A DNA stretch of 64,000 nt. It comes from Oscillospiraceae bacterium (GTDB lineage: Bacteria > Bacillota > Clostridia > Oscillospirales > CAG-382). A program made the translations under genes and the position numbers. Below, one piece after another: positions 1-64,000 of this stretch; the first letter of the stretch is position 1, and the number at the start of each line of letters is the position of its first letter. The stretch spans positions 88,989-152,988 of the forward strand of contig SVSD01000001.1 in NCBI GenBank assembly GCA_015064485.1, in the 5' to 3' direction. The notes beneath the pieces are model-generated. The model had not been told where the DNA came from. It made no database searches and saw only the letters and a list, made by a program, of their open reading frames with translations.

Positions 1-547
1 ACAAGTTCAGTCGTATCTCAACAACGGCGCAAGGATGCTCATAAAACGAGCTCTTCCCGAAACTTTTAGAGATGACGAGAATTTTGTTGATAAAGTCCTT
101 TCTGTCTACATAGAATTCTATAAAGAGGAATGTACAAAAGGCTCGGTCCTTTACGACGGCATATACGAATGTCTGAAAGAACTCAAATCAAAAGGAGCTC
201 TTCTCGGTATTGTGACAAACAAGCCCGATGTACAGACACAGATAATGGTTCCTCATTATTTCGGCGATCTTTTTGACTATATACAGGGCAACAGCCCCGA
301 AGTTCCCACAAAACCCGATCCAAAAAGAGTTGAAATGGCACTTTCTTCTCTTGGAAAATCAAAAAAAGAAACAATTTTTGTCGGCGATTCATGGGTCGAT
401 GCGGAAACTGCAAAAAACGCAAAAATCCCTTGTATCGGTGTAGCCTGGGGATTTTCCGGAAGAAAGGGATTTGAAGGCCATATGCCTGATATGATTGTCG
501 ACAAAGCTGATGAAATAGTACGAATTGCGGCTTGCGGTTTTAATTGA
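1..547 (+). CDS. HAD-superfamily phosphatase, phosphoglycolate-phosphatase-like (5' end cut by window edge)
   Basis: Frame of ORF 35..547 stays open back to base 2 (..YLNNGARMLIKRAL). HAD motifs LGIVTNKP and FVGDSWVDAETAKNA. Confidence 0.75.
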   Translation, partial: QVQSYLNNGARMLIKRALPETFRDDENFVDKVLSVYIEFYKEECTKGSVLYDGIYECLKELKSKGALLGIVTNKPDVQTQIMVPHYFGDLFDYIQGNSPEVPTKPDPKRVEMALSSLGKSKKETIFVGDSWVDAETAKNAKIPCIGVAWGFSGRKGFEGHMPDMIVDKADEIVRIAACGFN

Positions 548-563
548 TTTTGTGAGGTTTAAG

Positions 564-1169
564 ATGCAGATTCTTTGCGACGAGAAGCTAAAAGAAATAT
601 TTTCAAATATTCCGACAATAGAAACCGAAAGGCTTATATTGCGCAAGATCACCCCTTCCGACTCGGATGATATGTATGAGTATTCAAGCCGCGATGAGGT
701 AACGAAGTATCTTACTTGGAATATACATACAGGTCCCAAACAAACCGCCGCATACATACGGCTTTTGCAAAAGAAATATTTACAGGGGGTTTTCTGGGAT
801 TTCGGTCTTGAATATAAAGAAAACGGCAAATTCATCGGCACCTGCGGTTTTTCCTCTTTTGACAAAGACAAAAACTGTGCCGAGATAGGATATGTACTTT
901 CTCCCGAATACCGTGGACGGGAACTTGCAAAAGAAGCTTGTCTTGCCGTTATGAATTTCGGATTTTCGACATTTGATCTTGATAAAATATTTGCCCGCTT
1001 TATAGAGGGAAATACCCCATCTGAGCGGGTTATGCAAAAGCTTAATATGAAACACGAAGCCACATATAAAAACTCATTTTTTATAAAAAACAGCTACAAA
1101 ACAGTTGTGGAATACTCAATCTCAAAAGAGGATTTTTATAAATCTTTTCAACAAAAGGGAAAAATATGA
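564..1169 (+). CDS. GNAT-family N-acetyltransferase (RimJ/RimL-like)
   Basis: ORF 525..1169. ATG 564 chosen to avoid overlap with the upstream gene. TERLILRKITPSD and IGYVLSPEYRGRELAKEA are typical of this family. Confidence 0.7.
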   Translation: MQILCDEKLKEIFSNIPTIETERLILRKITPSDSDDMYEYSSRDEVTKYLTWNIHTGPKQTAAYIRLLQKKYLQGVFWDFGLEYKENGKFIGTCGFSSFDKDKNCAEIGYVLSPEYRGRELAKEACLAVMNFGFSTFDLDKIFARFIEGNTPSERVMQKLNMKHEATYKNSFFIKNSYKTVVEYSISKEDFYKSFQQKGKI

Positions 1170-2404
1170 CAAAATACGGACTTTGCGGAGAAAAACTGGG
1201 ACACAGCTTTTCTCCGATAATACACAAAATGCTCGGAAACGATGATTACAGCCTTTTTGCTATGACGCGCGAGGGCTTCTTATCATTTATGAAAGAAAAG
1301 AATTTTTCTGCAGTAAATGTTACAATTCCGTATAAACAGGATGCACTTTCTGCCTGCGGCGAAGTGTCGGAAGAAGCAAAAAATATCGGTTCCGTAAATA
1401 CAGTCGTAAATAAAAACGGTACACTTTACGGATACAATACAGATATTTACGGCTTTACTTTTATGCTTGAAAACGCAGGAATCCAAATCGCAGGCAAAAA
1501 AGTTCTTGTACTCGGCACCGGTGGAACGAGCCTTACAGCCGTTTCCGCCTGCAAAATGCTTGCCGCCTCCGAAATCATCACAGTATCAAGAAAAGGCGAT
1601 GTAAACTATGAAAATGTTTACGACATAAAAGATGCCGAAATAATTATAAATACCACCCCTGTCGGAATGTATCCTTCAAACGGTATCTCTCCTGTTGATA
1701 TTTCCCGATTTGAAAAGCTTTGCGGTGTAGCGGATGTTATATACAATCCCCAAAAAACAAAGCTTATCCTTGACGCCGAAAAAAGAGGATTGAAAACTGC
1801 AGGCGGACTCTCGATGCTTGTAGCTCAGGCAGTCGAAGCAGACAGGCTTTTCTTTTCAAGGGAAAAGTCTGATGACGATATAATAAAAATTCAAAAGATA
1901 TTAGATCATTTAAACTTTCAGGTTTCAAATATAGTTCTTGTCGGTATGCCCGGCTGCGGAAAATCGACCGTCGGAAAAATCGTATCCGAAAAGCTCGGAA
2001 GAAAATTTGTCGATGCTGACGATTATATAACCGAAAAATACAGAAGAACCCCGGCTGATATTATAAAAGCCGACGGCGAAGAAGAATTCAGAAGGATAGA
2101 AACGGAAGCTCTTCGCGATATTACAAAGCTTTCATCCTGTGTCATTTCCTGCGGCGGAGGCGCTGTCATAAAAGAAGAAAACAGAGATCTTATAAAGCAA
2201 AACGGCGTTTGTTTTTATATCACCCGCGATATCGAAAAACTTGCAACTTACGGAAGACCGCTCTCGTCCGGCGGAATTGACAGTTTGAAAAAGCTTTTTG
2301 AAATAAGAGAGCCTTTATATAAAATGACCGCCGATTTTGAAATCCCTCCTTGTGAAAGTGCAAAAGATTGTGCAGATATGATAATCGAAAGGTTTGTGAA
2401 GTGA
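1166..2404 (+). CDS. aroE: Bifunctional shikimate dehydrogenase / shikimate kinase fusion protein
   Basis: N-half has GHSFSPIIHKML, NVTIPYKQ, GYNTD and LGTGGTS (AroE-like). C-half has VLVGMPGCGKSTVGK, DADD and GGGAV (AroK P-loop kinase). ATGA overlap with the upstream stop. Confidence 0.85.
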   Translation: MTKYGLCGEKLGHSFSPIIHKMLGNDDYSLFAMTREGFLSFMKEKNFSAVNVTIPYKQDALSACGEVSEEAKNIGSVNTVVNKNGTLYGYNTDIYGFTFMLENAGIQIAGKKVLVLGTGGTSLTAVSACKMLAASEIITVSRKGDVNYENVYDIKDAEIIINTTPVGMYPSNGISPVDISRFEKLCGVADVIYNPQKTKLILDAEKRGLKTAGGLSMLVAQAVEADRLFFSREKSDDDIIKIQKILDHLNFQVSNIVLVGMPGCGKSTVGKIVSEKLGRKFVDADDYITEKYRRTPADIIKADGEEEFRRIETEALRDITKLSSCVISCGGGAVIKEENRDLIKQNGVCFYITRDIEKLATYGRPLSSGGIDSLKKLFEIREPLYKMTADFEIPPCESAKDCADMIIERFVK

Positions 2405-2405
2405 A

Positions 2406-2828
2406 ATGAAAATTCTTGTTATAAACGGTCCCAATCTCAATATGCTCGGAATAAGAGAACCGGCAATATACGGTAAAAGCACATATCAGGATCTTGTAAA
2501 TCTTATAGAAGAACACGCAAAAACAAAAGATATCAAAGCCGAATGTTTCCAGTCAAACCACGAAGGATGTATTGTTGATAAGATACAGGAAGCATACGGC
2601 GTCTTTGACGGCATCGTTATAAACCCCGGTGCATACACTCATACAAGCGTTGCTATTCTCGACGCTTTGAAAAGTGTCGGAATTCCCGCTGTTGAAGTGC
2701 ACATTTCGGATGTGGACTCAAGAGAAGAATTCAGGAAACTGTCGTATGTTTCGCTCTACTGCAAAAAACGAATAACCGGAAAAGGCTTTGACGGTTATCT
2801 TGAAGCTATGGATTTTTTTACTGAATAA
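2406..2828 (+). CDS. aroQ: Type II 3-dehydroquinate dehydratase
   Basis: MKILVINGPNLNMLGIREPAIYG, NPGAYTHTSVA, VEVHISD. Confidence 0.9.
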   Translation: MKILVINGPNLNMLGIREPAIYGKSTYQDLVNLIEEHAKTKDIKAECFQSNHEGCIVDKIQEAYGVFDGIVINPGAYTHTSVAILDALKSVGIPAVEVHISDVDSREEFRKLSYVSLYCKKRITGKGFDGYLEAMDFFTE

Positions 2829-2830
2829 AA

Positions 2831-2864
2831 AGATAAAACCCGACAGTAATGCCGGGTTTTATCT
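2831..2864. terminator. Bidirectional intrinsic terminator between convergent aroQ and recG
   Basis: Perfect 12-bp stem agataaaacccg / cgggttttatct with a 10-nt loop. A/T runs on both sides. Confidence 0.75.
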
Positions 2865-4953
2865 ATGCCTTGTTTTTGCTTTTTGTTATCTCATCAGCAA
2901 GTTTCTTTGTTTCCTCAACGAGCGTCATATCCGCCGCAAGGTCTGCGATTTTGAAGGAAAGCTCGCCGTGTTGGCGTCTTCCGAAAAAGTCGCCGGGTCC
3001 CCGCATTTCAAGATCGTACTGCGAGATCTTGAAACCACTTTCGTTTTCACACATTATCTTAAAGCGTTTTTCAGACGGATTATTGCCGTCTGCAAGCTGC
3101 CCCTTTATGACAGGCGACATCAAAACACAGTAGGATTTGTGTTTTCCTCTGCCGACTCTGCCCCTTAACTGATGAAGCTGCGAAAGTCCGAATCTTTCGG
3201 CATTTTCTATAACCATAAGTGCCGCATTGGGAACATTTACGCCGACTTCGATTACCGTTGTCGAAACGAGTATATCAATCTCGCCCGCCGAAAAGGATTT
3301 CATTATTTTATCTTTTGCGGCAGGTTTCATTTTTCCGTGAACAAACTCTATTTTGAGTTTCGGAAATATTTCGGTTTTCAGCTTTTCACAGTATTCCGCG
3401 GCAGACTTAAGTCCGTTTTCATATTCTTCATCAGTCAGAATTCCGTCGGTATTTTCGGCTAAAGGACATACGATATAACACTGCCTTCCTTCGGAAACGA
3501 GCTTTTCGGTAAATTTATATATTCTTTGACGCATACTTTCGCCAACGGCAAATGTATCAACCTTTTGTCTTCCCGGAGGAAGTTCATCAATTATACTTAT
3601 ATCAAGGTCGCCGTAAAGAATAAGCGCAAGGGTTCTCGGGATCGGTGTCGCCGACATTACGAGCATATGGGGAACGGTTTCTTCTCCATCCTCGGAAACC
3701 GCAGTCTTTCCCGAAAGTTTTTCCCTTTGTTTTACTCCGAAACGATGCTGTTCGTCGGTTATCGCAAGTCCGGGATTTTTAAAAATAACATTATCTTCGA
3801 TAAGCGCATGAGTACCGATAATAAAATCTATCTTTCCTTCTTTCAATGCCTCTAAAATATTCCTTTTGTGTGCCGCTTTTGTACTTCCCGTCAAAAGAGC
3901 TGTTGCAATTCTGTGTTCCTCCATCAAAGGAAGAAGCGATGCATAATGTTGTTCGGCAAGGATTTCGGTCGGAACCATCAAAGACGCCTGAAGGCCGTTT
4001 CTGACACAGGCATAAACGGCAGAAGCCGCAACGATAGTTTTACCGCTTCCCACATCACCCTGAACAAGTCTTCGCATAGGTTGTGTATACAGCACTGTAT
4101 CGCTTGCCTGCTGTACCGTTTCGCTTCGCGTCATATCGTAAAGGATATTTTCTATACTGTTTTTCTGTGCATCGGTAAGTCCGAAGGACAAGGAATCGAA
4201 AAATGGCTGCATATCGGGACGATAAAGCTTTATAGCCTTTCCCTTGCGGTTTCGGTCTTTTAAAGAGCGAAGTCTTAATTGGAAATTCAAAAGCTCTTCA
4301 AAGGCAAGGCGTTTTCTTGCCGCTTTCATTTTTTCTCCGTCGCTCGGGAAATGTATTGTATAAAGCGCATCGTAAAGCGACATAAGACCATACTTCTCTA
4401 TTATGTCTTTGGGCAAACTTTCCACACCGAAATAGCAGTCCAGCGCAGATTTTACAAGCCTTGATATCATCTTACAGCTTATTCCGGATGTCAGCGGATA
4501 TATGGGAACAAGGCTGTCAAGCTCTTTTCCCTCGATATACGGTTCATAAGCAGGGGAAGTCATCTGAGGAGAAAGAAAAGTACCTGTCACCTGACCGTAA
4601 AATCTGAATTTTCTTCCTGTAACAAGCGTGTTTTTCAAAAATTCCTGGTTGAAAAATGTAAGTAACACACTTCCCGTTTCGTCATGGGCTGTGACTTTCT
4701 GAACCGTCATTTTTCTCCCGGCTTTTGATGAAATGCGTGTGCTTTTTAACGGAGAAGATATTTCAAGTATGCACGATGAAGTAAAACCGGGAGTAAGTTC
4801 ACAAACTTTTTTTATCTCTCCCCTGTTTTCATATCCTCTCGGATAATGGCGAACAAGGTCATCAACAGTATAAATATCAAGCTTTTCAAAAAGCTTTGCA
4901 CGCTGCTCGCTAACTCCGTAAAGAACCGTTATCGGGCTTTGAGGTGTCGGCAT
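2863..4953 (-). CDS. recG: ATP-dependent DNA helicase RecG
   Basis: 696 aa. Wedge/OB N-terminus, helicase motifs GDVGSGKT, DEQHRFG and SATPIPRT, then QLHQLRGRVGRG. Confidence 0.92.
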   Translation of the reverse strand: MPTPQSPITVLYGVSEQRAKLFEKLDIYTVDDLVRHYPRGYENRGEIKKVCELTPGFTSSCILEISSPLKSTRISSKAGRKMTVQKVTAHDETGSVLLTFFNQEFLKNTLVTGRKFRFYGQVTGTFLSPQMTSPAYEPYIEGKELDSLVPIYPLTSGISCKMISRLVKSALDCYFGVESLPKDIIEKYGLMSLYDALYTIHFPSDGEKMKAARKRLAFEELLNFQLRLRSLKDRNRKGKAIKLYRPDMQPFFDSLSFGLTDAQKNSIENILYDMTRSETVQQASDTVLYTQPMRRLVQGDVGSGKTIVAASAVYACVRNGLQASLMVPTEILAEQHYASLLPLMEEHRIATALLTGSTKAAHKRNILEALKEGKIDFIIGTHALIEDNVIFKNPGLAITDEQHRFGVKQREKLSGKTAVSEDGEETVPHMLVMSATPIPRTLALILYGDLDISIIDELPPGRQKVDTFAVGESMRQRIYKFTEKLVSEGRQCYIVCPLAENTDGILTDEEYENGLKSAAEYCEKLKTEIFPKLKIEFVHGKMKPAAKDKIMKSFSAGEIDILVSTTVIEVGVNVPNAALMVIENAERFGLSQLHQLRGRVGRGKHKSYCVLMSPVIKGQLADGNNPSEKRFKIMCENESGFKISQYDLEMRGPGDFFGRRQHGELSFKIADLAADMTLVEETKKLADEITKSKNKA

Positions 4954-5114
4954 ATCTTCCCCTCCTTTTTATGTGATTTTGGACATTATTTTACTTTTTG
5001 CAATAATAAACATATGTTTATTTATTGAATTGTACCACATTCCCCTTTTGTTTGCAATAGAATTTGCTGTATTTAACAAATATTTAAAGAATGTGAAAAA
5101 TTTAATTATTGCTA

Positions 5115-5143
5115 TTGCAAATTTGAAAAAAATGTATTATAAT
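5115..5143 (+). promoter_or_regulatory. Sigma-A-type promoter for gap
   Basis: TTGCAA (5115-5120), 17-nt spacer, TATAAT (5138-5143), ~55 nt upstream of the gap ATG. Confidence 0.6.
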
Positions 5144-5197
5144 ACTATGGAATGGGAAAATATTCACAAACAAATTATTTTTTAGGAGGACATAAAA

Positions 5198-6226
5198 ATG
5201 TCAGTTAAAGTTGCCATTAACGGTTTCGGCCGTATCGGTCGTCTTGCTTTCAGACAGATGTTTGGTGCTGAAGGTTACGAAGTAGTTGCTATCAACGACC
5301 TCACAAGCCCCGACATGCTCGCTCATCTTCTTAAGTACGATACAGCTCAGGGTTCTTACCTCGGCTACATCGGCGAAGGCAAGCACACTGTTGAATCCAC
5401 AGCTGATTCCATTATCGTTGACGGTAAGGAAATCAAAATCTACGCTTGCAAGGATGCTAATGACTGTCCTTGGGGCGAACTCGGTGTTGATGTTGTTCTT
5501 GAATGTACAGGCTTCTACTGCTCTAAGGAAAAGTCTATGGCTCACATCAACGCAGGCGCTAAGAAGGTTGTTATCTCTGCTCCCGCAGACAAAGAAACAA
5601 AGACAATCGTATTCAGCGTAAACGAAAACACTCTTACAGCTGATGACAAGATCATCTCCGCTGCTTCCTGCACAACAAACTGCCTCGCTCCTATGGCTAA
5701 GGCTCTTAACGATTATGCAGCTATCCAGAGCGGTATTATGACAACTGTTCACGCTTACACAGGTGACCAGATGATCCTCGACGGTCCTCACAGAAAGGGC
5801 GACCTCCGTCGTGCTCGTGCCGGCGCTCAGAACATCGTTCCTAACTCTACAGGTGCTGCTAAGGCTATCGGCCTTGTTATCCCCGAACTCAACGGCAAGC
5901 TCATCGGCTCCGCTCAGAGAGTTCCCACTTGCACAGGTTCTACAACTATCCTCGTTGCAGTTGTAAAGGGCAAGGATATCACTGTTGAAGGCATCAACGC
6001 TGCTATGAAGGCTGCTGCTTCCGATTCCTTCGGCTACAACACAGAAGCTATCGTTTCTTCCGATGTTATCGGTATGAGATACGGTTCTCTCTTCGATGCA
6101 ACTCAGACAATGGTTGCAAAGATTGATGACGACACATATCAGGTACAGGTTGTTTCTTGGTACGACAATGAAAACTCCTACACAAGCCAGATGGTTCGTA
6201 CAATCAAATACTTCGCAGAAATCTAA
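5198..6226 (+). CDS. gap: Glyceraldehyde-3-phosphate dehydrogenase
   Basis: [12 protein letters not shown]-binding N-terminus and active-site [18 protein letters not shown] upstream. Confidence 0.95.
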
Positions 6227-6240
6227 GTTTTTAAAACTTA

Positions 6241-6277
6241 AAAAAAGGAGCTGTAATTTTTTACAGCTCCTTTTTTA
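6241..6277 (+). terminator. gap terminator; member of the GGAGCTGTA hairpin family
   Basis: A-run, stem ggagctgta / tacagctcc, loop attttt, T-run. Confidence 0.8.
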
Positions 6278-6487
6278 AGGTCTGGGAAAAATGCTTCAGA
6301 AAGAACAAACAGCATCCGAAGGCGCACTTCCGTACAACGAGAGATCTGTTTGTCCACAGCAAAAAAAGAATAATTATTTTGAAAAACTCATTTTTTGAGT
6401 TTTTCTTGCATTTTATCTCGATTTTTCTTTTAGTTATCTTTATTTTTCTTCTTTTTTGCGCTCCGGACTTTTTTACATCCCTTTTTT
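6278..6487. repeat. Repeat family A, copy 1 (~210 bp between terminator T-run and ttttttacatccctttttt)
   Basis: Aligns by eye along its whole length with 9320..9540. Contains conserved long stem gaacaaacag..ctgtttgtcc and a second hairpin+T-run aaaaactca tttt tgagttttt. Confidence 0.8.
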
Positions 6488-6510
6488 GTATTTTCAACTC
6501 TCCCGACGGC

Positions 6511-6539
6511 TTGACAAACAGCGGCTTTTATAGTATCAT
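6511..6539 (+). promoter_or_regulatory. Promoter of tRNA-Arg(CCU)
   Basis: TTGACA (6511-6516), 17-nt spacer, TATCAT (6534-6539). Confidence 0.6.
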
Positions 6540-6560
6540 ATTTCAATAAGAAATATTTCT

Positions 6561-6635
6561 GCCTCCATAGTTAAATGGATATAACAAACCCCTCCTAAGG
6601 GTTAGTTATGGGTTCGATTCCCGTTGGGGGTGCCA
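6561..6635 (+). tRNA. tRNA-Arg (anticodon CCU), CCA encoded
   Basis: Hand-folded cloverleaf. Acceptor gcctcca/tgggggt, D stem gtta/taac, anticodon stem aaccc/gggtt with loop ctCCTaa, T arm atggg-ttcgatt-cccgt. 75 nt. Confidence 0.88.
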
Positions 6636-6666
6636 AAAAGCCGTACGCTTAAATGTACGGTTTTTT
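6636..6666 (+). terminator. tRNA-Arg(CCU) terminator
   Basis: ccgtac-gcttaaat-gtacgg followed by tttttt. Confidence 0.7.
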
Positions 6667-6748
6667 GTTTATTTTCTTCTTCGTTACTTGCTTGTATTTT
6701 GCTATTAAATATGATATAATGATGAAAATTTATAAAGGAGAATCGGTT

Positions 6749-7918
6749 ATGGTAAGCTTGCTTATTATAATATATATTGTTTTTATTTCTTTGGGTCTTC
6801 CTGATTCTCTTTTTGGAGTTGCATGGCCGGTCGTTCACAAAGAATTTTGTATCCCCGAAAGTTTTGCATCCGTATACAGTATAATAATCGGTATTTCTAC
6901 AGGCGGTGTAAGCTTTTTTGCAGGAAAACTTATAAGAAAATTCGGAACCGGCAAAGTAACTTTTTTCTCCACACTTCTTACAGTTATCGCTCTTGCCGGC
7001 ATCAGTTTTTCTCCAAACATTGTTGTGATGATGATTTTTTCTGTAATATTGGGTTATGGTGCAGGCGCAATCGATACCGGGCTTAATAATTTCGTTTCTC
7101 TTCATTATAAAGCAAAACATATGAACTGGTTTCATTGTTTTTGGGGACTTGGAGTGACAATAAGCCCGATGATAATGTCAAAGTTTCTCGGAGGAGAAAC
7201 TTTGTGGAGAGACGGGTACAGAGTTATTGCGATAATACAGCTTATAATTGCAGTAATTGTTTTGTTGACCCTCAAAAAATGGAATATAGCCGCTGAAAAC
7301 AGATCGGTATCACAAACACCTGAAAACAATTTGCCCGAAAAGAAATTAGTTGATTTACTAAGAATGAAAGGTGTCAAAACAAGCATTATTTCGCTCGGAC
7401 TTTACTGCGGCGGCGAATTTGTACTCGGCACATGGGGCGCAACTTTTGCCGTTAATACATTTTCCGTATCCCCGGAAGAAGCGGCAAAATGGGTTTCTCT
7501 TTATTATGGCGGAATTATGCTTGGCAGAATTATTTCAGGATTTTTGTCAGAAAAGCTATCCGACAATATGCTCATAAAATGCGGTGCTGCTGTTGCGGCT
7601 GCGGGCATAATGTTTTTCCTTTTGCCGATAGGAAAATTTGCACTTATAGGGCTTGTTTTGATAGGTATAGGTTACGGTCCTATATTCCCAAGCGTACTTC
7701 ACAGCATCCCCGAAAGATTTGGAACGGACTATTCCGCGGATATTACCGGTCATCATATGGGCGGAGCATATGCTATAGGTTTTGCCGTTCAGCTTATATA
7801 TGGATATTTAGCTTCCTCAACGACATTTGCTGTAACTCCGTTTATCCTTCTTGCACTGGCTCTTGGAGTAGTCATCACAACTGTTTATACATTAAGAGTG
7901 CTTAAAAACAACAGTTAA
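6749..7918 (+). CDS. MFS-type transporter
   Basis: Polytopic hydrophobic profile, ~12 segments. ATG 6749 preceded by AAAGGAG. The longer ORF start 6653 would run through the tRNA terminator. Confidence 0.72.
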   Translation: MVSLLIIIYIVFISLGLPDSLFGVAWPVVHKEFCIPESFASVYSIIIGISTGGVSFFAGKLIRKFGTGKVTFFSTLLTVIALAGISFSPNIVVMMIFSVILGYGAGAIDTGLNNFVSLHYKAKHMNWFHCFWGLGVTISPMIMSKFLGGETLWRDGYRVIAIIQLIIAVIVLLTLKKWNIAAENRSVSQTPENNLPEKKLVDLLRMKGVKTSIISLGLYCGGEFVLGTWGATFAVNTFSVSPEEAAKWVSLYYGGIMLGRIISGFLSEKLSDNMLIKCGAAVAAAGIMFFLLPIGKFALIGLVLIGIGYGPIFPSVLHSIPERFGTDYSADITGHHMGGAYAIGFAVQLIYGYLASSTTFAVTPFILLALALGVVITTVYTLRVLKNNS

Positions 7919-8012
7919 GTTCAAAACTGCTTTTTATGCATCCTTTATGCTATGATAAAATGATATTTGGAATAATCATTTTGTATTGGAATTCGATTTC
8001 TTATTTGTCGAC

Positions 8013-8041
8013 TTGACAAGACTCATAATGTGTGTTATAAT
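8013..8041 (+). promoter_or_regulatory. Promoter of tRNA-Val
   Basis: TTGACA (8013-8018), 17-nt spacer, TATAAT (8036-8041). Confidence 0.65.
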
Positions 8042-8111
8042 GACAAAGTCAATAAAATGTTTTTGCAATAACATAGGCAAAAAGCCTTGTTTTTCCGGCA
8101 TTTAAGATTAC

Positions 8112-8188
8112 GGAGGCATAGCTCAGCTGGTTAGAGTACTTGCTTGACATGCAAGGGGTCAGTGGTTCGAGTCCACTTGTCTCCACCA
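8112..8188 (+). tRNA. tRNA-Val (anticodon GAC), CCA encoded
   Basis: ggaggcatagctcagctggttagag.., anticodon stem cttgc/gcaag with loop ttGACat, T arm ggttcgagtcc. 77 nt. Confidence 0.9.
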
Positions 8189-8230
8189 AAACAGTCCTGA
8201 ATTTATAAAATTCAGGACTGTTTCTTTTTT
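8189..8230 (+). terminator. tRNA-Val terminator
   Basis: 12-bp stem acagtcctgaat / attcaggactgt followed by a T-rich run. Confidence 0.8.
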
Positions 8231-8248
8231 ATTTTTTATAATTATCCC

Positions 8249-8277
8249 TTGAAAAAAATGCGGGTTTGATATATAAT
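8249..8277 (+). promoter_or_regulatory. Promoter of the 8333 gene
   Basis: TTGAAA (8249-8254), 17-nt spacer, TATAAT (8272-8277). Confidence 0.55.
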
Positions 8278-8332
8278 TGTTTTAAGATAACCCTATCGTT
8301 AAAAACACATTAAATTTGAAGAGGAAAGTAAT

Positions 8333-9280
8333 ATGAAGAACTTTTGCCGTTATACAAGTTTAGCGATTACATCCGCGCTTATTCTTTTGATGATGATTCC
8401 GTGTTTTGCAGCCGACTCTCTTGTTACGATCGATTCGGTCGAATTTGAAGAATATTCGGACATTTACGGCGAGCGTGATGCACATACAGTCCGCACAAAA
8501 TTAAAATACACTGTCCCCGAAGGAACCGAAAGCGTTACTCTTTCATTCCTCGGAAAAGACACTTCCGTTCCGACAGAATTTGTGCAGAGTACGATATATA
8601 TCGATCAGATAGATGAACCGACCGGAGAATTCGAATTTCTTATCGAGCGTTCAAGAATCGCACAGGCACTCGGAACATCCGATATCGAAGGAAAAACTCT
8701 TTATCTTAAAATGGGCGCTTCCGGAAGCGATGCCGCAGATGTTATGGAAGTTACATATAACACTCCCACTTGTATGACATTTGAAGGAACTCAGATAAGA
8801 ACCGAAGGCGTACAGGGCTTGAGATTTATTTTCTCCATTCCCAAATCTGTTTATGATACCCTGCAGCACCCCGCATCTCAGAATGATACAGATCTTGGCT
8901 TTGGAAGTGTTGTTTTGCCTCGCAGGTATCTCGGAAATGAAAAGCTTGTAAAAGGTTTCGAAACCGCAGAGGGTAAAAAAGCAAAGACCATCCCTGCAGT
9001 AAAGCTTTTCAAGATCACAGACGACCGTGTATATTATACAGTCTGCATAGTAGATATAAAAGAAGCTGGTTACAACGAAGAATATGTTGCAGTTCCGTAT
9101 ATAACATATGAAAAAGACGGTGAAACCGTAACAGAATACGGAATGCAGACAGAAAATGTAAATGTTTTCTCTGTTGCTGAGCTTTACTATAATGATGCAA
9201 AGACAACAGAAGATGAAAAAACTTATCTGTATGAAAACATTTTGTCTTTGGTTGATCCCGAAAATTATCCTAAAGCATAA
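8333..9280 (+). CDS. Secreted protein of unknown function; C-terminal domain shared with the product of 12110..14239
   Basis: Signal peptide ..ILLMMIPCFAADS. C-terminal ~150 aa (GTQIR..GLRF..LPRRY..PAVKLF..YYTVCIVDI..YVAVPYITY) parallels YVLGAQIR..LRF..LPKED..PAVKLF..FTVCITNI..YIVRPYVKY. Confidence 0.65.
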   Translation: MKNFCRYTSLAITSALILLMMIPCFAADSLVTIDSVEFEEYSDIYGERDAHTVRTKLKYTVPEGTESVTLSFLGKDTSVPTEFVQSTIYIDQIDEPTGEFEFLIERSRIAQALGTSDIEGKTLYLKMGASGSDAADVMEVTYNTPTCMTFEGTQIRTEGVQGLRFIFSIPKSVYDTLQHPASQNDTDLGFGSVVLPRRYLGNEKLVKGFETAEGKKAKTIPAVKLFKITDDRVYYTVCIVDIKEAGYNEEYVAVPYITYEKDGETVTEYGMQTENVNVFSVAELYYNDAKTTEDEKTYLYENILSLVDPENYPKA

Positions 9281-9283
9281 TTT

Positions 9284-9319
9284 AAAAAGGAGCTGTAAAA
9301 AATTACAGCTCCTTTTTTA
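9284..9319 (+). terminator. Terminator of the 8333 gene; GGAGCTGTA hairpin family
   Basis: Stem ggagctgta / tacagctcc, loop aaaaat (reverse complement of the loop at 6257-6262), T-run. Confidence 0.8.
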
Positions 9320-9540
9320 GGGGATAGGAAAAAATGCTTCAGAATGGACAAACAGCATCCGAAGGCGTACTTCCGTACGACGAGAGGTGCTGTTTGTTCA
9401 TAGCAAAAAAGAATAATCATTTTGAAAAACTCATTTTTTGAGTTTTTCTTTCATTTTACCGGATTTTTATCTCGATTTTTCTTTTAGTAATCTTTATTTT
9501 TCTTTTTTTGCGATCTGGATTTTTTTACATCCCTTTTTTC
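9320..9540. repeat. Repeat family A, copy 2
   Basis: Collinear with 6278..6487. One ~11-bp indel (ttttaccggattttt). Ends in tttttttacatccctttttt. Confidence 0.8.
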
Positions 9541-9570
9541 ATACAAACATTGAAGAAAATGTTTTGAGAG

Positions 9571-9606
9571 CAAAAACAAAAACGACTTGTTAAAACAAGT
9601 CGTTTT
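9571..9606 (-). terminator. tRNA-Gln terminator
   Basis: 10-bp stem aacgacttgt / acaagtcgtt with loop taaa. T-rich run on the minus strand. Confidence 0.75.
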
Positions 9607-9609
9607 CGT

Positions 9610-9683
9610 TGGCTGCCGGACTAGGATTCGAACCCAGACAAACAGAGTCAGAGTCTGTCGTGCTACCTTTACACAATCCGGCA
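9610..9683 (-). tRNA. tRNA-Gln (anticodon CUG), CCA encoded
   Basis: Minus-strand read tgccggattgtgtaaaggtagcacgacagactCTGactctgt..ggttcgaatcctagtccggcagcca. U1-A72 and G73 as in bacterial tRNA-Gln. 74 nt. Confidence 0.85.
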
Positions 9684-9715
9684 ATATTTAATTGGTTCTC
9701 TTTCGAACAGTCAAT

Positions 9716-9744
9716 ATATTATCATAAATTTACATTTTTGTCAA
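9716..9744 (-). promoter_or_regulatory. Promoter of tRNA-Gln
   Basis: Minus strand TTGACA (9744-9739), 17-nt spacer, TAATAT (9721-9716). Confidence 0.6.
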
Positions 9745-9812
9745 GAGCTTTTTTCAATTTTTTTCATTTTATTTGGTAAAATACTTACAGCAAAACAAAA
9801 ACGGAGAAATAT

Positions 9813-10388
9813 ATGAAGAAAAAACAAAACAAAAACAAGGAACTTATACAAAAATCAGCTTTTGGAGCGGTGTTTTCTGCCTGCGCCTGCGCGCTTTTGC
9901 TTATCGGAGGCATATTCGAAATCCTCGATATGACAGCCTCCGCTCTTGCTTCGCTTGCGGTTTTAATTACATATCTTGAATTCGGATTTTCGACAGCTCT
10001 TTCGGTTTATGCTGTAAGCAGCATTCTTTCTTTTATCCTTAATCCCGTCGCCACATCAAATGTTTATTATATACTTCTTTTAGGCTATTTTCCTGTAGCA
10101 AAGCTTATTATTGACAATAAGTTTAAAAATATCAGACCTCTTCGGGCACTTCTGAAATTTTTGATATTTAATATCGGCTGTGCGGCAATACTTTTCATAT
10201 TTTTTAAACTCACAGGTGCAGACAAGATTATGCAGGAATTCACAATAGGCGCTTTGTCGCCCCGGTATGTGATAATTATCATTTTTGCCCTTTTAAATCT
10301 GTTTCTTGTGCTGTATGACAGAATGATTTCTGTATTATCGGTTTTATATATCCGGGTTTTGAGAAGGCGTTTTTTATCCAAACGATGA
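9813..10388 (+). CDS. Polytopic membrane protein, function unknown
   Basis: K-rich N-terminus then 5-6 hydrophobic segments. GGAGA RBS before the ATG. Confidence 0.55.
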   Translation: MKKKQNKNKELIQKSAFGAVFSACACALLLIGGIFEILDMTASALASLAVLITYLEFGFSTALSVYAVSSILSFILNPVATSNVYYILLLGYFPVAKLIIDNKFKNIRPLRALLKFLIFNIGCAAILFIFFKLTGADKIMQEFTIGALSPRYVIIIIFALLNLFLVLYDRMISVLSVLYIRVLRRRFLSKR

Positions 10389-10548
10389 TCGCACAAAATA
10401 TGTGCGTAAATTTTCATTTTTTGACTTTTTGTTTGCGATTTATTACTAATCCTCATTATTATCAAAAAAAGCTTTGAAATCTTATGTTTATGTGATAAAA
10501 TGTAGAAAACAAGTTGTTGACATAACTTTTTGAAAGGAATGAATCGTT

Positions 10549-11991
10549 ATGACAAGAAAACTTTCCCTCGCCGCAAAAAACGCCGTTATTGCGATAGACG
10601 AGCTTAATCTTAAGGGATGCAAAACAACGGCAGAATATGAAAAAGGCATAGACGAAGTTGCTGAAAAAATGAAAACCGATATCGTTTTTTCTAAAAGCGA
10701 ATATGACTCTTCCCGCCCAACTTATTATGTTTCAAATTCCGGCGATGACGCAAACGACGGTCTTTCTCCCGAAACCGCATGGCAAACACTCGATAAAGTA
10801 AACGACCCCGACAGTTTTCCTGAATACTCAAACATTCTCTTTGAAAGAGGAGGTTTATGGAGAGGTATGATAAAAGTTCCGAAAAACGGAATTACCTTTT
10901 CTGCATACGGTGTAGGACAAAAGCCCCGTCTTTACGGTTCAAAAAGAAATTATGCAAAGCCCGCGTACTGGAAAAAGACAGAATATGAAAATGTCTGGGT
11001 AACAGATCTTTGTACCAAAAATGTCGGTCTTGTAGCGATAAATCACAGCGATGTTCTCGGAAAATATGACGAGATTATGTGTACAAGAAATATTGTAGGA
11101 AAAGATGGATTCGAAGGCCCCGCAGACCTTAAGGGCGAGTTTAATTTTTACGGGCATCTTGATGAAGAACTTGTATATCTCTACAGTCCCTTGGGTAACC
11201 CCGGCGATGTTTATGACAGCATTGAACTTGGAGAGGGTTACACTCTTGTTTCTCCCGCTGCAAATGCGCTTCGTGATCTTACTTTTGATAACCTCCATTT
11301 AAGATATGTCGGTGCACACGGAATCGCAGGTCTTGGCGGAAGAGAAAATGTAACCGTAAAAAACTGCATTATAGCTTATTTGGGCGGTTCTATTCTCGAC
11401 GGCTTCAAAGGCAGCAGAGTTGTCGGCTTCGGCAATGCTGTTGAAACATACGGTGCCTGCAACGGCTATTATGTAAATTCAAACTGGATATATCAGATAT
11501 ATGATACGGCTATCACCCATCAGTTCTCGGTGTGCGGCGAGGATTGCTTTATGGACGACATCGAATATGCAGGAAATCTTTGCGAATACTGCCATTGGTC
11601 AATAGAATTCTACAATCAGCCGGCACAAGGTACAAAGAGATATGTTCACGATGTTGATGTTCACCACAACATTCTCCGCTGCGGCGGTATGGGCTGGGGA
11701 AGCGAAGGAAGAGAAGACGGTGCCGCTCTTTTTAACAGCTTCATTCTTCCTCCCGATACTGTAAACTTTGTTACACACCATAACATTTATGACAGATCTG
11801 CCGGCGGAATTGTCCGTCTTTACAGAGGCGGCGATGAAAACATCAAGGCTTTCAACAACACATACATCCAGAATCGCAACGGTCTTCTCGGAAGCGTATT
11901 CGAAGAAGACAGAGCTTTTGATAACGCCCGCGAACAGATACTCTTGTATTGTAAGGAAGAAAACGCAAGATTTTTCTATTCTGAAGAATAA
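10549..11991 (+). CDS. Right-handed beta-helix (pectate-lyase-fold-like) protein, no obvious signal peptide
   Basis: YYVSNSGDDANDGLSPETAWQTLDKV N-cap motif shared with two neighbouring genes. Glycine/asparagine-rich turns. Confidence 0.55.
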   Translation: MTRKLSLAAKNAVIAIDELNLKGCKTTAEYEKGIDEVAEKMKTDIVFSKSEYDSSRPTYYVSNSGDDANDGLSPETAWQTLDKVNDPDSFPEYSNILFERGGLWRGMIKVPKNGITFSAYGVGQKPRLYGSKRNYAKPAYWKKTEYENVWVTDLCTKNVGLVAINHSDVLGKYDEIMCTRNIVGKDGFEGPADLKGEFNFYGHLDEELVYLYSPLGNPGDVYDSIELGEGYTLVSPAANALRDLTFDNLHLRYVGAHGIAGLGGRENVTVKNCIIAYLGGSILDGFKGSRVVGFGNAVETYGACNGYYVNSNWIYQIYDTAITHQFSVCGEDCFMDDIEYAGNLCEYCHWSIEFYNQPAQGTKRYVHDVDVHHNILRCGGMGWGSEGREDGAALFNSFILPPDTVNFVTHHNIYDRSAGGIVRLYRGGDENIKAFNNTYIQNRNGLLGSVFEEDRAFDNAREQILLYCKEENARFFYSEE

Positions 11992-12109
11992 TTCGTTTTT
12001 ATATACAAAAACACCTCAAATATGAGGCGTTTATCAGTGCAAACTATTGACATATATTTTTTTAGTGGTATAATTATTATAATGAAATATTTTTTTGAGG
12101 TGGTATATT

Positions 12110-14239
12110 ATGAAAATGAGAAAACTTCTTGCATTTTCCATATGCGTAATCACTTTGGTTTTGCTTACCGTAACCTCTGTTGCGGCAGCTGAAATTTTCG
12201 TTTCCTCATCGGGAAGCGATTCAAACAACGGTCTTTCCGCAAGCACTGCTGTTGCTACTTTTGATAAGGCATACGCTCTTATCGGCAACAATGGCGGCAC
12301 AATTAAAGTACTTGACAATATGACTTATTCTGCAGGCGCAGCACATACAGGTGTTGTAACTGTAAAGGGTAATACTGCAAGTGTAAAACTTACTCTTCCC
12401 TCAGAAGTAAGTCTTAACGGTCCTACAACTTTTGAAACTGTTACTCTTTCCGGCGAATCCACAATATATGCTAACGGTCACCCTCTCACAGTACAGAGCG
12501 ATGTTACAAGTGATTCCCTCCTTACTGTTTACGGTGCTAAAAAAGATGCTTGGTTTTCCGGAACTACATCCGTAAAACTTTACGGCGGTCAGTACAAAAG
12601 AGTATTCGGCGGCGGTAACTATCAGGGTGCATCCGGTTCCGATATCGTTTTAGGCGGTAATGCAAACCCCAACGATAAAGCAACCGACAACGGTACATGT
12701 GAAGTATACGGCGGTGCTAACCACCAGTATGTTTCCCATACAAAAGTTACTCTTGAAGGAAACGCTATAACAAAATATGTATTCGGTTCGGGCGACTGGG
12801 GCGGTTCTCAGACAACTCAGATATACATCAAAGGCGGTCAGGCTATGAATGTATACGGCGGTTCAAAAGCAAATGCGCTCGGCAGCGACACAACCAATGC
12901 TTCCGCTACAGTTAAAATGACAGGCGGTAAGGTTGAAAGTATCTTCGGCGGTAACCACATTAGTGTTTCAAACGGCACTTCATACGGCTCTTTTACAGGT
13001 CAGACAATAGTTTCTGTTACAGGCGGAGAGGTTACACGCCGTGTTTATACGGGTTCCTATAACGATGCGGACGGATTTTTCTCTCTCAGCTATTCCTCCG
13101 ACTTGTATATAAAAGGTTCAACATTCCTTGTAATCGGTCCTGATGCGAAGCTTGTTACTAATGTTCAGTCAAACTCCGGTATATTCTCCGGAAGCCGTAC
13201 TGCTTCTCAGCACGACGATGAAATCAACACAGTAATATTCCTTGACGGCTGCTATTCAGCACAGTCCTCAAAGCTTGGCGAAAAAGGTTCTTCTTATGCA
13301 AGCTATTTCAATAGCCACCACGATTATATCGTAAAAGCTTCCGCAAACGGTACTGTTGACCCGGCAGACGCAGCAGGAACAATAAAAATTAGTCCTGCAG
13401 CAAATTATGTCGGTAAAATAGGCACAAAGGCTTACAACGCAAACGACACTTACACTCTTGCCCAGGCAGAAACAGAAGTCAATTTCGTTAAACCCGTTGT
13501 TGAAGAAAACGGAACAATTACAGTCAATGTTGACGGTCAGACAATTGACCTTAAGCAATATGCAAGCTACGAAAAACACGGCGACGGCTATTTCTTCAAC
13601 GGCTGGAAAGTCAACGGTGCATATGTTCCCCTTGGCGAAGACAGAATTTATGAAGCAAATGCCGGTGATGTTCTGACTCCTGTATCTACCGCAGTTTCTC
13701 TTGAAGAAACAGGCGATATGTATGTTCTCGGAGCACAGATAAGAGAAGCTGCAAACGGAAAATACGACTTGCGTTTCGTTACACAGTTCAGCCGTGATTT
13801 CCTTGCAACAGATGTAATCGGCATCACAGCTTACGGCGGAGAAAATGTTCAGTATGGCCACATAGTCCTTCCTAAAGAAGATAAATTTGTCGGAATGAGA
13901 TTGGTTGGCGAAATAGTTCCCAACGATAAAACCGGCGATAATGATGTTGTCTTTGTTGAAAAAGAAGAGCTTCTTGAACTTGACAAACCTACATTGACAG
14001 GTTATATCCCCAGAAATGTTCCCGCTGTTAAGCTCTTTGAAGAACCCTCTGATGATTACATCAAGTTCACTGTATGTATTACAAATATTGCAACAAGAAA
14101 TTACGACAGAAATTACATCGTTCGTCCTTATGTAAAATACACAGACGGCAACGGCGTTGACAGAGTAATTTACGGCGAACAGTATAGCGCAGCAAGCGTA
14201 AACAGCACTCTTGCTGAACAGGCAAAAGCAAACATTTAA
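12110..14239 (+). CDS. Secreted beta-helix-like repeat protein
   Basis: ATG 12110 after GAGGTGG. Signal peptide MKMRKLLAFSICVITLVLLTVTSVAAAE. IFVSSSGSDSNNGLSASTAVATFDKA. Recurrent VYGG/VFGGGN/IFGGN turns. C-terminal domain shared with the 8333 product. Confidence 0.62.
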   Translation: MKMRKLLAFSICVITLVLLTVTSVAAAEIFVSSSGSDSNNGLSASTAVATFDKAYALIGNNGGTIKVLDNMTYSAGAAHTGVVTVKGNTASVKLTLPSEVSLNGPTTFETVTLSGESTIYANGHPLTVQSDVTSDSLLTVYGAKKDAWFSGTTSVKLYGGQYKRVFGGGNYQGASGSDIVLGGNANPNDKATDNGTCEVYGGANHQYVSHTKVTLEGNAITKYVFGSGDWGGSQTTQIYIKGGQAMNVYGGSKANALGSDTTNASATVKMTGGKVESIFGGNHISVSNGTSYGSFTGQTIVSVTGGEVTRRVYTGSYNDADGFFSLSYSSDLYIKGSTFLVIGPDAKLVTNVQSNSGIFSGSRTASQHDDEINTVIFLDGCYSAQSSKLGEKGSSYASYFNSHHDYIVKASANGTVDPADAAGTIKISPAANYVGKIGTKAYNANDTYTLAQAETEVNFVKPVVEENGTITVNVDGQTIDLKQYASYEKHGDGYFFNGWKVNGAYVPLGEDRIYEANAGDVLTPVSTAVSLEETGDMYVLGAQIREAANGKYDLRFVTQFSRDFLATDVIGITAYGGENVQYGHIVLPKEDKFVGMRLVGEIVPNDKTGDNDVVFVEKEELLELDKPTLTGYIPRNVPAVKLFEEPSDDYIKFTVCITNIATRNYDRNYIVRPYVKYTDGNGVDRVIYGEQYSAASVNSTLAEQAKANI

Positions 14240-14246
14240 CTTAAAT

Positions 14247-14283
14247 AAAATGCCGGGGTTTAACTCCCCGGCATTTTTGTTTT
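14247..14283 (+). terminator. Terminator of the 12110 gene
   Basis: aaatgccgggg / ccccggcattt stem followed by tttgtttt. Confidence 0.8.
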
Positions 14284-14330
14284 AATTATACTTAAAAACA
14301 AAAACGCAAATAAGTCAAAGCGGAGGAAAA

Positions 14331-14840
14331 ATGAAGTTTGAAAAAATCTCGCCCTCGGAATTTCCTTTTATATACAAAGAAATGGAAAAAAGCTTTATAA
14401 AAGAAGAAATACGCGACTTTGATGATGCTGTGAAAGTTCTTGAAAACCCGGATTATTCCGTTTATCATATAGAATATGACGGCAAAAAAGTTGGTTTTAT
14501 CACAGTTTGGAAACTCTCGGAGTATTATTTTATCGAACATTTTGCCGTGTATGAAAAATACAGGAATATGGGTTTCGGAAAAACTGCAATCGGGCTTTTT
14601 TGCCAAAAACACAAAAAGGTCTTTCTTGAAGCAGAGCCACCGCATACAGACCTTGCATCACGCCGTATAAACTTTTATAAGCGTTGCGGTTTTTGCATTA
14701 ATGATTTTAAATATATGCAACCGTCCTACCGCAAGAATGGAGACGGAATAGAACTTGTTATCCTAAGCTTCGGAGAAGTTCTTCCCTGCCATAAAAAGAC
14801 CATCAAAGAGCTTTATAAAGCTGTGTACGGGGTATTGTGA
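14331..14840 (+). CDS. GNAT-family acetyltransferase
   Basis: 169 aa. ..IEHFAVYEKYRNMGFGKTAI.. acetyl-CoA-binding-type segment. Confidence 0.7.
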   Translation: MKFEKISPSEFPFIYKEMEKSFIKEEIRDFDDAVKVLENPDYSVYHIEYDGKKVGFITVWKLSEYYFIEHFAVYEKYRNMGFGKTAIGLFCQKHKKVFLEAEPPHTDLASRRINFYKRCGFCINDFKYMQPSYRKNGDGIELVILSFGEVLPCHKKTIKELYKAVYGVL

Positions 14841-14899
14841 TTTTTGAAAATATGCCGTTTAAAGCCATAATGGTAAATCCGGCTTCTATAAGATATATG

Positions 14900-15380
14900 G
14901 AGTTCGGACATAATTTGTTTCCCCTTTACTCCGTTAAAAAAACGCACCTTTGTGTGCGGCTTTTACTGTGATACGAAAACCACGCGATAGTCGCATGGTT
15001 CAACATAGGATAACCGGCGAACAGAAATAGAGTTAGTTGCATAGAACAAATGAGAAAACCGGCAGAAAGTTTAATATTCCCTTGTGTAAAGGGCGATGGG
15101 TTTCTGACACAAACTCGGAGGGATTGTAATAGTCAATGCAAGGAATATAACCAGACGAGCAATCCTTCAGTCAGCTTCGTTGACAGCTCCCTTTACATAA
15201 GGCGGCCTTTTTTTGTGAAAAAGTCACCGACAAGTTTGCTATAACAACCCACTTACGGGTAGCAAGTAAAAGCCCATGGCTGGCAGACTAATTTAAAACT
15301 CACTTGTGCTTTGTCGGTATTATTTAGAGCTTTGCCCGAAAATAAATATTCACCCGCATAGCCGTGGATATTTATTATAA
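14900..15380. ncRNA. Candidate structured RNA of unknown class in a convergent intergenic region (boundaries and strand uncertain)
   Basis: 617 bp between two gene ends with no credible ORF. Interrupted 14-bp helix 15104-15108+15118-15126 with 15160-15168+15170-15174 (one G-T pair that works only on the plus strand). Hairpins at 15079-15093 and 15236-15265. Helix 15226-15233 with 15311-15318. Confidence 0.3.
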
Positions 15381-15422
15381 ACAAAAGTTAACACCCCGAT
15401 AGATAATTCTGTCGGGGTGTTA
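15381..15422 (-). terminator. Terminator of the 1357-aa surface-protein gene
   Basis: aacaccccga / tcggggtgtt stem. T-rich run on the minus strand. Confidence 0.8.
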
Positions 15423-15457
15423 TTTGCATTTTATGTTTTGCTATACAACCGAAAGTT

Positions 15458-18400
15458 TTATTTGACTTCGGGAGCGTATTTGGAGAATGTCATAGACTTG
15501 AGATACACGGTATCGCCGGGAAGTCTGTAACAAGGCAAACTACCGATCGGGCAGAACTGGAATTGTCTGTAAATAGCAGTTGCGGGAATACCCGATTGTG
15601 AAACCACTTCAGAAAGATCAAATGTTACCGCTGCCCACTTGTTTGCTTCAACTTCATTCATACTGATGACATTTTTGCCTATCCAGTTGGATGTTGAGCC
15701 GTTTTCAAGCTTAAAGTTACCGACAAGAAGTGAACCGTAACCGCCCTTGGCAGCTTCAGTTTCTGTCTTGTAGTAATAAACTATTGTTACATACTTATAA
15801 TCGCCGGCATTTGCCCAAGAATAATCAAGCGACCAGTTATTGATCTTTATGGGATTTACGCCGTTATCAGACTTGATTTCTGTTACATCATTTTCGTAAT
15901 CAAATGTTGTTGTCTTGGTCTTCATTGTTCCCGAGATTTCATGTTCAAGGTTTGCAAATGCATTGTCAACAACAATCGGAGCGTCATCAGATCTGTATAC
16001 CGGGTTTCTTCCCTTATCGTTTGCATAAATCGAAAGGTCATAAAGAATCACTATAGAAGGAAGTTCCCATGAAGTACGCTTTATCCATTCAGCTTCAAAT
16101 ACGATAACTGCATTTTCGTCAACCTTAGGAACGGTATAAGAAGTAAGAGCACCGTAAAGCTTTCCGGAATTGCCGTTTATATATTCTCTCCAGCCCGCGA
16201 ACTTGTATCCTGTCTTTGCCATTGTGGATGCGGAAGGAAGTGTGATTGTGCCGAGGATTTCAACCGAAATACCCTCTTCTCCGTAAGGAGCAGTACCGGT
16301 TGCGCCTTCGCCTTTTGTAAATGTAATGGGATTTGCAAGAACAGGGGCCTCGTCTGTCTTTTCTGTAAAGGCGTAAACAAATCTGATCTTGCCGTCGTTG
16401 CCGAGTTTTGCATCGACAGATATTCCGTTGATTTCTACATACGGCGCAAGATAGAAGTCATCAAAGAAGTAGCCTTTATCCGGAACTATGACAAGGTTTG
16501 CGCTGTAAAGGGTGTCATATTCAAACATACCGTTTGACTTTTCAACATCCGGATTCCAGCTTTCAACCATTATTTTAACATTTTCAGTTGCAGGTGTAAC
16601 AGAAACTGTAGCGGCAGGTGCTCCTCCTACAGGAGTTCCGATATCGCCTTCAATAACTACATCCTGCTTCTTGATAGGTTCGCCGAAACGAACTCTGTTT
16701 ATACCGGTATTTATGTTGTATATCGCAACATCCTGAGAACCTGTATAAAGTTCCATAGCGTCTTCTGCGGGATTATAGATTTCAAAGTTTCCGTCTGCAG
16801 TTACAGAAACCTTACCCTTATAATTTATAGGAGAAGTTACTCCTGTTGTACCGCCGATACCGGAATCTATTATAAATACTTTTCTGTTTCTTTCCTTGAG
16901 GTTTGCAATAAGGTTTGCGTCAACATCAGGCATAGAGCCGTCGTTGAAGAAAATCATTGTTGCAAGATTGCTGTCTGCGGCATAATGTGCAAGAGAAGAT
17001 TTGAGTGTGCCGATTTCACTGTTATAAACATTTACGATAATATGTCCGCCGAAAGTAGCCTGAACATCTCCGTAAGGCGAAAGGTCGATATTATTGATTT
17101 CTGCGCCCTTTATTGTAAGCATTACATCTCCTGCAATACCCTGTGCGGAATCCATAAGATTTCGTCCGCCGAGATAATAGGAGCCGATCTTTACATTATT
17201 ATTGATTGTTGTATCAACAAAATCTACTGTTTTACCATAACCGTCACCGTCGATAATATCGAGAAGAGCAGAACCTTCAACATTTTCAAGGTTGGGACCG
17301 ATAACGGCTTTATGTCCGTTTGTTACAAGGTATGCACCCGAGCTTACATTGAGCTTTATGTTTTCGATCACAGTATCTGAACCGAGAAGCATATAACCTG
17401 TGATATTGAGAACAGATTCTTCATCGTCACCTGTGATTGTGATGTTTCCGAGCTGCTCGTCGTTTGCCATACCGAGATCGCCCTTGATATCCGCTTCATC
17501 CAAAACGATAATCGTAGCGTCCTGACCTGCTCCGAGAACCTCAAGAGCTGTTCTTATTGTCTTAAAGGGGTTTTCCTTGGAACCGTCATTGTAATCAGCT
17601 CCTGTTTCCTTATCCACATAGAAGAATTCTCCGCTGAGAGCGTTTTCTTCCCATGCAGCATAAAGACAAATGTTGTAAACGCCGTCTTCGAAAAGCTCTT
17701 CGACATCATAAATTTCACCGGGATAATACTCGTTGTCATTATCGTCAAACCAATGAGTAAACTTATATCCGATATAGGAGTAGTTGTTTTCGGGAATTGT
17801 TACAAAACCGTTCGCAAGAATATCGATATCGTCATGAGAGCCCTTTATCTGAGAAGGATCGCCGTTTTTGGTAGGTTCAAAATTAACAGTATAGATTACT
17901 TCCTCTTCCCATACAGGAACAAGAGTAATTCCTTCTGCTGATATTTCATCTGCTGCGATAATTGCACCAAACTCGTATTCTGCTCCGTTTTGGTCTTCAT
18001 ACTTTGTGTATGTATATCCGAGTTTTGCAAAAACAGGTGTTGAAGGAACTGTATACTGTTCGCCCTCGTTAAGATAAACTGTTGTAGGAACATTGTTTAC
18101 AAGATACACTTCTTCGTCGAATTCATCTGCAAATCCAACAAGAGAAATCTTTTTCATATCCGCAGAGGGTTCTGTATAATCCGCAACATAAGTAAATGTT
18201 ATTGTATTACCGTTCTGTATATGATCTGTAATACGGTAACCGCCCACATTATCCTTGCTGTATGCAGAAAGACCGTTGATCTTAAACTCATAAGCCTTGG
18301 GAAGTACAAAACCGTCTTTTGTTGTAAGGGTTACATCGTATGTATACTTTTCGTAGTATCCGACAGTGTCATCTGTTGTTCCGTTTGAATTTGTAATAAC

Positions 18401-19531
18401 TGCTGAAATTTCAAACTGGTCAGCTTCACTTACTTCAACTGTCCAATCGGATGAACCGGATTCGGCCTCAAGAATGATGTTTACGGAATCCGCAAGTGCT
18501 ATATCGTTTCTGAAAGAAACAGTAACCTCTTCATTTGCGGGAAGTTTGTATGCGCCGGATTGTGCATAGTCTAAGGTTCCGTCAGCATATTCGATTTCAG
18601 CTATATATCCTGCGTCACAGTCAAGAGAGATATAACCAGCTTTATTTGAAAATTCTACTGCTCCGTTTTCAAGACCGGATGCAACATTTACCCAATAGTA
18701 TTCTTTTTTATCGAAATTTGCGATGTCGATGTCACACATCTGACCGCCTTCTTCAACGATAAATACAAGTGCGCCCTTTGGCTGTAAATATGCTCCGCTG
18801 TTTACCATTTTGTTGATAACACCGTCAGCACCTATTCGAACATTGATATTTCCGCCGACATAAATCGGGCCATATCCGCTTCCGTAATAGTCCTGGGCAA
18901 GGCGAAGGCTTTCAAGAGTTCCGCTGAGAACTTCAACCGTAAGATCACCTGCTATAGATACATCATTTGTTACATATCCGCCGCCCATATATGCATTATT
19001 AACCACGCCGCCGTCTAAAACAAAATACTGGTCGGAATCAAGAGTAGTTTCGGTGGGACCTACATGTATAACCGCTTCGTTTTTAGAGCCGGGGCCAAAT
19101 GTGAGCTTATATCCGTTTGCGGAAATATAACCCCACAATTCATCATGATTAACCGATATATCTTCAAATCTAATATCGTTTTTAAGAATTGTAGACAATC
19201 CGTATTCTCCATTATTGGAAGTTTCAATGCTTGACAGTTCCGCTCCGTCACCCTTAATGGTTATTTCTCCGCCGAAATCGGGAGTATTGCCCGACGGAAG
19301 AACATTGTTGCCGATGACATGAATTGTATCTCCGGCATTTATTTTCGAGAACGCTTTGGCGAAAGTTTTAAGCGCATCGTCTCTCGAAAGACCGCTGTTT
19401 GCGTCATTTCCGTTTTCGTTATCAAGATACACAACAACACTTTCAGCATTTGCAGTTACTGCTGAGAATGTGAATGTAGACAAAACGAACACAATTGCAA
19501 GAATTGTGGATAAAATTCTTTTTGTTTTCAT
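15458..19531 (-). CDS. Very large secreted multidomain surface protein (1357 aa) with beta-helix modules and Listeria-Bacteroides-type repeats
   Basis: Signal peptide ..FSAVTANAES. N-cap motif occurs twice (VVVYLDNENGNDANSGLSRDDALKTFAKA and EFFYVDKETGADYNDGSKENPFKTIRTA). GY(T/K)F..W-type repeats (KLGYTYTKY, YIGYKFTHW, KTGYKFAGW). No LPXTG or dockerin seen. Confidence 0.7.
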   Translation of the reverse strand: MKTKRILSTILAIVFVLSTFTFSAVTANAESVVVYLDNENGNDANSGLSRDDALKTFAKAFSKINAGDTIHVIGNNVLPSGNTPDFGGEITIKGDGAELSSIETSNNGEYGLSTILKNDIRFEDISVNHDELWGYISANGYKLTFGPGSKNEAVIHVGPTETTLDSDQYFVLDGGVVNNAYMGGGYVTNDVSIAGDLTVEVLSGTLESLRLAQDYYGSGYGPIYVGGNINVRIGADGVINKMVNSGAYLQPKGALVFIVEEGGQMCDIDIANFDKKEYYWVNVASGLENGAVEFSNKAGYISLDCDAGYIAEIEYADGTLDYAQSGAYKLPANEEVTVSFRNDIALADSVNIILEAESGSSDWTVEVSEADQFEISAVITNSNGTTDDTVGYYEKYTYDVTLTTKDGFVLPKAYEFKINGLSAYSKDNVGGYRITDHIQNGNTITFTYVADYTEPSADMKKISLVGFADEFDEEVYLVNNVPTTVYLNEGEQYTVPSTPVFAKLGYTYTKYEDQNGAEYEFGAIIAADEISAEGITLVPVWEEEVIYTVNFEPTKNGDPSQIKGSHDDIDILANGFVTIPENNYSYIGYKFTHWFDDNDNEYYPGEIYDVEELFEDGVYNICLYAAWEENALSGEFFYVDKETGADYNDGSKENPFKTIRTALEVLGAGQDATIIVLDEADIKGDLGMANDEQLGNITITGDDEESVLNITGYMLLGSDTVIENIKLNVSSGAYLVTNGHKAVIGPNLENVEGSALLDIIDGDGYGKTVDFVDTTINNNVKIGSYYLGGRNLMDSAQGIAGDVMLTIKGAEINNIDLSPYGDVQATFGGHIIVNVYNSEIGTLKSSLAHYAADSNLATMIFFNDGSMPDVDANLIANLKERNRKVFIIDSGIGGTTGVTSPINYKGKVSVTADGNFEIYNPAEDAMELYTGSQDVAIYNINTGINRVRFGEPIKKQDVVIEGDIGTPVGGAPAATVSVTPATENVKIMVESWNPDVEKSNGMFEYDTLYSANLVIVPDKGYFFDDFYLAPYVEINGISVDAKLGNDGKIRFVYAFTEKTDEAPVLANPITFTKGEGATGTAPYGEEGISVEILGTITLPSASTMAKTGYKFAGWREYINGNSGKLYGALTSYTVPKVDENAVIVFEAEWIKRTSWELPSIVILYDLSIYANDKGRNPVYRSDDAPIVVDNAFANLEHEISGTMKTKTTTFDYENDVTEIKSDNGVNPIKINNWSLDYSWANAGDYKYVTIVYYYKTETEAAKGGYGSLLVGNFKLENGSTSNWIGKNVISMNEVEANKWAAVTFDLSEVVSQSGIPATAIYRQFQFCPIGSLPCYRLPGDTVYLKSMTFSKYAPEVK

Positions 19532-19832
19532 GTGTATTCTCCTTTTCCATAGATAAATAGATTGTCCCGAACGCGATTCTTATAACTAAAAAAAAGGCAG
19601 AGTTATAGCCACAGACTTCGAGAGATCCTCAAGTTTATTATATATCAAGACAAGAAAAAAATCAATAGACAAACCAACATTTTGAGATTATTTTTCATTG
19701 TATTTTAATGGCTTTCCGTCTTTATTTGTGCAATATACACCATTAAATTTTTCTTTTCCGTGCAATTTGACGGCAAGCCAAAAAGCTGTTCACACTATGT
19801 TATTATTTTGCCGATAAAAAACCGAAAAACTA

Positions 19833-19861
19833 TTTACAAACACCAAGCTTTTTGATATAAT
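19833..19861 (+). promoter_or_regulatory. Promoter of the tagA-thyX-tmk group
   Basis: TTTACA (19833-19838), 17-nt spacer, TATAAT (19856-19861). Confidence 0.5.
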
Positions 19862-19916
19862 TTATAATATAATGGAATTGTTATAACTATTTTACCCCTC
19901 TTCGAAAGGATAGATT

Positions 19917-20696
19917 ATGTCACAGGTAACAGTAAAAACAGATATACGCGGAGTTTTGTTCGATAATGTAACAATGGACGAGGCTGCCGCAAAAACAGCC
20001 GAGCTGATAAATTCCGAAGGTCTTGATTATATATTTACCCCGAATTCCGAAATAGTACAGGCCTGTATAGACGACCCTTCGCTGTACGATGCGGTAAACT
20101 CCGCTTCTCTTATCATTCCCGACGGGATCGGAGTTGTTTATGCCTCAAAAATTTTAAAAAGGCCTCTGAAGGAAAAAGTGGCAGGTTTTGACCTTTCAAA
20201 AAGGGTTCTCGATTACGCGGCAAAAAACGGCAAAAAAGTATTTTTCTTCGGTTCATCTCCCGCAAAAGATGATGTCCCTGCCGTATGCGATATCGCCGCA
20301 GAAAAAATCAGAGAGATCTACCCCGGTATCAATATCTGCGGAACAAGACACGGTTATTTTTCCCGGGAAGATACCGATAATATCATCGAAGAGATCAATT
20401 CTTCGGGAGCTGACATTCTTTTTGTATGTCTTGGCGCTCCCAAACAGGAAAAATGGATATACGAAAACCGCGAAAAGCTGAAAGTTTCACTTGCTATGGG
20501 CCTTGGCGGAAGCCTTGATGTTTATGCAGGTACCGTAAAACGGGCTCCCGGCATTTTCATAAAGCTCAACCTTGAATGGTTTTACCGCCTTATAAAACAA
20601 CCAAGCCGTATCGGAAGAATGATGAATCTGCCAAGATTTCTTTTCGGAACGATATTCTTCAAGCTTTCGGGCAAAGACAAGAAAAACACCAAATAA
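19917..20696 (+). CDS. tagA: WecB/TagA/CpsF-family glycosyltransferase
   Basis: ..FTPNSEIV..PDGIGVVYASK..LGAPKQEKW..LEWFYRL.. family signature blocks. Confidence 0.8.
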   Translation: MSQVTVKTDIRGVLFDNVTMDEAAAKTAELINSEGLDYIFTPNSEIVQACIDDPSLYDAVNSASLIIPDGIGVVYASKILKRPLKEKVAGFDLSKRVLDYAAKNGKKVFFFGSSPAKDDVPAVCDIAAEKIREIYPGINICGTRHGYFSREDTDNIIEEINSSGADILFVCLGAPKQEKWIYENREKLKVSLAMGLGGSLDVYAGTVKRAPGIFIKLNLEWFYRLIKQPSRIGRMMNLPRFLFGTIFFKLSGKDKKNTK

Positions 20697-20714
20697 TAAA
20701 GGAGCGTACATAAA

Positions 20715-21482
20715 ATGAAAGTTCAGCTTATAGCCCATACTCCCGATCCCGATAAACTTATCGCCGCTGCGGCTAAACTTTGTTACAGTGCTGTCGGAAC
20801 CGACGAAATAATGGAAGGTCTTACCGAAGAAAAGACCGAAAAATTCATAGATATGCTTTCCTCTCTCGGTCACGAAAGTCCTGTGGAACACGCCACATTC
20901 ACCTTTGCGGTTGAAGGTGTTTCCCGTTCGCTTTTGGCTCAGCTTACACGCCACCGTATCGCTTCTTTCAGCGTACAGAGCCAGAGATATGTGGACAAGG
21001 AAAACTTTGAGTATGTCATCCCCCCTGAGATCGACTGTATCCCCGAAGCAAGAGAGCTTTTTATAAAAGCTATGGATGCAGACAGAGAAACATATAAGGA
21101 ACTCAACCGTATTCTTACGGAAAAGCATACGAAAACAAATCTTGATGCCGGCATGGATGAGAAAAAGGCTAAAACCACAGCTGCAAAAAAAGCGCAGGAA
21201 GATGCAAGATATGTTCTTTCCAATGCTTGCGATACAAAAATAGTTATGACATTCAATGTCCGCTCTCTTTATAATTTCTTCTCACTTCGCTGCTGTTCAA
21301 GAGCTCAGTGGGAAATAAGAGATATGGCATGCGAAATGTTAAGGCTTGTGAAGGAAGTTTCACCCGCACTTTTCAAAAATGCAGGTCCTTCATGCGTCAA
21401 GGGCAAATGTGCAGAAGGTGCTTTTTCCTGCGGCCGTGCGCTTGAAGTTCGTGAAATTATAAGAAACGGCGGTAAAGTTTGA
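20715..21482 (+). CDS. thyX: FAD-dependent thymidylate synthase ThyX
   Basis: ThyX motif TRHRIASFSVQSQRY. Confidence 0.9.
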   Translation: MKVQLIAHTPDPDKLIAAAAKLCYSAVGTDEIMEGLTEEKTEKFIDMLSSLGHESPVEHATFTFAVEGVSRSLLAQLTRHRIASFSVQSQRYVDKENFEYVIPPEIDCIPEARELFIKAMDADRETYKELNRILTEKHTKTNLDAGMDEKKAKTTAAKKAQEDARYVLSNACDTKIVMTFNVRSLYNFFSLRCCSRAQWEIRDMACEMLRLVKEVSPALFKNAGPSCVKGKCAEGAFSCGRALEVREIIRNGGKV

Positions 21483-22171
21483 TGAAAAACCGCAAAAATG
21501 CTTATGTCGTCGCCATCGACGGTACCGACGCTTCGGGAAAAGCAACTCAGACCGCTCTTCTTTCGGAACGCCTTAAAAAAGAAGGATATAAGGTCGTAGA
21601 AATTTCTTATCCCGATTACGATTGCCCCTCCTCAGGACCGGTTAAAATGTATCTTGACGGAATGCTCGGCGAGAATGCGGAAGATACCGACGCATATGCG
21701 GCCTCTGTTCTTTTTGCCGTAGACAGATTTGCCTCATACAGAGCAAATTGGAAAAAGTATTATGACGACGGCGAATATGTAATCCTTTTAAACCGATACA
21801 CTACTGCAAATGCGGTTCATCAGCTTTCTAAAATAGAAGATACTGCCGAAAAAGAAAGGTTTTTGTCCTGGCTTTTCGACTTTGAATACAATCTTTTAAA
21901 GATTCCAGCTCCCGATACTGTAATATATCTCGAAATGCCTACAGATATCACCCTTTCGCTTCTCGAAAAAAGATGCGATGACACGGGGGCAAAAAAAGAT
22001 ATACACGAAAAAGATGCGTCCCACCTTTACAAAAGCCATGCTGCGGCAATATATGCCTGCGAAAAGCTCGGCTGGGACAGAATATGCTGCGGAGAAAACA
22101 AAAAACCCTTTTCAAGAGAGGAAATTCACGAAAAGGTTTATGAAGTATTCAAAAAAGGGCTTGGAAATTAA
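21482..22171 (+). CDS. tmk: Thymidylate (dTMP) kinase-like protein
   Basis: P-loop VVAIDGTDASGKATQ. ATG overlaps the thyX TGA by 1 nt (TGATG). Confidence 0.72.
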   Translation: MKNRKNAYVVAIDGTDASGKATQTALLSERLKKEGYKVVEISYPDYDCPSSGPVKMYLDGMLGENAEDTDAYAASVLFAVDRFASYRANWKKYYDDGEYVILLNRYTTANAVHQLSKIEDTAEKERFLSWLFDFEYNLLKIPAPDTVIYLEMPTDITLSLLEKRCDDTGAKKDIHEKDASHLYKSHAAAIYACEKLGWDRICCGENKKPFSREEIHEKVYEVFKKGLGN

Positions 22172-22279
22172 GTTCTTGCTCTGAAAAAAACGGCATATAT
22201 ATTTTAAAGGCAATATTGCAGACATTTTTTGGATATAATTAAAATAAAGAACTTTTCCGCCGAAAGGATTTTTAATAAA

Positions 22280-22822
22280 ATGGTATATATTTTTCTTGCA
22301 GACGGTTTTGAGGAGATCGAAGCCCTGACACAGATAGACTATTTAAGACGCGCAGGAATTGATGTGGTTTCTGTAGGCGTTACAGGAAAAACCGTCAAAG
22401 GTGCTCATGCAATCGAAGTGGCATCAGATATCACAATCGACAAGCTTGCACTTACAGACGATATTGATATGGTAATCCTGCCCGGAGGAATTCCGGGAGT
22501 CCCGAATCTTGAAGCCTGTGAAAAAGTACTTGATGCAATCGAATATGCTTTCAAAAACGGCAAGTTTATAGCGGCAATATGTGCCGCACCCACCCTTCTT
22601 GCCCGTTATGGATATCTTGAAGGCAAAAATGCCGTTTGTTACCCCGCTATGAAAGACGAAATGTGCGGAGCAAACTATCAGAAAACAAGCGTTGTAAAAG
22701 ACGGTATGATTATCACAGCAGAGGCGGCAGGTGCCTCCGAACAGTTTTCGTTTGAGATCATCAAGGCATTAAAAGGCGAGGATGCCGCTCTTAAAGTAAG
22801 AGAGAGCATCTGCGCAAGATGA
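22280..22822 (+). CDS. DJ-1/PfpI (ThiJ) family protein
   Basis: MVYIFLADGFEEIE.. and nucleophile-elbow AAICAAP. ATG 22280 preferred over the upstream TTG 22229. Confidence 0.75.
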   Translation: MVYIFLADGFEEIEALTQIDYLRRAGIDVVSVGVTGKTVKGAHAIEVASDITIDKLALTDDIDMVILPGGIPGVPNLEACEKVLDAIEYAFKNGKFIAAICAAPTLLARYGYLEGKNAVCYPAMKDEMCGANYQKTSVVKDGMIITAEAAGASEQFSFEIIKALKGEDAALKVRESICAR

Positions 22823-22874
22823 CTTCGTTCTTATCCGTTATTTTTCTTCCCGCCAACAAAGAAAGGACCTTATT

Positions 22875-23456
22875 ATGACCGAAATCCGTACACAAAAGTC
22901 AGAAATGAGAGAAAAGTATCTTGCGGTGCGCCTTGCAATGCCGCAGGAGCAAAAGGATGCCTTTGATAAAAAGATCCATTCAAAGCTCACATCCTCTATC
23001 ACATACCGTCACAGTACAGATATCCTTTTATACGCTTCCGCCAAGGGCGAAGTTGATACCTGGGCAATATTCGAACAGGCAATAAAAGACGGAAAAAAAG
23101 TTGCTTTCCCCTGTTGCAACAACGATAACACAATGACCTTCAGATATGTTACATCAAAAGATCAAATGAAAGAAGCCTCCTTCGGTCTTCTTGAGCCTGA
23201 TAGCGGATGTGAGGAATGTAAAGCGGGTAATTTTTCGCTCCTTATAGTTCCCGGCCTTGTTTATGACAAAAGCGGTTACCGCATAGGCTACGGAAAAGGC
23301 TTTTACGACAGATACCTTTCAACATTTGAAGGAGTTGCCATCGGTCTTTGCTATTCTTCGTTTCTTGTTCCCGAAGTTCCCAGAAGCAGATACGACCGCC
23401 ATGCGGATGTAATAATCACCGAAAAAGGAGTGTATGCAGTAAATGCTCCGAAATGA
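22875..23456 (+). CDS. 5-formyltetrahydrofolate cyclo-ligase
   Basis: 193 aa. ..LLIVPGLVYDKSGYRIGYGKGFYDRYL.. family signature. Confidence 0.78.
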   Translation: MTEIRTQKSEMREKYLAVRLAMPQEQKDAFDKKIHSKLTSSITYRHSTDILLYASAKGEVDTWAIFEQAIKDGKKVAFPCCNNDNTMTFRYVTSKDQMKEASFGLLEPDSGCEECKAGNFSLLIVPGLVYDKSGYRIGYGKGFYDRYLSTFEGVAIGLCYSSFLVPEVPRSRYDRHADVIITEKGVYAVNAPK

Positions 23457-24399
23457 CAGCAATAATACAGGCGGCTTTGTTTCATTTATGAAAAATGCGG
23501 AAAACAACGCTCCTTTGTTATGCCTGTGTGTTATGATAATGATGCTGATCTCAGGGCTTATTATACCTTTCCTTTTCCCCGATTTCGGATCGGCAAGTAT
23601 ATTTATAACCGTCTATTCCCTCTCGTTTTTGCTGCCTGCGGCAGTTTTGGGAATAGTTTTCCGCAAAAAGACCGTATATAATTTTTCAAAGCCGTCAAAA
23701 GGCACATTGAAATTTTCTATTGCCGGTGCATTTCTTCTCATAAGCGCCGCGATCCTTACAAAAAGCATCACTTCGTTTATTACGGGAGGCAGCTCTTCAC
23801 AGACTATTTCGCTTCTTTCGGACGCAGGACTTTTTGAATCGCTCCTATGCTATACAATCCTTCCCGCCGTTCTTGAAGAGATTGTCTTCAGAGGCATTGC
23901 TTTTTCACTCTACCAAAAAACCTGCGGAGGCATCGGCGCTATTTTCGCCACATCTCTTTTTTTCGGAATGGCGCATTTTTCTGAAAAAGAATTCTTTTCG
24001 TATTTTATTTGCGGAATAATTCTCGGCACAGCGGCATACATAACCCGTTCGGTTTTCCCTGTTATAATTTTACATCTTGCAAACAACACCGCAAGTTTCT
24101 TCCTTGAAAATGCAGTTTTCAAGGTTGCTTCGGAATCAAAAAGCGGAATTCTTGCCATCTTTCTTCTGACTGCGGCAACCCTTATTATGCTTTTTTGGTT
24201 TTTGTACGAGCTTGAAGGAGTCTGCAAAAAAAGATACCTTTCGTCACACGACGAAAATGAAGACGGGGACATATGCGAATTATATCCCACCCTCTTACCC
24301 CACGACGGAGATATTATGACATCAATGCTGCGAGTATCCCTTTCCCCTTTGTTTTTGGGCGGAATTTTGATTTTTGTAGTATTTTCCATAGTAGTATAA
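23443..24399 (+). CDS. CPBP-family intramembrane glutamic endopeptidase
   Basis: Polytopic. EEIVFRG, FGMAHF and HLANN motifs. Start uncertain (23443 or ATG 23488). Confidence 0.7.
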   Translation: MLRNDSNNTGGFVSFMKNAENNAPLLCLCVMIMMLISGLIIPFLFPDFGSASIFITVYSLSFLLPAAVLGIVFRKKTVYNFSKPSKGTLKFSIAGAFLLISAAILTKSITSFITGGSSSQTISLLSDAGLFESLLCYTILPAVLEEIVFRGIAFSLYQKTCGGIGAIFATSLFFGMAHFSEKEFFSYFICGIILGTAAYITRSVFPVIILHLANNTASFFLENAVFKVASESKSGILAIFLLTAATLIMLFWFLYELEGVCKKRYLSSHDENEDGDICELYPTLLPHDGDIMTSMLRVSLSPLFLGGILIFVVFSIVV

Positions 24400-24423
24400 C
24401 CTTGCAAAAGGAGAAGTTTAAAA

Positions 24424-25755
24424 ATGTCAGATAACAAAAACAACAAAAACGATTCGTTTGATATAATGAAAAAAAGAAGAAACGCCGCATCTGCTTCCCG
24501 AAACACAGGAAAGATGCATGTTGTGGATTTTGATGAAATAGACCCGGAAAACGCAAAAATAAGAAAGCAAAAACAGCTTAAAAAGACTGCCAAAACAGGC
24601 GGAAGTGCCGCAATAAGCCTTGCAAAGGCTCTTTTATATATTTTGGTTGTATCTCTTGTTTCGGTTATACTTGCAAGTATAATAATCTTTACCTGCAACG
24701 ATATTTTTGCTTTTGTAAAAGATGATGTTTCGGCAACCTTTGAGATTCCTGAAGGAGCGGGAGTTTATGATGTCGCTTATATTCTCAAGGAAAACAAGGT
24801 GATAAAATACCCCTTGGTGTTTACTCTTTACTGCCACAAGGAGTTTTCGGGCTCATCTTATTATACCGGAAAATTCAAGTCCGGCGAACATACTCTTGTT
24901 TTCAGAAATGAAGCGGAAAAAACTCAGCAAAACGAAAATACAGTAAGTTTCATTCAGCTTGAAAAGAGCGAGGACAAGGTTCTTTTGCCCTTAAACTACG
25001 ACCGTATAATCTCCTCCCTTGCCGTTACACAGTACAAAAAGCGAGAAGAGGTCCGTGTGACTGTTCCCGAAGGCTTTACTGTTGATGAGATCATAGATCT
25101 TCTCGTTAAAAACGGCGTCGGCACAAGAGAAAAATACATTGATGTTATAAACAACTACGATTATGATTACAAGTTTGTTGACAACATCAAAGTGTCTTCC
25201 GACAGAAAATACCGTCTTGAGGGCTATCTCTTCCCCGACACATACAATTTCTTTACTGATGAAAGCGAAATTTCGGTTATAAACAAGTTCCTTATGAACT
25301 TTGAGAAAAAATTCGAGGATATATACTACGAAAGAGCAAAAGAACTCGGTTACACAACAGATGAACTTATGATTATCGCTTCCATCCTCGAAAAAGAAGC
25401 AAAATATGCAAAAGATCTTACTATGATGTCGTCTGTATTCCATAACAGACTCAAGAGCAGTTATAAACGCCTTGAATCTGACGCAACAATTCTTTATGTA
25501 AAGGACGATTACAATACAAAAGAAGAAATGCAAAACAGCAAATATAATTCGTATAACACATACGGTTTCATTCCCGGACCTATCTCAAACCCCGGTTTTG
25601 AAGCGATCAGTGCTGCCTTTTATCCCGACAAAACAAACTATATGTATTTCTTCTCGTACAAAGACGGCTCTACCAAGTATTCAAAAACTCTTGACGAGCA
25701 TCAGAATGCAGTAGCAAAAGCAAAATCGGAGGGCACATATGCAACTCAGGAATAA
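24424..25755 (+). CDS. mltG: Endolytic murein transglycosylase MltG (YceG-like)
   Basis: N-terminal TM anchor, then YceG-like LEGYLFPDTY and SILEKEA blocks. Confidence 0.85.
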   Translation: MSDNKNNKNDSFDIMKKRRNAASASRNTGKMHVVDFDEIDPENAKIRKQKQLKKTAKTGGSAAISLAKALLYILVVSLVSVILASIIIFTCNDIFAFVKDDVSATFEIPEGAGVYDVAYILKENKVIKYPLVFTLYCHKEFSGSSYYTGKFKSGEHTLVFRNEAEKTQQNENTVSFIQLEKSEDKVLLPLNYDRIISSLAVTQYKKREEVRVTVPEGFTVDEIIDLLVKNGVGTREKYIDVINNYDYDYKFVDNIKVSSDRKYRLEGYLFPDTYNFFTDESEISVINKFLMNFEKKFEDIYYERAKELGYTTDELMIIASILEKEAKYAKDLTMMSSVFHNRLKSSYKRLESDATILYVKDDYNTKEEMQNSKYNSYNTYGFIPGPISNPGFEAISAAFYPDKTNYMYFFSYKDGSTKYSKTLDEHQNAVAKAKSEGTYATQE

Positions 25756-26989
25756 ACCCGAAATACTTTCGCCCTGCGGAAATTTTGAAAAACTACGCTT
25801 TGCTGTGCGATACGGTGCGGATGCTGTTTATCTTGCGGGAAAACAGTTTGGTATGAGAACGGCTTCCGATAATTTCTCGGACGAAGAGCTCAAAGAAGCA
25901 ATAGATTTTGCACATAGTCACGGAGTAAAAGTATATATAACCGCAAATGTTATGCCCAGGGAAAGCGAACTTGAAGCCTTCGGCGAGTATATTTCTTTCT
26001 TAGGAAAGATAAAGCCCGATGCGATAATCGTCGCAGATCTCGGAGTTCTTTCTCTGGTAAAGGAAAAGGCTCCCGGGCTTGAAATACACATTTCAACGCA
26101 GGCGAATACGGTAAATTCCCGTTCCTGCCGTATGTTTTACGAACTTGGTGCAAAAAGAGTGGTTCTTTCAAGAGAGCTTTCGCTTGAAGAAATCAAAAGA
26201 ATCAGAAGCGAGATCCCCGAAGACCTTGAACTTGAAGCTTTTATTCACGGAGCTATGTGTGTTTCCCATTCGGGGAGATGTCTTTTGTCAAACTTCTTTG
26301 TAGGCAGAGATGCAAACCACGGTGCCTGTGCCCAGCCCTGCAGATGGGAATATCACGGAGACGGGCTTCATGCCGATATATTTGAAGTAAAGCGTCCCGA
26401 TATACATCTGTCGGCACTTGAAAACGAAAGAGGAACTTTTATTTTTTCATCAAAGGATATGTGTATGATAGAACATATCCCCGAGCTTGTTGATGCGGGT
26501 ATCAACAGTTTCAAGATCGAGGGCAGGGTTAAAAGTGCGTACTATACCGCAATTACAACAAATGCATACAGAACAGAGCTTGATAAATACTTTGCAGACC
26601 CCGAAGGTTATTCTTTTGACGGCACAGCCTTAACCGAGCTTGAAAGCGTAAGCCACAGAGAATACTGCACAGGATACTTTTTCGACCATCCGATGCAGAA
26701 TGCACAAATAACAAAAAACGGCGGGTACATAAAAGAAAAAGCTTTTCTTGCAACAGTTGAGCGCTTTGATGCAGAAACAGGAAGAGCATATCTTATACAG
26801 CGAAACAAAGCCGTCTGCGGTGACGAAGCTGAGATCATAACTCCCGGCGGATGCGCAAGAAAATTCATTCTTGAGGATATGCAAAACGAAAAAGGCGAAC
26901 CTATCGAATCCGCCCCTCATCCCCAGATGATTTTTTCTGTTAAAATGCCCTTTGATGTTAAAGTCGGAGATATAATCAGAGGAAAATAA
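25739..26989 (+). CDS. Peptidase U32 family protein
   Basis: KPEILSPCGNFEKLRFAVRYGADAVYLAG.. and ..EAFIHGAMCVSHSGRCLLS.. U32 signature. Confidence 0.8.
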   Translation: MQLRNKPEILSPCGNFEKLRFAVRYGADAVYLAGKQFGMRTASDNFSDEELKEAIDFAHSHGVKVYITANVMPRESELEAFGEYISFLGKIKPDAIIVADLGVLSLVKEKAPGLEIHISTQANTVNSRSCRMFYELGAKRVVLSRELSLEEIKRIRSEIPEDLELEAFIHGAMCVSHSGRCLLSNFFVGRDANHGACAQPCRWEYHGDGLHADIFEVKRPDIHLSALENERGTFIFSSKDMCMIEHIPELVDAGINSFKIEGRVKSAYYTAITTNAYRTELDKYFADPEGYSFDGTALTELESVSHREYCTGYFFDHPMQNAQITKNGGYIKEKAFLATVERFDAETGRAYLIQRNKAVCGDEAEIITPGGCARKFILEDMQNEKGEPIESAPHPQMIFSVKMPFDVKVGDIIRGK

Positions 26990-27003
26990 AAAGTTAAAAA
27001 CGC

Positions 27004-27040
27004 AAAAACAGACCAAAAGCAGTTGCTTTGGTCTGTTTTA
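27004..27040 (+). terminator. Terminator of the U32 peptidase gene
   Basis: aaacagaccaaaagc / gctttggtctgttt stem plus T-run. Confidence 0.75.
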
Positions 27041-27122
27041 CTATGATATGGTTGGAGCGTACTTTTCGGTTTTTATAATACCATTCTTTCGGCGGCGAAA
27101 GCCTTCTCAGGCATCACATCCT

Positions 27123-27197
27123 TTGCCTTTAGCATACGAATAACAAAAAGGAGCACCTTTCGGTACTCCTTTTTGTTATGGCGCGCTGCAAGGGACT
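27123..27197 (-). repeat. Distal copy of 75-bp direct repeat: tRNA-Arg(ACG) last 19 nt + its terminator + 18 nt
   Basis: Identical base-for-base to 27323..27397 by eye. Offset exactly 200 bp. Confidence 0.9.
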
Positions 27198-27322
27198 AGT
27201 CTTCGCCTTCGGCTCATCCTCCCTGCTTGTAAATGCTTCGCATTTCCTTCGCACCGCTCGCTACAAAACAGCCGTTTAGGCTGTTTTGCTTTACGCTCTC
27301 GCCCTCTCAGTGTTCGAGTCCC
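27198..27322 (-). repeat. 125-bp insert between the two tRNA-Arg 3'-end copies (repeat family B)
   Basis: Read in tRNA sense it starts gggactcgaacactgagagggc, which is the reverse complement of the host T arm. It contains the hairpin aaaacagcc-taaac-ggctgtttt. Homologous to 47132..47245. Confidence 0.8.
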
Positions 27323-27397
27323 TTGCCTTTAGCATACGAATAACAAAAAGGAGCACCTTTCGGTACTCCTTTTTGTTATGGCGCGCTGCAAGGGACT
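27323..27397 (-). repeat. Proximal copy of the 75-bp direct repeat (includes the functional tRNA 3' end and terminator 27341..27378)
   Basis: See 27123..27197. Minus-strand terminator ggagtacc-GAAA-ggtgctcc plus T-run. Confidence 0.9.
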
Positions 27398-27455
27398 CGA
27401 ACCCCTGACCTTTTGGTTCGTAGCCAAACACTCTATCCAGCTGAGCTAGCAGCGC
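27379..27455 (-). tRNA. tRNA-Arg (anticodon ACG), CCA encoded
   Basis: Minus-strand read gcgctgctagctcagctggatagagtgtttggctACGaaccaaaaggtcaggggttcgagtcccttgcagcgcgcca. 77 nt. Confidence 0.9.
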
Positions 27456-27480
27456 AAGGGTAACTTTCGTTAACTCCTAT

Positions 27481-27509
27481 ATATTATCATAAAAGACTTT
27501 GTTTGTCAA
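27481..27509 (-). promoter_or_regulatory. Promoter of tRNA-Arg(ACG)
   Basis: Minus strand TTGACA (27509-27504), 17-nt spacer, TAATAT (27486-27481). Confidence 0.6.
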
Positions 27510-27587
27510 TATGCTTTTGAGAAAAAATGTAAAGATTTTTAAGTGCTTTTTTGGTTGTTTTAACCGAATATTTGTTGCTGACCATTT

Positions 27588-28226
27588 CTAAACAATTCCT
27601 TCCATCTCATTTAATCCTATCACATACGACGGAATTCCCTCTTTTGCCGGAAACAGCACATCTTCATCATAATAAAAGGCTACTCCCCTTGCTGTGAGAT
27701 AAAATCTGTTTTCGTCAAACAGCCTTTTTGCCTTAAATACCGCGTCGGGAAAATACGAAAAGCCTCCATCGGATGTCATAATTTTTGAGCATATTTCGTC
27801 TGCATAAAGCTTTTTTGCTTTTCTGTTTGTCGGGAAAATCCGGCTTGCTTTCAAGGGCTGAGGGTATTTCTCATTCAAAAGCCAGTTGTCCGTAAACCTT
27901 TCCTTCCTTTTTTCTTTTCCGTCAAAAAATGACGCGCTTGTGATAACGGACATATATTTATCGTCAATATAAGGGATATATGTATGCATCAAAGCAGAGC
28001 ATTTGAAATTTATATTTTGCATTCCCGGAGAAGAAAAAAGCTTTGTTTTACAGTATTTTTCAAATTCTTCTGCACCTTTTTTGTAAAAATCATTGAGCTT
28101 TTCTGTTACAGTATTTCTCTTCTCGCTTTCGAACGAAGGATAAGATATATTTATAAACAATATATCCTTGCCGTCTTTTTCAAGCGTTTCTTTGTTTTGC
28201 ACCATCTTATATGTCATATGCGCCAT
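27588..28226 (-). CDS. Hypothetical protein (possibly DUF3298/DUF4163-like)
   Basis: 212-aa ORF with no signal peptide. Family resemblance is weak and from memory only. Confidence 0.4.
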   Translation of the reverse strand: MAHMTYKMVQNKETLEKDGKDILFINISYPSFESEKRNTVTEKLNDFYKKGAEEFEKYCKTKLFSSPGMQNINFKCSALMHTYIPYIDDKYMSVITSASFFDGKEKRKERFTDNWLLNEKYPQPLKASRIFPTNRKAKKLYADEICSKIMTSDGGFSYFPDAVFKAKRLFDENRFYLTARGVAFYYDEDVLFPAKEGIPSYVIGLNEMEGIV

Positions 28227-28437
28227 AATATCACCTCACAGTTTTTATATAGTATATGTTTTCCTTATTCAAATTGAGCCTTTTTCACTTAACTTTCACA
28301 TCAAAACAAACTTTTTTGTGTCGCTGTTCAAAATTCGGCAACAAATAAATGATATAATTTTTACTATTAAGTATATAATGCGGAGAGTGTTTTTTGAATT
28401 TCCGTATTTCAACAATCCGAAAGGAAAAGAAAAACAG

Positions 28438-29373
28438 ATGATAGAATTATCGGGAATTGTTAAAAAATACGGCAATCTTTATGCCGTAAACGACATCTCG
28501 TTCAAGATTGGAAAAGGCGAGATCGTCGGATTTTTAGGCCCAAACGGTGCCGGCAAAAGTACCACAATGAATATTTTGACAGGCTATCTTTCCGCAACCT
28601 CGGGAACTGTCAAAATCGACGGAATAGATATACTCGAAAATCCCATAAAGGCAAAGCGTCGCATAGGCTTTTTACCCGAACAGCCTCCCCTTTATCTTGA
28701 TATGACCGTAAACGAATATCTCAATTTCGTTTATGATCTGAAACATTGCACACTTAACCGCAAAAAGCATATTGCGGAAATCTGCGATGTTGTAAAAATC
28801 AGCGATGTGAGCCACAGAATAATCGGCCATCTTTCGAAAGGTTACCGTCAGCGTGTCGGTATTGCTCAGGCTCTTATCGGAAATCCCCCCGTACTTATTT
28901 TTGACGAACCGACCGTCGGTCTTGACCCTCAGCAGATAATAGATATAAGAGAACTTATCCATTCTCTCGGTCAGAAACATACCGTAATTCTCTCTACTCA
29001 TATTCTTTCGGAAGTTCAGGCTGTATGTGACAGAATCATTGTTATCAACAAAGGAAGACTTGTTGCAGACGAAAAAACCGCAGATATCGGAAAAGCCGTC
29101 AAGGGCGCAAAAAAGCTTTCTGCAAAAATCTGCGGAGAGCCGTCAAAGGTTTGCTCGGTTCTTGAAAATACCGAAGGCGTTTTTCGTGTCGAATGTGTAA
29201 AGCAGTCGGAGTACGGAAGCTTTGAATACATAATTGATACCGACAGCGGAGTTTGCGTTGAAAAGCCTATATTCTTTGCTCTTGCAAAAGAAGCCCTTCC
29301 CATAATTGAAATCACAAATTCTCAGTCAAGCCTTGAGGATGTGTTTATTTCGATAGTCGGCGAAAACAAGTGA
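28438..29373 (+). CDS. ABC transporter ATP-binding protein
   Basis: ATG 28438 (MIELSGIVKKYG). Walker A GPNGAGKST, signature LSKGYRQR, Walker B LIFDEPTVGLD. Confidence 0.88.
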   Translation: MIELSGIVKKYGNLYAVNDISFKIGKGEIVGFLGPNGAGKSTTMNILTGYLSATSGTVKIDGIDILENPIKAKRRIGFLPEQPPLYLDMTVNEYLNFVYDLKHCTLNRKKHIAEICDVVKISDVSHRIIGHLSKGYRQRVGIAQALIGNPPVLIFDEPTVGLDPQQIIDIRELIHSLGQKHTVILSTHILSEVQAVCDRIIVINKGRLVADEKTADIGKAVKGAKKLSAKICGEPSKVCSVLENTEGVFRVECVKQSEYGSFEYIIDTDSGVCVEKPIFFALAKEALPIIEITNSQSSLEDVFISIVGENK

Positions 29374-29389
29374 AAGGAGAAATAAGACT

Positions 29390-30106
29390 GTGTTTCCTGT
29401 TTATAAAAGAGAAATGAGAGCGTATTTCACCTCTCCGATAGGATATATTTTTATGGCGGTGTTGCTCGCACTTTCAGGCGGTATCTTTTCGCTTGTAAAT
29501 GTCTGGCTTTTCAAAACTACCGACACAACATTTTATTTCATTGCAATGCTTTGTATGTCCACTGTGCTTATCCCCTTGCTTACGATGAAACTTTTTTCTG
29601 AAGAAAGAAAGGCAAAGACCGAACAGATTCTTTTAACTTCCCCCGTCAGCCTTTTCGGAATAGTTTTTGCGAAATTTGCGGCGGCTTTTACACTGTTTTC
29701 GGTAACATTTGTTTTTTCTTGTTCCGTAAACTTTTTAACCCTTTCCCAGATAGCAAAAAAAACTCCTGTTTTTTCCCAGTATGCAGGTAATATCCTCGGC
29801 GTTATTCTTATCGGCGCAGCGTTTATCGCAGTCGGCATTTTTATGTCATCTCTTACTGAAAATCAGCTTATCTCCGCCGTTACCACATTTTGTGTGATCC
29901 TTGTTATGCTTCTTCTTAGAGTTCTTGCCGATTATGTCGGTAACACCCTTTTGCGCTCGGTTGTAAAATGGTTTTCGGTGCTCGACAGATTTGCATATTT
30001 TACCGGCGGAATTTTATCTATACCCGCAATTATATATTTTATAAGCCTTTCGGGAGTGTTTCTCTTCCTTACTGCCCGTGTGTATGAAGCACGCCGCTGG
30101 AACTGA
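29390..30106 (+). CDS. ABC-2-type transporter permease (GldF-like)
   Basis: Six hydrophobic segments. Follows the ATPase gene by 16 nt. Confidence 0.75.
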   Translation: MFPVYKREMRAYFTSPIGYIFMAVLLALSGGIFSLVNVWLFKTTDTTFYFIAMLCMSTVLIPLLTMKLFSEERKAKTEQILLTSPVSLFGIVFAKFAAAFTLFSVTFVFSCSVNFLTLSQIAKKTPVFSQYAGNILGVILIGAAFIAVGIFMSSLTENQLISAVTTFCVILVMLLLRVLADYVGNTLLRSVVKWFSVLDRFAYFTGGILSIPAIIYFISLSGVFLFLTARVYEARRWN

Positions 30107-30124
30107 TATTTGAGGAGGAGAAAA

Positions 30125-31600
30125 ATGCTTAATAAAATTTTACATACCAAAAAATTCAAATACGGCTCTGCCGCCGCAACGCTTACCGCAATATTTATTG
30201 TGATAATTCTGCTTTTTAACGGTATCATCTCGGCTCTCGGTACACAATTCAGCTTATACGCAGAAATATCCGGAGAAAAGTACTATACGCTCGGCAATAC
30301 CACAAAAACCCTTTTATCCGAAACGGATGATGAAATATCTATCGTTTTCTTTGCGGAAAAGGATCTTCTTATCGAAAACAGCTCGATGGAAATGATAGTT
30401 ACTCTTGCCGAAAAATATTCGACGGAATTTAAGAATATCTCGGTAAAATATATTGACCTTGTGAGAAACAACAAGGAAGCAAGGGCTCTTGCAAACCTTT
30501 CCACCGACGGCGGAACACTCCATACAACAGATGTTATAATCCGTTCCGAAAAAACGGGTAAGGTCTCAAAGCCGCTTTCCGGAAATTCGTTTTTTACCGT
30601 AAACGACAGCAACGCTGTTCTCGGATTTAACGGCGAAAGAAGATTTACAGAATCTATACTTGCGGTTGCAAACTCTTCTGATGATAAAGTCGTTATAATA
30701 ACAGGTCACGGAGAAACCGAAAATCTTGTAAACCTCTCGGAGCTTCTTGTGGGTGCAGGATATGACCAAACAGAACAAATAAAGGTTGACCTTTCGAAAA
30801 ACGATATTCCTGAAAACACAAAGCTTGTTATAATAAATAACCCGAAGCTTGACTTCCTCGGAGGAAAAGCAACAAGCGGCAACGGTGTAAACGAGATCGA
30901 AAAGCTCAACCGCTATCTCAAAAACTACGGCAACATTCTTGTTCTTCTTAACAACGAAACAGGCACACTTACAAATCTTTCCGAATTCTTAAACGAAAAC
31001 GGTATCTCCTATACTTCCGGCTATACTGTTTCCGATACTGCAGAGAATTCAAGATACGGCTCGCTTGGAAGAGCGGTACACGCGTCCTTTAAGCAAAACA
31101 CAAACAACGCAGTCGTCGAAAGACTTTCGTCAAAAACCGATATTTCTTCTGCTCATATAGTGATGAATTCCACAACGCCCTTAAAGGTCGATAACGAAAA
31201 AGCAGCAGCCGTTCTTGTAAGCTCTCCCGGAGCTAAGGTTACAAACGGTACCCTTCCCGTAAGTTCGGGCGAACAGGTACTTCTTGCAGTTTCATCAAAA
31301 ATGAATTATGTAAAGAACGAGGAAAAATGGTCAAACCTCTTCGTTTCAGGCTCTACCGACCTTGTTCACGCAGACCTTAATTACTCTACCAAAAACGCAG
31401 ATCTTTTGAGAAATATCCTTTCTGTTGCAGGTACTGTAGATGTTGTAACAGATATCGAAACTGTTCCCTTTGCCGATACAAACATATCGGGTATCACAAC
31501 TGCACAGGCTATGCATATCACAAGAATAACCACTCTTTTCCCAGCTGTCATAATTCTTTGTGTAGGTGCATATGTGTTTATCAAAAGAAAGAGGCTTTAA
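30125..31600 (+). CDS. GldG-like ABC-transporter auxiliary protein
   Basis: ATG 30125 after GAGGAGGAG. N- and C-terminal TM anchors around a large extracytoplasmic domain. Position after the ABC-2 permease is typical. Confidence 0.65.
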   Translation: MLNKILHTKKFKYGSAAATLTAIFIVIILLFNGIISALGTQFSLYAEISGEKYYTLGNTTKTLLSETDDEISIVFFAEKDLLIENSSMEMIVTLAEKYSTEFKNISVKYIDLVRNNKEARALANLSTDGGTLHTTDVIIRSEKTGKVSKPLSGNSFFTVNDSNAVLGFNGERRFTESILAVANSSDDKVVIITGHGETENLVNLSELLVGAGYDQTEQIKVDLSKNDIPENTKLVIINNPKLDFLGGKATSGNGVNEIEKLNRYLKNYGNILVLLNNETGTLTNLSEFLNENGISYTSGYTVSDTAENSRYGSLGRAVHASFKQNTNNAVVERLSSKTDISSAHIVMNSTTPLKVDNEKAAAVLVSSPGAKVTNGTLPVSSGEQVLLAVSSKMNYVKNEEKWSNLFVSGSTDLVHADLNYSTKNADLLRNILSVAGTVDVVTDIETVPFADTNISGITTAQAMHITRITTLFPAVIILCVGAYVFIKRKRL

Positions 31601-33055
31601 ATGACAAAGAATAATAAAATCATAATAATTTCGGGTGTTTTGCTTATAATCCTTCTTGCCGCAGTATACGGTATTATGAGTATTGCGGGAAAATCTTCTG
31701 AAACTGATGACAAAGGCGAAACAAATATAACCGAAACTGTCGTTGAAAAGGTCTTTTCACAAAACACTCCGGATAAGCTTAATTCGATCCTTCTTTCTAA
31801 AGACGGTAAAAACGAATATTTTATCCGCCGTGATGAAACAATCGGTAATTTCCTTATCGACGGTCTTGAAAAGCAAAGCTACTCAGATTCTTTTGATTAT
31901 CTGATCTCATCGGTTATGGGCCTTTCGGTCATCGAAAAAATTGATGATCCCCTTGCCGACAGCGAATACGGGCTTTCGTTCGACAGCAGCCCCTATATTC
32001 TCACAGTTACATTTACCGACGGCAAAAGCGAAACTGTGTATATCGGTTCACAGCTGCTGACAGGAAACGGTTATTATTGCAAAAAAGAATCCGAGACTTC
32101 TGTGTTTGTTATCGGAAACGCCGCAAACAGCTTTCTGAAAGACAAGTATTCGCTCGTCTCTCCGCTTCTTGAAAAGGAGCTTGACAGATCAAAATATCAC
32201 TATACCGAAAATCTTGAGGTATATAAAAACAACGAAAAGCTTGTACATATTGCTCTTGTTCCCGAAAACTTGCAGGATAAGACAGATGCCTACGGATACT
32301 ATACGATGCTTTATCCTTCAAACGAATATTCAGTATCCGATGTGAGCTACGACAATATGCTCAAAATGCTCATCTCCCCTCAGGTAAATACCGTAATTAC
32401 AACAGACCTTTCGGATGAAAATCTCATAAAATACGGGTTTATGGCAGAAGACGGCAGCTTTATGCCGTCCTGCGAAATAAACTACACCCTGGACGGAGAA
32501 AAGCGCATCCTTTATTTCGGGAAGCGCACAGAGGACGGACTTGTTTATATTATGTCCCCCAGAACAAGCTTTATCGGTATTGCAGGGGTTGAAAGCCATT
32601 TTCCCTTTATTGACTGGGAGCTTATAGATTATGTAAATCCCGCACTTTTCGGGATGAATATCAATCATCTTTCAAAGCTTACCGTTCAGGGTTACGGCAT
32701 TACCGACACATATACCACAGAAGGCGAAGGTAAAGAGCTTGTTGTCAAAAACCATCTCGGCGCTGTAATAAACACACAGAATTTCAGAAATTTCTACCGG
32801 GTTCTTCTTATGACAAATATGGAAGGCTACGCAGAAAGCAAAAACACCGACGACTGGATGCTTTCATTCAGAATCGAAAAGCGTGACGGAAGAGTTACCG
32901 AGTACAAATTTTACAGAATTTCAAATCTGAAATGCTTCTACACAGTAAACGGCAAGGGCGAATTTTATGTCAGCCTTGACGATGTGGAAAAAATCCTTTC
33001 GGATGCAAAGAAACTTGCCGCAGGTGAAGAGATAGATCCTGATGCAAGAGTGTAA
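31601..33055 (+). CDS. DUF4340-like protein, fourth member of the ABC/GldG set
   Basis: N-terminal TM anchor. ATG abuts the upstream stop (TAAATG). Confidence 0.6.
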   Translation: MTKNNKIIIISGVLLIILLAAVYGIMSIAGKSSETDDKGETNITETVVEKVFSQNTPDKLNSILLSKDGKNEYFIRRDETIGNFLIDGLEKQSYSDSFDYLISSVMGLSVIEKIDDPLADSEYGLSFDSSPYILTVTFTDGKSETVYIGSQLLTGNGYYCKKESETSVFVIGNAANSFLKDKYSLVSPLLEKELDRSKYHYTENLEVYKNNEKLVHIALVPENLQDKTDAYGYYTMLYPSNEYSVSDVSYDNMLKMLISPQVNTVITTDLSDENLIKYGFMAEDGSFMPSCEINYTLDGEKRILYFGKRTEDGLVYIMSPRTSFIGIAGVESHFPFIDWELIDYVNPALFGMNINHLSKLTVQGYGITDTYTTEGEGKELVVKNHLGAVINTQNFRNFYRVLLMTNMEGYAESKNTDDWMLSFRIEKRDGRVTEYKFYRISNLKCFYTVNGKGEFYVSLDDVEKILSDAKKLAAGEEIDPDARV

Positions 33056-33063
33056 ATAAAAAT

Positions 33064-33101
33064 AAAACGGCAATCCTGTTTGGGATTGCCGTTATTTTTT
33101 T
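33064..33101 (+). terminator. Terminator of the ABC/GldG operon
   Basis: 10-bp stem acggcaatcc / ggattgccgt followed by a T-run. Confidence 0.8.
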
Positions 33102-33127
33102 GTTCTGTTTTCCAAAATGCATATTTT

Positions 33128-33142
33128 TGCACAATATGTGCA
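33128..33142. promoter_or_regulatory. Candidate operator palindrome upstream of the acyl-CoA ligase/ior promoter
   Basis: Perfect TGCACA-ATA-TGTGCA. Further TGCAT-type half-sites at ~33118, 33184 and 33242. Confidence 0.3.
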
Positions 33143-33172
33143 TAAACTTGCGGAAATGGCACAAATCCGCTA

Positions 33173-33201
33173 TTGACAAAAAAGTGCATGGGGTATATAA
33201 T
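33173..33201 (+). promoter_or_regulatory. Promoter of the acyl-CoA ligase-iorAB-aminotransferase cluster
   Basis: TTGACA (33173-33178), 17-nt spacer, TATAAT (33196-33201). Confidence 0.6.
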
Positions 33202-33274
33202 TTAAATGGCTCTTTATTTATATATAAAGAAGATAATTAAATGCATATTGCAATTACATAGAAAGGACACTGAA

Positions 33275-34909
33275 ATGCCCATTACAGAATTTTTGGAAAA
33301 AAATGCCCGCGAATTCGGCGACGAGGTTTGTCTTGTGGAAATAAACCCGGAATTTAAACCCGAAAGCCGTATAACCTGGCGCGAATATTCGCTTATGCAG
33401 CCTGTTCCCGGCGAACCTTTGCGCCGCGAACTTACATGGACCGATTTCGATAAAAAAGCAAACCGCTTTGCAAATCTTCTTCTTTCCAGAGGCCTGAAAA
33501 AAGGTGATAAGGTTGCCATCCTTATGATGAACTCCATCGAATGGCTTCCCGCATATTTCGGTATTTTAAAAGCGGGAGCTGTTGCTGTTCCCCTCAACTA
33601 CCGCTATACAGCAGATGAAATCAAATACTGCCTTAAAAAAGCTGATGTTTCCATCCTTATCTTCGGTCCTGAATTTGTAGGCCGTATCGAGGAGATATAT
33701 AACAGAATTCCCGAAGTAAAGCAGCTGTTTTATGTTGGCGAGGACTGTCCTTCGTTTGCAGACAGTTTTGAAAGCTTTATAACCTTTTGTACATCCCATA
33801 AACCTGAAGTTGAAATCTGCGACGATGATGACGGTGCAATCTATTTCTCGTCGGGCACAACAGGCTTCCCCAAGGCAATTCTTCATAAGCACAGAAGCCT
33901 TGTGCACGCTTGTCTTACAGAGCAGAACCATCACGGTCAGACTCACGACGATGTATTCCTTTGCATCCCGCCTCTTTATCATACCGGCGCCAAGATGCAC
34001 TGGTTCGGAAGTCTTGTTGTCGGCGGTAAGGCTGTTCTTCTCAAAGGTGTACGCCCTGACTGGATAATAAAGACTGTTTCGGAAGAAAAATGTTCTATCG
34101 TCTGGCTTCTTGTGCCGTGGGCGCAGGAAATTCTCGATTCTATCGATTCGGGTGCTATTGACCTTTCCGAATATGAGCTTTCTCAGTGGCGTCTTATGCA
34201 CATCGGCGCACAGCCGGTTCCGCCCAGCCTTATCAAGCGCTGGCTTAAGACCTTCCCTCATCACAAATACGACACAAACTACGGTCTGAGCGAATCCATA
34301 GGTCCCGGTTGTGTTCACCTCGGTGTTGAAAATGTTCACAAGGTAGGTGCCATCGGAAAAGCGGGTTACGGTTGGGAAGTCAAGATTATTGACGAAAATG
34401 GCAACACCGTTGAAAGAGGCGGTGTCGGTGAGCTTTGTGTCAAGGGCCCCGGCGTTATGACCTGCTATTACAAGGACGAAAAGGCTTCTGAGGAAGTTTT
34501 ACACGACGGATGGCTTTATACAGGAGATGTGGCTCAGGAAGACGAAGACGGATTTATCTATCTTGTAGACAGAAAGAAGGATGTTATAATCTCCGGCGGT
34601 GAAAATCTTTACCCCGTACAGATAGAAGACTTCCTGCGCAAGATGGAAGAAATAAAGGATGTTGCCGTAATCGGCCTTCCCGACGCAAGACTCGGCGAGG
34701 CGGCAGCGGCTATCATCGAAGTAAGAGAAGGATTTTCTCTTACCGAAGAGGAAGTAAATGATTTCTGCTGCGATCTCCCGAGATACAAGCGTCCCCGACA
34801 TATTATATTTGCTGAAATCCCCCGTAACCCTACGGGTAAGATAGAAAAGCCCAAGCTTCGTGAAATATACGGAAGCTCAAGCCTTGTGGCTCAGCAGACA
34901 ACAAAATAA
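33275..34909 (+). CDS. AMP-forming acyl-CoA synthetase (ANL superfamily)
   Basis: ATG 33275 after AAAGGA. AMP-binding motifs YFSSGTTGFPKAI, YGLSE, GWLYTGD and GKIEK. Confidence 0.82.
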   Translation: MPITEFLEKNAREFGDEVCLVEINPEFKPESRITWREYSLMQPVPGEPLRRELTWTDFDKKANRFANLLLSRGLKKGDKVAILMMNSIEWLPAYFGILKAGAVAVPLNYRYTADEIKYCLKKADVSILIFGPEFVGRIEEIYNRIPEVKQLFYVGEDCPSFADSFESFITFCTSHKPEVEICDDDDGAIYFSSGTTGFPKAILHKHRSLVHACLTEQNHHGQTHDDVFLCIPPLYHTGAKMHWFGSLVVGGKAVLLKGVRPDWIIKTVSEEKCSIVWLLVPWAQEILDSIDSGAIDLSEYELSQWRLMHIGAQPVPPSLIKRWLKTFPHHKYDTNYGLSESIGPGCVHLGVENVHKVGAIGKAGYGWEVKIIDENGNTVERGGVGELCVKGPGVMTCYYKDEKASEEVLHDGWLYTGDVAQEDEDGFIYLVDRKKDVIISGGENLYPVQIEDFLRKMEEIKDVAVIGLPDARLGEAAAAIIEVREGFSLTEEEVNDFCCDLPRYKRPRHIIFAEIPRNPTGKIEKPKLREIYGSSSLVAQQTTK

Positions 34910-34939
34910 GAAAATTTTACCGAAAGGATATATCCCAAA

Positions 34940-36682
34940 ATGGAAAAGAAAGAGCTGATGCTCGGTAATGCCGCAATTGCCCGCGGTGCATACGAGGCGG
35001 GTGTGCGTGTGGTTTCTTCGTACCCCGGCACTCCCAGCACGGAAATTACCGAAAATATTGTAAAATACGACGAAATATATGCAGAATGGGCTCCCAACGA
35101 AAAGGTTGCGGCGGAAGTTGCAATCGGAGCTGCAATCGGCGGTGCAAGAGCTATGACATGCTGTAAGCATGTTGGTCTTAATGTTATGGCAGATCCCGTT
35201 TTCACAATGAGCTATATCGGTGCAAACGGCGGTCTTGTAATTTGCGTTGCAGACGACCCCGGAATGCATTCCTCCCAGAACGAGCAGGATTCCCGTCATT
35301 ATGCGGCGGCATCAAAAATTATGATGCTTGAGCCCTCCGATTCTCAGGAATGTAAAGAATTTACACGCATCGCATTTGATATGAGCGAAGAATACGATAC
35401 TCCCGCTTTTATCCGTCTTTCCACCCGCGTTTCCCACTCTCAGAGTATTGTAACCTGCGGCGAAAGAAAAGATGCGCCCCTTAAGGATTACATAAAGGAT
35501 CCTCAGAAATATGTTATGATGCCCGCAATGGCTAAAAAACGCCATGTGGTTGTTGAAGAACGCATCGCAAAGCTTAAGGAATTTGCGGAAACTACAGACC
35601 TTAACCCGATCGAAAACAACAACAAGAAGATAGGCGTTATAAGTGCGGGTATTGCGTATGTTTATGCAAAGGAAGCCCTCGGCGACAGCGTAAATTATCT
35701 CAAGCTCGGTATGGTTTATCCCCTTCCCGAAAAAAAGATCATAGAATTTGCGAAAATGTGCGACAAGCTTTATATTATTGAAGAGCTTGATCCCATCATC
35801 GAAACTCATGTAAGAGCACTCGGCGTTGAATGTGTCGGCAAAGAAGCCTTTTCGCTTCTCGGAGAATACACTCCTGCTATGATTAAAAAAGCCGTTCTTG
35901 GCGAAAAAGCTCCCGAATGTGCTGAAATATCCGAAGACATCCCCGTTCGTCCTCCCGTCATGTGTGCAGGATGCCCCCACAGAGGAACATTTTATGTCTT
36001 AAAGAAACTCGGTCTTACAGTTTCGGGAGATATCGGATGCTATACTCTCGGCGCGGCGGCGCCTTTGGCATCGGTTGATACAACCATCTGTATGGGTGCT
36101 TCCGTATCTGCCGCTCTCGGTATGGCAAAAGCAAGAGGAGATGAGTTTGCAAAGAAGCTCGTTTCTGTTATCGGAGATTCAACATTTATGCACTCCGGCA
36201 TAACCGGTCTTATCGATATCGTATACAATAAGGGTATCAATACCGTTATCATTCTTGACAACTCCATAACAGGTATGACAGGCCATCAGGATAACCCCAC
36301 AACAGGCAAAACAATAAGAGGCGAGGCAACAAAGCAGGTAAACCTTATCGAGCTTTGCCATGCCTGCGGAATAGACAGCATCGTTGTGGCAGATCCCTTT
36401 GATGTTAAAAACTTCGAAAAGGTTGTAAAGGAAGAAGTCGAAAAGGATGAGCCTTCTGTTATCATTGCTCAGCGTCCCTGTGCACTTCTTAAAACAGTTA
36501 AATATACAGGTCATTGCAAGATCGGGGACAATTGCCGCAACTGCAAACTTTGTATGAAACTCGGCTGTCCCGCGATTACTATCAAAGAAGGAAAAGTAGT
36601 TATTGATGAAACCCAGTGCAACGGATGCGGACTTTGTATAAATGTCTGCCCGTTTGGCGCAATAAGCAAGGAGGGAAACTGA
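34940..36682 (+). CDS. iorA: Indolepyruvate:ferredoxin oxidoreductase alpha subunit
   Basis: 580 aa. TPP-binding GDSTFMHSG. Two C-terminal ferredoxin motifs CRNCKLCMKLGCP and CNGCGLCINVCP. Confidence 0.85.
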   Translation: MEKKELMLGNAAIARGAYEAGVRVVSSYPGTPSTEITENIVKYDEIYAEWAPNEKVAAEVAIGAAIGGARAMTCCKHVGLNVMADPVFTMSYIGANGGLVICVADDPGMHSSQNEQDSRHYAAASKIMMLEPSDSQECKEFTRIAFDMSEEYDTPAFIRLSTRVSHSQSIVTCGERKDAPLKDYIKDPQKYVMMPAMAKKRHVVVEERIAKLKEFAETTDLNPIENNNKKIGVISAGIAYVYAKEALGDSVNYLKLGMVYPLPEKKIIEFAKMCDKLYIIEELDPIIETHVRALGVECVGKEAFSLLGEYTPAMIKKAVLGEKAPECAEISEDIPVRPPVMCAGCPHRGTFYVLKKLGLTVSGDIGCYTLGAAAPLASVDTTICMGASVSAALGMAKARGDEFAKKLVSVIGDSTFMHSGITGLIDIVYNKGINTVIILDNSITGMTGHQDNPTTGKTIRGEATKQVNLIELCHACGIDSIVVADPFDVKNFEKVVKEEVEKDEPSVIIAQRPCALLKTVKYTGHCKIGDNCRNCKLCMKLGCPAITIKEGKVVIDETQCNGCGLCINVCPFGAISKEGN

Positions 36683-36683
36683 C

Positions 36684-37259
36684 ATGGCAACAAAGAATAT
36701 TATGATAGTCGGCGTGGGCGGTCAGGGAACGCTTCTTGCAAGCAGAATTCTCGGAAATTTATGTACTTCCCTCGGATATGATGTAAAGGTTTCTGAAGTT
36801 CACGGTATGAGTCAGCGCGGCGGAAGCGTTGTTACATATGTAAAATACTCGGGCGAAGAAAAGGTTTATTCCCCAATCATCGACAAGGGTGAGGCCGATA
36901 TCGTTCTTGCTTTTGAACTTCTTGAGGCATACAGAGCACTCCCTTATGTTAAAAAGGGAGGAAAGATGATCGTAAACACACAGAAGATAGATCCGATGCC
37001 CGTAATCACAGGTGCTTGTCAGTATCCTTCCGACATCGAGGAAAAGATCTCCTCCTGCGTCGATCTTACAAGCATTGATGCTCTTTCTCTTGCAAAAAAA
37101 GCCGGAAATATCAAGGCCGTAAATGTCGTTCTTATCGGTATTATGGCTAAAAACACAGACATTCCTTATGATAAATGGATCGAAACCATCAAAACTACCG
37201 TTCCCGAAAAATTCCTTGATGTAAATCTTGAAGCTTTCAACCTCGGTTACAACGCATAA
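36684..37259 (+). CDS. iorB: Indolepyruvate:ferredoxin oxidoreductase beta subunit
   Basis: IVGVGGQGTLLASRIL.. and ..HGMSQRGGSV. Starts 2 nt after the iorA stop. Confidence 0.82.
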   Translation: MATKNIMIVGVGGQGTLLASRILGNLCTSLGYDVKVSEVHGMSQRGGSVVTYVKYSGEEKVYSPIIDKGEADIVLAFELLEAYRALPYVKKGGKMIVNTQKIDPMPVITGACQYPSDIEEKISSCVDLTSIDALSLAKKAGNIKAVNVVLIGIMAKNTDIPYDKWIETIKTTVPEKFLDVNLEAFNLGYNA

Positions 37260-37272
37260 AGGAAGGTCTATT

Positions 37273-38466
37273 ATGGAATACAGAATATCAGACAAAATGG
37301 CGGTAATGAAACCGTCGGCAATAAGAGAAATATTTAAAAGCTTAGGCACTACCGGCGCAATTTCATTTGCGGCAGGAAACCCCGCTCCCGAAAGTTTTCC
37401 CGTTGAAGCTTTTTCAAAAATCTCAGCGGATATTCTTTCGACAAATGCGGTAACCGCTCTTCAGTACGGAACAACCGAAGGATACCCTAAGCTTCGTGAG
37501 CTTGTAAAGAAAAGAATATCCGAAAAGTTCTCTGTAGGCACCGACAATGACGATACAATAATCACCTCCGGCGGTCAGCAGGCAATTGAGCTTTGCTGCA
37601 AGGCTCTTTGCAACGAAGGGGATGCTGTAATCTGCGAAAACCCCAGCTTTATCGGTGCTCTTAACGCTTTCCGCTCAAACGGTGCAAGAACAGTAGGTGT
37701 TCCCCTTGACAATGACGGCATAAATATCGCGGCTTTGGAAGAAACTCTCAAAAATGAGGGCAACAAGGCAAAAATACTTTATGTCATCCCTACATTCCAG
37801 AATCCCGGCGGAATCACAACAAGTCTTGAAAAGAGAAAAGAAATTTATGCTCTTGCAAGAAAATATGATGTTGTTATAATCGAAGATAACCCTTACGGCG
37901 ACCTTCGTTTTGACGGCGAAGATGTTCCAACAATAAAAAGTATGGATGAAGACGGACGGGTTGTTTACTGCGGTTCGTTCTCAAAAATCCTCTCGGCAGG
38001 TATGCGAGTAGGCTTTGCCTGTGCAAACAAGGAACTTCTCCAAAAGATGGTGGTTGCAAAGCAGGTTGAGGATGTTCATACAAATATGTTCTTCCAGATG
38101 ATGTGTGCCGAATATATGGAAAAATATGACCTCGACGCTCACATCGAAACAATTCGCAGCCTCTACCGCCACAAATGCCACAAGATGCTCGAATGTCTTG
38201 ATAAGTATATGCCGAAAGAAGTAAAGTTCACTCGCCCCGAGGGCGGACTTTTCCTTTGGTGTACATTGCCCGAAGGAATTGCTCTTTCTGACTTTGTAAA
38301 CCGTGCAAAGGATTCTCTTGTTTTTGTAGTACCCGGTACTGCATTCAACTGTAACGAAAGTGCTCCTTCCGACTCTTTCCGCCTTAACTATTCGATGCCT
38401 TCGGATGAAGAGATCGAAAAGGGTATAAAGATACTCGGCGATATTATAAAAGATATGCTTAAATAA
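37273..38466 (+). CDS. PLP-dependent aminotransferase, class I/II (aromatic/2-aminoadipate-type)
   Basis: ATG 37273. KPSAIREIFK.., ..NPGG.. and PLP-lysine block GSFSKILSAGMRVG. Confidence 0.8.
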   Translation: MEYRISDKMAVMKPSAIREIFKSLGTTGAISFAAGNPAPESFPVEAFSKISADILSTNAVTALQYGTTEGYPKLRELVKKRISEKFSVGTDNDDTIITSGGQQAIELCCKALCNEGDAVICENPSFIGALNAFRSNGARTVGVPLDNDGINIAALEETLKNEGNKAKILYVIPTFQNPGGITTSLEKRKEIYALARKYDVVIIEDNPYGDLRFDGEDVPTIKSMDEDGRVVYCGSFSKILSAGMRVGFACANKELLQKMVVAKQVEDVHTNMFFQMMCAEYMEKYDLDAHIETIRSLYRHKCHKMLECLDKYMPKEVKFTRPEGGLFLWCTLPEGIALSDFVNRAKDSLVFVVPGTAFNCNESAPSDSFRLNYSMPSDEEIEKGIKILGDIIKDMLK

Positions 38467-38468
38467 TC

Positions 38469-38510
38469 AAAAAAGGACTAATGGATAAATCCATCGGTCC
38501 TTTTTGTTTT
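38469..38510. terminator. Bidirectional terminator between convergent genes
   Basis: aaaaaggac..atgga-taaa-tccat..gtccttttt. Confidence 0.7.
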
Positions 38511-38516
38511 AATTCT

Positions 38517-38987
38517 TCAATAATAAATCCAGCTTGACGGAATCAAAAATGTATACGGAGCCGTAAATACGGCAAAAACTATCGGCATCCAAAGTCTTAT
38601 TTTTCTGTCACATTTTCTGAAAGTGATAAAATAATTAAACACAAAAATAAGAGTTGCCGAAATTAAAAGTCCGGGAAGTGTAAGATAAAGCTCGTCGCCC
38701 ATTCTTCCGATCTCAAACACAAGCACCATAAAAAGCATATATGCCGATCCGATTATGTCGGAGAATAAGCCAAAGGCGAAGATTTTCAATATGTGTTTTT
38801 TGTAAAACTGTTTTTTGCCCGCAATTTTAAGTGCAAACAAGCTTATTATTAAAACAAGGCTGTCAATTATGAAATTGCCCGGCAGAACAATAAGCCATAA
38901 CTGCGGAAAAAGCATAAGCATCCATAAAGGGAATAAAACATTGTAGAGTTTTGTCCCTTTTTTTGTGTTTCCGGAAGATTTTTTCAT
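38517..38987 (-). CDS. Small polytopic membrane protein, function unknown
   Basis: 156 aa, four hydrophobic segments. Confidence 0.45.
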   Translation of the reverse strand: MKKSSGNTKKGTKLYNVLFPLWMLMLFPQLWLIVLPGNFIIDSLVLIISLFALKIAGKKQFYKKHILKIFAFGLFSDIIGSAYMLFMVLVFEIGRMGDELYLTLPGLLISATLIFVFNYFITFRKCDRKIRLWMPIVFAVFTAPYTFLIPSSWIYY

Positions 38988-39009
38988 AACAAACAGCCTC
39001 CTTTTGAAG

Positions 39010-39666
39010 TTACGGTTTTTGTTTCAAGCCTATTATATAACTATACATCTTGACAAGACCTGTACTGAGCAAAGCACCGCCTACAATATCGGTAAGCCAA
39101 TGCACACCCGAAACAAGTCTTGCAAAGACCATAAAGATAATAAACACAAAAATTGCTGTATTTACGGTTTTTCTCAAAACAGGATTTTTAATTCTGCAGT
39201 TTGTTTGCATCATTGCAGTCGGCATTATGCACATTACAAGCATTGTGGTCGACGAGGGGTACGACGCTTCAAGACAGCCGTTTATAAGCAAAGGTCTGTA
39301 ATTCACAACAAATATTTCAAAAAGAACATATACCGCCATTACAACAACATAAAATCCGCCGAGAACAAGAATGCTGTAATCGATTTTTGAAAACTTTTTT
39401 CTCTTTATCCACTGTAAAAGCCCGAGATATGCAAATCCCAGCACAACACCTACAGGTATCAGACTTAACCAATCGGTGATGATGTAAAGATCCATATGTA
39501 CGCCTAAAAACTTATGGACAAGGCTATTTACCTTTGCAAAACCGACGGATGAGCCCTCCGGTCCTATTGCCCTTACATCAACAAGACTTACTGCCGCCGT
39601 CCAAAATAAAAATGCCGACAAAAAGCAAATTGCGATGTACAAATTTTTCTTGTTTTCTTTTTTCAC
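39010..39666 (-). CDS. PAP2-family phosphatase (membrane)
   Basis: ..SYPSSTT.. and C-terminal RLVSGVHWLTDIVGG phosphatase motif. Confidence 0.72.
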   Translation of the reverse strand: MKKENKKNLYIAICFLSAFLFWTAAVSLVDVRAIGPEGSSVGFAKVNSLVHKFLGVHMDLYIITDWLSLIPVGVVLGFAYLGLLQWIKRKKFSKIDYSILVLGGFYVVVMAVYVLFEIFVVNYRPLLINGCLEASYPSSTTMLVMCIMPTAMMQTNCRIKNPVLRKTVNTAIFVFIIFMVFARLVSGVHWLTDIVGGALLSTGLVKMYSYIIGLKQKP

Positions 39667-39773
39667 TTTTAAATTCCTCCTTTTGTTTTCGGCTTTCGCC
39701 TGAATACACTTTACAGGAGGATGGAAGAAACCGCAAGAAACGAGTCTTCACATTAATGACACCTTTCGTGTCA

Positions 39774-40376
39774 TCACTTTTTTATAAGCATCATTGCCTT
39801 TATTAGAAATAATACGAATAAAAATGCCGCCGCATACGGCTGTGAACTTACGATAAAAAGAAGGAGTCCTGACGCATTTAATATCAACGATATTTTATTT
39901 TTGGCATTTTCGGGAAATTTCCCGCAAAAATTTTGAGTTGCAAGAAGAAAAACTCCCGAAAAGAAACTCAAAATAACAAACACATAATACGGAACTTTAA
40001 GATACAAGGCAATTTCCGTTAGCGTTAAGAGAGAAACTTCCTTTATTATCCCTTCTTTGTTTTGTCCGAAAAAAGGCAGAAAAATTAACATCGCAATACT
40101 TATATCGAGTAACCCGAAAACCAATCCGAAAAAACGGTTTTCTTTTTTCTTGCTGTCTTCTTCGGCAATCGTCAGCATTTCGTCGCACGAAAGAAGCTCG
40201 TCTATTGTTACCGAGAAAAATTTTGCTATTTCCTTTAAAGATTCTATTCCGGGATATCCTCTTCCCGACTCCCACTTGGAAATTGCGGTCCTTGACACAT
40301 AAAGAGCACTTGCGAGTTCTTCCTGTGTCAAGCCTTTTTGTTTTCTCAGCGTCTGTAATTTTTCATTGAATTCCAT
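39774..40376 (-). CDS. Membrane-anchored XRE-family HTH regulator
   Basis: N-terminal LRKQKGLTQEELASALYVSRTAISKWESG followed by four hydrophobic segments. Confidence 0.75.
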   Translation of the reverse strand: MEFNEKLQTLRKQKGLTQEELASALYVSRTAISKWESGRGYPGIESLKEIAKFFSVTIDELLSCDEMLTIAEEDSKKKENRFFGLVFGLLDISIAMLIFLPFFGQNKEGIIKEVSLLTLTEIALYLKVPYYVFVILSFFSGVFLLATQNFCGKFPENAKNKISLILNASGLLLFIVSSQPYAAAFLFVLFLIKAMMLIKK

Positions 40377-40589
40377 ACCAAATGCTCTTTCTTTTTACAA
40401 ACTTTATTCTTTATAATATTCTAACACAAAAATGTGTGAAAATAAATATACTGTTTTATTTTTTTAATCGGATGTCGTATCGGTTGAAGAATTATTTACA
40501 ATATGATATAATATAAAAGCAGTCTTTATAATATCGGTACAAGTTTACTAAATTGCCGAAACACTCACACGAAAGAAAGAGGTAAGAAT

Positions 40590-41204
40590 ATGAAACGCAT
40601 ATTTTTGATATTTTCTGCTTTTATTATACTTATGCTTTTTGCCGGATGCAACAATACCGAAGTATCACAGCATGACAAAGATAACAGTGCAGATGTTCCC
40701 CTAAACACCGATCTTTCAATAAACAGTAACACAGCTTTTGCTGAATTCAGAACAAGATATATTATGGAGTTTTACGGTATGCACGATTTTGTTGCAAAGC
40801 TTGTAGATGAAGACCGTCTTTGGGACTGGATGACTATGTTTGAAACCGGTGAACGCTCCTTATGGGAAATGACTTTACTTTCTCAGGTAACAGAGCTTGA
40901 AATTTCGCAAGAAGCACTTCTTGATGCAAACCGGGAAAGCGGAGGGCTTTTTTCGGACGAACAGATAAAATCTCTTTATTCCGGGGATATCAAAAAGGTC
41001 AACGAAGCCTTTGCAAACCCTTATTCACTTGTGGTTGACGGTGAAATATTTACTCCCGACTGGCTTACACAGCATTCGCCGGATGATTATATAAAAAACG
41101 GAATCACATCCGACATTTTAAAGGAATATATGATAAAGATTGATATTCCGGAATTGAACTTTGCCTATGCCTCCATCGCAATCAACGCAAATGCTATTGA
41201 CTGA
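40590..41204 (+). CDS. Lipoprotein, function unknown
   Basis: Lipobox ..LMLFAGC NNTE. Confidence 0.55.
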   Translation: MKRIFLIFSAFIILMLFAGCNNTEVSQHDKDNSADVPLNTDLSINSNTAFAEFRTRYIMEFYGMHDFVAKLVDEDRLWDWMTMFETGERSLWEMTLLSQVTELEISQEALLDANRESGGLFSDEQIKSLYSGDIKKVNEAFANPYSLVVDGEIFTPDWLTQHSPDDYIKNGITSDILKEYMIKIDIPELNFAYASIAINANAID

Positions 41205-41228
41205 TGAATAAGCTAATACTAATAAACC

Positions 41229-41268
41229 CAAATGCGGCGTTTTATATGAACGCCGCATTTTATTGTTT
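41229..41268 (+). terminator. Terminator of the lipoprotein gene
   Basis: aaatgcggcgtt / aacgccgcattt stem then T-rich run. Confidence 0.75.
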
Positions 41269-41288
41269 TACAAATTCACAAATTTTCA

Positions 41289-41317
41289 TTGACTAAACTC
41301 CCGCTTTATGTTACAAT
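41289..41317 (+). promoter_or_regulatory. Promoter of ychF-ybaB-recR
   Basis: TTGACT (41289-41294), 17-nt spacer, TACAAT (41312-41317). Confidence 0.55.
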
Positions 41318-41429
41318 ATAATGAATTGGAATGTGCGGTTTATATACTCCAAAGTACACTTTAGAAGTTTTGGTTAAAAACATTTACAAACACCCAATAA
41401 ACCGTATAAAACGAAGGAGAAACTGAAAT

Positions 41430-42530
41430 ATGAAACTTGGTATAGTAGGTCTTCCGAATGTCGGAAAAAGTACGCTTTTCAACGCCATAACAAAAGCAGG
41501 TGCGGATGCGGCAAACTACCCTTTCTGCACAATCGACCCCAATGTAGGTATTGCCCTTGTTCCCGATTCACGCCTTGATGTACTCGCAAAGATGTACAAC
41601 CCTAAAAAATACACCCCCGCAGTTATTGAATTTGTTGATATTGCAGGTCTTGTAAAGGGCGCGTCAAAGGGCGAAGGATTGGGCAACAAGTTCCTTTCAC
41701 ACATCCGTGAAGTTGATGCGATCGTTCATGTTGTGAGATGTTTTGAAAACGACGATATCGTTCATGTAAACGGTACTGTTGACCCTAAAGGGGATGTTGA
41801 AACAATAAATCTTGAGCTCATCTATTCGGATATAGAAATTCTTGAAAGAAGACTTGACAGAGATAACAAGATATTAAAGGGCGACAAATCCATTTCTTCC
41901 GAAATCGACCTTATCAAAAAGCTCCTTGAAACCTTGAACGAAGGCAAAAGTGCAAGAACTCTTGCAGGTGAGCTTTCGGACGATCAGAAGGAAATGCTTA
42001 AAGATATCCCTCTTCTCAGCATGAAGCCTATTATATATGCTGCAAACATCGACGAAAACGAGATCGCAGACGACCCGATGAACAACAAGTATTATGTAGC
42101 TCTCAAGGAACACGCAGATGCGGAAAACTCGGGGATCATCTCGATATGCGCTCAGCTTGAAGCTGAAATCGCAACTCTTGAAGATGACGAGAAGGACGAA
42201 TTTTTAAAGGATCTCGGTCTTCCTTGTTCCGGCCTTGACAAGCTCGTTTCTGCTTGTTACAGCCTTCTCGGTCTTATCAGCTTCCTTACAGCAGGTCCTG
42301 AAGAAGTCCGTGCATGGACAATTACAGCAGGTACCCGCGCACCTCAGGCGGCAGGAAAGATACACACAGACTTTGAAAGAGGTTTTATACGCGCCGAAAT
42401 CGTAGCGTTTAATGACCTTGTTGAATGCGGTTCGCTTGCGGCGGCGCGCGACAAAGGTCTTATGCGTTCCGAAGGCAAGGAATATGTGATGAAAGACGGC
42501 GATGTTGTGCTGTTCAGATTTAATGTGTAA
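41430..42530 (+). CDS. ychF: Redox-regulated ATPase YchF
   Basis: MKLGIVGLPNVGKSTLFNAIT.. and the C-terminal TGS-type domain. Confidence 0.92.
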   Translation: MKLGIVGLPNVGKSTLFNAITKAGADAANYPFCTIDPNVGIALVPDSRLDVLAKMYNPKKYTPAVIEFVDIAGLVKGASKGEGLGNKFLSHIREVDAIVHVVRCFENDDIVHVNGTVDPKGDVETINLELIYSDIEILERRLDRDNKILKGDKSISSEIDLIKKLLETLNEGKSARTLAGELSDDQKEMLKDIPLLSMKPIIYAANIDENEIADDPMNNKYYVALKEHADAENSGIISICAQLEAEIATLEDDEKDEFLKDLGLPCSGLDKLVSACYSLLGLISFLTAGPEEVRAWTITAGTRAPQAAGKIHTDFERGFIRAEIVAFNDLVECGSLAAARDKGLMRSEGKEYVMKDGDVVLFRFNV

Positions 42531-42551
42531 TAAATTTTGGAGGATTATAAA

Positions 42552-42899
42552 ATGAAAGCAAGATTACCAAAAGGTATGGGCGGCGGCCCCCAGAATATGC
42601 AGTCTATGTTGAAGCAGGCTCAGAAAATGCAGGAGGAAATGGAAAAAACTCAGGCGGAGCTTGAGGAAAAAGAATATGAAACTCAGGCAGGCGGCGGTGC
42701 TGTAAAGGTTAAAATAAACGGCAAAAAGGAAATCATATCTCTTGAAATTTCCCCCGACATTGTTGATCCCGACGACATCGAAACTCTTTCTGATGTTATA
42801 GTTGCGGCTGTTAACGATGCGATTAAAAAAGTAGAAACCTCGAATGCCGAAGCGATGAACAAAATCACCGGAAACCTCAGTGTTCCCGGACTTTTCTGA
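42552..42899 (+). CDS. ybaB: YbaB/EbfC nucleoid-associated protein
   Basis: ATG 42552 after GGAGGA. ..MQSMLKQAQKMQEEMEKTQAEL.. typical of the family. Confidence 0.85.
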   Translation: MKARLPKGMGGGPQNMQSMLKQAQKMQEEMEKTQAELEEKEYETQAGGGAVKVKINGKKEIISLEISPDIVDPDDIETLSDVIVAAVNDAIKKVETSNAEAMNKITGNLSVPGLF

Positions 42900-42905
42900 T
42901 AGACT

Positions 42906-43535
42906 ATGGAAAACAAAAGCGGCTTTGTCGCTCCTCTTGAAAGGTTGGCAGAACAATTCAAAAAGCTTCCCGGAATCGGTAAAAAAAGCGCTTACCGTCT
43001 TGCGTACCATGTGCTTGATTACAGCGATGCCCAGGCGCAAAGCTTTGCTGACGCAATACTTGATGCCAAAAGGCTTATTTGCCGTTGCAGTGTTTGTCAG
43101 AATATAAGCGACAGCGAAGTATGCTCAATATGTTCTCAGGCTAAAAGAAATAAAAACCTCATCTGTCTTGTGGAAGACCCAAGAGATGTTGCGGCAATCG
43201 AAAAGCTTGGCGAATTTGACGGAGTTTATCATGTTCTTGGCGGAGTTCTCTCGCCTCTTGACGGAAAAGGCCCCGACAAGCTCAAAATACCCGAGCTTCT
43301 CAAAAGGATTGAAGTTCTCCGAAAGGAAAACGGCGACGAATATGAGATAGAAGTAATTGCCGCCACAAATCCGAATGTCGAGGGCGAAGCTACCGCTATG
43401 TATATCTCAAGGCTTTTAAAACCGCTCGGCGTCAAAGTAACTCGCCTTGCAAAGGGAATTCCTGTCGGCGGAGACCTTGAATATGCCGACGATGTAACAC
43501 TCTTTAAGGCTATCGAGGGTAGAGTTGAAATGTAA
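42906..43535 (+). CDS. recR: Recombination protein RecR
   Basis: HhH LPGIGKKSAYRLAYH, zinc finger CSVCQNISDSEVCSICS, Toprim LCLVEDPRDV. Confidence 0.92.
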   Translation: MENKSGFVAPLERLAEQFKKLPGIGKKSAYRLAYHVLDYSDAQAQSFADAILDAKRLICRCSVCQNISDSEVCSICSQAKRNKNLICLVEDPRDVAAIEKLGEFDGVYHVLGGVLSPLDGKGPDKLKIPELLKRIEVLRKENGDEYEIEVIAATNPNVEGEATAMYISRLLKPLGVKVTRLAKGIPVGGDLEYADDVTLFKAIEGRVEM

Positions 43536-43540
43536 TGAAT

Positions 43541-43590
43541 TAAAAAGGAGCTGTAAAAAATTACAGCTCCTTTTTTACATCCCTTTCTTA
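43541..43590 (+). terminator. recR terminator; GGAGCTGTA hairpin family copy followed directly by ttttttacatcccttt
   Basis: Hairpin identical to 9289..9312. The T-run runs straight into acatcccttt, the sequence that ends both family-A repeats. Confidence 0.8.
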
Positions 43591-43661
43591 ATCTGTATTT
43601 ACTTCTCCCTTTATTTTGTGTATAATAATTACAGAAAACAAAAGGATATTTAAAGTAAAAT

Positions 43662-44540
43662 ATGAGAAAAGTTTCTTTTTTGATAACAAATGAATATGAC
43701 GGGATGAAGGTCGGCGATATATTAAAGCGAATGAACATTTCCTCAAGGCTTCTTCCCGAACTTAAGCGCACAGGCGGAATACTTTTAAACGGCAATATCG
43801 TAACCGTCAGAGAAAAGATAAAAGACGGCGATACCGTATCTGTCGTTCTTTATGAGGAAAGCTCCTCCGAAAATGTTATACCGACAAATATATCTCTTGA
43901 TATCATCTACGAGGATGAGGACATTCTTGCGGTCTGCAAGCCGAAGGATATGCCGGTCCATCCCAGCGCCTATAATTACGACAACACCCTCGGCAACGCC
44001 GTTATGTATTACTATCGTAATCAGAAATTCGTTTTCCGCCCGATAACCCGTCTTGACAGGGATACGACAGGTATTGTCATCATTGCAAAAAACAAGCTTT
44101 CCGCCGCCATCCTTTCGGATGAAATAAAAAACGGCGATATTAAAAAAACATATCTTGCATATCTTTCAAAAACTCCGAAAGACGATGTCGGCAAGATCGA
44201 AGCTCCGATTTTGCGAGAGACGGAAAGTGTTATAAAGCGCAAAGTGGATAAAGACGGCAAATACGCCCTTACCGAATATGAAATAATAAAAAAGCTTGAC
44301 GATGGCAGATGTATCGCAAAAGTTTCCCCCATAACAGGAAGAACCCATCAGATAAGAGTACATATGGCACATATAGGTTGTCCTCTGACATACGACTACC
44401 TTTACGGCACAGAAATCGAAGGAGAAACTTTATATTTACACTGTATGTCTTTGGAATTTACCCATCCTATAACAAGAGAAAAACTTATTTTGTCCTGCCC
44501 TCCGCCGGAAGACGGAGAGCTTTCACAAAAGCTTTCTTGA
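43662..44540 (+). CDS. RluA-family pseudouridine synthase with N-terminal S4-like domain
   Basis: Catalytic block ITRLDRDTTGIVIIAK and ..GRTHQIRVHMAHIG. Confidence 0.82.
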   Translation: MRKVSFLITNEYDGMKVGDILKRMNISSRLLPELKRTGGILLNGNIVTVREKIKDGDTVSVVLYEESSSENVIPTNISLDIIYEDEDILAVCKPKDMPVHPSAYNYDNTLGNAVMYYYRNQKFVFRPITRLDRDTTGIVIIAKNKLSAAILSDEIKNGDIKKTYLAYLSKTPKDDVGKIEAPILRETESVIKRKVDKDGKYALTEYEIIKKLDDGRCIAKVSPITGRTHQIRVHMAHIGCPLTYDYLYGTEIEGETLYLHCMSLEFTHPITREKLILSCPPPEDGELSQKLS

Positions 44541-45104
44541 ACTGAGTGTTTTTATGACAAAAAATGCGCCGACGGCTGTAAATACAGTTTCGGGAAGCAT
44601 ATATCCGCCGTTATAGAAAAGCGAATATAAATACGGGTTTGCACCGAACTGTTCAATAAAGCTTTCGGGGATCGAGTTTGCCCAGATTGTAACACCCGAA
44701 AGATAATGGCACAAAAATCTCAATGCGCAGACTCCGACCACCCCTAAAACCGAGGAAAGAGCACCTTTGTCCTTCAAAAAGCCAACAAGTCCGAGCACCG
44801 TAAATGCTAAAATGTAGTCAAGGATATAACAAACGATAAGGACAGTAGGCGTAAGTCCCCATCCGACGGCGCCCGACATAAGCGCCTGAGTTATCGAATA
44901 TACAAATGCAGCTCCAAGCCCCCACAACGGGCCGTGACGAAGAGCTGCAACGCACACGGGTAACATACTCAAAAGCGTAACAGCACCGCCAAAAGGCATC
45001 TCCCACACTTTTATAAAGCTTAATACAAATGATAATGCCACCATTATGGCACATTCCGAAAGAGCTCGCAGACGGGCTTTTTCTTTTTTTACCTGAGTTT
45101 TCAT
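44523..45104 (-). CDS. thiT: Thiamine transporter ThiT (ECF S component)
   Basis: ILDYILAFTVLG, RFLCHYLSGVTIWA and YSLFYNGGYMLP match blocks I recall from B. subtilis ThiT. ATG 45104 chosen because the longer ORF would include the riboswitch terminator. Confidence 0.8.
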   Translation of the reverse strand: MKTQVKKEKARLRALSECAIMVALSFVLSFIKVWEMPFGGAVTLLSMLPVCVAALRHGPLWGLGAAFVYSITQALMSGAVGWGLTPTVLIVCYILDYILAFTVLGLVGFLKDKGALSSVLGVVGVCALRFLCHYLSGVTIWANSIPESFIEQFGANPYLYSLFYNGGYMLPETVFTAVGAFFVIKTLSSRKLL

Positions 45105-45162
45105 TTTTATGATGATTCCTTTCGTTTTTTTGCAAACGCAACCTGCGGAAATTATTCTCCGG

Positions 45163-45326
45163 AAAAACAAAAACCGCCCCGAATATATCGGTGCGGTAAA
45201 TCAACATAAAAACTTTTATGAAATATCTTCCTACGCCGGTATTATCCGAACAGGTTAAAAGGGTTCGGGAAAATCCCATCTCAGCCGTATGCGGATATGG
45301 CCATATCCGTAAACAGCACCCCTGAT
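45163..45326 (-). promoter_or_regulatory. TPP (THI-box) riboswitch with terminator expression platform
   Basis: Minus-strand read caggggtgc..ggctgagatgggattttcccgaacccttttaacctgttcggataataccggcgtaggaa. Terminator accgcaccga-tatat-tcggggcggt plus tttttgttttt at 45163..45197. Confidence 0.85.
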
Positions 45327-45356
45327 ATATTCGATTGGTGCGAATGCATTGAAGAA

Positions 45357-45385
45357 ATTATATAACAAAAAACGAATTTTGTCAA
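45357..45385 (-). promoter_or_regulatory. Promoter of the TPP riboswitch/thiT unit
   Basis: Minus strand TTGACA (45385-45380), 17-nt spacer, TATAAT (45362-45357). Confidence 0.6.
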
Positions 45386-45504
45386 TAATATTTTAAAGAT
45401 TTTACTCAAAATAAGAGCAAATTTATCATTTATGTAACAAACACCCTCGTTTGGTATGATATAATCAAACCGTAGGAATTCTTCGATTATGAAAGGATTT
45501 TAAA

Positions 45505-46905
45505 ATGGAAAAAGACATACTTATCGTAGGCGCAGGACCTGCGGGAATATTTACAGCTCTGGAAATGATAAGATGCGGCTGCAAGGAAAAAATTCTTATC
45601 GTCGAAAAAGGCAAGGCTATAGAAAACCGCCGCTGTGCCAAAGACAAATCCAAGTCTTGTGTAAGCTGTAAGCCTTATTGTCACATAACAACAGGTTTTT
45701 CGGGTGCCGGAGCTTTTTCCGACGGAAAACTTTCACTTTCTTCTGATGTAGGCGGCGATCTTCCGGGTCTTATCGGCGAAGATTATGCACAGGAAATGAT
45801 AAATTATGTAGACAGCATATATCTCGAATTTGGTGCGGACACTCATGTTGAAGGCGTAAGCGATCCGGAGGCGGTAAAAGAGATAAGAAAACGAGCAATC
45901 AAAGCAGGACTTAAGCTTGTCGATTGCCCTATCCGCCATTTGGGCACAGAAAAAGCACAAGAAATATACTATTCCATCGAACAATTTCTTTTAAATAACG
46001 GAGTCGAAATTCTTTTCGGTTTCGAATGTACAAACCTTATTATGCACAACGATGTTTGTCTTGGTGCGCACATTACAGACGGAAAAATGGAATACGATGT
46101 GGCGGCAAGACAAACTATTGTTGCAACGGGAAGAAGAGGCGCCGACTGGCTTGAACACCTTTGCACAAAATACGGTATCGCTCACGATCCCGGAACTGTC
46201 GATATCGGTGTCAGAGTCGAGGTCCGCAACGAAGTTATGGAACAGGTAAACGAAGTTCTTTACGAATCGAAGCTTATCGGCTATCCTCATCCTTTTAAAA
46301 ACAAAGTGCGTACCTTCTGTCAGAATCCCGGCGGTTTTGTAAGTCAGGAAAATTACGACAACGACCTGGCGGTTGTAAACGGACATTCCTATAAAGAAAA
46401 GAAATCTTCAAATACAAACCTTGCGATTTTGTGTTCCCACAACTTCTCTACCCCCTTTAATCAGCCGATTGCATATGCGCAAAAAGTCGGCGAGCTTACA
46501 AATATGCTTGCAAACGGTCATATTCTTTGTCAGAGATTCGGTGATATTTTGGACGGTAAGAGAACCTGGCCGAAAGAGCTTGCACAGTCAAATCTGCGCC
46601 CGACACTCCCCGATGCTGTTGCGGGAGATATTACAGCTGCGATGCCCTACCGCGCGATGACAAACATTATCAATTTTATCCATGCGGTAGACGAAGTTGT
46701 TCCCGGCTTTGCATCAACAGAAACTCTTCTTTATTCTCCCGAGCTTAAGTTTTACAGTAACCGTATAAGAATGGATGCGGATTTCAACACAAGTATAAAA
46801 GGTCTTCATTGTCTGGGTGACTCAAGCGGTTGGACACGAGGTCTTATGATGGCATCTGTGATGGGAACAATTATGGGAAGAAAGCTTGCAAAAGACAGCT
46901 TATAA
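45505..46905 (+). CDS. FAD-dependent oxidoreductase (uncharacterised FAD-dependent dehydrogenase family)
   Basis: N-terminal dinucleotide-binding ILIVGAGPAGIFTA. 466 aa. Confidence 0.7.
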   Translation: MEKDILIVGAGPAGIFTALEMIRCGCKEKILIVEKGKAIENRRCAKDKSKSCVSCKPYCHITTGFSGAGAFSDGKLSLSSDVGGDLPGLIGEDYAQEMINYVDSIYLEFGADTHVEGVSDPEAVKEIRKRAIKAGLKLVDCPIRHLGTEKAQEIYYSIEQFLLNNGVEILFGFECTNLIMHNDVCLGAHITDGKMEYDVAARQTIVATGRRGADWLEHLCTKYGIAHDPGTVDIGVRVEVRNEVMEQVNEVLYESKLIGYPHPFKNKVRTFCQNPGGFVSQENYDNDLAVVNGHSYKEKKSSNTNLAILCSHNFSTPFNQPIAYAQKVGELTNMLANGHILCQRFGDILDGKRTWPKELAQSNLRPTLPDAVAGDITAAMPYRAMTNIINFIHAVDEVVPGFASTETLLYSPELKFYSNRIRMDADFNTSIKGLHCLGDSSGWTRGLMMASVMGTIMGRKLAKDSL

Positions 46906-46908
46906 GAT

Positions 46909-46944
46909 AATTCGGGAGGGAAATTCCCTCCCGAAATTTATTTC
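46909..46944 (+). terminator. Terminator of the FAD oxidoreductase gene
   Basis: ttcgggaggg-aaat-tccctcccgaa. Confidence 0.7.
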
Positions 46945-46964
46945 AATATTTTCTCAAAAAAGGG

Positions 46965-46993
46965 TTGACAAAACATTCTTTAGGTGGTATAAT
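46965..46993 (+). promoter_or_regulatory. Promoter of tRNA-Pro
   Basis: TTGACA (46965-46970), 17-nt spacer, TATAAT (46988-46993). Confidence 0.65.
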
Positions 46994-47011
46994 AGCTCTT
47001 GTTGATAAGAT

Positions 47012-47087
47012 CTGGGTGTGGCTCAGGTGGTAGAGCGCTACCTTGGGGTGGTAGAGGCCGTGGGTTCAAGTCCCGCCACTCAGACCA
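47012..47087 (+). tRNA. tRNA-Pro (anticodon GGG), CCA encoded
   Basis: ctgggtgtggctcaggtggtagagcgctaccttGGGgtggtagaggccgtgggttcaagtcccgccactcagacca. C1-G72 as in bacterial tRNA-Pro. 76 nt. Confidence 0.88.
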
Positions 47088-47127
47088 AAAAATACCGATA
47101 CCTTTTTGGTGTCGGTGTTTTTTATTT
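47088..47127 (+). terminator. tRNA-Pro terminator (first)
   Basis: 11-bp stem ataccgatacc / ggtgtcggtgt (two G-U pairs) followed by tttttt. Confidence 0.8.
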
Positions 47128-47131
47128 TGTA

Positions 47132-47245
47132 GGGACTTGAACCCTAAGAGGGCTTTTTGCGTAATGAAAACAGCCTAAATGGCTGTTTTTAGCAAAAAGG
47201 TGCGAGGCCTTTAGGCTGAGCAGTGCAGATCGCATTGCGATATGC
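47132..47245 (+). repeat. 114-bp insert between the two tRNA-Pro 3'-end copies (repeat family B)
   Basis: Starts gggacttgaaccc, the reverse complement of the host T arm gggttcaagtccc. Contains aaaacagcc-taaat-ggctgtttt. Homologous to the reverse complement of 27198..27322. Confidence 0.8.
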
Positions 47246-47269
47246 GTCCCGCCACTCAGACCAAAAAAA
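47246..47269 (+). repeat. Second copy of the tRNA-Pro 3' end (gtcccgccactcagaccaaaaaa)
   Basis: Identical 23 nt to 47070..47092. Offset 176 bp. Confidence 0.85.
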
Positions 47270-47305
47270 TCTCTGTACCGTATGGTGCGGAGATTTTTTT
47301 ATTTT
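47263..47305 (+). terminator. Second terminator after the duplicated tRNA-Pro 3' end
   Basis: 11-bp stem atctctgtacc / ggtgcggagat plus ttttttt. Same architecture as 47088..47127 but a different stem sequence. Confidence 0.75.
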
Positions 47306-47343
47306 GAAGGGACTTGAAGCCTTTCACAATTATTGAGAAAATC

Positions 47344-47377
47344 AAAAAGGAACTGTAAAATTATACAGTTCCTTTTT
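47344..47377 (-). terminator. Terminator of the pel-cotH-c-di-GMP operon; diverged GGAGCTGTA-family hairpin
   Basis: ggaactgta / tacagttcc, a compensatory G-C to A-T change relative to the other three copies. A/T runs on both sides. Confidence 0.75.
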
Positions 47378-47395
47378 ATATGCTTCGTATAATAT

Positions 47396-48949
47396 TTATG
47401 CCATCTGAGCCTTCATTTCTTTTTTATGCATATACATGGCGTGGTCTGCCTTTAAGAAAACATCAGTATATACATGGTCTATAGACGAATCGAAAAGCGC
47501 AACGCCTCTTGCTATTGATACATCAACCCTTTTATCGCCAACTTCAATGTAATCAGCAGAAAACGCTGCATCCATTTTTTCGATAAGTGTCCTGTAATTC
47601 TCAAAATCTCTTCCCTTCAAAACAACTGCAAATTCATCTCCGCCTATTCTGAAGATCGCACTTGTTTTAAATGTATCTGTGAGTATTTTTGCCGAGTGTA
47701 TAATAAGCTCATTTCCGACATCATGTCCATAGGTGTCGTTTGTTTTCTTGAGATTATTTATATCAGCCACTATTACACCAAAGGAAGGATTTCCAAGATT
47801 TATTTCCTTATTAAGCTGTTCTATTGCTTCGGTATAAGCTGTGCTGTTTTTTATACCTGTAAGAGAATCTCTGAACGCAAGGGCGTTTATATATTCAGAA
47901 TACTCGCGTATTTTTCCATATGTATCATTAAGCACACGGGAAAGAATACCTACTTCATCTTTCGAATCAATAATAAATTCTACTTCCTGTATTCCGGATG
48001 AAATATTTCCTGCCGCCTTGGTTAGTTCCTTTAGAGGCTTAACAATTCTGCTCGTCACCCAAAATGTATAAATAATCGAAAGAACAAGTACTACTAAAAA
48101 CGCGATTACTATATGGGTAAGCATCGGGCGTATACCGCTTTGGATATCTTTATATCCCGCGCGAAGTTCAAGGTTCATTCCGTTTACAAGAGCCTGTGTT
48201 GCCTTTGTATACTCGCCGTAAATCTCGGTTTTTTTGGATGTATTATAACAGGTTTCCATATCCTCTCCGATAAGAAGGGCACAGCCGTTTTCATAAACGG
48301 AAATGCTGTTTACCCGGTCAAGCAGATAATCAAAGTCCATATTAAATCCCAAAATACCGACAAAATCATCTTTGCTGTATACCGGAAGAACATACGATAC
48401 AACCATTTCCTTTGTAAAACGGCTGGGATGAGGTTCTACCCACGAACCGCCTATCGGACTTTTAGCGTTACTGTACTCTACGAGCTCCTCGTCGGTTATA
48501 AGAGAAAGTTTTGAAAAATCATCTTTGGAAAGTTCATATACGCTGCCGTCTTCCATATATTGACAGTAAAAACCTGATGTTATCCCTGTAAGTTCAGGTG
48601 AAAAGCAAAGATAATAAGAACTTGCTCCGGAAGTGTTATATGCCACTTCATCAAACAGATGACGAATTTTTTCCGTATATTCTGCAAGGTATTCTTGGTC
48701 GGAAAGCGACCCGGAGCTTATAAGCTCATGTGATACGTAATGTTCCATTATAGCTACAGATTTAACAAAATCATTAAGCATATCATCAATTTGTGCCACT
48801 TCTTTTTGTGCCACATTATTTAAAATTCTGTCAGCATCTTTATGCATTATTTCATGTGTTATTGTAACTGAGATTGATGTCACTATCAAAGTGATGACAA
48901 CAAGTGCTGAAATTACAACAAAAAGTATTTTGCCTTGTATGGTTTTCAA
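47396..48949 (-). CDS. Membrane-bound diguanylate cyclase: Cache-like sensor, HAMP, GGDEF
   Basis: N-terminal TM, periplasmic-type sensor, second TM + HAMP (IVKPLKELTKAAGNISSG), intact active site RIGGDEFAV. TTG start overlaps the upstream stop (TTGA). Confidence 0.85.
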   Translation of the reverse strand: MKTIQGKILFVVISALVVITLIVTSISVTITHEIMHKDADRILNNVAQKEVAQIDDMLNDFVKSVAIMEHYVSHELISSGSLSDQEYLAEYTEKIRHLFDEVAYNTSGASSYYLCFSPELTGITSGFYCQYMEDGSVYELSKDDFSKLSLITDEELVEYSNAKSPIGGSWVEPHPSRFTKEMVVSYVLPVYSKDDFVGILGFNMDFDYLLDRVNSISVYENGCALLIGEDMETCYNTSKKTEIYGEYTKATQALVNGMNLELRAGYKDIQSGIRPMLTHIVIAFLVVLVLSIIYTFWVTSRIVKPLKELTKAAGNISSGIQEVEFIIDSKDEVGILSRVLNDTYGKIREYSEYINALAFRDSLTGIKNSTAYTEAIEQLNKEINLGNPSFGVIVADINNLKKTNDTYGHDVGNELIIHSAKILTDTFKTSAIFRIGGDEFAVVLKGRDFENYRTLIEKMDAAFSADYIEVGDKRVDVSIARGVALFDSSIDHVYTDVFLKADHAMYMHKKEMKAQMA

Positions 48950-51075
48950 TTTTTCTTCTCCTTGGTTTTGCTTATTTCCGTGTTTGTTGTTTCCTCAACT
49001 TCTGTGAGTATTCTGTGGTAACCTTCAAGCATAATCTTTTTGCTTTCATCTTGTGTGCGGATACCGCTGCTTCTCACATTCACTATTCCAGCGGTCGGAT
49101 GATTCCAACGATATTCAAGCTGTACCGCCTTTTCGCCTTTTTTCATCACGCCGAATGAATTAACAACATATTTGATATCTTCTTTTAAAATACGGCTATA
49201 CCAGTAATCATAGCAGTCAACTGCAGACAACTTTTCCGAAAGGCCGAGAATATGTTCCATAACGCTGTCTACATAAAGCTCATATCGGTTATTTATTTCA
49301 TCAATACGAATTATCCACAAGCCGATATTATTTTTGTGAAGAATATTTTTCGCATCAAAATGTATTGCTCCGAATTCCTCTTTGAATCGCTGTATCTCTT
49401 CAAGTGCTTTCGTTCTGGCCTTATATTTCTCGCAAGCGGGCAAGATATATTTCTCCTCTATCTCCTGAGCTGTCAGCGGTTTATCGAAAAGATATCCCTG
49501 GAAAATATCTGCCTGTAAAGGTTCAAGTATTGAAAGCTCTCTTGCGGTTTCAACACCTTCGCAACAAGCGTCGATCGAATTTGTCTTTGCAAATTCAATA
49601 ACATTGCTGATAAGGCGGTAATTATAAGTATTCTTTTCTATCTCTGTTACAAAGCTTCGGTCTATTTTTATTTCATTGACATCAAGCTGCTTGAGATATC
49701 CGAGGTTAGAATAGCCTGTTCCGAAATCATCTATTGAAAAACGAACACCGTACGATTTTATATATTTGATGATCTCGTAATAATGCTTGTTTTCATTAAG
49801 CTGTATAGTTTCGGTAAGTTCTACCGTAAGAGCACTTCCGGGCAATTCTGTTTTTTTCAGTGCATTTATGATCTTATCTCCGAGTCTTGAATCATCAAAC
49901 TGAACTGATGAAAAATTGACAGCTACCTGAAGATCGGGGATACTTTTACGCCATTCTTTACACTGCAAAAGCGAATTTTCAAGTACCCACATTCCGACAG
50001 GATCAATAAGCCCCGTTTGCTCAAGAATCGGTATAAATTCGTCGGGAAACACTTTCCCGCGTTTTGGAGAATTATATCGAACAAGTGCCTCTACTCCGTA
50101 AAGTTCATATGTTAAGCTTTTTATCTGCGGCTGATATTGAATTTCAAAGCCTTCAAAGTTGTTCTGTACGCTCTCCTTTAGTTCTTCGAGAAGTGTAAGT
50201 TCGCATATTCTCTGATTTATCTGATCGGAAGAAAAGAATTCAACTTGTGTGCTTGAATTCTGCACAGCATTGTGCATTGTGATATTTACAGAGTCAATTA
50301 CTTGCGATACATCTATGAAAATGCTGTCGTCAATCGGAACTACTCCGGCAAAAACTGTGCATTTTTCGTTCATTCTGCCAGAAATCTCTTCGTACAGTTC
50401 TTGTATTTTTTCCATACCGCAACGGCTGATAATAATCGCAAACTTATTATGCTCAGTATGGTATGATTCCTCAACAAGTTCCAATTCTTCGAAAATGTCA
50501 GCCATTTCACAAAGAAGGCTGTTTCCGAAATCTCTTCCGTGAGTCAAATTGATGTCTGCAAGCGAAGGAACTACAAGCATCATAAGCCATCCCTTACCGT
50601 TGTAAAGTCTGTTTTTTAAATCGGCACGAAGTTTTGTTTTATTCCAAAGCCCTGTGATGGGATTGAACAGATGGCGTAACGCCTCCTCCGACAAACGGCC
50701 TATCATAACATGCGGAGTACCGTTTTCATCATGCAAAAGCTTTCCGCGCGAATTTACCCAGACAGTTTCGCCTTTTTTGTTGAAAAGTCTGAAATTCATA
50801 TCGTGCGAATCCCTTAAACCGCTTTTTATTTCTTCCAGGTCTTTGCAAAGTAATTTGCGGTCGGCAGGATGCACAACAGAAAGAAGCTCTTCGTGTGTAG
50901 TACCGCCGCTTTCCGCACTTTTCAGCTCAAATGTATCGCTGATATGGCCGAAAAACTGAATTCTGTTTTCAGGAAGATCAAACATAAACAAAAAATCGTC
51001 TGTTGTCTGATTGATCGCCGCAAGGTATTTTTTTATTGTCGAATAATCTTTTACTGAGCCTAATAAATTATCCAT
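48946..51075 (-). CDS. c-di-GMP phosphodiesterase: PAS, degenerate GGDEF, EAL, C-terminal PAS-like domain
   Basis: EAL motifs YGVEALVRY, ELTE, DDFGTGYSNL, KIDRSF, EGVE, QGY. GGDEF position reads EHNKF. ATG overlaps the upstream stop (ATGGATAA). Confidence 0.85.
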   Translation of the reverse strand: MDNLLGSVKDYSTIKKYLAAINQTTDDFLFMFDLPENRIQFFGHISDTFELKSAESGGTTHEELLSVVHPADRKLLCKDLEEIKSGLRDSHDMNFRLFNKKGETVWVNSRGKLLHDENGTPHVMIGRLSEEALRHLFNPITGLWNKTKLRADLKNRLYNGKGWLMMLVVPSLADINLTHGRDFGNSLLCEMADIFEELELVEESYHTEHNKFAIIISRCGMEKIQELYEEISGRMNEKCTVFAGVVPIDDSIFIDVSQVIDSVNITMHNAVQNSSTQVEFFSSDQINQRICELTLLEELKESVQNNFEGFEIQYQPQIKSLTYELYGVEALVRYNSPKRGKVFPDEFIPILEQTGLIDPVGMWVLENSLLQCKEWRKSIPDLQVAVNFSSVQFDDSRLGDKIINALKKTELPGSALTVELTETIQLNENKHYYEIIKYIKSYGVRFSIDDFGTGYSNLGYLKQLDVNEIKIDRSFVTEIEKNTYNYRLISNVIEFAKTNSIDACCEGVETARELSILEPLQADIFQGYLFDKPLTAQEIEEKYILPACEKYKARTKALEEIQRFKEEFGAIHFDAKNILHKNNIGLWIIRIDEINNRYELYVDSVMEHILGLSEKLSAVDCYDYWYSRILKEDIKYVVNSFGVMKKGEKAVQLEYRWNHPTAGIVNVRSSGIRTQDESKKIMLEGYHRILTEVEETTNTEISKTKEKKN

Positions 51076-51739
51076 GGTACTCTCCGTTATACTGTATCAT
51101 TGTTGCATCTTCAACACCTTCGATGGCTCTTATTTTTTCCATAAAGAATGTGTCATTGTTTTTGCAAAATACTTCGATTGCCATTTCGGTCTTTTCTTTT
51201 CTCAAAGTTTTGGATTTGATAAAGTATTTGATTTTTCCGAGAGCGCGGAGGATGTCATCTCCTGCGCTGTCCCCTGTGTAGTGAACAACAAGGATATAAA
51301 TCCTTCCCTTTTGCTGTTTGTTGTAAAAAATCATTATCATTGCCGTCATAACAATTGCGGCAACAACTACAAGCATATACATTCCCGCGCCCGATGTAAT
51401 ACCTGTTGTGATCGCCCAGAAAAGATACAAAAGGTCAAGCGGATCTTTTACCGCTGTACGGAAACGGACAATTGAAAGGGCACCGACCATACCGAGCGAT
51501 ATTACGATATTTGTACTGATTGCAAGAGTAACCATAGCTGTAAGCAATGTCATACCCACAAGGGTTATGGCAAAACTTCTTGAATAGATTACACCTGTAT
51601 AAAACTTTCTGTATACAAAGTAGATAACCGCACCCATAATAAGCGCTGTTATAAGGCCGAGCGCTATATTTGTTATGCCGGCACCGTCAAAAGCACCGGA
51701 CTCAAGTATTGATTTTTTTATAAAATCCTGTACACTCAT
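51068..51739 (-). CDS. DUF4956-like membrane protein (N-terminal 4-TM region + C-terminal soluble domain)
   Basis: ..LGMVGALSIVRFRTAVKDPLDLLYLFWAITTG.. GGAGGA RBS 5 nt before the ATG. Confidence 0.65.
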   Translation of the reverse strand: MSVQDFIKKSILESGAFDGAGITNIALGLITALIMGAVIYFVYRKFYTGVIYSRSFAITLVGMTLLTAMVTLAISTNIVISLGMVGALSIVRFRTAVKDPLDLLYLFWAITTGITSGAGMYMLVVVAAIVMTAMIMIFYNKQQKGRIYILVVHYTGDSAGDDILRALGKIKYFIKSKTLRKEKTEMAIEVFCKNNDTFFMEKIRAIEGVEDATMIQYNGEYHG

Positions 51740-51753
51740 AGTCTTCCTCCGAA

Positions 51754-52476
51754 TTAATTTTCATACCAGTATTTGAAGCTGTTCATATATTCTGTTTTTT
51801 CGTAGCAAAGCACATATTTTGATACCGCCGTAAATTCCGATGCTCTGTCGGGAAGAACATCTCTTACAAAACGAGGTAAAAATTCGGTATATTTTACCTC
51901 CATTACACATTTGCCCGGTTCGAGTACGGGTAATGTAGGAAGAGTGTCATCAAAAATATCATAGCTTCCGATGGCTGCTCTTACATCCATATCGAATGTT
52001 ATGCGAACAGTCCCCGCATCGAGTATCCACGGTTCTCTGTCGTAATCGACGATAGTACGGGGCCGCATCATATTACTGACACATTCAACATAAAACTCGC
52101 GGCAAAGCGGGTATTGGCTATGTAAAAGAAAGTCATAATCTCCGTCAAGTATCTTATATACTTCATCTCTTGTGAGTTTTGCCGCTTCTTTGAAGATATA
52201 GCTTCCGAATTTCTTTTTTCGTTCCAGCTTGATACTGCTGTCAGAGCAGTTATAGATACGGATACGATACTTTTTTCGCTCAAGTACGCCCGCATCCTTT
52301 TCATCGTATGCAGTGTTAAAATAGTCGTCAAAATAAAGACTGCGTATCATATATCCGCCCGCTTTTGCATGTTTGTCAAGCTCTAAAAACGGAGGAAGCC
52401 TTTTACAGATAAGCTCTTTCTGAGCCATATCGATAAGATACTTCCATTCGTGTCTGTATCTTTCAGTCTTCGACAT
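51754..52476 (-). CDS. VTC-domain (polyphosphate-polymerase-like, triphosphate-tunnel fold) protein
   Basis: N-terminal RHEWKY (ExExK-type tunnel motif), later IKLERKKK and VMEVKY strands. ATG 52476 with GGAGGA 5 nt upstream, lying inside the last codons of the CotH gene. Confidence 0.7.
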   Translation of the reverse strand: MSKTERYRHEWKYLIDMAQKELICKRLPPFLELDKHAKAGGYMIRSLYFDDYFNTAYDEKDAGVLERKKYRIRIYNCSDSSIKLERKKKFGSYIFKEAAKLTRDEVYKILDGDYDFLLHSQYPLCREFYVECVSNMMRPRTIVDYDREPWILDAGTVRITFDMDVRAAIGSYDIFDDTLPTLPVLEPGKCVMEVKYTEFLPRFVRDVLPDRASEFTAVSKYVLCYEKTEYMNSFKYWYEN

Positions 52477-54232
52477 AAACATCCTCCACAATGTTGCGGT
52501 TTGCGTCTACATAGAAGCATTTTACACCGTATACTTTACCGTTTTCTACTATATAGGAATCGAATGCTGTCTGAGTTTGTCCGCCGGAGTCTTTTGCAGT
52601 TACACGAATGAAATATTGTCCCTGCGGCGGAACATCGAACTGAACGGTAGGTATTTTCAAATCAGTCATTTTTATAATGGGATTGTTAAAAGTATAATCG
52701 GAAGCAAGTTCAAATGTATAGGAGATCATTTCGCTGTCAAAGGTGTAAGAAGCCTCCCACAAAAGATTAGCTTTTCCGTCTTCAACCGTCGGAACACCTA
52801 TATAAAAGGGCATCGGCTTTTCGTAGGACTCTTTATAACTTATGTAATTGCTCTTAATTTCCGGCACAATTGAATTTACAACCGCATCATACTGAACGGG
52901 AGTTATCGGCATATAGCGAGCATCCTTTCCCGAAAAGACAAGCGGCTTTAAAAGCTCGGAATATGTTTTTACATATTCTTCAACTCTTCCGTCCAAAAGC
53001 TTTTCGTAAAGGTCCTCGACCGCCTCGTCAAGCTTTTCACGGTACAATTCGGATTTAAGACAACGCTTAAAAAGGACATTTCCCCAATAGTTACTTACTC
53101 CGTTTTCCCACTCTGTATAATCATTTCTGCCAAGAAGGGCATATTGTCCTCTGTTCAGCATACCGTCAAGGTCCCATGAAAGGATATAAAAGCGGTCGCC
53201 GTTTAATGGGCTGTACATATAAAAGTTTCGGTTCTGGGTATCAACATTTCCAAGTAAAATCTGGAATGCCATCCAGTAAGCTATATTTTCTATATCAAGA
53301 TCCTCTTCGAGTATCGTTTCGATGGGGATAGAATAATCGTTGATTCTGTCAAGCAGGCGAATAAGCTTTGTATGGTCATCATCGCCCTTGATCTCAAGTA
53401 TTTGTTCGAATGCTGTAAGATTGTATCTTTGGTCGTCTTTCAGAACTATAATATCTTCATAACGGTAAAACTCACACAGATTTATTTTGTAAAGATGGCC
53501 TTTTTTATCAAGACCGTGACGCTCGAGCGCAGTTTTATTAAGCTGTTCGACCTGTGTATATATACCGTAATCCTCAAATTTCGCATCATTACCCGAGGTC
53601 AGATCCTTTACATAAAGATGCACAAAAGTGGTACGAAGACTCATAAGCTCGTCAATGCCTGTGAGAAGATCAAATCCTAATTTGTTTCGGAATCTGAGTC
53701 CGTCGCTTTGATGTTTGTTAAGAGCAATTGTCGTCTGACCCCGCCAATCGCCTTTATTGTCTTTAAGCTTAATTTTATAGTTTTTCTGTACATTTCGGCT
53801 GGAGGACTGACCTCTGATTTGCACGGTACAGTTGGGAGCAACATGACCGTAACCCAGTTCCCCGGGTATAAGGCCGTTTTCATCTCCGACTTGTATGAGC
53901 CCGGCTATCTGGTATCGGTCAACACCCATTTCCTCATAATCGTATGCGGAATATGTGTTTATTTCTTCCCATGTGTGGTCGGTGTTCTCAGCGGAATTGC
54001 CGTAGGAAACCGTAAGATACATTGTTACGATCTCGGTATTGTCAAGATTCTCATAAATAAGGTTTTTGTCGCGTATATGTATATCTTCCTCTGTATTTAT
54101 CTCATCTTTTTCGATCACCATACCGAAATCTGTGTCTATCTCACTTTCAAATTTTTCTCCGCAGCCGGAAAGACACATTGCTGAAAAAAGCATCACAAAT
54201 ATACAAATAAAGGATAATTTTTTATTTTTCAT
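52463..54232 (-). CDS. CotH-family kinase-like lipoprotein
   Basis: ATG 54232 gives MKNKKLSFICIFVMLFSAMCLSGC (lipobox). CotH-type blocks ..GLRFRNKLGFDL.., ..NRNFYMYSP.. and ..ILSWDLDG.. C-terminal beta-rich domain. Confidence 0.7.
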   Translation of the reverse strand: MKNKKLSFICIFVMLFSAMCLSGCGEKFESEIDTDFGMVIEKDEINTEEDIHIRDKNLIYENLDNTEIVTMYLTVSYGNSAENTDHTWEEINTYSAYDYEEMGVDRYQIAGLIQVGDENGLIPGELGYGHVAPNCTVQIRGQSSSRNVQKNYKIKLKDNKGDWRGQTTIALNKHQSDGLRFRNKLGFDLLTGIDELMSLRTTFVHLYVKDLTSGNDAKFEDYGIYTQVEQLNKTALERHGLDKKGHLYKINLCEFYRYEDIIVLKDDQRYNLTAFEQILEIKGDDDHTKLIRLLDRINDYSIPIETILEEDLDIENIAYWMAFQILLGNVDTQNRNFYMYSPLNGDRFYILSWDLDGMLNRGQYALLGRNDYTEWENGVSNYWGNVLFKRCLKSELYREKLDEAVEDLYEKLLDGRVEEYVKTYSELLKPLVFSGKDARYMPITPVQYDAVVNSIVPEIKSNYISYKESYEKPMPFYIGVPTVEDGKANLLWEASYTFDSEMISYTFELASDYTFNNPIIKMTDLKIPTVQFDVPPQGQYFIRVTAKDSGGQTQTAFDSYIVENGKVYGVKCFYVDANRNIVEDVYVED

Positions 54233-55685
54233 TATTACTGCCCTCCAGTTTATCTTCGAGAAATTCGCCAAGACGCGAAAACATTCCTGATCTGTCCTCG
54301 CCGACAAGCGGCTGAACAGACAAAATGTAATACGGCAGCCGCTTTGTAAAATAGTCAAGCCGCAAAACTGTACAAACCGCAAAAACAAGCGATGCAAAAA
54401 GGAAGCCGAATCCGTAATATACTTGCGAGAAAAACAGCGATATTATTGTAAAAATCACAGTTGTTGCCGCAAAAGCCGCTGTGGTAACAAGCGTTCCCGT
54501 ATAATCGGTAAAGTAAAGAAGTATCAGCATCAGCATATTTCCGACAGCGTAAATTCCGTATGCAACGCAAAGTGTGCGGAAGTATCCTCGCATAATTTCA
54601 TTGAAGCCCAAAGGAAGCAGATCAAGAAGATATCCGCCGAGCGCAATTACGACGGCTGTGAACAAAAGCTGTTTCAATGCCGTATAAAAAATTTCGGTTT
54701 TAAGAGTTCCGAGCATTTCCTTTTCTGCTTGTTTTATATTGTCAATTGTTCCTTTATCATTATAAAGGCTGTAATGATTTCTGTATTTGGGATAGAAGTT
54801 TACCTCTACAGACACCACAAAATTTACCGTAGTCATAAGGGCTGTCATAAATGCCAGCAGCGCAGGAACATCATGCCAGGGTGCACCGTAAAAAAGTCCG
54901 TGTACCCGTACACCTATATCGGAAAACCACATAATTACGAGATGGGAAAACATACCGATATTCATAAAAAGTCCCGAAAGCGCAAGGGGTAAAAACGAAT
55001 CTATCCATTTTAAAAATGTAAATGCTCCCAAGGTTGTATGAGGAAAATATCTGTGTAAAAGGATAACATTCCAAACAAGCATTACTCCATATCCGAGAGT
55101 AACTGCAAAAAGCAGGGATTCAATTGCGGGAAGACAAAGCCACAAAAGCCATCCGCCGACAATAAGACTTACAGCAACAGATGTCAGAAATGAAAGAAAT
55201 ATTCCCTTATAGTCCTTTATCGCCGAAAGAAAACTCATCGCATTCCAGACAATAATAAGTTCGCCGAAAAGTATGAAGCAAAGTATCCCTTGCAAAGCCG
55301 TAGCTCCCGAAAAAATCAGAAAAATTCCGTAAAGGATACATCCGATAGACAGCATTATAACCGTCGAACCCCAGAACGAGGGAAGCACCGCTTCTTTCTT
55401 CTCTTCAAAAAGCATATCCGCCACATATCTTGTTACGACCATAGAAAAGAAGGATGTAACCGTAACCGAAGCAAGGAGAGTATATGTTATCATACATATA
55501 AGAAGCTCCCTTTGGTAAAGCGCAGTATTAAAAAATATGCAAAGCATCGTAATTCCGATAAGAAGAAGCACACCGAGAAGCATCGGGCCTGTACATATTA
55601 CCGCCGCATATCCGTATGCCTTACAAGAATTCAGCACACCTTTTTTGGCAAATAGTTTTTTTAGTTCAAAACCGATCCCGGCCAT
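54222..55685 (-). CDS. pelG: PelG-like polysaccharide export/biosynthesis membrane protein
   Basis: MAGIGFELKKLFAKKG.. N-terminus and ~12 TM segments. Position after pelF. Confidence 0.7.
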   Translation of the reverse strand: MAGIGFELKKLFAKKGVLNSCKAYGYAAVICTGPMLLGVLLLIGITMLCIFFNTALYQRELLICMITYTLLASVTVTSFFSMVVTRYVADMLFEEKKEAVLPSFWGSTVIMLSIGCILYGIFLIFSGATALQGILCFILFGELIIVWNAMSFLSAIKDYKGIFLSFLTSVAVSLIVGGWLLWLCLPAIESLLFAVTLGYGVMLVWNVILLHRYFPHTTLGAFTFLKWIDSFLPLALSGLFMNIGMFSHLVIMWFSDIGVRVHGLFYGAPWHDVPALLAFMTALMTTVNFVVSVEVNFYPKYRNHYSLYNDKGTIDNIKQAEKEMLGTLKTEIFYTALKQLLFTAVVIALGGYLLDLLPLGFNEIMRGYFRTLCVAYGIYAVGNMLMLILLYFTDYTGTLVTTAAFAATTVIFTIISLFFSQVYYGFGFLFASLVFAVCTVLRLDYFTKRLPYYILSVQPLVGEDRSGMFSRLGEFLEDKLEGSNNEK

Positions 55686-57091
55686 TCGTTTTCCACCTCT
55701 TTATAGAGATCTCTGTATTTTGTAAGCATAATATTGTATCTGAAATACTCATACGCTCGTTTTTGTCCTATTTCGCCCATTTTAAGACGAACTTCTCTTG
55801 ATTCGCATAAAAGCTCCATCGCATCGGCAAGTTTTTCTCTCTGCATAGGAGGAGCAAAATATCCCGCTTTTCCGAGATTGTCTCCCGGCTTTCCGTTTAA
55901 AAGCTCGCTGCAGCATCCGACATCGGTTGTAACCGCAGGACGCTGTGCTGCAAAAGATTCAAGAACCGATAAAGGCTGTCCTTCCGAAATGCTTGTAAGC
56001 AATGTGAAATCAAGCTTTTCAAAATATTCGATTATATTTACCCGTCCTGTGAAAATTATTTTATCTTCAAGGCCAAGCTGTCTTACCAAAGCATAACATT
56101 CATCGGCATAATCCTGATCGTCAACACCGCCCATTATGTGAAGTCTGACATTATCTTTTCTTGCACAAAGCTCGAAAAATGCGTATATCATTGTTTTTAT
56201 ATCTTTGATGGGTGCAAGTCTTACAACCGCACCGATATCGACAAACCCGTCATCTTCTTTAAGAGGAATATTGCAAAGTCTTTCGTAGCTGATGCCGTTT
56301 TCGATAACTCTGCATTTTGACGGATCGCATCCCATATCTATCTGTGTATGCATCGCCCTTGTGAAAAGCGAAGTTACACGGAATGATCTTTCATATGCAA
56401 GATCTGAAAGCATATAAAAGAAATCTATCCAATGCGGTTTAAAAGCTCTTGCCACCCATTTCGCACGGATTATTTCTTCTTCCCTTTCGCGGGTATAGAT
56501 TCCGTGTTCTGTAAGAAGCATCGGCTTTTTCATAATATACGACGCCATCGACGCCAAAAGGCCGCCGTATCCTGTACATATTGCGTGATAACAATCGGCT
56601 TTGGGTATTCTTGTACCCATCAGATAAAGAACCGGCAAAAGACGGGATCTTACAGAATGGAATGTATCTGAAAATGCGATAAAAGGGAAATCCCTTTTAC
56701 AGGTTTCTGTAAGAGTTTCAAGAAAGCTTTCGCTTTTAAGGTATGACATAGGATTTATACGGCGCACCTGATACATTTCAAAAAGAAGGTTCCAATCAGG
56801 CTTGTCCGAGGAAACAAGGCGTCTGAGCGCCTCCTTTTCCTTTTCGTTAAAATGATGGTCAAATATCCCCGAATCCTTTACTCTCAGTGCATCGTCGAGA
56901 AATACCTGCTCGACTTCCACAACATTCTGCGGAAGAGTATATACAAATTTATCTTTGTCCTGAGCTTTTGCACCAATTACCCAAAGCACAAATTCGTGTT
57001 CGGGCATTTCGTTTATGTATTGATGCATCCAGGTGGAAACGCCTCCGTTGATATACGGATAACAGCCTTCCAAAACCAAACAGATCCTCAC
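55661..57091 (-). CDS. pelF: PelF-like GT4 glycosyltransferase
   Basis: GTG start after AGGAG. MRICLVLEGCYPYINGGVSTWMHQ (PelF N-terminal domain). EX7E block EGQPLSVLE. Confidence 0.8.
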   Translation of the reverse strand: MRICLVLEGCYPYINGGVSTWMHQYINEMPEHEFVLWVIGAKAQDKDKFVYTLPQNVVEVEQVFLDDALRVKDSGIFDHHFNEKEKEALRRLVSSDKPDWNLLFEMYQVRRINPMSYLKSESFLETLTETCKRDFPFIAFSDTFHSVRSRLLPVLYLMGTRIPKADCYHAICTGYGGLLASMASYIMKKPMLLTEHGIYTREREEEIIRAKWVARAFKPHWIDFFYMLSDLAYERSFRVTSLFTRAMHTQIDMGCDPSKCRVIENGISYERLCNIPLKEDDGFVDIGAVVRLAPIKDIKTMIYAFFELCARKDNVRLHIMGGVDDQDYADECYALVRQLGLEDKIIFTGRVNIIEYFEKLDFTLLTSISEGQPLSVLESFAAQRPAVTTDVGCCSELLNGKPGDNLGKAGYFAPPMQREKLADAMELLCESREVRLKMGEIGQKRAYEYFRYNIMLTKYRDLYKEVENEWPGSVLN

Positions 57092-57100
57092 GGTATACTC

Positions 57101-58954
57101 CTATTTCAAAGTTATTTCAACAACAGGTTCAGTTGCCGCAAGCAGATATAATCCGCCGGTTTGATGTGTCAAAGTTGCACCCTTTACATTTTCGGGTGTC
57201 TTTTCATTAAACCGTACAAGCATCTGAACTTCATCGTAAAAATTATCTATTGTTATTTTAACGCAGTCTTCATAAATTTCTGTCTTTGCCGACGCTGCAA
57301 CATACCTTTGTACCGCCGCCGAGGTTTCGGTACCCGTCATATTGCGAAGACCTTTTGCCGAACCATAAAGCCATGACAAAAACGAATTGAATCTTTTTTT
57401 CATTTCTCCCCAGCCAAGCTCCGCTCCTCTTTCGGGGTCAAGAGCATCGTCGGGGTGAGTAAAATGGGAATTGATAAAATGCAGATTAAGCTCGGATACA
57501 GCTGCAAGGCTTTGGAAATCATCAAGAATAAATCCTGAAATTACACGGGGCTGATCGACAATTCCGTTTTTATCCACATCAAACTCCTGCATACAGCCAA
57601 ACTGCAGTTCACCATATGCCTCATCGTCAAAATAAATTCCCGAGATTGTTCTTATTTGAGGATATTCCTTTATTAAGAAATCTCTTCCCTCGTCTGCCAA
57701 AAGGTTTGACGGCGGAACATACAAGGCGAATTCTGTATCGGGGAAAAGTTTGTCGCATAGATCAACAAGCTCATCAAAAGCTTTCTTCATCGCCTCTTCC
57801 GATTCCCATATCTTATACGGAAATACAGACATATAATCGCCGTAAAGACAAAGGGGCTGATGGTTATATCCGTGATATCCCAACTCTCCGCCTTTTCGGA
57901 GAAGCATATTCCCGAAATTTAAAAATGTGCCTGTATCGGGCTTTGCTTCAAGCGTTCCGTCTACATTATCGTCATACGATTCGATGGCAAGACCCGTATA
58001 TTTAATACCGTATTTATCGGCAAAATTCAGCATATCCGGCCACCAGATATTTATGTAAAAATCACGGATCGTCGTCTGATAATCGCGCATAATATATTCG
58101 CTGTTGCCGCTCGGTATCTGCGACGGGAAATCGTCAAGATAATATACCGATGCATTTATGACGGGATATGCACACACATCAGAAAGAAGGCTGTACGATG
58201 CCGCATAAAACCCGCGCATTGCCTTTTCATATATTCCGATATTGTCAACTACAAATATGCCTTCTCCGTATTTCGTTCTCCATACAAGCGGGACACCATT
58301 CTCATTTTCTGCTGCTGCATAAACCTTTGCGTTATCTGACAAAACTACTGTCTTTGCACATTCAAACGGATTTGAAAGTCCGAAAGCCCGGCCGCCGCCT
58401 ATCATAAATCCTTCGTTTAGAAAGATACTTTCAACCACATAATACTCGGGTGCGACATCGTCAATCCCGATCATCTGGATAATTGCCGAGGAATAGGCGT
58501 TTGATTCAAGTGTAAGCGGAAACCAAGCGGCGCCGCCGTTATGAACCCACTCTACAAGATCTATCAAAGACCCACCCATCGGGGAAAGATCTGCAAGAAG
58601 TACGATAACTTCCGAAAAGCCTTCGAACGAAGGAATGCTATCCTTTGAAAGGTCTATATCCTTATATCCGACCTTCATATCGTTGAGAATACAAAAGAAC
58701 TCCTCGTATGCGTCAGATGATGCGGCATCCCCGCTGTCACGCAAAAGAAGCGCCTTTTGCGGAAGGACAGAATATACTTCTTCTTTGGTAAAAGTATTTT
58801 CGTCGGGCAAAAATTCAAGCTGTCTTTGAAATCGGTTTGCCTGAATACCGCTCAGTTCTATAAACAGTATTGTTGCAATAGCCAAAAACACAAAGAGTAT
58901 TGCAAGAATTCCCTTGTATTTGAATTTGTATATCCGATGTATCAATTCGTCCAA
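57101..58954 (-). CDS. pelA: PelA-like deacetylase-domain protein (DUF2194-like), membrane anchored
   Basis: N-terminal TM. Candidate CE4-type metal triad YLDDFPS and YHGYNH. Position between pelE and pelF as in Gram-positive pel loci. TTG start is tentative. Confidence 0.5.
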   Translation of the reverse strand: MDELIHRIYKFKYKGILAILFVFLAIATILFIELSGIQANRFQRQLEFLPDENTFTKEEVYSVLPQKALLLRDSGDAASSDAYEEFFCILNDMKVGYKDIDLSKDSIPSFEGFSEVIVLLADLSPMGGSLIDLVEWVHNGGAAWFPLTLESNAYSSAIIQMIGIDDVAPEYYVVESIFLNEGFMIGGGRAFGLSNPFECAKTVVLSDNAKVYAAAENENGVPLVWRTKYGEGIFVVDNIGIYEKAMRGFYAASYSLLSDVCAYPVINASVYYLDDFPSQIPSGNSEYIMRDYQTTIRDFYINIWWPDMLNFADKYGIKYTGLAIESYDDNVDGTLEAKPDTGTFLNFGNMLLRKGGELGYHGYNHQPLCLYGDYMSVFPYKIWESEEAMKKAFDELVDLCDKLFPDTEFALYVPPSNLLADEGRDFLIKEYPQIRTISGIYFDDEAYGELQFGCMQEFDVDKNGIVDQPRVISGFILDDFQSLAAVSELNLHFINSHFTHPDDALDPERGAELGWGEMKKRFNSFLSWLYGSAKGLRNMTGTETSAAVQRYVAASAKTEIYEDCVKITIDNFYDEVQMLVRFNEKTPENVKGATLTHQTGGLYLLAATEPVVEITLK

Positions 58955-59820
58955 AACGCAAGTGCCTCCTTTGTTTTTGACGATAAGTAAATATGGCTGT
59001 TTTCAACTTTGGTTATGAATTTTCTTATTTCATCGCCTTTATTGAGCGAAGCTAAATACTGTATGTTCAAAAGTATATATTCGTCACAAGCCGGCCATTT
59101 TTCGCCCATTATCGAAATAATATTTTCGGCGGAATAAAAGTTTTTGCGCTTTAGTTCATTTTCCGCAAGCCGGGCGTAGTCAGAAATATCTTCGGAAACT
59201 TCAATCTTTTTGTGCATCAGTTGCGAAAACAATTCTCTGTTCATAACTTCAACCTGACCCTGCATAAGGTTCTGAGATAAACACCCCCATAAGAAATCGC
59301 AGTATTCGGAAAGAACCTTCATATCGTTGGGATTTGCATTATACTCGTTGTCAAGCTTTTGAAGCATATAGTCGTTTTCTTTTGATATTTCCACCATCGC
59401 AGTTACTGCATAATGAACAACTTCTGTATCGTCGTTGTTGCCCGCCTTTTGCAAAAATTCGACATAATCTCCCGGATTGTCATTCAAAACATCCATAATA
59501 AGAGAACGGCGTTCTCTTGCGGAATTTATGATAAGCGCCTCTTCTATCGGGACTGTCATATCAGACCTTTTGTCATCTACTGTAATACTTCGGTAAAGCT
59601 CTGACTCAAGCTTTAACTTTTCCACATCAATTTCCGCCGAATCATCAGCGTCAAAAGCGATCTGGAAATGCAAGATCATAACAATAAGCGGTCCCCAAAA
59701 GGGAAGAAAAAGCGCAACGAAAAACATATATTTATGTACCGACAAAATTTCGAATTGAATTCCCAGGAATATAAGCAGGCACACCAAAAGATGCAAAACC
59801 GCCGGTATTATGTAAATCAT
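58942..59820 (-). CDS. pelE: PelE-like protein (two N-terminal TM segments + helical repeat domain)
   Basis: Architecture and position only. No strong motif. Confidence 0.45.
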   Translation of the reverse strand: MIYIIPAVLHLLVCLLIFLGIQFEILSVHKYMFFVALFLPFWGPLIVMILHFQIAFDADDSAEIDVEKLKLESELYRSITVDDKRSDMTVPIEEALIINSARERRSLIMDVLNDNPGDYVEFLQKAGNNDDTEVVHYAVTAMVEISKENDYMLQKLDNEYNANPNDMKVLSEYCDFLWGCLSQNLMQGQVEVMNRELFSQLMHKKIEVSEDISDYARLAENELKRKNFYSAENIISIMGEKWPACDEYILLNIQYLASLNKGDEIRKFITKVENSHIYLSSKTKEALAFWTN

Positions 59821-59832
59821 ATTTCGCCTTTC

Positions 59833-62619
59833 TTATTTCAGTACGGTTGTAATAATATCAAGATCCTTAAAGCGGGGTAAAATAAAATCAAGATCCTTTT
59901 CGGACGCCTGCGAAAGGATAAGTCTTAGTTTTCCGTCTTCCGTAATTCCGAGGATATCGGTAGTTCTTATCTTTCCCAAAAGCATAGCGTCTGCCTCCTG
60001 CAAAGTATGTCCGTTTAAATCAAACTCAAATATTATGTTTGAAGAAACTTTTTTCTCGGCAAGCGCTGAGAAGTTTTTCATACACTCTGCAAAATATTCC
60101 GCATTCATAATACGGGTTCCTTTAATATACTGTTTTTCTATCAAAGCTGTGTTATAATCATACGCGCGCAAAAGCGACATCTGTACAAGGTCACGCAATA
60201 TCTTGAAAAGGTTCACATAATAAAGCGATCTCTGGTCAATGTCGGCATGCCACAAAAAGATCATAAGTATCAACTCTTCACCTCTGTATACTCCTGCGGC
60301 ATACATCGGATACTCGCTTTTAAGCTCTGTGTTTTTCCATATACCGCCGTCTTTAAGCTGTTCGATAACCGGTGCGTATGCATCTACCGAAACAGAACGG
60401 GCAGCAACATCAAGAAGATCTCTTGATGCAACTTCAAGACGGCCGAAGGCTGTATTTTGCTTAACCGAATATACTGTTATACTTTTGTTTTCAAGTATCT
60501 CTTCAAAGGTTTCTATAATTCTCAGATAAAGCTTTTGAGGGGCGACTGTATTAAGCCGTCTTGTGATATCGAATATCTTGCCGAAGCTGTCCTTGGAGCT
60601 TATTATCTGCTTTTTGAGCTCCTTTTTGTCTTTTAAGGTATCTTCGTATATTTCTGATGTGAAAATCAACTTGTCTTCAAGCAGTTTGTTTTGTTCTTCA
60701 AGAAACTTGTTATGATCCTCTTTTTTGAGATTTACATAACCGCAAAGTGCTCCGACCAAAAAGAAGAATACGAATGCCAGCCAGTTTGTCGGTTCATAAA
60801 AAATGGTAAACGCATTTGTACCTGCCGCAATTTTGGCAAAGAAATATGAGATACTCGAAAGAGTTGCCGCCGCAATACCGTATGAAAGGCCGTAAAGTGT
60901 CGCCATAATAACAATAAATATTGTGCGGAAATCAACAATCGCAAAAATCACCGCGGAATCGGTTATATGTATAAACAGTTCGGAAAGCAAAAACAAAAGG
61001 ATAAGTTCAACTGTTTTTATGATAGGAGAATGGGTTGCTATCCAATCTTTGATTTTGTCAAATAAGCCTTCTTTTTTCTGCTGTTTTGTAGAAAGATAAA
61101 GCTCATACTGTTCTGCCAGTTCCTCAATAATCGAAATTTTTGCAAACCAACCGTATTCGCTTCTCAGCGCAGTATTTATTGTTTTGAGTATTCCGGAACA
61201 TTTGGATTCCACAAAATGTATTTTAGCATTTTTATCCAGCTGATAAATTCTTTCGGCAAAATCCGAAAATGTAATGCCGAACTCGTCACCCACACTCAAA
61301 ATACCACTTCCGGCCTTCCAGTTATCAACAATACGGATGATAAGCTCTGAAAGATCGCAAAGAGAGAGGAAATGCATTCTGGAGGATGCGGCTTCGTGCA
61401 TTTCTACGGTTTTTTTGTTGTATATAGCGTCAAAAACTTTATAAAGAAAATCTTTTTTATATGTTCCCGAATATAGATACGGGATCTGTACAGTTTTTAT
61501 ATCAAGCGAATGATTTTTTGTATAAAAATCGCAAAGCTTTTCGTTGGCAGATGCCATTATCGCCTTATCGGTTTTGTCCGCAAAGGATGAATCAAGCGGT
61601 GAAAGATAGAGTATTTTAGTGCCTTTCTGAAGCTGTGCCGAATACTGCAGAACTTCACGCAGCTCTTCCGCATCATTTTTATCGGTAGAATGAAAACGCA
61701 GCCCTGCAGAAAAGAATACCACAAGGTCAAATTCATATGTTTCAAGTATTGCTTTTATTGACGGTTTCCGTACACGGAAAAGCTTTATCTTATCGGTTTT
61801 TCCAAGTTCTCTGTTGTTAACCACCATAACTTTGCTTTGCGGGAAAGTGGTCTTTACAAATTCTTCGGTAATATATCCTGTATTTCCTATAAGCAAAACT
61901 CTTTTAAGACGGATATCCGAAAAATCACCGATAACGCTCCTCTTTCTTTGAACATTTTCTCTGAATGTGACAAGCTCTCTGTGATTTACGACCCGCATAA
62001 GACATTCGACAAGCTCTTCGTCGAATGTTCCGCACATTCCGCTTGAAATCATCTGGAGAGCAACATCCTGCGAAAAGGCTTCTTTATAGCTGCGGGAACT
62101 TGTAAGAGCGTCATAAGAATCGGCGAGTGAAACCGCCTGCGCCCAAAGGGGGATTTCCTTTCCGCGCAATCCGTCAGGGTAGCCTGTACCGTCAATTCTT
62201 TCGTGGTGATATCTTGCAATCTGCGCAGCATACTCGATAGTTTTATCGCTTATATCTTCGTGCTGTGCTGTGCGGATGATCTGTTCGCCGAACACCGCAT
62301 GTTTTTTAACAATATCATATTCAACCGGTGAAAGAGTACCCGGATAATTGAGAATACTCTTCGGAATCTGAAGTTTGCCTATATCGTGAAGCGTACTTGC
62401 TGTTGATATTGCAGCAATATCCTCTTCCGAAAGGGATATTTCGGGCTTATATACACAAAGTTCACAAAGGAGATATTCACAGATCTTCATTACATGATAT
62501 ATATGATATATGCTCTCTCCGTTAAGCTCTCTTTCTTCCGCATCCTCGGCAAGATATTCTGTTTTTATCTTGTTTATGCCGTTTTCCGAATACAAAGAAA
62601 GAATAGGTGATCCTTGCAT
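59833..62619 (-). CDS. pelD: PelD-like c-di-GMP receptor with extra N-terminal HD-GYP domain (HD-GYP / SDR-like / TM / GAF / degenerate GGDEF)
   Basis: HDIGK and HHERIDGTGYP. Rossmann-like RVLLIGNTGYITEEF. About 4 TM segments at roughly residues 545-650. C-terminal RTTD (RxxD) exactly 5 residues before EDGKL in the GGDEF position. Confidence 0.65.
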   Translation of the reverse strand: MQGSPILSLYSENGINKIKTEYLAEDAEERELNGESIYHIYHVMKICEYLLCELCVYKPEISLSEEDIAAISTASTLHDIGKLQIPKSILNYPGTLSPVEYDIVKKHAVFGEQIIRTAQHEDISDKTIEYAAQIARYHHERIDGTGYPDGLRGKEIPLWAQAVSLADSYDALTSSRSYKEAFSQDVALQMISSGMCGTFDEELVECLMRVVNHRELVTFRENVQRKRSVIGDFSDIRLKRVLLIGNTGYITEEFVKTTFPQSKVMVVNNRELGKTDKIKLFRVRKPSIKAILETYEFDLVVFFSAGLRFHSTDKNDAEELREVLQYSAQLQKGTKILYLSPLDSSFADKTDKAIMASANEKLCDFYTKNHSLDIKTVQIPYLYSGTYKKDFLYKVFDAIYNKKTVEMHEAASSRMHFLSLCDLSELIIRIVDNWKAGSGILSVGDEFGITFSDFAERIYQLDKNAKIHFVESKCSGILKTINTALRSEYGWFAKISIIEELAEQYELYLSTKQQKKEGLFDKIKDWIATHSPIIKTVELILLFLLSELFIHITDSAVIFAIVDFRTIFIVIMATLYGLSYGIAAATLSSISYFFAKIAAGTNAFTIFYEPTNWLAFVFFFLVGALCGYVNLKKEDHNKFLEEQNKLLEDKLIFTSEIYEDTLKDKKELKKQIISSKDSFGKIFDITRRLNTVAPQKLYLRIIETFEEILENKSITVYSVKQNTAFGRLEVASRDLLDVAARSVSVDAYAPVIEQLKDGGIWKNTELKSEYPMYAAGVYRGEELILMIFLWHADIDQRSLYYVNLFKILRDLVQMSLLRAYDYNTALIEKQYIKGTRIMNAEYFAECMKNFSALAEKKVSSNIIFEFDLNGHTLQEADAMLLGKIRTTDILGITEDGKLRLILSQASEKDLDFILPRFKDLDIITTVLK

Positions 62620-62744
62620 TTTAAATATCTCCTTCCTGCGAAATTTTATAGTTATCGCATTATGTCATAAAACTATACATTATAATTATATAATGCATTT
62701 ATTAAAAAAATGTTAACAATGAAGTTTTTATGCCCGCAATCGAC

Positions 62745-62776
62745 AAAAAACAGGCGATAAAAATCGCCTGTTTTTT
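62745..62776 (-). terminator. Terminator separating the acyltransferase gene from the pel operon
   Basis: aaaaaacaggcgat-aaaa-atcgcctgtttttt. Confidence 0.8.
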
Positions 62777-62790
62777 CAATATTAGTATTT

Positions 62791-63750
62791 TTACCGATTG
62801 GAAACCTTTTTTGATTTGAACAATTTCATTATGTATGTAACTAAAGCACAAAACAGCATTGACACAGCTATACAAAGCGCATACCCTATAAGTGTATGCA
62901 TTTGTATATTTCTGAAAACAAGCTCCATTATACCGACTGCAGCTATATGGGTAAGATATATCACAAGGCTGTTTTTTCCCCAGGCAGTGAAAAATGTTTT
63001 TCTTCTCGGCACAAGCACAAGAATAGGAATTCCCGCGCAGACTGCCATAACATAATGGAAGGCACGGAAGAAAATATTATACTGTCCGTTATTATAGCTA
63101 AACGAACCGTAAAGCCATTCGGAATTAATTTCCGGAGAAACAAGAATAAATACTATACACAAAGCCGCAAAAAGGATACCTGCGGTAATTCTTACCGACT
63201 TTCTTCTGAAGCGTTTTAAAAAGTCGGTCTGCGATTTCTCCCTGTCGTATTTCTTTGCAAAAAATCCTGTCATAAAATATGGATAAAATACGATTATTCT
63301 TGAAAAGGATACGAAATATCCGACCGAATCGTCAAAACCGAAAAGACAAGATATGATTATAGATATTAGTATTGTCGGAATTCTCCACCAAGCACCTATC
63401 TTATCAAGCAGAGGTGTTGTAAGCCTCCAGAAGCAGAGGGCAAGAAGATACCACAAAATCCATACCGGCGTCGTTGCCTGAATAACCTGCATCGAAAAAA
63501 TGCAATATATAAATTGGCATATGACATACGGAATGAGTATCTTTTTTACTATTTTATCAGTCGAACTTGAGGCAAGATATCCCGAACAGAAAACAAACAG
63601 CGGCATATGGAAAAGATATATAAGCTTATATCCCGCAAGGGTGTTTCCCATCGGAAGTCTTTCGAGAAGATGCCCGAGAACCACAAGAACGATAAGAATA
63701 CCTTTTACATTATCCCAGAAATTCAAACGGAAAAAAGATTCTTTATTCAT
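62791..63750 (-). CDS. Acyltransferase family 3 membrane protein (sugar O-acyltransferase type)
   Basis: ..FWDNVKGILIVLVVLGHLL.. N-terminus and ~10 TM segments. Confidence 0.75.
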   Translation of the reverse strand: MNKESFFRLNFWDNVKGILIVLVVLGHLLERLPMGNTLAGYKLIYLFHMPLFVFCSGYLASSSTDKIVKKILIPYVICQFIYCIFSMQVIQATTPVWILWYLLALCFWRLTTPLLDKIGAWWRIPTILISIIISCLFGFDDSVGYFVSFSRIIVFYPYFMTGFFAKKYDREKSQTDFLKRFRRKSVRITAGILFAALCIVFILVSPEINSEWLYGSFSYNNGQYNIFFRAFHYVMAVCAGIPILVLVPRRKTFFTAWGKNSLVIYLTHIAAVGIMELVFRNIQMHTLIGYALCIAVSMLFCALVTYIMKLFKSKKVSNR

Positions 63751-63765
63751 ATCTTTTTCGTCCGT

Positions 63766-64000
63766 TTATATATCGTTTCTTACAATATCTTCGAAAGTTT
63801 CGCGCTTTACTGCCACATAATCCCTTTTACCGTCTACCATAATGATGGGAAGACGGGGAATTCTGTTGTAGTTTGATGCCATTGAATAGTTATATGCGCC
63901 TGTTGTAAGAACAGCGATTATATCGCCTCTTTCAACAGAGGATGGAAGATATATGTTTTCCTGTAAGATATCTCCGCTTTCACAGCATCTTCCGACAACA
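63766..64000 (-). CDS. lysA: Diaminopimelate decarboxylase, C-terminal 78 codons (5' part beyond the window)
   Basis: My own minus-strand translation: VVGRCCESGDILQENIYLPSSVERGDIIAVLTTGAYNYSMASNYNRIPRLPIIMVDGK..RNDI*. CESGD and GAYxxSMASNYN are LysA signatures. Not in the ORF track because it lacks an internal start. Confidence 0.85.
   Translation of the reverse strand, partial: VVGRCCESGDILQENIYLPSSVERGDIIAVLTTGAYNYSMASNYNRIPRLPIIMVDGKRDYVAVKRETFEDIVRNDI

Follow-up and report, generated by a model that had tools for sequence, protein, structure and literature searches.

A Gram-positive-type Pel operon carrying the known CotH/VTC/DUF4956 trio and a putative c-di-GMP circuit in a gut Clostridia bacterium

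Do the genes for a Pel-type polysaccharide machinery, a CotH/VTC/DUF4956 trio and two c-di-GMP enzymes, which follow one another in an uncultured, spore-forming gut Clostridia bacterium (Ruminococcaceae/Oscillospiraceae MAG), form one unit, and what about them is new? In the window (the whole stretch of DNA analyzed, 64,000 nt), the ORF list contains ten consecutive ORFs (g1 to g10) on the minus strand, from 62619 to 47396. That this block is a Pel operon carrying the known accessory trio is hardly in doubt, and a Gram-positive-type Pel operon with the trio and a clade-specific c-di-GMP circuit is, in our view, quite likely the best overall explanation. The original prediction knew of no earlier description of pel combined with CotH/VTC/DUF4956, but Whitfield et al. 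(2020) had already published loci in which pelDEA_DAFG precedes cotH, a gene for a polyphosphate polymerase, and DUF4956 (PMC7112168). The linkage is thus known since 2020 and was partly tested in 2025; the apparent novelty is that the Pel receptor bears a fused domain for c-di-GMP degradation and that two signaling enzymes close the operon.

As read from the sequence, all junctions between g1 and g10 are overlaps or gaps of at most 14 nt:

g1 stop 59833 / g2 ATG 59820, minus strand, gap of 12 nt
g2 stop 58942 / g3 TTG 58954, minus strand, overlap of 13 nt
g3 stop 57101 / g4 GTG 57091, minus strand, gap of 9 nt
g4 stop 55661 / g5 ATG 55685, minus strand, overlap of 25 nt
g5 stop 54222 / g6 ATG 54232, minus strand, overlap of 11 nt
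g6 stop 52463 / g7 ATG 52476, minus strand, overlap of 14 nt, GGAGGA 5′ of the g7 ATG
g7 stop 51754 / g8 ATG 51739, minus strand, gap of 14 nt
g8 stop 51068 / g9 ATG 51075, minus strand, overlap of 8 nt
g9 stop 48946 / g10 TTG 48949, minus strand, TTGA overlap of 4 nt

A Shine-Dalgarno-like motif of the GGAG/GAGG type lies 5 to 12 nt 5′ of all ten starts. The gaps are all too short to hold a terminator, and the scan of the block gave no strong terminators, only weak ones of 5 to 8 pairs with poor T tails. The borders are as follows:

62745..62776, minus strand, upstream intrinsic terminator that ends the Acyl_transf_3 gene (62791-63750); 5′ boundary of the operon
62620..62744, minus strand, AT-rich leader, presumably with the promoter; SD motif GGAAGGAGA 5′ of the g1 ATG
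47343..47378, minus strand, downstream intrinsic terminator at the end of the operon, 15-pair stem plus T run (terminator scan)

The terminator scan listed the downstream bracket only; the upstream one, AAAAAACAGGCGAT-TTTT-ATCGCCTGTTTTTT, is supported by sequence and folding. Region 62735-62790 (minus strand) folds with −20.3 kcal/mol (z = −5.6) and region 47335-47395 (minus strand) with −20.4 kcal/mol (z = −6.5); a T run comes after both hairpins. A promoter is presumed to lie within the leader, in which Rfam gave no match at all at the gathering threshold, hence no riboswitch, and sub-threshold only sRNA matches at chance level. Coordinates and junctions agree with the original prediction, as do the GGAGGA before the VTC start, the absence of a hairpin plus T run inside the block and the terminators at both ends, and ORF arrangement, junctions and bracketing hairpins together bear out its single-operon architecture. 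Judged by this arrangement, g1 to g10 are likely to be cotranscribed and translationally coupled, although additional promoters within the coding sequences are conceivable.

The Pel core genes that follow g1 are:

58942..59820, minus strand, g2, 292 aa, PelE-like, two N-terminal TM helices plus a helical cytoplasmic part (hydropathy scan)
57101..58954, minus strand, g3, 617 aa, PelA_DA, single-pass membrane, extracellular polysaccharide de-N-acetylase (Pfam, phmmer)
55661..57091, minus strand, g4, 476 aa, PelF, cytoplasmic GT4 glycosyltransferase (NCBIfam, Pfam)
54222..55685, minus strand, g5, 487 aa, PelG, polytopic membrane exporter (Pfam, multiple TM segments)

HMM searches recovered the families predicted for PelA_DA, PelF and PelG. 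g3 matches DUF2194 at 7.9e-141 (Pfam) and the crystal structure of B. cereus PelA_DA (9ZAU) at 5.2e-58 (phmmer), g4 scores 314 bits against the NCBIfam PelF equivalog NF038011 (cutoff 100) and has the Pfam domains DUF3492 and Glycos_transf_1, and g5 matches PF16933 PelG at 2.2e-132 (Pfam). g2 had no match in Pfam or NCBIfam; its position and topology suggest PelE, and a homologue stands at the equivalent position in 51/51 loci whose contig reaches that far. By homology with studied systems, cytoplasmic PelF would polymerize the sugar chain, PelG would export it, PelE would be the scaffold of the complex, and PelA_DA would partially de-N-acetylate the polymer outside the cell. As a fourth accessory gene, the loci of streptococci and clostridia have DUF4832 and those of bifidobacteria a dual DGC/PDE gene (PMC7112168), whereas the present operon is without DUF4832. 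Indeed, neither a Pel hydrolase (DUF4832 or PelA_H) nor a UDP-GlcNAc 4-epimerase was among the family matches in the ten-gene operon.

The trio and the two c-di-GMP genes complete the block:

52463..54232, minus strand, g6, 589 aa, lipoprotein of the CotH kinase-like family, FN3-like domain at the C terminus, predicted non-cytoplasmic
51754..52476, minus strand, g7, 240 aa, VTC-domain triphosphate-tunnel enzyme, soluble, resembling polyphosphate polymerases (Pfam, profile match)
51068..51739, minus strand, g8, 223 aa, DUF4956 membrane protein, 4 TM helices plus a C-terminal domain of ~70 aa
48946..51075, minus strand, g9, 709 aa, cytoplasmic PAS, degenerate GGDEF, EAL and C-terminal PAS-like domains, predicted c-di-GMP phosphodiesterase
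47396..48949, minus strand, g10, 517 aa, membrane dCache-HAMP-GGDEF protein, predicted diguanylate cyclase sensing an extracellular ligand

Pfam and profile matches uphold these assignments as well. g6 matches PF08757 at 1.2e-66; a profile of its family, in which the GNxD and WDxD motifs are invariant, finds B. cereus CotH (5jd9) at 2e-15 and the FN3 domain 1wf5 at 0.011; the g6 N terminus, MKNKKLSFICIFVMLFSAMCLSGC, contains an LSGC lipobox, of which SGC is also found in the family consensus. g7 matches PF09359 at 3e-31, and its family profile matches the catalytic domain of yeast Vtc4 (3g3q) at 1.8e-10; R8, E10, K12, K69, R71, R73, K96, Y145, R147, R158, E193, K195 and K220 are kept in 37/37 sequences. 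In the literature, we found no bacterial PF09359 protein demonstrated to make polyphosphate. g8 matches PF16316 at 1.9e-09 and has 4 TM helices (TM scan); DUF4956 adjoins or is near VTC in 75/75 near loci and in 6 distant ones. In g9, Pfam found EAL (1.3e-59), PAS_3 and a weak GGDEF; it has the EAL, DDFGTGYS, EGVE and QG motifs but no GGDEF motif. g10 has GGDEF (5.7e-26), dCache_1 and HAMP domains and two TM helices; its GGDEF motif is intact, and an autoinhibitory RxxD site is lacking.

Our survey covered the 80 closest VTC loci, the denominators being those whose contig extends far enough. CotH and DUF4956 were each present in 75/75, PelG in 67/67, PelF in 64/64 and PelD/E/A in 51/51, counts that support the earlier inference of a fixed tie between trio and pel. 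pelG is followed by the trio in the same order in all 67 pel-linked loci, across Bacillota and Actinomycetota. All ten genes recur in order in L090 and L091, with 49 to 55% identity for g9 and g10 and higher identity for the remaining genes, next to different flanking genes. g1 to g9 are kept in L001-L003 and g3 to g10, again with other flanks, in L089, and this recurrence puts the arrangement far beyond chance; g9 follows DUF4956 in L001-L003 and L089-L091, and g10 closes the block in L089, L090 and L091. The EAL and GGDEF tail is confined to one sub-branch of the clade: in the close relatives L006-L009, the HD-GYP-PelD fusion and/or the trio occur without the tail, and therefore, the core system can do without it.

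We consider it very improbable that pel, the trio and the c-di-GMP enzymes are three separate neighbors, transcribed and used independently. The tailless relatives could be read in this way, as could VTC-DUF4956 genes, often but not always with CotH, that lie outside pel loci (L085, L087, L092 and L093, and C. perfringens NELoc-2, PMC2879425), and the fact that S. intermedius does not need the trio for Pel production (PMC12345266). However, independence is at odds with the stop/start overlaps at pelG/cotH, DUF4956/EAL and EAL/GGDEF, the lack of room for terminators and of strong internal hairpins, the fixed order in pel-linked loci, the recurrence of the ten-gene form next to other flanks, and the shifted Pel level and aggregation of S. 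intermedius mutants (PMC12345266).

That the role of the trio is unassigned, as had been stated, is true in part. When the S. intermedius homologues SIR_1592-1594 were deleted (mBio 2025), Pel production persisted, but deletion of the DUF4956 homologue gave more Pel and deletion of the CotH homologue less, and each about halved aggregation in sputum medium (PMC12345266). We tentatively propose that VTC, a triphosphate-tunnel enzyme in the cytoplasm, and DUF4956, its 4-TM partner, may together act at the membrane to make or handle a phosphoryl donor or a polymer of phosphate, and that the CotH kinase-like lipoprotein, anchored at the outer membrane face, may phosphorylate outside the cell and so tune the amount or stickiness of Pel without being required for its synthesis. 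A phosphate-polymer or phosphorylation module, as suggested in the original prediction, would agree with published speculation.

It is conceivable, although short of probable, that the trio instead regulates the synthase and leaves the polymer unmodified, with CotH phosphorylating Pel or wall proteins and VTC/DUF4956 sensing phosphate or energy status. Characterized CotH proteins are protein Ser/Tyr kinases, as such a role would have it. Whitfield et al. (2020) likewise hypothesized that CotH phosphorylates Pel or wall proteins (PMC7112168); furthermore, the opposite shifts in Pel amount on loss of DUF4956 and of CotH in S. intermedius look regulatory, and the C terminus of that DUF4956 protein is predicted to be an intracellular ACT-type small-ligand domain (PMC12345266). 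However, g6 is a lipoprotein by its lipobox and streptococcal CotH is predicted to be secreted (PMC12345266), and therefore, CotH would be apart from cytoplasmic PelF, PelD and cytoplasmic ATP. In addition, fusions of CotH in stand-alone trios to the glycan- and surface-binding domains LTD, CHB_HEX_C, Fn3_assoc and beta-helix suggest surface polymers as targets. A Pel-related phosphate-containing product, in which the trio phosphorylates the PelF/PelG backbone or adds polyphosphate to give a charged matrix unlike cationic Pel, is unlikely. It would fit the strict tie of the trio to the PelD subtype with a degenerate epimerase domain, the lack of a Pel hydrolase in the operon and the warning of Whitfield et al. 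that divergent loci may yield a different polymer (PMC7112168). However, S. intermedius, with the same accessory genes, makes a GalNAc-rich polymer that is bound by an anti-(GalNAc)3 antibody, cleaved by P. aeruginosa PelA_H and still made by the trio mutants (PMC12345266), and g4 exceeds the PelF equivalog cutoff threefold.

The first gene combines the Pel receptor with further domains:

59833..62619, minus strand, g1, 928 aa, PelD-type c-di-GMP receptor with added N-terminal domains (Pfam, AlphaFold, Foldseek, alignment)
61975..62517, minus strand, HD-GYP phosphodiesterase domain, aa 35-215 (phmmer, motif alignment, invariant residues)
61075..61908, minus strand, degenerate SDR/epimerase-like domain, aa ~238-515 (Foldseek, weak sequence match)
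59836..60540, minus strand, GAF plus degenerate GGDEF receptor module, aa ~694-928, with I-site R885-x-x-D888 (AlphaFold, Foldseek)

From its N terminus, g1 consists of HD-GYP, a degenerate SDR/epimerase domain, 4 TM helices, a coiled coil, GAF and a short degenerate GGDEF, and the protein is identical to the NCBI entry 'MAG: HD domain-containing protein [Ruminococcaceae bacterium]'. Conservation was read from an alignment of 27 homologues, down to 59% identity. In Foldseek, the AlphaFold model of aa 685-928 (pLDDT 79) matched GAF-GGDEF proteins such as Dcsbis (4zmu, 7e-7) and P. aeruginosa PelD 158-CT (4etz_B, 3e-5); sequence search against the PDB did not detect PelD, which was found by fold comparison alone. 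R885 and D888 of the RxxD site are invariant. The epimerase-like domain has TM-scores of about 0.7 against UDP-sugar 4-epimerases and dehydratases (Foldseek), a weak sequence match to 3m2p and an invariant G245-N-T-x-Y in place of the Rossmann GxxGxxG motif, and it fits the 'inactive epimerase' domain known from extended PelD proteins (PMC7112168). The assignment of g1 as pelD therefore stands for the receptor module but not for a plain pelD, given the N-terminal HD-GYP domain. This domain matches HD_5 at 2.4e-26 (Pfam) and PmGH (4mcw) at 5.8e-30 (phmmer), as well as V-cGAP3 (5z7c) and PA4781 (4r8z). Its HDIGK, KKH, HHERxDGTGYP and DxxDALTSxRxYK motifs align with known HD-GYP structures, and its signature is identical to that of PmGH.

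It is rather doubtful that this HD-GYP domain is catalytically dead and acts as a sensor or interaction domain. Two degenerate enzyme domains (GGDEF and epimerase) are already present in g1, and some HD-GYP proteins are inactive, e.g., Bd1817 (3tm8), to which g1 has a weak match. However, the top matches are active enzymes, and the HD, H, HHE, DGxGYP and D positions aligned to the PmGH signature are all invariant, the residues kept in 27/27 homologues being E35, H39, H78, D79, H107, H138, H139, D143, G144, G146, Y147, P148 and D167. With an active domain, c-di-GMP made by the dCache-HAMP-GGDEF cyclase (g10) in response to an outside ligand would switch the machine on at the RxxD site of the degenerate PelD GGDEF, by homology with studied systems, and would be removed by the PAS-EAL enzyme (g9) and the HD-GYP domain on PelD. 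Cyclase, receptor and degraders share one operon, and therefore, production, reception and removal of the signal would be co-expressed with the synthase; we think it somewhat probable that the circuit acts locally. Of all features of the locus, the HD-GYP fusion on PelD, absent from the original prediction, was the least to be expected.

The locus is an eight-gene Pel architecture known from the literature to which c-di-GMP enzymes have been added, and what sets it apart is an HD-GYP domain fused to its PelD-type protein together with an operon-encoded pair of c-di-GMP enzymes. The ORF listing gives ten consecutive minus-strand ORFs at 62619-47396, exactly as in the original prediction, and they encode, in this order, PelD-type, PelE-like, PelA_DA, PelF, PelG, CotH, VTC, DUF4956, EAL and GGDEF proteins. 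The junctions, read in the sequence, are as tiny as had been claimed, with six overlaps (13, 25, 11, 14, 8 and 4 nt) and three gaps (12, 9 and 14 nt), and the junction sequences have a GGAG/GAGG-type motif ahead of all ten start codons. The mechanical ORF of the CotH gene starts at a TTG further upstream of ATG 54232; the latter is the sensible start, since it is preceded by the SD motif CTGGAGGG and opens the lipoprotein signal peptide. In line with the predicted lack of internal terminators, the terminator-like matches within the block are short and have poor T tails, and the gaps are too small to accommodate one. The block is bracketed, again as predicted, by strong hairpins with T runs at 62745-62776 (−20.3 kcal/mol, z = −5.6 versus shuffles) and 47343-47378 (−20.4 kcal/mol, z = −6.5 versus shuffles). 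From the overlaps we infer co-transcription and translational coupling of the ten genes; a c-di-GMP or other riboswitch was not found in the operon leader at the gathering threshold, and the sub-threshold hits there are chance sRNA matches. The prediction was right in its gene calls and operon logic, but its central claim, that the combination of pel with CotH, VTC and DUF4956 had not been described, fails because Whitfield et al. published this architecture in 2020 (PLoS Pathog 16:e1008281; PMC7112168). The link as such is already published and alone adds nothing.

According to that study, a second group of accessory genes, for CotH, for a poly-phosphate polymerase, for DUF4956 and for DUF4832, directly adjoins pelDEA_DAFG in streptococci and clostridia; a dual diguanylate cyclase/phosphodiesterase gene takes the place of DUF4832 in bifidobacteria, and the CotH/VTC/DUF4956 trio correlates with an additional epimerase domain on PelD that is probably inactive. 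The window locus likewise combines the trio with a PelD carrying a degenerate epimerase domain. It shares with the streptococcal and clostridial Gram-positive loci (PMC7112168 S4 Fig; SIR_1591-1594) the single-strand gene order pelD-E-A_DA-F-G-cotH-VTC-DUF4956, a PelD with a degenerate epimerase domain in its N-terminal part, a secreted or lipid-anchored CotH with FN3, and a DUF4956 protein in which a small C-terminal domain follows four TM helices. It differs from them in lacking the DUF4832 glycoside hydrolase gene, in the extra HD-GYP domain on PelD and in the two c-di-GMP enzymes that follow DUF4956; furthermore, streptococcal PelD has no GGDEF domain, whereas the PelD of the window retains one with an RxxD site.

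Pfam and NCBIfam confirmed the families of the third to tenth genes, so that the Pel, CotH and VTC assignments of the prediction stand. PelF was identified by the NF038011 equivalog (314 bits, cutoff 100) and has the DUF3492 and Glycos_transf_1 domains required of this GT4 glycosyltransferase; a single-sequence search of the PDB had no match at 1e-10. PelG matches PF16933 over its full length (442.7 bits, 2.2e-132), as expected for the polytopic exporter. The third gene product matches DUF2194 (8e-141, 470 bits) and, in a sequence search, PDB 9ZAU (5.2e-58), the crystal structure of the Bacillus cereus Pel de-N-acetylase PelA_DA; with its N-terminal TM helix it corresponds to the single-pass extracellular deacetylase that has no hydrolase domain. 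No Pfam or NCBIfam family matched the second gene product; it begins with two TM helices, is helical in the remainder and keeps its place between pelD and pelA_DA, all of which fits PelE, an assignment that is positional only. The operon lacks a Pel hydrolase gene, DUF4832 being absent. By analogy to known Pel systems, we propose with high confidence that PelF would polymerize, PelG export and PelE scaffold, that PelA_DA would deacetylate extracellularly, and that c-di-GMP bound to the RxxD site of PelD would activate the machine. The predicted product is a partially de-N-acetylated alpha-1,4 GalNAc/GalN polymer. A less likely rival reading is a phosphate-bearing polymer other than Pel, against which the PelF equivalog match speaks.

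The first gene product has 928 aa and exceeds a plain PelD: an HD-GYP domain is followed by an SDR/epimerase fold, four TM helices (aa 527-631), a long coiled coil and a GAF-GGDEF region. Model, Foldseek and alignment agree on the epimerase domain, with a TM-score of about 0.7 and a degenerate glycine motif. Sequence searches of the PDB did not detect PelD, neither with the single sequence nor with a profile of 27 sequences, and Foldseek with the whole model was swamped by epimerase matches; the PelD fold emerged only when aa 685-928 were modelled separately (pLDDT 79), which matches GAF-GGDEF proteins including PelD 158-CT of Pseudomonas aeruginosa (4etz). R885-x-x-D888 lies at the I-site position and is invariant in 27 full-length homologues (59-79% identity). 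The TM region, the GAF domain and the degenerate GGDEF domain with its predicted RxxD c-di-GMP site therefore mark the protein, as judged from sequence and model, as a putative PelD. Its HD-GYP domain matches the active enzymes PmGH, V-cGAP3 and PA4781 at ~1e-30; the motifs HDIGK, KKH, HHERxDGTGYP and DxxDALTSxRxYK align with PmGH (4mcw) and contain the HD...H...HHE...DGxGYP...D metal-binding and signature residues, and the PmGH-aligned positions are invariant in the same 27 homologues. A catalytically dead HD-GYP domain, the rival reading here, would have to be reconciled with this conservation. More than 120 protein clusters have the ~928-aa form, and public records label the family only as "HD domain-containing protein." We found no mention of an HD-GYP-PelD fusion in Whitfield et al. 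2020, in its companion paper or, going by their listing, in the 15 top-ranked of 27 later papers on the subject, and, to that extent, the fusion appears to be a departure from published Pel loci that goes beyond published descriptions.

The two 3′ genes are the second difference from published Pel loci, which lies in a phosphodiesterase-only gene together with a separate sensor cyclase. Motif inspection of the first, PAS-GGDEF-EAL, revealed that its EAL site is intact and its GGDEF half degenerate, and therefore it is predicted to be a phosphodiesterase only. Its place after DUF4956 is that of the fourth accessory gene in the bifidobacterial form. The second encodes dCache-HAMP-GGDEF, with an intact GGDEF motif, no autoinhibitory RxxD and two TM helices flanking the dCache sensor. 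In the bifidobacterial loci (Whitfield 2020 S5 Fig; compared by description), a GGDEF-EAL gene also follows DUF4956 directly, but it is a dual cyclase/phosphodiesterase; the window locus differs in the degenerate GGDEF half, the separate cyclase and the HD-GYP domain on PelD. With pelDEA_DAFG of B. cereus ATCC 10987, it shares the core machine (PelA_DA, 5e-58 to 9ZAU). In B. cereus, Pel is set by c-di-GMP-bound PelD and a reciprocal cyclase/phosphodiesterase pair (Whitfield et al. 2020); there, the enzymes CdgF and CdgE are unlinked, PelD has neither epimerase nor HD-GYP domain and the trio is missing, whereas the circuit of the window is entirely contained in the operon.

Including the HD-GYP fusion, the operon is predicted to encode a maker, a receptor and two breakers of c-di-GMP. 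We propose with moderate confidence that an extracellular ligand would stimulate the dCache-HAMP-GGDEF protein to make c-di-GMP, that the PAS-EAL enzyme would linearize it, and that the HD-GYP domain would clear c-di-GMP or pGpG at the synthase, resulting in a self-limiting local circuit. Synthesis, reception and breakdown would thereby be encoded in a single transcription unit, with the receptor and one degrading domain on the same polypeptide, which makes the fusion, the operon cyclase and the EAL enzyme a compact candidate for studies of local c-di-GMP signalling.

CotH, VTC and DUF4956, the trio represented in S. intermedius by SIR_1592-1594, come straight after pelG, in this order and on its strand. 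CotH matches PF08757 (1.2e-66). A single-sequence phmmer search found nothing in the PDB, and a 13-sequence profile was needed to reach B. cereus CotH (5jd9; 2e-15); GNxD and WDxD align, and N329, D331, D354 and D356 are invariant, so that the catalytic Asp motifs of CotH kinases are present. It thus belongs to the family of the Bacillus spore-coat CotH, with catalytic-loop and metal-binding Asp motifs conserved, but, unlike the latter, it has a lipoprotein signal, a C-terminal FN3-like domain (profile search) and a place in a polysaccharide operon instead of among spore-coat genes. Homologues occur in non-sporulating Collinsella and streptococci; the close ones in Collinsella, with the lipoprotein signal and the operon context, argue against a spore-coat location and coat substrates. 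Its N-terminal LSGC lipobox, of which SGC is kept in the family consensus, indicates that the protein should reside on the outer face of the membrane.

The VTC protein (Pfam, 3e-31) is soluble, has 240 aa without a TM helix and consists of the VTC domain alone. Its profile matches the yeast Vtc4 domain 3g3q (1.8e-10); SLYFD, RxR, YxR, LEVK and SK(Y/F), that is, the triphosphate-tunnel residues, align and are invariant among homologues. The DUF4956 protein (Pfam, 2e-9) has four TM helices and a C-terminal domain of ~70 aa. The similarity of DUF4956 to MgtC or ACT claimed in PMC12345266 was not reproduced with Pfam at E <= 1, and similarity to any other Pfam family, and hence to the Vtc TM domain, was not detected either. 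Compared to the eukaryotic VTC complex (3g3q, 8i6v), the tunnel residues align and the bacterial enzyme always lies beside a small polytopic membrane protein, recalling membrane-coupled synthesis; unlike the eukaryotic complex, it has neither an SPX domain nor TM helices joined to the catalytic domain, the membrane partner being the separate DUF4956 protein. The relationship is one of analogy, not of membership. Many VTC homologues (P0138, P0143, P0164, P0213, P0252 and others; L093:2059-3348) are extended at the N-terminus by 140-400 aa in which P, Q, R and K are abundant and for which there is no Pfam match. We considered that the long homologues (360-620 aa) might be DUF4956-VTC fusions and rejected this, as their extensions are disordered, basic and of low complexity and unlike any protein of the window.

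For the neighbourhood survey, a VTC alignment was scanned against one genome per GTDB species and the best 80 loci (68-92% identity) were taken, a set from which the overall pel-linked fraction of VTC genes cannot be read. They come from Clostridia MAGs, Ornithomonoglobus, Blautia, Roseburia, Lachnospiraceae, Faecalibacterium prausnitzii, Bulleidia and ~65 Collinsella (L015-L083, Collinsella; L024, F. prausnitzii UT1; L011-L013, Blautia, Lachnospiraceae and Roseburia; L084, Bulleidia). Only loci whose contig reaches far enough were counted for each gene.

Presence of genes among the best 80 VTC loci
CotH: 75 of 75 loci reached
DUF4956: 75 of 75 loci reached
PelG: 67 of 67 loci reached
PelF: 64 of 64 loci reached
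PelD, PelE and PelA_DA: 51 of 51 loci reached

The linkage of the trio to pel recurs, as the survey was to establish: all of the best 80 loci are pel linked where reached, and the gene order is identical in all near loci. The ends of the block are variable. In other genera, the PelD match begins at about residue 240 of the window protein, and therefore their PelD has the epimerase-like domain without HD-GYP; an HD-GYP domain was present on PelD in only 2 of the 51 loci of the best-80 set (L006 and L007). In the species-representative set, the EAL gene was found in none of 61 loci and a GGDEF match resembling the terminal cyclase in one of 61 (L010), and DUF4832 follows the trio in L012 and L024. 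Since the tail is absent even from the HD-GYP-bearing loci L006 and L007, the eight-gene core is widely conserved and the ten-gene form is confined to one sub-branch. A metagenome scan with the EAL protein yielded one locus, so that conservation of the tail was taken instead from homologues of the terminal cyclase: in L089, L090 and L091 the block runs through the EAL gene and ends with a dCache-GGDEF gene, with downstream flanks that differ between L090 and L091. Two further neighbourhoods from clusters of the 928-aa protein (62% and 59% identity) share the first nine genes and have unrelated upstream flanks.

The window locus shares the eight-gene block with Collinsella, Faecalibacterium, Blautia and Roseburia at 52-70% protein identity from PelF to DUF4956 and at lower values for PelD, PelE and PelA_DA. 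Between Collinsella (Actinomycetota) and the window locus (Bacillota), identities of 69% for VTC, 64% for PelF and 63% for DUF4956 suggest that the block has spread horizontally between gut anaerobes. The pel-cotH-VTC-DUF4956 architecture is common in uncultured gut Clostridia, and the occurrence of the block in these four genera, along with the >120 clusters of the 928-aa PelD form, indicates that Pel-type matrices may be widespread in the human gut microbiota.

Six distant VTC loci were inspected manually; one of them, L094, is too short to be of use. L088 has only 35% VTC identity, yet is pel linked; on this long-read contig (L088:5374-7768), pelF and pelG are broken into several short ORFs, reflecting either pseudogenization or assembly indel errors. 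L085 (4.5 kb only) and L087 have CotH-VTC-DUF4956 without pel genes, L092 has the three trio genes without pel in a likely Gram-negative context, and L093 has a VTC-DUF4956 pair with neither CotH nor pel genes. These stand-alone trios contradict PMC12345266, according to which the three-gene synteny is absent outside Pel loci. VTC adjoins or neighbours DUF4956 in every locus examined; hence, VTC and DUF4956 form the invariant unit, which CotH often joins as a third partner, and linkage to pel characterizes one branch. The occurrence of the pair away from pel corrects the Pel-only statement and narrows the question of trio function. The CotH proteins of the stand-alone trios L085, L087 and L092 are much larger (814-1044 aa) and fused to lamin-tail (LTD), Fn3_assoc, CHB_HEX_C (L085 and L087) or NosD/beta-helix domains, which points to cell-surface glycans as their putative targets. 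In NELoc-2 of Clostridium perfringens, VTC, a 226-aa membrane protein and CotH lie beside a chitin-synthase-like gene.

In Streptococcus intermedius (strain C1365; PMC12345266; mBio 2025), Pel was still produced after deletion of each accessory gene; its amount rose in the DUF4956 mutant and fell in the CotH mutant, and each of the two lost more than half of its aggregation in artificial sputum medium. The same study found the DUF4832 protein to be an active Pel hydrolase, and its authors speculate on phosphate metabolism. Consistent with these modulatory phenotypes, we suggest, with low confidence, that VTC and DUF4956 might work together in handling a phosphate polymer or donor at the membrane and that extracytoplasmic CotH might phosphorylate polymer or wall targets, thereby tuning the amount or adhesiveness of Pel. 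As a rival, the trio may serve as protein-phosphorylation control.

A more specific version of such tuning is a VTC-like trans-membrane phosphate relay that feeds an extracellular CotH kinase, which we regard as improbable. From NTP, the cytoplasmic VTC tunnel enzyme would assemble a phosphate chain, which the 4-TM DUF4956 protein would carry across the membrane, by analogy to the eukaryotic VTC complex, and with which lipid-anchored CotH, outside where ATP is absent, would phosphorylate the Pel polymer or wall components; in this clade, the co-expressed PelD receptor would in addition destroy its own ligand with the fused HD-GYP domain. The proximity of VTC and DUF4956 in every examined locus, the CotH lipobox with its consensus SGC, the CotH of S. 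intermedius, which is reported as secreted (PMC12345266), and the conserved catalytic residues of VTC and CotH would all allow it. If true, it would be of high interest as a bacterial equivalent of the VTC complex, coupled to an extracellular kinase that does not depend on ATP.

Two genes lie next to the operon:

62791-63750, minus strand, Acyl_transf_3 membrane acyltransferase (2.5e-23), directly upstream of the operon with a terminator between
47012-47084, plus strand, tRNA gene, ~270 nt past the 3′ end of the operon and convergent to it, with its own strong terminator at 47087-47123

A role of the acyltransferase in polymer acylation is possible but unsupported, since the gene is absent from that position in the relatives L001 and L003. 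An origin of the operon from a mobile element or foreign DNA has no compositional support because the GC content stays level throughout the block and into its flanks. The flanks of relatives carry the sporulation genes SpoIVA, YunB, SpoVAD and Spo0A, and therefore the host is an uncultured spore-forming Clostridia bacterium. Elsewhere in the window, there are four further tRNA genes (6561, 8112, 9613 and 27382) and two long ORFs without a Pfam match at E <= 1e-5 (15458-19531, minus strand, 1357 aa; 12095-14239, plus strand, 714 aa). A TPP riboswitch (45211-45333, minus strand; 77 bits, above gathering) is located directly upstream of an ORF for a ThiT/YuaJ-type thiamine transporter (44523-45170, minus strand), an ordinary arrangement.

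Follow-up and report, generated by a model that had tools for sequence, protein, structure and literature searches.

A CotH-family lipoprotein, a Vtc4-like tunnel protein and a DUF4956 membrane protein encoded in a predicted pel operon of an Oscillospiraceae bacterium: a possible route for polyphosphate to the cell exterior

The window, i.e. the whole 64,000-nucleotide stretch of DNA analysed, contains a ten-gene minus-strand operon that starts with a Gram-positive pelD-E-A(DA)-F-G cluster, ends with two c-di-GMP turnover genes and carries the genes for a CotH-family protein, a VTC-type triphosphate tunnel protein (VTC/TTM) and a DUF4956 membrane protein as genes 6-8:

59833..62619, minus strand: pelD-like gene, 928 aa, first in the operon (Pfam HD_5 2.4e-26, HD 1.5e-16)
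58942..59820, minus strand: pelE-like gene, 292 aa (assigned from its position and from phmmer hits on its counterpart in related pel loci)
57101..58954, minus strand: pelA deacetylase-like gene, 617 aa (Pfam DUF2194 7.9e-141)
55661..57091, minus strand: pelF glycosyltransferase gene, 476 aa (Pfam DUF3492 1.9e-75, Glycos_transf_1 6.5e-25)
54222..55685, minus strand: pelG, 487 aa (Pfam PelG 2.2e-132)
52463..54232, minus strand: CotH-family kinase-like lipoprotein, 589 aa, with a C-terminal FN3/Ig-like domain (Pfam CotH 9.6e-67)
51754..52476, minus strand: VTC-type triphosphate tunnel protein, 240 aa, cytoplasmic, polyphosphate-polymerase-like (Pfam VTC 2.8e-31)
51068..51739, minus strand: DUF4956 membrane protein, 223 aa (Pfam DUF4956 1.9e-9, above the gathering score)
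48946..51075, minus strand: PAS-GGDEF-EAL protein, 709 aa (Pfam EAL 1.3e-59, PAS_3 1e-20, GGDEF 2.7e-5)
47396..48949, minus strand: Cache-HAMP-GGDEF diguanylate cyclase-like protein, 517 aa, last gene of the operon (Pfam GGDEF 5.7e-26, HAMP 1.5e-7, dCache_1 5.9e-8)
47343..47378, minus strand: terminator-like hairpin, 15 pairs then a T-run, directly 3' of the last gene (consensus scan, pattern match only)

The pelD, pelE, pelA(DA), pelF and pelG homologues are contiguous on one strand, PelD and PelE being assigned by position, and the Pfam matches to PelG, DUF3492 and DUF2194 agree with a first-pass annotation of this DNA that had placed Pel genes directly upstream of the trio. The pelD-like gene occupies the PelD position when compared with related loci. 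Its product has an HD domain of the HD-GYP type at the N-terminus and a PelD-like region at the C-terminus, together with an epimerase-like domain and TM helices; residues 353-514 form an NCBIfam GDP-L-fucose-synthase-like stretch, and epimerase Pfam matches were also obtained on the PelD-equivalent gene of three other loci (L081, L083, L088). The pelE-like protein matched no Pfam family. The CotH, VTC and DUF4956 genes are translationally coupled, all on the minus strand and at the coordinates first assigned to them. pelG and cotH overlap by 11 nt and cotH and the VTC gene by 14 nt, the VTC ATG at 52476 being preceded by GGAGGA and the cotH TGA lying at 52465..52463; a 14-nt spacer containing GGAGGA separates the VTC and DUF4956 genes, and the DUF4956 stop is overlapped by 8 nt by the PAS-GGDEF-EAL gene. 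Read from the sequence, these junctions match the earlier description of three genes that overlap or abut, with the VTC start codon in the CotH stop region. In 80 related genome loci, set with VTC on the plus strand, the order pel-CotH-VTC-DUF4956 was found wherever the contig extends far enough, and because this order is kept the three-gene arrangement is not attributable to chance.

Encoded by genes 6-8 of a ten-gene Gram-positive Pel operon, the trio is the accessory module described before as cotH / poly-phosphate polymerase / DUF4956. Whitfield et al. 2020 (PMC7112168) listed "cotH, poly-phosphate polymerase, DUF4956" as Pel accessory genes, and the S. intermedius counterparts of cotH, PPP and DUF4956 are SIR_1594-1592 (PMC12345266). 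The gene layout is already published and is not new; what looks new here is the apparent intactness of the encoded enzymes and the occurrence of the trio away from Pel. With the Gram-positive pel operons (PMC7112168, PMC12345266) the window shares the three families in the same order directly after pelD-E-A(DA)-F-G, an extra epimerase-like domain on the N-terminal side of PelD, which correlates with the accessory genes (Whitfield 2020, PMC7112168), a secreted CotH with an FN3-like tail and a DUF4956 protein with multiple TM segments and a putative ACT-like part; with the bifidobacterial pel variant it shares a diguanylate cyclase/phosphodiesterase gene after DUF4956. It differs from them in lacking a DUF4832 glycoside hydrolase, in carrying two downstream c-di-GMP genes rather than one, in the additional HD-GYP-type domain of PelD and in its host, an uncultured Ruminococcaceae/Clostridia MAG with a predicted Pel polymer.

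The VTC (PF09359) domain was matched with 109.3 bits against a cut-off of 23; the protein had no other Pfam domain and no hydrophobic segment reaching the transmembrane threshold on a hydropathy scan, in line with its initial description as a cytoplasmic protein devoid of signal or TM segments. Its profile matched yeast Vtc4 (E=1.1e-11), and its AlphaFold model (pLDDT 95.2) retrieved the Vtc4 structures 3g3r/3g3q as top Foldseek matches (E ~1e-13, TM 0.67-0.70). The conserved K12, R71, R73, K87, K96 and Y145 correspond to Vtc4 K200, R264, R266, K281, K294 and Y359, and R147, R158, E193, K195, S219 and K220 to R361, R373, E426, K428, S457 and K458. Whether the basic tunnel residues might be missing had been raised in the first-pass annotation; on alignment, the window protein has the identical residue at every basic tunnel and catalytic position of Vtc4, and across 83 homologues these residues are either invariant or conserved to at least 90%. 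They include the positions used to inactivate yeast VTC (R264A/R266A/E426N), and K220 is the equivalent of K458, which the inactive paralogues Vtc2/3 lack. From sequence and model, the protein looks like a catalytically intact Vtc4-like tunnel and is a predicted polyphosphate polymerase.

We consider it improbable that this protein is instead a non-polymerase tunnel enzyme (tripolyphosphatase, nucleotide cyclase or phosphohydrolase) that pairs with DUF4956 in signalling or housekeeping and has no part in phosphate export. Functions vary widely within the TTM superfamily, and ygiF, CYTH and thiamine triphosphatase folds are among the lower-ranked Foldseek matches of the model; T198 of Vtc4 is replaced by E10, part of an E-x-K motif that we take to be nearer to that of canonical hydrolases, and in locus L097 a VTC-DUF4956 pair lies between the housekeeping genes miaB and mutS. 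However, the best sequence and structure matches are to the Vtc4 polymerase, every Vtc4 tunnel-lining residue is kept, including K200 and K458, and the Pfam VTC match is well over the gathering score. The likeness to the yeast VTC complex (3G3Q, 8I6V) extends over Pfam family, fold, all tunnel and catalytic residues and the combination of a cytoplasmic enzyme with one or more membrane partners, the yeast destination compartment being topologically outside the cytosol. Unlike the yeast complex, the window VTC protein has no SPX sensor domain, fused three-helix VTC transmembrane domain or Vtc1-like subunits, and DUF4956, its separate membrane partner, is MgtC-like and bears no detectable likeness to the VTC channel.

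The CotH (PF08757) domain spans residues 137-461 (226.2 bits, cut-off 23.8), its profile matched B. cereus CotH 5jd9 (E=2.3e-18), and residues ~488-560 gave weak FN3 matches. In the N-terminus, MKNKKLSFICIFVMLFSAMCLSGC, translation and hydropathy show a positively charged n-region, a hydrophobic core and a lipobox, L-S-G-C, whose cysteine is Cys24, and CotH homologues of other loci also carry lipoboxes or signal anchors. The predicted signal peptide and lipobox agree with the initial placement of CotH outside the membrane.

54161..54172, minus strand: lipobox L21-S22-G23-C24 of the CotH signal peptide (translation and hydropathy)
53171..53242, minus strand: CotH catalytic core, D331-x4-N336 ... 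D354-x-D356 (alignment to B. cereus CotH)

The 23-residue distance between D331 and D354 equals that in B. subtilis; the two align with the B. cereus NFD and WDYD motifs and correspond to B. subtilis D228 (catalytic Asp) and D251 (metal-binding Asp), mutation of which inactivates CotH. N329, D354 and D356 were invariant and D331 at least 90% conserved in the CotH alignment (A2); N336, absent from the listed conserved columns, falls opposite the HNY-motif N of B. cereus in the profile alignment. A possible lack of kinase catalytic residues had also been considered at the outset: the catalytic Asp/Asn/Asp set is present, and the kinase active site looks catalytically intact. The window protein resembles the Bacillus spore-coat Ser kinase (5JD9) in family and in the aligned catalytic Asp, the Asn five residues on and the metal-binding Asp, but Bacillus CotH is a protein of the mother cell, whereas the window protein is an exported lipoprotein that is longer by ~130 residues at the N-terminus and carries an FN3-like domain at the C-terminus. 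The spore-coat location is not matched, the lipoprotein signal peptide putting the window protein outside the cell. No CotB/CotG-type Ser-rich substrates are encoded in the operon. CotH proteins of other lineages are fused to the carbohydrate-associated domains LTD, Fn3_assoc and CHB_HEX_C_1.

For the DUF4956 protein, a hydropathy scan gave four strong hydrophobic segments and the AlphaFold model, of low confidence (pLDDT 61.6), five helices followed by a beta-alpha-beta-beta-alpha-beta tail with weak ACT fold matches (E ~1e-2), compatible with the N-terminal block of about four TM segments and soluble C-terminal domain first described. An alignment of 10 sequences, down to 34% identity (A3), delimited the most conserved block and showed R92, R94 and K98, located after TM3, to be invariant.

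51383..51493, minus strand: most conserved DUF4956 block, G83-G119 (GMVGALSIVRFRTAVKDPLD..FW..G..GAG; alignment A3)

Weak Pfam MgtC (PF02308) matches, the best at E=9.2e-4 and below any curated cut-off, were obtained for 9/10 diverse DUF4956 homologues; the window protein itself had no match to this family. These weak but consistent matches and the model suggest that DUF4956 is a distant relative of MgtC with 5 TM helices and an ACT-like tail; the two would share an arrangement of some five TM helices ahead of a small, cytoplasmic, ACT-like domain (low-confidence model). It differs from the MgtC family in its own invariant GMVGALSIVRFRTAVKDP motif and in its genetic link to a VTC enzyme, no such link having been described for MgtC. 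Against the PDB, the DUF4956 profile matched no VTC chain, i.e. had no sequence likeness to the yeast channel subunits.

VTC and DUF4956 genes were co-located in 15/15 divergent loci, drawn from three phyla and including Clostridia, Bacilli, Actinomycetota and one locus with a TonB-dependent receptor, and were adjacent in 14 of them. Because this co-location holds across three phyla, it supports VTC and DUF4956 as a putative functional pair. Of the 15 loci, 11 had CotH and no more than 3 had Pel, which contradicts a published statement; in L089 and L097 the VTC-DUF4956 pair stood without CotH. The layout of one protein inside, one in the membrane and one outside is found again in different phyla, and there were at least three unrelated polysaccharide contexts: one with Pel, one with a HEAT-repeat protein beside a chitin-synthase-like GT2, and one with multiple glycosyltransferases; several trio loci had no polysaccharide genes within 10 kb, and at one locus an exopolyphosphatase gene adjoins the module. 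In C. perfringens NELoc-2 and a Planococcus plasmid, the order is VTC - DUF4956 - CotH - hypothetical - HEAT - chitin-synthase-like GT2; as in the window, the three families are adjacent and tied to a synthase-type glycosyltransferase, but VTC comes first, CotH third and pel genes are absent. The 2010 annotation labelled the membrane-protein gene after each VTC gene 'tubulin/FtsZ'; we infer that this gene is the DUF4956 homologue, given where it lies, its size and its predicted place in the membrane.

In line with the first idea of the first-pass annotation, we tentatively propose that VTC and DUF4956 synthesise polyphosphate (polyP) and pass it outward, thereby supplying CotH for the phosphorylation of a surface or matrix substrate. 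The soluble VTC tunnel enzyme and the 5-TM MgtC-like DUF4956 protein would form one membrane-associated unit, in which VTC, docked probably on the invariant cytoplasmic R92-x-R94-x3-K98 loop or on the ACT-like tail of DUF4956, would link phosphate drawn from ATP into a polymer at the inner membrane face. This polyanion, or the phosphoryl groups it carries, could be passed outward with the aid of the inside-negative membrane potential, and the lipid-anchored CotH, which would have no obvious ATP supply outside, may use it as a phosphate source to phosphorylate a protein or the polysaccharide itself, tuning Pel retention and cell aggregation. VTC and DUF4956 would be the core pair, CotH a frequent client and Pel one of several attached polysaccharide systems. 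This proposal is favoured by the domain identities and translational coupling, by the retention of the Vtc4 residues, the Vtc4-like model and the CotH catalytic residues and export signals, by the recurrence of the layout across phyla and in at least three polysaccharide contexts, and by the exopolyphosphatase gene next to one locus. It is also favoured by yeast VTC, which couples synthesis to translocation into a compartment topologically outside the cytosol (PMC9911596).

The genetic evidence comes from a 2025 S. intermedius study in which the cotH, PPP and DUF4956 homologues were each deleted (PMC12345266). Deletion of the CotH or DUF4956 homologue altered aggregation and the level of Pel, which speaks for the proposal, but the two deletions shifted Pel in opposite directions, which speaks against it, and deletion of the VTC homologue SIR_1593 gave no aggregation phenotype, so that a strict linear supply line from VTC through DUF4956 to CotH is disfavoured. 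The proposal is further weakened by the view of the S. intermedius preprint authors that polyP remains cytoplasmic. In sequence, DUF4956 is unlike the yeast channel subunits, and its sole detectable relative, MgtC, is not known to act as a channel; given the low confidence of the DUF4956 model, no pore could be assessed. We also know of no protein-kinase-fold enzyme that takes polyP as donor, which counts against a polyP supply to CotH.

Several of these observations would fit an equally tentative cytoplasmic reading, in which polyP stays inside, the MgtC-like DUF4956, its ACT-like domain sensing a metabolite, adjusts phosphate/ATP homeostasis or Pel synthase output, and CotH acts independently outside, on surface or host proteins, with whatever ATP exists there, the genes being co-regulated and not forming one pathway. 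The MgtC likeness, weak but consistent in 9/10 DUF4956 homologues, the ACT-like tail, the pair without CotH in L089 and L097, the lack of an aggregation phenotype on VTC deletion, the differing effects of the DUF4956 and CotH deletions on Pel and the preference of the preprint authors for cytoplasmic polyP and a host-directed kinase are in its favour. Co-regulation alone, however, fails to explain the adjacency of a cytoplasmic, a membrane and a secreted protein across distant phyla and different polysaccharide loci, and would leave a secreted kinase with intact catalytic residues lacking a donor; for a gut or rumen commensal MAG, a host-directed kinase would meet no obvious need.

The second idea of the first-pass annotation, of an anionic partner for a cationic, partly deacetylated Pel, is extended here to exported polyP that cross-links Pel, with CotH binding, anchoring, trimming or attaching polyP rather than acting as a protein kinase; this seems unlikely to us. 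Pel is cationic, the module directly follows a pel cluster with a deacetylase-like PelA and adjoins other synthase-type polysaccharide genes elsewhere, and the CotH fusions to LTD, Fn3_assoc and CHB_HEX_C_1 would suit such a role. Against this, the S. intermedius polymer is predominantly GalNAc-rich and therefore little deacetylated, the VTC deletion strain still aggregated, several trio loci are devoid of polysaccharide genes within 10 kb, and the strict conservation of the catalytic Asp/Asn/Asp points to phosphotransfer and not to mere binding.

The proposed supply of polyP to CotH can be taken to a bolder form, which we regard as a long shot: VTC and an oligomeric MgtC-like DUF4956 would constitute a two-protein bacterial VTC-type synthase-translocase that extrudes polyP, and secreted CotH proteins would be polyP-dependent phosphotransferases phosphorylating matrix polysaccharides or surface proteins. 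If true, this would account for kinase activity outside the bacterial cell and would provide a bacterial counterpart to the eukaryotic VTC polymerase.

The CotH, VTC and DUF4956 genes lie within a run of ten genes on the reverse strand, extending from 62619 to 47396 and assigned as follows by Pfam.

59833-62619, reverse strand: PelD-type protein of 928 aa, HD-GYP/epimerase-like
reverse strand: PelE-position protein of 292 aa, no Pfam family
reverse strand: PelA deacetylase-like protein (DUF2194)
reverse strand: PelF (DUF3492 and GT1)
reverse strand: PelG (E=2.2e-132)
52463-54232, reverse strand: CotH (E=9.6e-67)
51754-52476, reverse strand: VTC protein (E=2.8e-31)
51068-51739, reverse strand: DUF4956 protein (E=1.9e-9, exceeding the gathering score)
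47396-51075, reverse strand: PAS-GGDEF-EAL protein, then Cache-HAMP-GGDEF protein

The first-pass annotation had described the three genes of the trio as overlapping or abutting, with the VTC start codon inside the cotH stop region, and every detail of its observation was confirmed. Read from the sequence, the pelG and cotH genes overlap by 11 nt and cotH and VTC by 14 nt (VTC ATG at 52476 with GGAGGA upstream, cotH TGA at 52465..52463), the spacer of 14 nt between VTC and DUF4956 contains GGAGGA, and DUF4956 overlaps the EAL gene by 8 nt. The trio genes are co-translated, and a strong terminator-like hairpin (47378..47343, a consensus match only) follows the last gene of the operon. Translational coupling extends to the two c-di-GMP turnover genes (47396-51075, reverse strand), which are coupled to each other as well as to DUF4956; a GGDEF match downstream of DUF4956 was found at a single locus (L006) among those of 80 close relatives, and this gene tail seems specific to the lineage of the window.

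The PelD-type protein (59833-62619, reverse strand) begins with an HD-GYP-type HD domain (Pfam HD_5, 2.4e-26), which matches a c-di-GMP phosphodiesterase family in NCBIfam and precedes the epimerase-like and membrane/PelD parts. The presumed c-di-GMP receptor of the Pel machinery appears to carry a fused domain for c-di-GMP degradation. The PelD homologues of three divergent loci (L081, L083 and L088) show the epimerase domain only. Just upstream of the pel operon, a membrane acyltransferase gene of the Acyl_transf_3 family (62791-63750, reverse strand) encodes a protein that might O-acylate a polysaccharide. A gene for a thiamine transporter of the ThiT/YuaJ type (44523-45170, reverse strand) has a TPP riboswitch upstream of it (45211-45333, reverse strand; Rfam, 77.3 bits).

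Searching 1.84 billion representatives at E<=1e-3 yielded 4579 homologues of the VTC protein, 83 of which, 34-55% identical to it, were aligned. Invariant among these 83 were R8, E10, K12, K69, R71, R73, K96, Y145, R158, D162, E193, K195 and K220, with K87, R147 and S219 at least 90% conserved. Single-sequence searches of the PDB with each of the three trio proteins returned nothing useful and profiles were needed; the VTC profile matched yeast Vtc4 (3g3q, E=1.1e-11; also 8i6v), and residue correspondences were counted along this alignment.

Correspondence between yeast Vtc4 and the window VTC protein (profile alignment)
Vtc4 K200: K12
Vtc4 R264: R71
Vtc4 R266: R73
Vtc4 K281: K87
Vtc4 K294: K96
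Vtc4 Y359: Y145
Vtc4 R361: R147
Vtc4 R373: R158
Vtc4 E426: E193
Vtc4 K428: K195
Vtc4 S457: S219
Vtc4 K458: K220

The basic tunnel residues, to whose presence the first-pass annotation had tied its reading, are all there. The combination R264A/R266A/E426N has been used for inactivating yeast VTC (PMC9911596). An AlphaFold model built on the 83-homologue alignment (pLDDT 95.2, pTM 0.91) had as its best structural matches Vtc4 with AppNHp or polyP (E about 1e-13, TM 0.67-0.70), which ranked above Vtc2/3, YgiF and the CYTH enzymes. No hydrophobic segment was detected, in agreement with the proposed absence of signal and transmembrane segments. Judged from its sequence, the protein is cytoplasmic and retains the whole active site of the Vtc4 type; as neither an SPX domain nor a transmembrane domain was found in it, the homology is to the catalytic core only. 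Many bacterial VTC proteins carry basic, low-complexity N-terminal extensions rich in Pro, Gln, Lys and Arg, of 140-390 residues in the homologues P0138, P0143, P0157, P0252 and that of locus L089 (2059-3348), which could possibly bind polyP or the membrane. Long homologues (360-620 aa) were considered as fusions to DUF4956 or CotH and rejected, since their extensions are of this type and hold no Pfam domain.

The N-terminus of CotH, MKNKKLSFICIFVMLFSAMCLSGC, forms a lipoprotein signal whose lipobox is LSGC, bearing out the extracytoplasmic placement made at first reading. Lipoboxes or signal anchors also occur at the N-terminus of CotH homologues of other loci, so this location is conserved. 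A profile of 12 trio-locus CotH proteins matched B. cereus CotH (5jd9, E=2.3e-18), aligning GNVD(331)TQNRN(336) and WD(354)LD(356) with the NFD...HNY and WDYD motifs. The spacing of D331 and D354, 23 residues, is that of D228 and D251 of B. subtilis CotH, our reference for the catalytic residues, substitution of which inactivates the kinase (PMC7821199). Within the trio-locus alignment conservation is complete at N329, D354 and D356 and at least 90% at D331; N336 pairs with the Asn of HNY in the profile match and is absent from the listed conserved columns. The kinase catalytic residues whose presence had been in question are there, and CotH is predicted to be exported and to have its kinase site intact. 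Weak FN3/Ig matches at residues ~488-560 agree with the FN3 domain reported for the S. intermedius homologue SIR_1594.

DUF4956 was correctly recognized as a membrane protein with a soluble C-terminal domain, having four to five hydrophobic segments followed by a tail. A near-invariant block, GMVGALSIVRFRTAVKDPxD..FW..G..GAG, is common to ten sequences with identities as low as 34%; within it R92, R94 and K98 are invariant. The structure model is weak (pLDDT 61.6, from a shallow alignment); at this low confidence it has five long helices (22-46, 54-73, 76-95, 100-118 and 121-144) and a beta-alpha-beta-beta-alpha-beta tail, with which the fold search returned weak ACT-domain matches only. Basic stretches occur in the loop at residues 43-56 and at the start of the tail; because these would face inward by the positive-inside rule, a cytoplasmic location is predicted for the R92/R94/K98 cluster as well as for the ACT-like domain. 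Weak Pfam matches to MgtC in nine of ten homologues (best E=9.2e-4) agree with the description of DUF4956 in a study of S. intermedius (PMC12345266). The profile search of the PDB did not match the yeast VTC subunits (Vtc1/3/4 transmembrane regions), and DUF4956 is therefore not a recognizable homologue of the eukaryotic polyP channel.

The genome-contig scan with the VTC protein covered close relatives only, 80 loci 68-92% identical and mostly from Collinsella, the others from Clostridia MAGs, Blautia, Roseburia and Faecalibacterium; all have the order pel-CotH-VTC-DUF4956 wherever the contig extends. Because VTC proteins of Collinsella (Actinomycetota; L011-L080) are about 70% identical to that of the window (Clostridia) and the whole locus is shared, the data suggest that the pel-trio locus moved horizontally among gut bacteria. 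Wider sampling drew on gene contexts of divergent representatives and on plasmid records.

Gene content of the 15 divergent loci
L081 (Thermincola): pel, trio, second CotH, GH114 gene
L083: pel, trio, DUF4832
L085, L086: LTD-Fn3_assoc-CHB_HEX_C-CotH protein, VTC, DUF4956; no pel genes
L088: decayed pel cluster and trio
L089: VTC and DUF4956 only
L090: GH16, chitin-synthase-like GT2, VTC, DUF4956, truncated LTD protein
L091: VTC and DUF4956 on a short contig
L092 (Pseudobutyrivibrio plasmid pNP95): trio within a GT2/GT4/GT61/pyruvyl-transferase polysaccharide locus
L093 (Planococcus plasmid): VTC, DUF4956, CotH, hypothetical protein, HEAT-repeat protein, chitin-synthase-like GT2
L094 (Nonomuraea): VTC, DUF4956, CotH
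L095: CotH, VTC, DUF4956
L096: DUF4956, CotH/NosD/beta-helix protein, one hypothetical gene, VTC; adjoins a TonB-dependent receptor
L097: miaB, VTC, DUF4956, mutS
P0252 locus: exopolyphosphatase gene, then LTD-CotH, VTC, DUF4956

VTC and DUF4956 occur together at all 15 loci and are directly adjacent at 14; CotH is present at 11 and absent from two, the contig ending in the other two, and Pel is found at three. The conserved core is the VTC-DUF4956 pair, which CotH frequently joins as third member. The trio without pel genes at L085, L086, L092-L096 and the P0252 locus, in several phyla, means that the statement that its synteny is confined to the Pel locus (PMC12345266) does not hold more broadly. 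At L081 (8253-14075) two CotH paralogues flank VTC-DUF4956, with the GH114 hydrolase on the opposite strand. The Ppx-GppA exopolyphosphatase gene at the P0252 locus is divergent and adjoins the LTD-CotH, VTC and DUF4956 genes, which connects them, weakly but independently, with polyP metabolism. C. perfringens NELoc-2 (CP4_0460-0465) has the same layout as the Planococcus locus; there, the cytoplasmic-membrane proteins after each VTC gene were annotated in 2010 as 'tubulin/FtsZ, GTPase' (PMC2879425) and, by position and size (222-226 aa), are most likely DUF4956, the VTC-membrane protein pair being duplicated around a resolvase gene. Scanning viral contigs revealed DUF4956 at one locus and no VTC locus, and the trio as an anti-phage defence system was rejected, having no PADLOC match.

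Contiguous cotH, poly-phosphate polymerase and DUF4956-like genes directly after pelDEA(DA)FG were described in streptococci and clostridia by Whitfield et al. 2020 (PMC7112168), together with a correlated extra PelD epimerase domain and a bifidobacterial variant with a diguanylate cyclase/phosphodiesterase in place of DUF4832. The window matches this description, including the epimerase-like PelD stretch and the c-di-GMP genes, and is a further case, in a Ruminococcaceae-type uncultured MAG, of a published, functionally unsolved module. Each homologue was deleted in S. intermedius in a 2025 mBio study (PMC12345266): loss of CotH (SIR_1594) or DUF4956 (SIR_1592) decreased aggregation in artificial sputum by >50%, with lower and higher Pel signal, respectively, and no effect was reported for loss of VTC (SIR_1593). 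The effect on Pel-dependent aggregation is documented in one species. Our additions are the complete residue mapping, the resemblance of the membrane partner to MgtC, weak as it is, rather than to VTC, and the finding that VTC-DUF4956(-CotH) occurs widely outside Pel.

The first-pass annotation had speculated that VTC and DUF4956 could export polyP as a donor for extracellular CotH; its observation stood and this interpretation is supported in part. The three proteins would form one inside-membrane-outside pathway, polyP, or phosphoryl groups from it, being made at the membrane, delivered outward and used by CotH outside the cell. Neither the S. intermedius study nor Whitfield et al. 2020 proposes export by DUF4956 or polyP as CotH donor, so the mechanism is new as an idea and the locus is not. 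Yeast VTC argues for export: it obligately couples synthesis with translocation, and the receiving compartment is topologically external (PMC9911596). The recurrence of the inside-membrane-outside topology across phyla points the same way, as does the extracellular kinase, which otherwise has no donor. The inside-negative bacterial membrane potential, which favours anion export, is a further argument. Against the pathway stand the null phenotype of the SIR_1593 deletion, the opposite shifts in Pel levels upon deletion of DUF4956 and CotH, and a DUF4956 without channel homology; moreover, we know of no protein-kinase-fold enzyme that uses polyP. We infer each mechanistic step and regard the export/donor hypothesis as attractive and directly testable, yet tentative. 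A regulatory or cytoplasmic role of the trio is a comparably uncertain possibility; the preprint version of the S. intermedius study, which states that both enzymes keep their catalytic residues, suggested that polyP "may remain in the cytoplasm" and raised a host protein as a possible CotH target. The remaining probability is shared by a non-polymerase TTM function and by polyP serving as counter-ion in the matrix.

Bacterial polyP synthesis is attributed to PPK1 and PPK2; if working, a polymerase of the VTC type that is paired with a dedicated membrane protein would add a third route, similar to that of eukaryotes. Secreted kinases of the CotH family are widespread, and nothing we know of explains which phosphate donor they use extracellularly, a matter on which the trio offers a concrete hypothesis testable by mutation. 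Should the simpler regulatory reading be true, the locus would just add to the known instances of a published set of accessory genes. As the trio affects Pel-dependent aggregation in a pathogen (S. intermedius, PMC12345266) and is attached to several different exopolysaccharide systems of gut, rumen and environmental bacteria, it may contribute a general step, overlooked so far, to the assembly or tuning of the biofilm matrix.

Follow-up and report, generated by a model that had tools for sequence, protein, structure and literature searches.

An HD-GYP domain fused to a predicted PelD-type c-di-GMP receptor at the head of a pel operon in gut and rumen Clostridia

How one diffusible messenger, c-di-GMP, specifically controls many outputs has been asked for a long time. 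The leading answer, that sources and sinks act locally at the effectors, rests mostly on interaction data from the E. coli cellulose synthase, where the phosphodiesterase PdeK and the cyclase DgcC bind BcsB as local sink and source (PMC7397504). In the Pel system, the I-site residues R367/D370/R402 of P. aeruginosa PelD and R363/D366/R395 of B. cereus PelD are needed to bind c-di-GMP, and in B. cereus they are essential for both binding and biofilm formation (PMC7112168). The pel loci of clostridia and streptococci include cotH, a polyphosphate polymerase gene and DUF4956 as accessory genes, and the SDR domain of clostridial PelD has been described as "likely catalytically inactive" (PMC7112168). 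The HD-GYP family of phosphodiesterases is defined by an HD motif plus HHExh(D/N)GxGYP, and members with an equivalent of residue E185 of PmGH convert c-di-GMP to GMP. DvhD's HD-GYP domain is degenerate, with SQ in place of HD and MN in place of HH, and lacks hydrolytic activity on c-di-GMP.

A window of 64,000 nucleotides from an Oscillospiraceae bacterium was analyzed, in which a single ORF with an ATG start, here called HD-GYP-PelD, combines an HD-GYP domain with a predicted Pel receptor (Table 1). The five regions that the initial annotation had recognized by eye were all found in this ORF by Pfam, AF2, Foldseek and inspection of the sequence, and their boundaries were refined. The HD-GYP domain had been placed at about residues 60-215; the domain and its C-terminal limit stood, but its start is really near E35/H39, giving about residues 31-215. 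Structure prediction was needed because Pfam and NCBIfam miss the SDR, GAF and PelD_GGDEF parts. The full-length AF2 model had a pTM of 0.40, at which the domain arrangement is unreliable, and its inter-domain geometry was therefore set aside. Four hydrophobic helices (about residues 531-553, 556-579, 580-598 and 611-633) were identified from the sequence and the AF2 model.

Mean identity among 74 orthologues was 26% for the N-terminal residues 1-30, 66% for the HD-GYP domain, 56% for the SDR and degenerate GGDEF domains, and highest (74%) for the juxtamembrane helix at residues 634-691. The HD-GYP domain ranks with the better-conserved segments, which suggests selection on this domain.

The minus-strand orientation of the ORF was absent from the initial annotation. 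A sequence resembling a ribosome-binding site, GGAAGGAG, is placed 9 nt 5' of the start codon. The 171-nt gap 5' of the gene was scanned for promoters and terminators and gave no match. An 11-bp inverted repeat (AAACAGGCGAT/ATCGCCTGTTT) was seen by eye 3' of the acyltransferase gene that precedes HD-GYP-PelD.

Table 1. Positions in the window of the HD-GYP-PelD gene, its parts and the downstream operon genes
Feature	Position	Strand	Evidence or remarks
Whole gene, HD-GYP-SDR-4TM-GAF-dGGDEF PelD	59833..62619	-	928 aa plus stop codon; ORF, Pfam, homologues, AF2
N-terminal beta-hairpin, residues 1-30	62530..62619	-	AF2 strands 4-12 and 15-23; poorly conserved
HD-GYP domain, residues 31-215	61975..62529	-	Pfam HD_5, PDB profile matches, Foldseek, conservation
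Degenerate extended-SDR (GalE-like), residues 239-515	61075..61905	-	Foldseek; weak NCBIfam and PDB sequence matches; motif
Membrane region, residues 530-633	60721..61032	-	Hydropathy, AF2 helices, weak DUF4118 match
Long juxtamembrane helix, TM4 to GAF, residues 634-691	60547..60720	-	AF2, conservation
GAF domain, residues 692-830	60130..60546	-	AF2 C-terminal model, Foldseek
Truncated degenerate GGDEF, residues 831-928	59836..60129	-	PDB GGDEF profile matches, Foldseek
I-site RTTD, R885-D888	59956..59967	-	Invariant in 74 fused orthologues
Partner Arg R916 of I-site	59872-59874	-	Invariant in 74 fused orthologues
Putative pelE	58942..59820	-	292 aa, two N-terminal hydrophobic helices, helical C-terminus; position as in pelDEADAFG
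pelA(DA), DUF2194	57101..58954	-	Pfam E=7.9e-141
pelF, DUF3492 plus GT1 glycosyltransferase	55661..57091	-	Pfam
pelG	54222..55685	-	PF16933, E=2.2e-132
cotH, accessory	52463-54397	-	Pfam
VTC/polyphosphate polymerase-like, accessory	51754-52491	-	Pfam
DUF4956, accessory	51068-51739	-	Pfam
PAS-degenerate GGDEF-EAL protein	48946..51075	-	Motifs EALVR, DDFG, EGVE present
dCache-HAMP-GGDEF diguanylate cyclase, final operon gene	47396..48949	-	GGDEF intact, without RxxD
Terminator-like hairpin, T-rich tail	47343..47378	-	18 nt 3' of last operon gene

Residues 62-201 matched Pfam HD_5 (93 bits, cutoff 27.2, E=2.4e-26), and residues 37-171 matched Pfam HD. The HD motif is present as HDIGK (residues 78-82), and the second defining motif reads HHERIDGTGYP (residues 138-148). 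In the PDB, phmmer and a profile of the fused family matched the active enzymes PmGH (4mcw, profile E=7.5e-39) and PA4781 as well as V-cGAP3 (profile E=5.4e-36), and Foldseek related the fold to 4r8z (E=5e-11, TM 0.74-0.75) as well as to 4mcw and 9rbz. In the profile alignment, the PmGH metal ligands E185/H189/H221/D222/H250/H276/H277/D305 correspond to E35/H39/H78/D79/H107/H138/H139/D167, K225 to K82, GYP to residues 146-148, and R314/K317 to R176/K179 (roles in PmGH from PMC4159591). The eight ligands, K82, GYP, R176 and K179 were kept in the 74 orthologues, with a Tyr for D167 in one orthologue as the single exception. Ten orthologues showed gaps at E35/H39, which were a product of ATG-only start choice; in all 10 of them LNGESGFH could be read in frame 5' of the ATG start. 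By domain model, profile alignment and orthologue comparison, the N-terminus thus belongs to the HD-GYP family and retains all the metal ligands.

The equivalent of PmGH D183, a position outside the defining motif, is Asn (N33, within LNGES) in HD-GYP-PelD and all orthologues. The Ala mutant of PmGH D183 is inactive, PmGH mutants in GYP, R314 and K317 retained most activity, and R314/K317 contact the guanine of c-di-GMP (PMC4159591). Since these latter mutants stay largely active, the conservation of GYP, R176 and K179 argues for nucleotide binding and not strictly for catalysis.

The AF2 model of the SDR domain resembled GalE-like UDP-sugar epimerases and dehydratases in Foldseek (6zll, 3m2p and others, TM about 0.66-0.70), so the Rossmann/SDR-like region seen earlier has a GalE-type fold. 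Its glycine motif region, RVLLIGNTGY, lies at residues 240-249. The motif reads GNTGYIT in HD-GYP-PelD and GNTEYLT in the family consensus and most orthologues, and the NAD-binding motif GxxGxxG is not present in HD-GYP-PelD. The catalytic YxxxK was absent by eye from the helix after the ILYLSPL strand, where AIMASANEKL stands. The lack of both motifs agrees with the published description of this domain as likely inactive; that some Gram-positive PelD proteins carry an SDR-like domain, as the initial annotation stated, is likewise published (PMC7112168).

For the C-terminal part, a separate AF2 model of residues 640-928 (pLDDT 84.5) was submitted to Foldseek, because SDR structures swamped the full-length search and PelD was left unlisted. 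This model resembled GAF domains, GAF-GGDEF proteins and P. aeruginosa PelD (4etz, 4etx and 4dmz), the PelD matches ranging from E=1.6e-6 (4etz) to 1.1e-5 over about 280 aligned columns. The GAF-like region accordingly corresponds to a GAF fold at about residues 692-830. In the degenerate domain that follows, EDGKL (residues 894-898) replaces GGDEF, and exactly five residues separate it from RTTD (885-888), as had been noted before. Among the SDR-PelD representatives, the first I-site Arg was found in 109 of 114, and the residues at the D888 and R916 positions in 114/114. Pfam PelD_GGDEF gave no match to HD-GYP-PelD at E<=1. A C-terminal profile of 30 diverse SDR-PelDs retrieved only generic GGDEF domains from the PDB, weakly (E=0.002-0.07), with RxxD aligned to the I-site; PelD chains were not retrieved. 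Such model matches serve to detect PelD and do not define it. The conserved residues suggest that the I-site would bind c-di-GMP.

The HD-GYP-PelD gene heads an operon of the order pelD-E-A-F-G-cotH-VTC-DUF4956, here with an EAL phosphodiesterase gene and a dCache diguanylate cyclase gene at its end. Matches to DUF2194, DUF3492 plus GT1 and PelG directly downstream substantiated the Pel synthesis context, while the putative pelE had no Pfam match. The fused pelD was always the first gene of pelDEAFG-cotH-VTC-DUF4956, an order common to all loci extending far enough. A dCache-GGDEF cyclase was always encoded near the fused pelD, either inside the operon or immediately upstream of that gene.

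The domains and residues of a predicted c-di-GMP receptor and of a predicted c-di-GMP-degrading domain are therefore present in one polypeptide, as had been proposed from the ORF, and all the computational checks suggested in the initial annotation favored that proposal. The reading we favor, with a probability of roughly 0.55, is that an active phosphodiesterase is tethered to its own Pel receptor as a local sink, or reset, for Pel activation. On this reading, the gene encodes PelD of a Gram-positive Pel exopolysaccharide synthase, PelD being the c-di-GMP receptor whose occupancy licenses polymerisation. The dCache-HAMP-GGDEF cyclase of the operon would make the c-di-GMP that occupies the RxxD/R916 I-site and activates the PelDEFG complex. 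The number of TM helices is even, which would put the HD-GYP domain on the same cytoplasmic face as the receptor. There it would hydrolyse free c-di-GMP near the receptor, probably fully to GMP, so that the synthase would carry a tethered local sink. The effects of such a sink would be a higher activation threshold, insulation of Pel from the global c-di-GMP pool and a quick shut-off of Pel synthesis when the local cyclase stops. The data show the architecture, the conserved residues, the operon context and the one-time origin and retention of the fusion, and from these we infer that c-di-GMP is both hydrolysed by the HD-GYP domain and bound at the I-site, and that the two functions are coupled. 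Intact HD-GYP ligands, unlike those of the inactive receptor DvhD, speak for an active sink, as do the EAL and diguanylate cyclase genes sharing the operon with HD-GYP-PelD. With an EAL phosphodiesterase also encoded in the operon, however, a second sink looks redundant. A tentative extension, which we consider rather unlikely, is a self-resetting receptor-enzyme in which I-site occupancy would be relayed through the long helix and a dimer, toggling the HD-GYP domain on or off.

We judge it improbable that the HD-GYP domain, instead of being a turnover enzyme, serves as a second module for nucleotide sensing or protein docking. Such a module could bind c-di-GMP or pGpG yet hydrolyse them inefficiently, or its GYP surface could recruit a GGDEF protein, for example the operon cyclase, to the Pel complex. 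RpfG reportedly binds GGDEF proteins via its GYP motif, and the constant proximity of a dCache-GGDEF cyclase to the fused pelD would suit docking. HD-GYP domains can be pure receptors, as in DvhD, and N33, at a position where the PmGH Ala mutant is inactive, counts for this alternative and against an active sink. However, the known receptor-type HD-GYPs have lost metal ligands, whereas HD-GYP-PelD and its divergent orthologues (46-78%) keep the eight ligands and K82, bar one Tyr at D167. If no metal-dependent chemistry took place, such conservation would be difficult to account for.

We likewise give little credence to a domain active on another nucleotide, such as 3'3'-cGAMP or pGpG, which would cross-wire Pel synthesis to a second signal or only clear the pGpG made by the EAL enzyme. 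The 3'3'-cGAMP phosphodiesterase V-cGAP3 scores almost like PmGH against the family profile, which counts against c-di-GMP specificity, and sequence cannot settle the substrate. pGpG is the product of EAL enzymes, one of which is encoded in the operon, and it is hydrolysed by HD-GYPs of the trinuclear class. However, the guanine-contacting R314/K317 equivalents are invariant, the receptor half is a c-di-GMP module, as are both operon enzymes, and no cGAMP synthase was detected among the window ORFs scanned (30-64 kb).

The full-length ORF was recovered as a single uninterrupted tblastn HSP (residues 1-928) in at least 74 species-representative genomes, isolates included, with 46-78% identity to HD-GYP-PelD. 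More than 120 protein clusters (90% identity) of 922-979 aa share the same architecture. The carriers are gut and rumen Clostridia and include the cultured Angelakisella massiliensis and Pseudoflavonifractor phocaeensis. The fused proteins formed one clade inside the widespread unfused SDR-PelD family (about 700 aa), and of the 150 best family representatives only those in the fused clade had the HD-GYP domain. Thus, the fusion evidently arose once and was retained. Genome contigs of relatives were retrieved with an alignment query; the genomic relatives numbered 253 in all. Inside the fused clade, the pelD of P0121 (metagenomic contig L001) was called with a start after the HD-GYP region. This contig retains an in-frame remnant of the final HD-GYP helices, therefore suggesting a secondary loss or a chimeric contig and not the ancestral state. 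An origin of the fusion from a neighbouring HD-GYP gene was unsupported, since the two nearest unfused relatives (P0124 and P0125) have no HD-GYP gene beside pelD. Apart from the start called in P0121, nothing favors a sequencing or assembly error joining two genes, a frameshift or a chance ORF, and such an artefact is refuted by the uninterrupted HSPs in 74 independent assemblies and by the protein clusters, with the L001 remnant and the unfused relatives also standing against it. The named homologues in public records were all labelled only "HD domain-containing protein" or "HD domain-containing phosphohydrolase", and because these labels name the HD domain alone, the Pel receptor identity is missing from the records.

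The fusion was unmentioned in PMC7112168, in a survey of HD-GYP architectures (bioRxiv 10.1101/2021.11.05.467447) and in full-text literature searches, in line with the initial annotation, to which no such architecture was known. The architecture is new relative to the literature searched, on an SDR-PelD background that was already known. An apparently intact signal-destroying domain on the Pel receptor would be an off-switch built onto the sensor, and a receptor with a covalent, apparently active phosphodiesterase would be a natural fusion favoring the local-sink model. With HD-GYP-PelD, a single compact complex would also allow receptor occupancy, local hydrolysis and polysaccharide output to be measured together. 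As the fusion occurs in at least 74 species, cultured ones included, these proposals are testable, and they bear on matrix production in gut commensals. If the self-resetting variant were true, the Pel synthase would not simply switch on and off but would work as a device for pulses or adaptation. Its PelD would also be the first subunit of an exopolysaccharide synthase for which both reading and erasing of c-di-GMP had been shown, and would give natural, covalent proof of the local-sink view of second-messenger specificity.

Among known systems, the extended-length Gram-positive SDR-PelD found in clostridia, streptococci and actinobacteria (Whitfield et al., 2020; PMC7112168) has the same architecture as residues ~239-928, likewise heads pelDEA(DA)FG and comes with the same cotH, polyphosphate polymerase and DUF4956 accessories. 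HD-GYP-PelD differs in about 225 additional N-terminal residues that form an apparently intact HD-GYP domain, and the genome set of that study included no genus carrying the fusion. PelD of P. aeruginosa and B. cereus (4dn0, 4etz, 4dmz; TM-GAF-dGGDEF) shares the GAF and degenerate GGDEF folds, and the second Arg follows 31 residues after the first in HD-GYP-PelD (R885 to R916), compared with 32 in the B. cereus protein and 35 in that of P. aeruginosa. These PelDs lack SDR and HD-GYP domains and have no detectable sequence-level match to HD-GYP-PelD, and the relative domain orientation of the HD-GYP-PelD model differs from theirs (rmsd ~17 A).

Trinuclear HD-GYPs of the PmGH/TM0186/PA4108 type have in common with HD-GYP-PelD the fold, HHExhDGxGYP, the eight ligands (with the E185 equivalent), K225, R314 and K317. 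In HD-GYP-PelD, however, the domain is N-terminal, preceded only by the 30-aa hairpin without REC, GAF or another sensor, and leads into a membrane-anchored receptor; compared with PmGH, its D183 equivalent is Asn. The composites Aq_2027 and MASE9-HD-GYP-GAF-GGDEF (Galperin and Chou, 2021 preprint) likewise place HD-GYP upstream of GAF-GGDEF. They were described as signalling enzymes and not as polysaccharide synthase subunits, whereas HD-GYP-PelD has a truncated degenerate GGDEF with an I-site, an interposed SDR domain and four TM helices, and a pel operon. DvhD, a PAS/HD-GYP c-di-GMP receptor of Desulfovibrio (9rbz), is a structural match that also has its HD-GYP within a membrane-anchored biofilm regulator, but in HD-GYP-PelD the catalytic set is intact and the receptor site is on a separate degenerate GGDEF domain. 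In the E. coli cellulose system, DgcC and PdeK at BcsB bring a phosphodiesterase and a dedicated cyclase to a c-di-GMP-activated synthase, and HD-GYP-PelD likewise has a cyclase encoded nearby. PdeK, an EAL protein in its own right, is kept in place by protein-protein contacts, whereas HD-GYP-PelD has its HD-GYP domain built covalently into the receptor subunit.

The protein encoded by the fused pelD joins, in one polypeptide, a PelD-type receptor to an HD-GYP domain whose catalytic residue set is complete. This is the architecture proposed in the initial annotation, and the domain models, residue conservation and surrounding pel operon all support it. The motifs quoted there and the five-residue spacing between RTTD and EDGKL were all found in the 928-aa translation, and the RBS-like GGAAGGAG lies 9 nt 5' of the ATG. 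The Pfam scan of the 928-aa protein matched HD_5 (E=2.4e-26; 93 bits against a gathering cutoff of 27.2) and HD (E=1.5e-16), with nothing matched outside the HD-GYP part. PDB sequence searches matched the active HD-GYP enzymes PmGH (4mcw) and PA4781 (4r8z). In the full-length AlphaFold2 model (928 residues, alignment of 64 family members, mean pLDDT 81), the N-terminal domain superposed on PA4781, PmGH and DvhD, the receptor-type HD-GYP of Desulfovibrio (E ~1e-10; TM 0.74-0.75 to 4r8z), which upholds the reading of this region as HD-GYP. The second domain superposed on GalE-like extended SDRs (TM ~0.7 to target). Its glycine motif is degenerate (GNTGYIT in the window protein, GNTEYLT in the consensus), in agreement with the description of clostridial PelD (Whitfield et al., 2020, PMC7112168). 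The even number of TM helices puts both the HD-GYP and the receptor parts in the cytoplasm.

A separate model of residues 640-928 (pLDDT 84.5) resembled two-domain GAF-GGDEF proteins, the best match being DcsbIS (4zmu). Pseudomonas aeruginosa PelD appeared at ranks 5, 8 and 14 (4etz, E=1.6e-6; 4etx; 4dmz), with superpositions of ~280 aligned columns spanning both domains. A C-terminal profile of 30 diverse homologues gave weak alignments to PDB GGDEF domains, in which RxxD coincided with the I-site and the E/D-G motif with GGEEF. R885, D888 and R916 were invariant throughout the fused clade, and their positions almost invariant in the wider family of SDR-PelDs, the extended-length Gram-positive PelDs (114 representatives).

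Residues of PmGH, with roles from PMC4159591, were mapped to the fused PelD by family profile alignment, and the expected metal ligands were all matched. E185-x-x-x-H189 aligned with E35-x-x-x-H39, while H221, D222, H250, H276, H277 and D305 corresponded to H78, D79, H107, H138, H139 and D167. K225 corresponded to K82, G284/Y285/P286 to residues 146-148, D308 to D170, and R314 and K317, which bind guanine, to R176 and K179. The E185-type ligand (E35) assigns the domain to the trinuclear class, whose members break c-di-GMP down all the way to GMP. Across 74 orthologues from species-representative genomes these positions were invariant save D167 (kept in 74 of 75 sequences) and D170 (72 Asp, 3 Glu). 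Orthologues seemingly gapped at E35/H39 have non-ATG starts, and LNGESGFH was present in all of them. Eleven orthologues without ATG at the expected start (L020, L021, L023, L026, L036, L038, L040, L045, L063, L072 and L074) appear to start at GTG or TTG (e.g. ...FVQRENN...), and automated calls may truncate N-termini.

It is improbable that the HD-GYP domain is a non-catalytic sensing or docking module, since DvhD, which is inactive, lacks HD and HH, whereas the fused PelD keeps the catalytic set. The counterpart of PmGH D183 is Asn in the whole fused family (N33, window 62521-62523, minus strand), within LNGESGxH. The D183 Ala mutant of PmGH is inactive (PMC4159591), and N33 may tune or limit catalysis. 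Action on a different substrate, cGAMP or pGpG, is likewise improbable; in its favour, the PDB searches matched V-cGAP3, a cGAMP-specific HD-GYP.

Relatives were encoded in 253 stretches of GTDB species representatives. Of the 80 retained, 74 carried the protein in full as a single unbroken HSP (46-78% identity) and the others were cut by contig ends. The full architecture was common to >120 protein clusters (90% identity) of 922-979 aa; wherever a source supplied a name, it was 'HD domain-containing protein' or 'HD domain-containing phosphohydrolase'. The fusion thus recurs in at least 74 species representatives, an artefact is excluded, and the frameshift between two genes considered in the initial annotation is dismissed. 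Hosts were mostly ruminant or faecal Clostridia MAGs (Candidatus Flemingiibacterium, Acutalibacteraceae, Oscillospiraceae), and Angelakisella massiliensis and Pseudoflavonifractor phocaeensis were represented by isolate assemblies.

Residues 227-928, used as the query of an exhaustive search, retrieved 1106 representatives at E<=0.001, 415 of them below 1e-30. Of the best 150, nearly all were ~700 aa with the SDR domain at their start; the ~225-aa N-terminal extension was confined to P0122 (complete) and P0123 (TM region missing, C-terminal end divergent). In the neighbour-joining tree the fused proteins formed one clade (77 leaves). The only unfused member inside it, P0121, is known from a single metagenomic contig (L001 224-2701), where the ORF runs upstream of the called start and encodes in frame ERLVDCLEKV...RENL, a remnant of the final HD-GYP helices; unrelated sequence takes the place of the remainder of the domain, pointing to secondary loss or to a chimeric metagenome contig. 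A single clade with one remnant-bearing exception indicates one origin of the fusion, which has since been kept. The unfused relatives nearest to the clade likewise stand first in a pel operon of this type, with no HD-GYP gene beside pelD. The HD-GYP domain was among the better-conserved parts (mean identity 66% vs 56% for the SDR and degenerate GGDEF domains), the TM, helix and GAF regions having 65-74%.

The fused pelD is the first gene of a tightly packed operon, with a terminator-like hairpin 3' of its last gene. This operon matches the Gram-positive pelDEA(DA)FG locus with cotH/polyphosphate/DUF4956 accessories (Whitfield et al., 2020, PMC7112168), and the order from pelD to DUF4956 was kept in every related locus extending far enough. 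A single transcription unit contains three c-di-GMP turnover domains (fused HD-GYP, EAL and cyclase) and one receptor. In four related loci a dCache-GGDEF homologue (34-42% identity) immediately precedes the fused pelD instead of closing the operon; therefore, the cyclase seems to travel with the locus. The mechanical pelG and cotH ORFs of the window overlap by 176 nt, and in an unfused SDR-PelD relative (L082 6805-10023) a single 1072-aa gene call covers PelG and CotH and would represent a PelG-CotH fusion. Between pelD and pelE the window has 12 nt, vs ~310-440 nt in the most distant fused loci (L068-L071; Pseudoflavonifractor, Ruthenibacterium, Angelakisella and one Clostridiaceae MAG). A scan of the 171-nt gap upstream of pelD (window 62620-62790) called no sigma-70-like promoter. 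An 11-bp inverted repeat after the acyltransferase gene is terminator-like by eye; the terminator scan made no call.

Features of the fused pelD, its operon and related loci
Feature	Position	Strand	Description
Fused pelD	window 59833-62619	minus	single 928-codon ORF, ATG start
HDIGK	residues 78-82		HD-GYP part
HHERIDGTGYP	residues 138-148		HD-GYP part
RVLLIGNTGY	residues 240-249		SDR part
Membrane region	residues 530-633		four hydrophobic helices, then long helix (sequence and AlphaFold2 model)
RTTD	residues 885-888		degenerate GGDEF part
EDGKL	residues 894-898		exactly five residues past RTTD
Gene 2		minus	putative PelE, 292 aa, two TM, helical
Gene 3		minus	DUF2194 (PelA deacetylase type)
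Gene 4		minus	DUF3492-GT1 (PelF)
Gene 5		minus	PelG
Genes 6-8		minus	CotH, VTC, DUF4956, in order
Genes 9-10	window 47396-51075	minus	9, PAS-degenerate GGDEF-EAL-PAS (EALVR, DDFG, EGVE intact); 10 (last), dCache-HAMP-GGDEF cyclase (GGDEF intact, no RxxD)
Gene upstream of pelD	window 62791-63750	minus	Acyl_transf_3 family acyltransferase
Upstream dCache-GGDEF homologues	L023 5972-7513; L028 8174-9715; L029 1781-3328; L037 1-759		

A plausible functional model, drawn from sequence, is that the HD-GYP domain would hydrolyse c-di-GMP beside the receptor as a tethered sink. Such a sink would lift the Pel activation threshold, insulate Pel from the global c-di-GMP pool and reset the synthase once the dedicated cyclase stops. 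Allosteric coupling of I-site occupancy and phosphodiesterase activity is an attractive candidate extension.

The fusion is not mentioned in the Gram-positive Pel paper or its supplementary genome list (PMC7112168), the HD-GYP domain-architecture survey (Galperin and Chou, 2021, bioRxiv 10.1101/2021.11.05.467447) or a review of c-di-GMP receptor evolution, and full-text literature searches likewise found no mention. Both HD-GYP-GAF-GGDEF enzymes (bioRxiv 10.1101/2021.11.05.467447) and SDR-PelDs (PMC7112168) have been described; therefore, the fusion is not a new category. It would leave current ideas standing, and its interest is as a widespread natural example, open to experiment, of a putative signal-degrading enzyme built into the receptor of that signal. 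The closest functional precedent is the docked source-sink pair DgcC/PdeK at the Escherichia coli cellulose synthase (PMC7397504), where a separate EAL protein serves as the phosphodiesterase, whereas here the HD-GYP domain is covalently attached.
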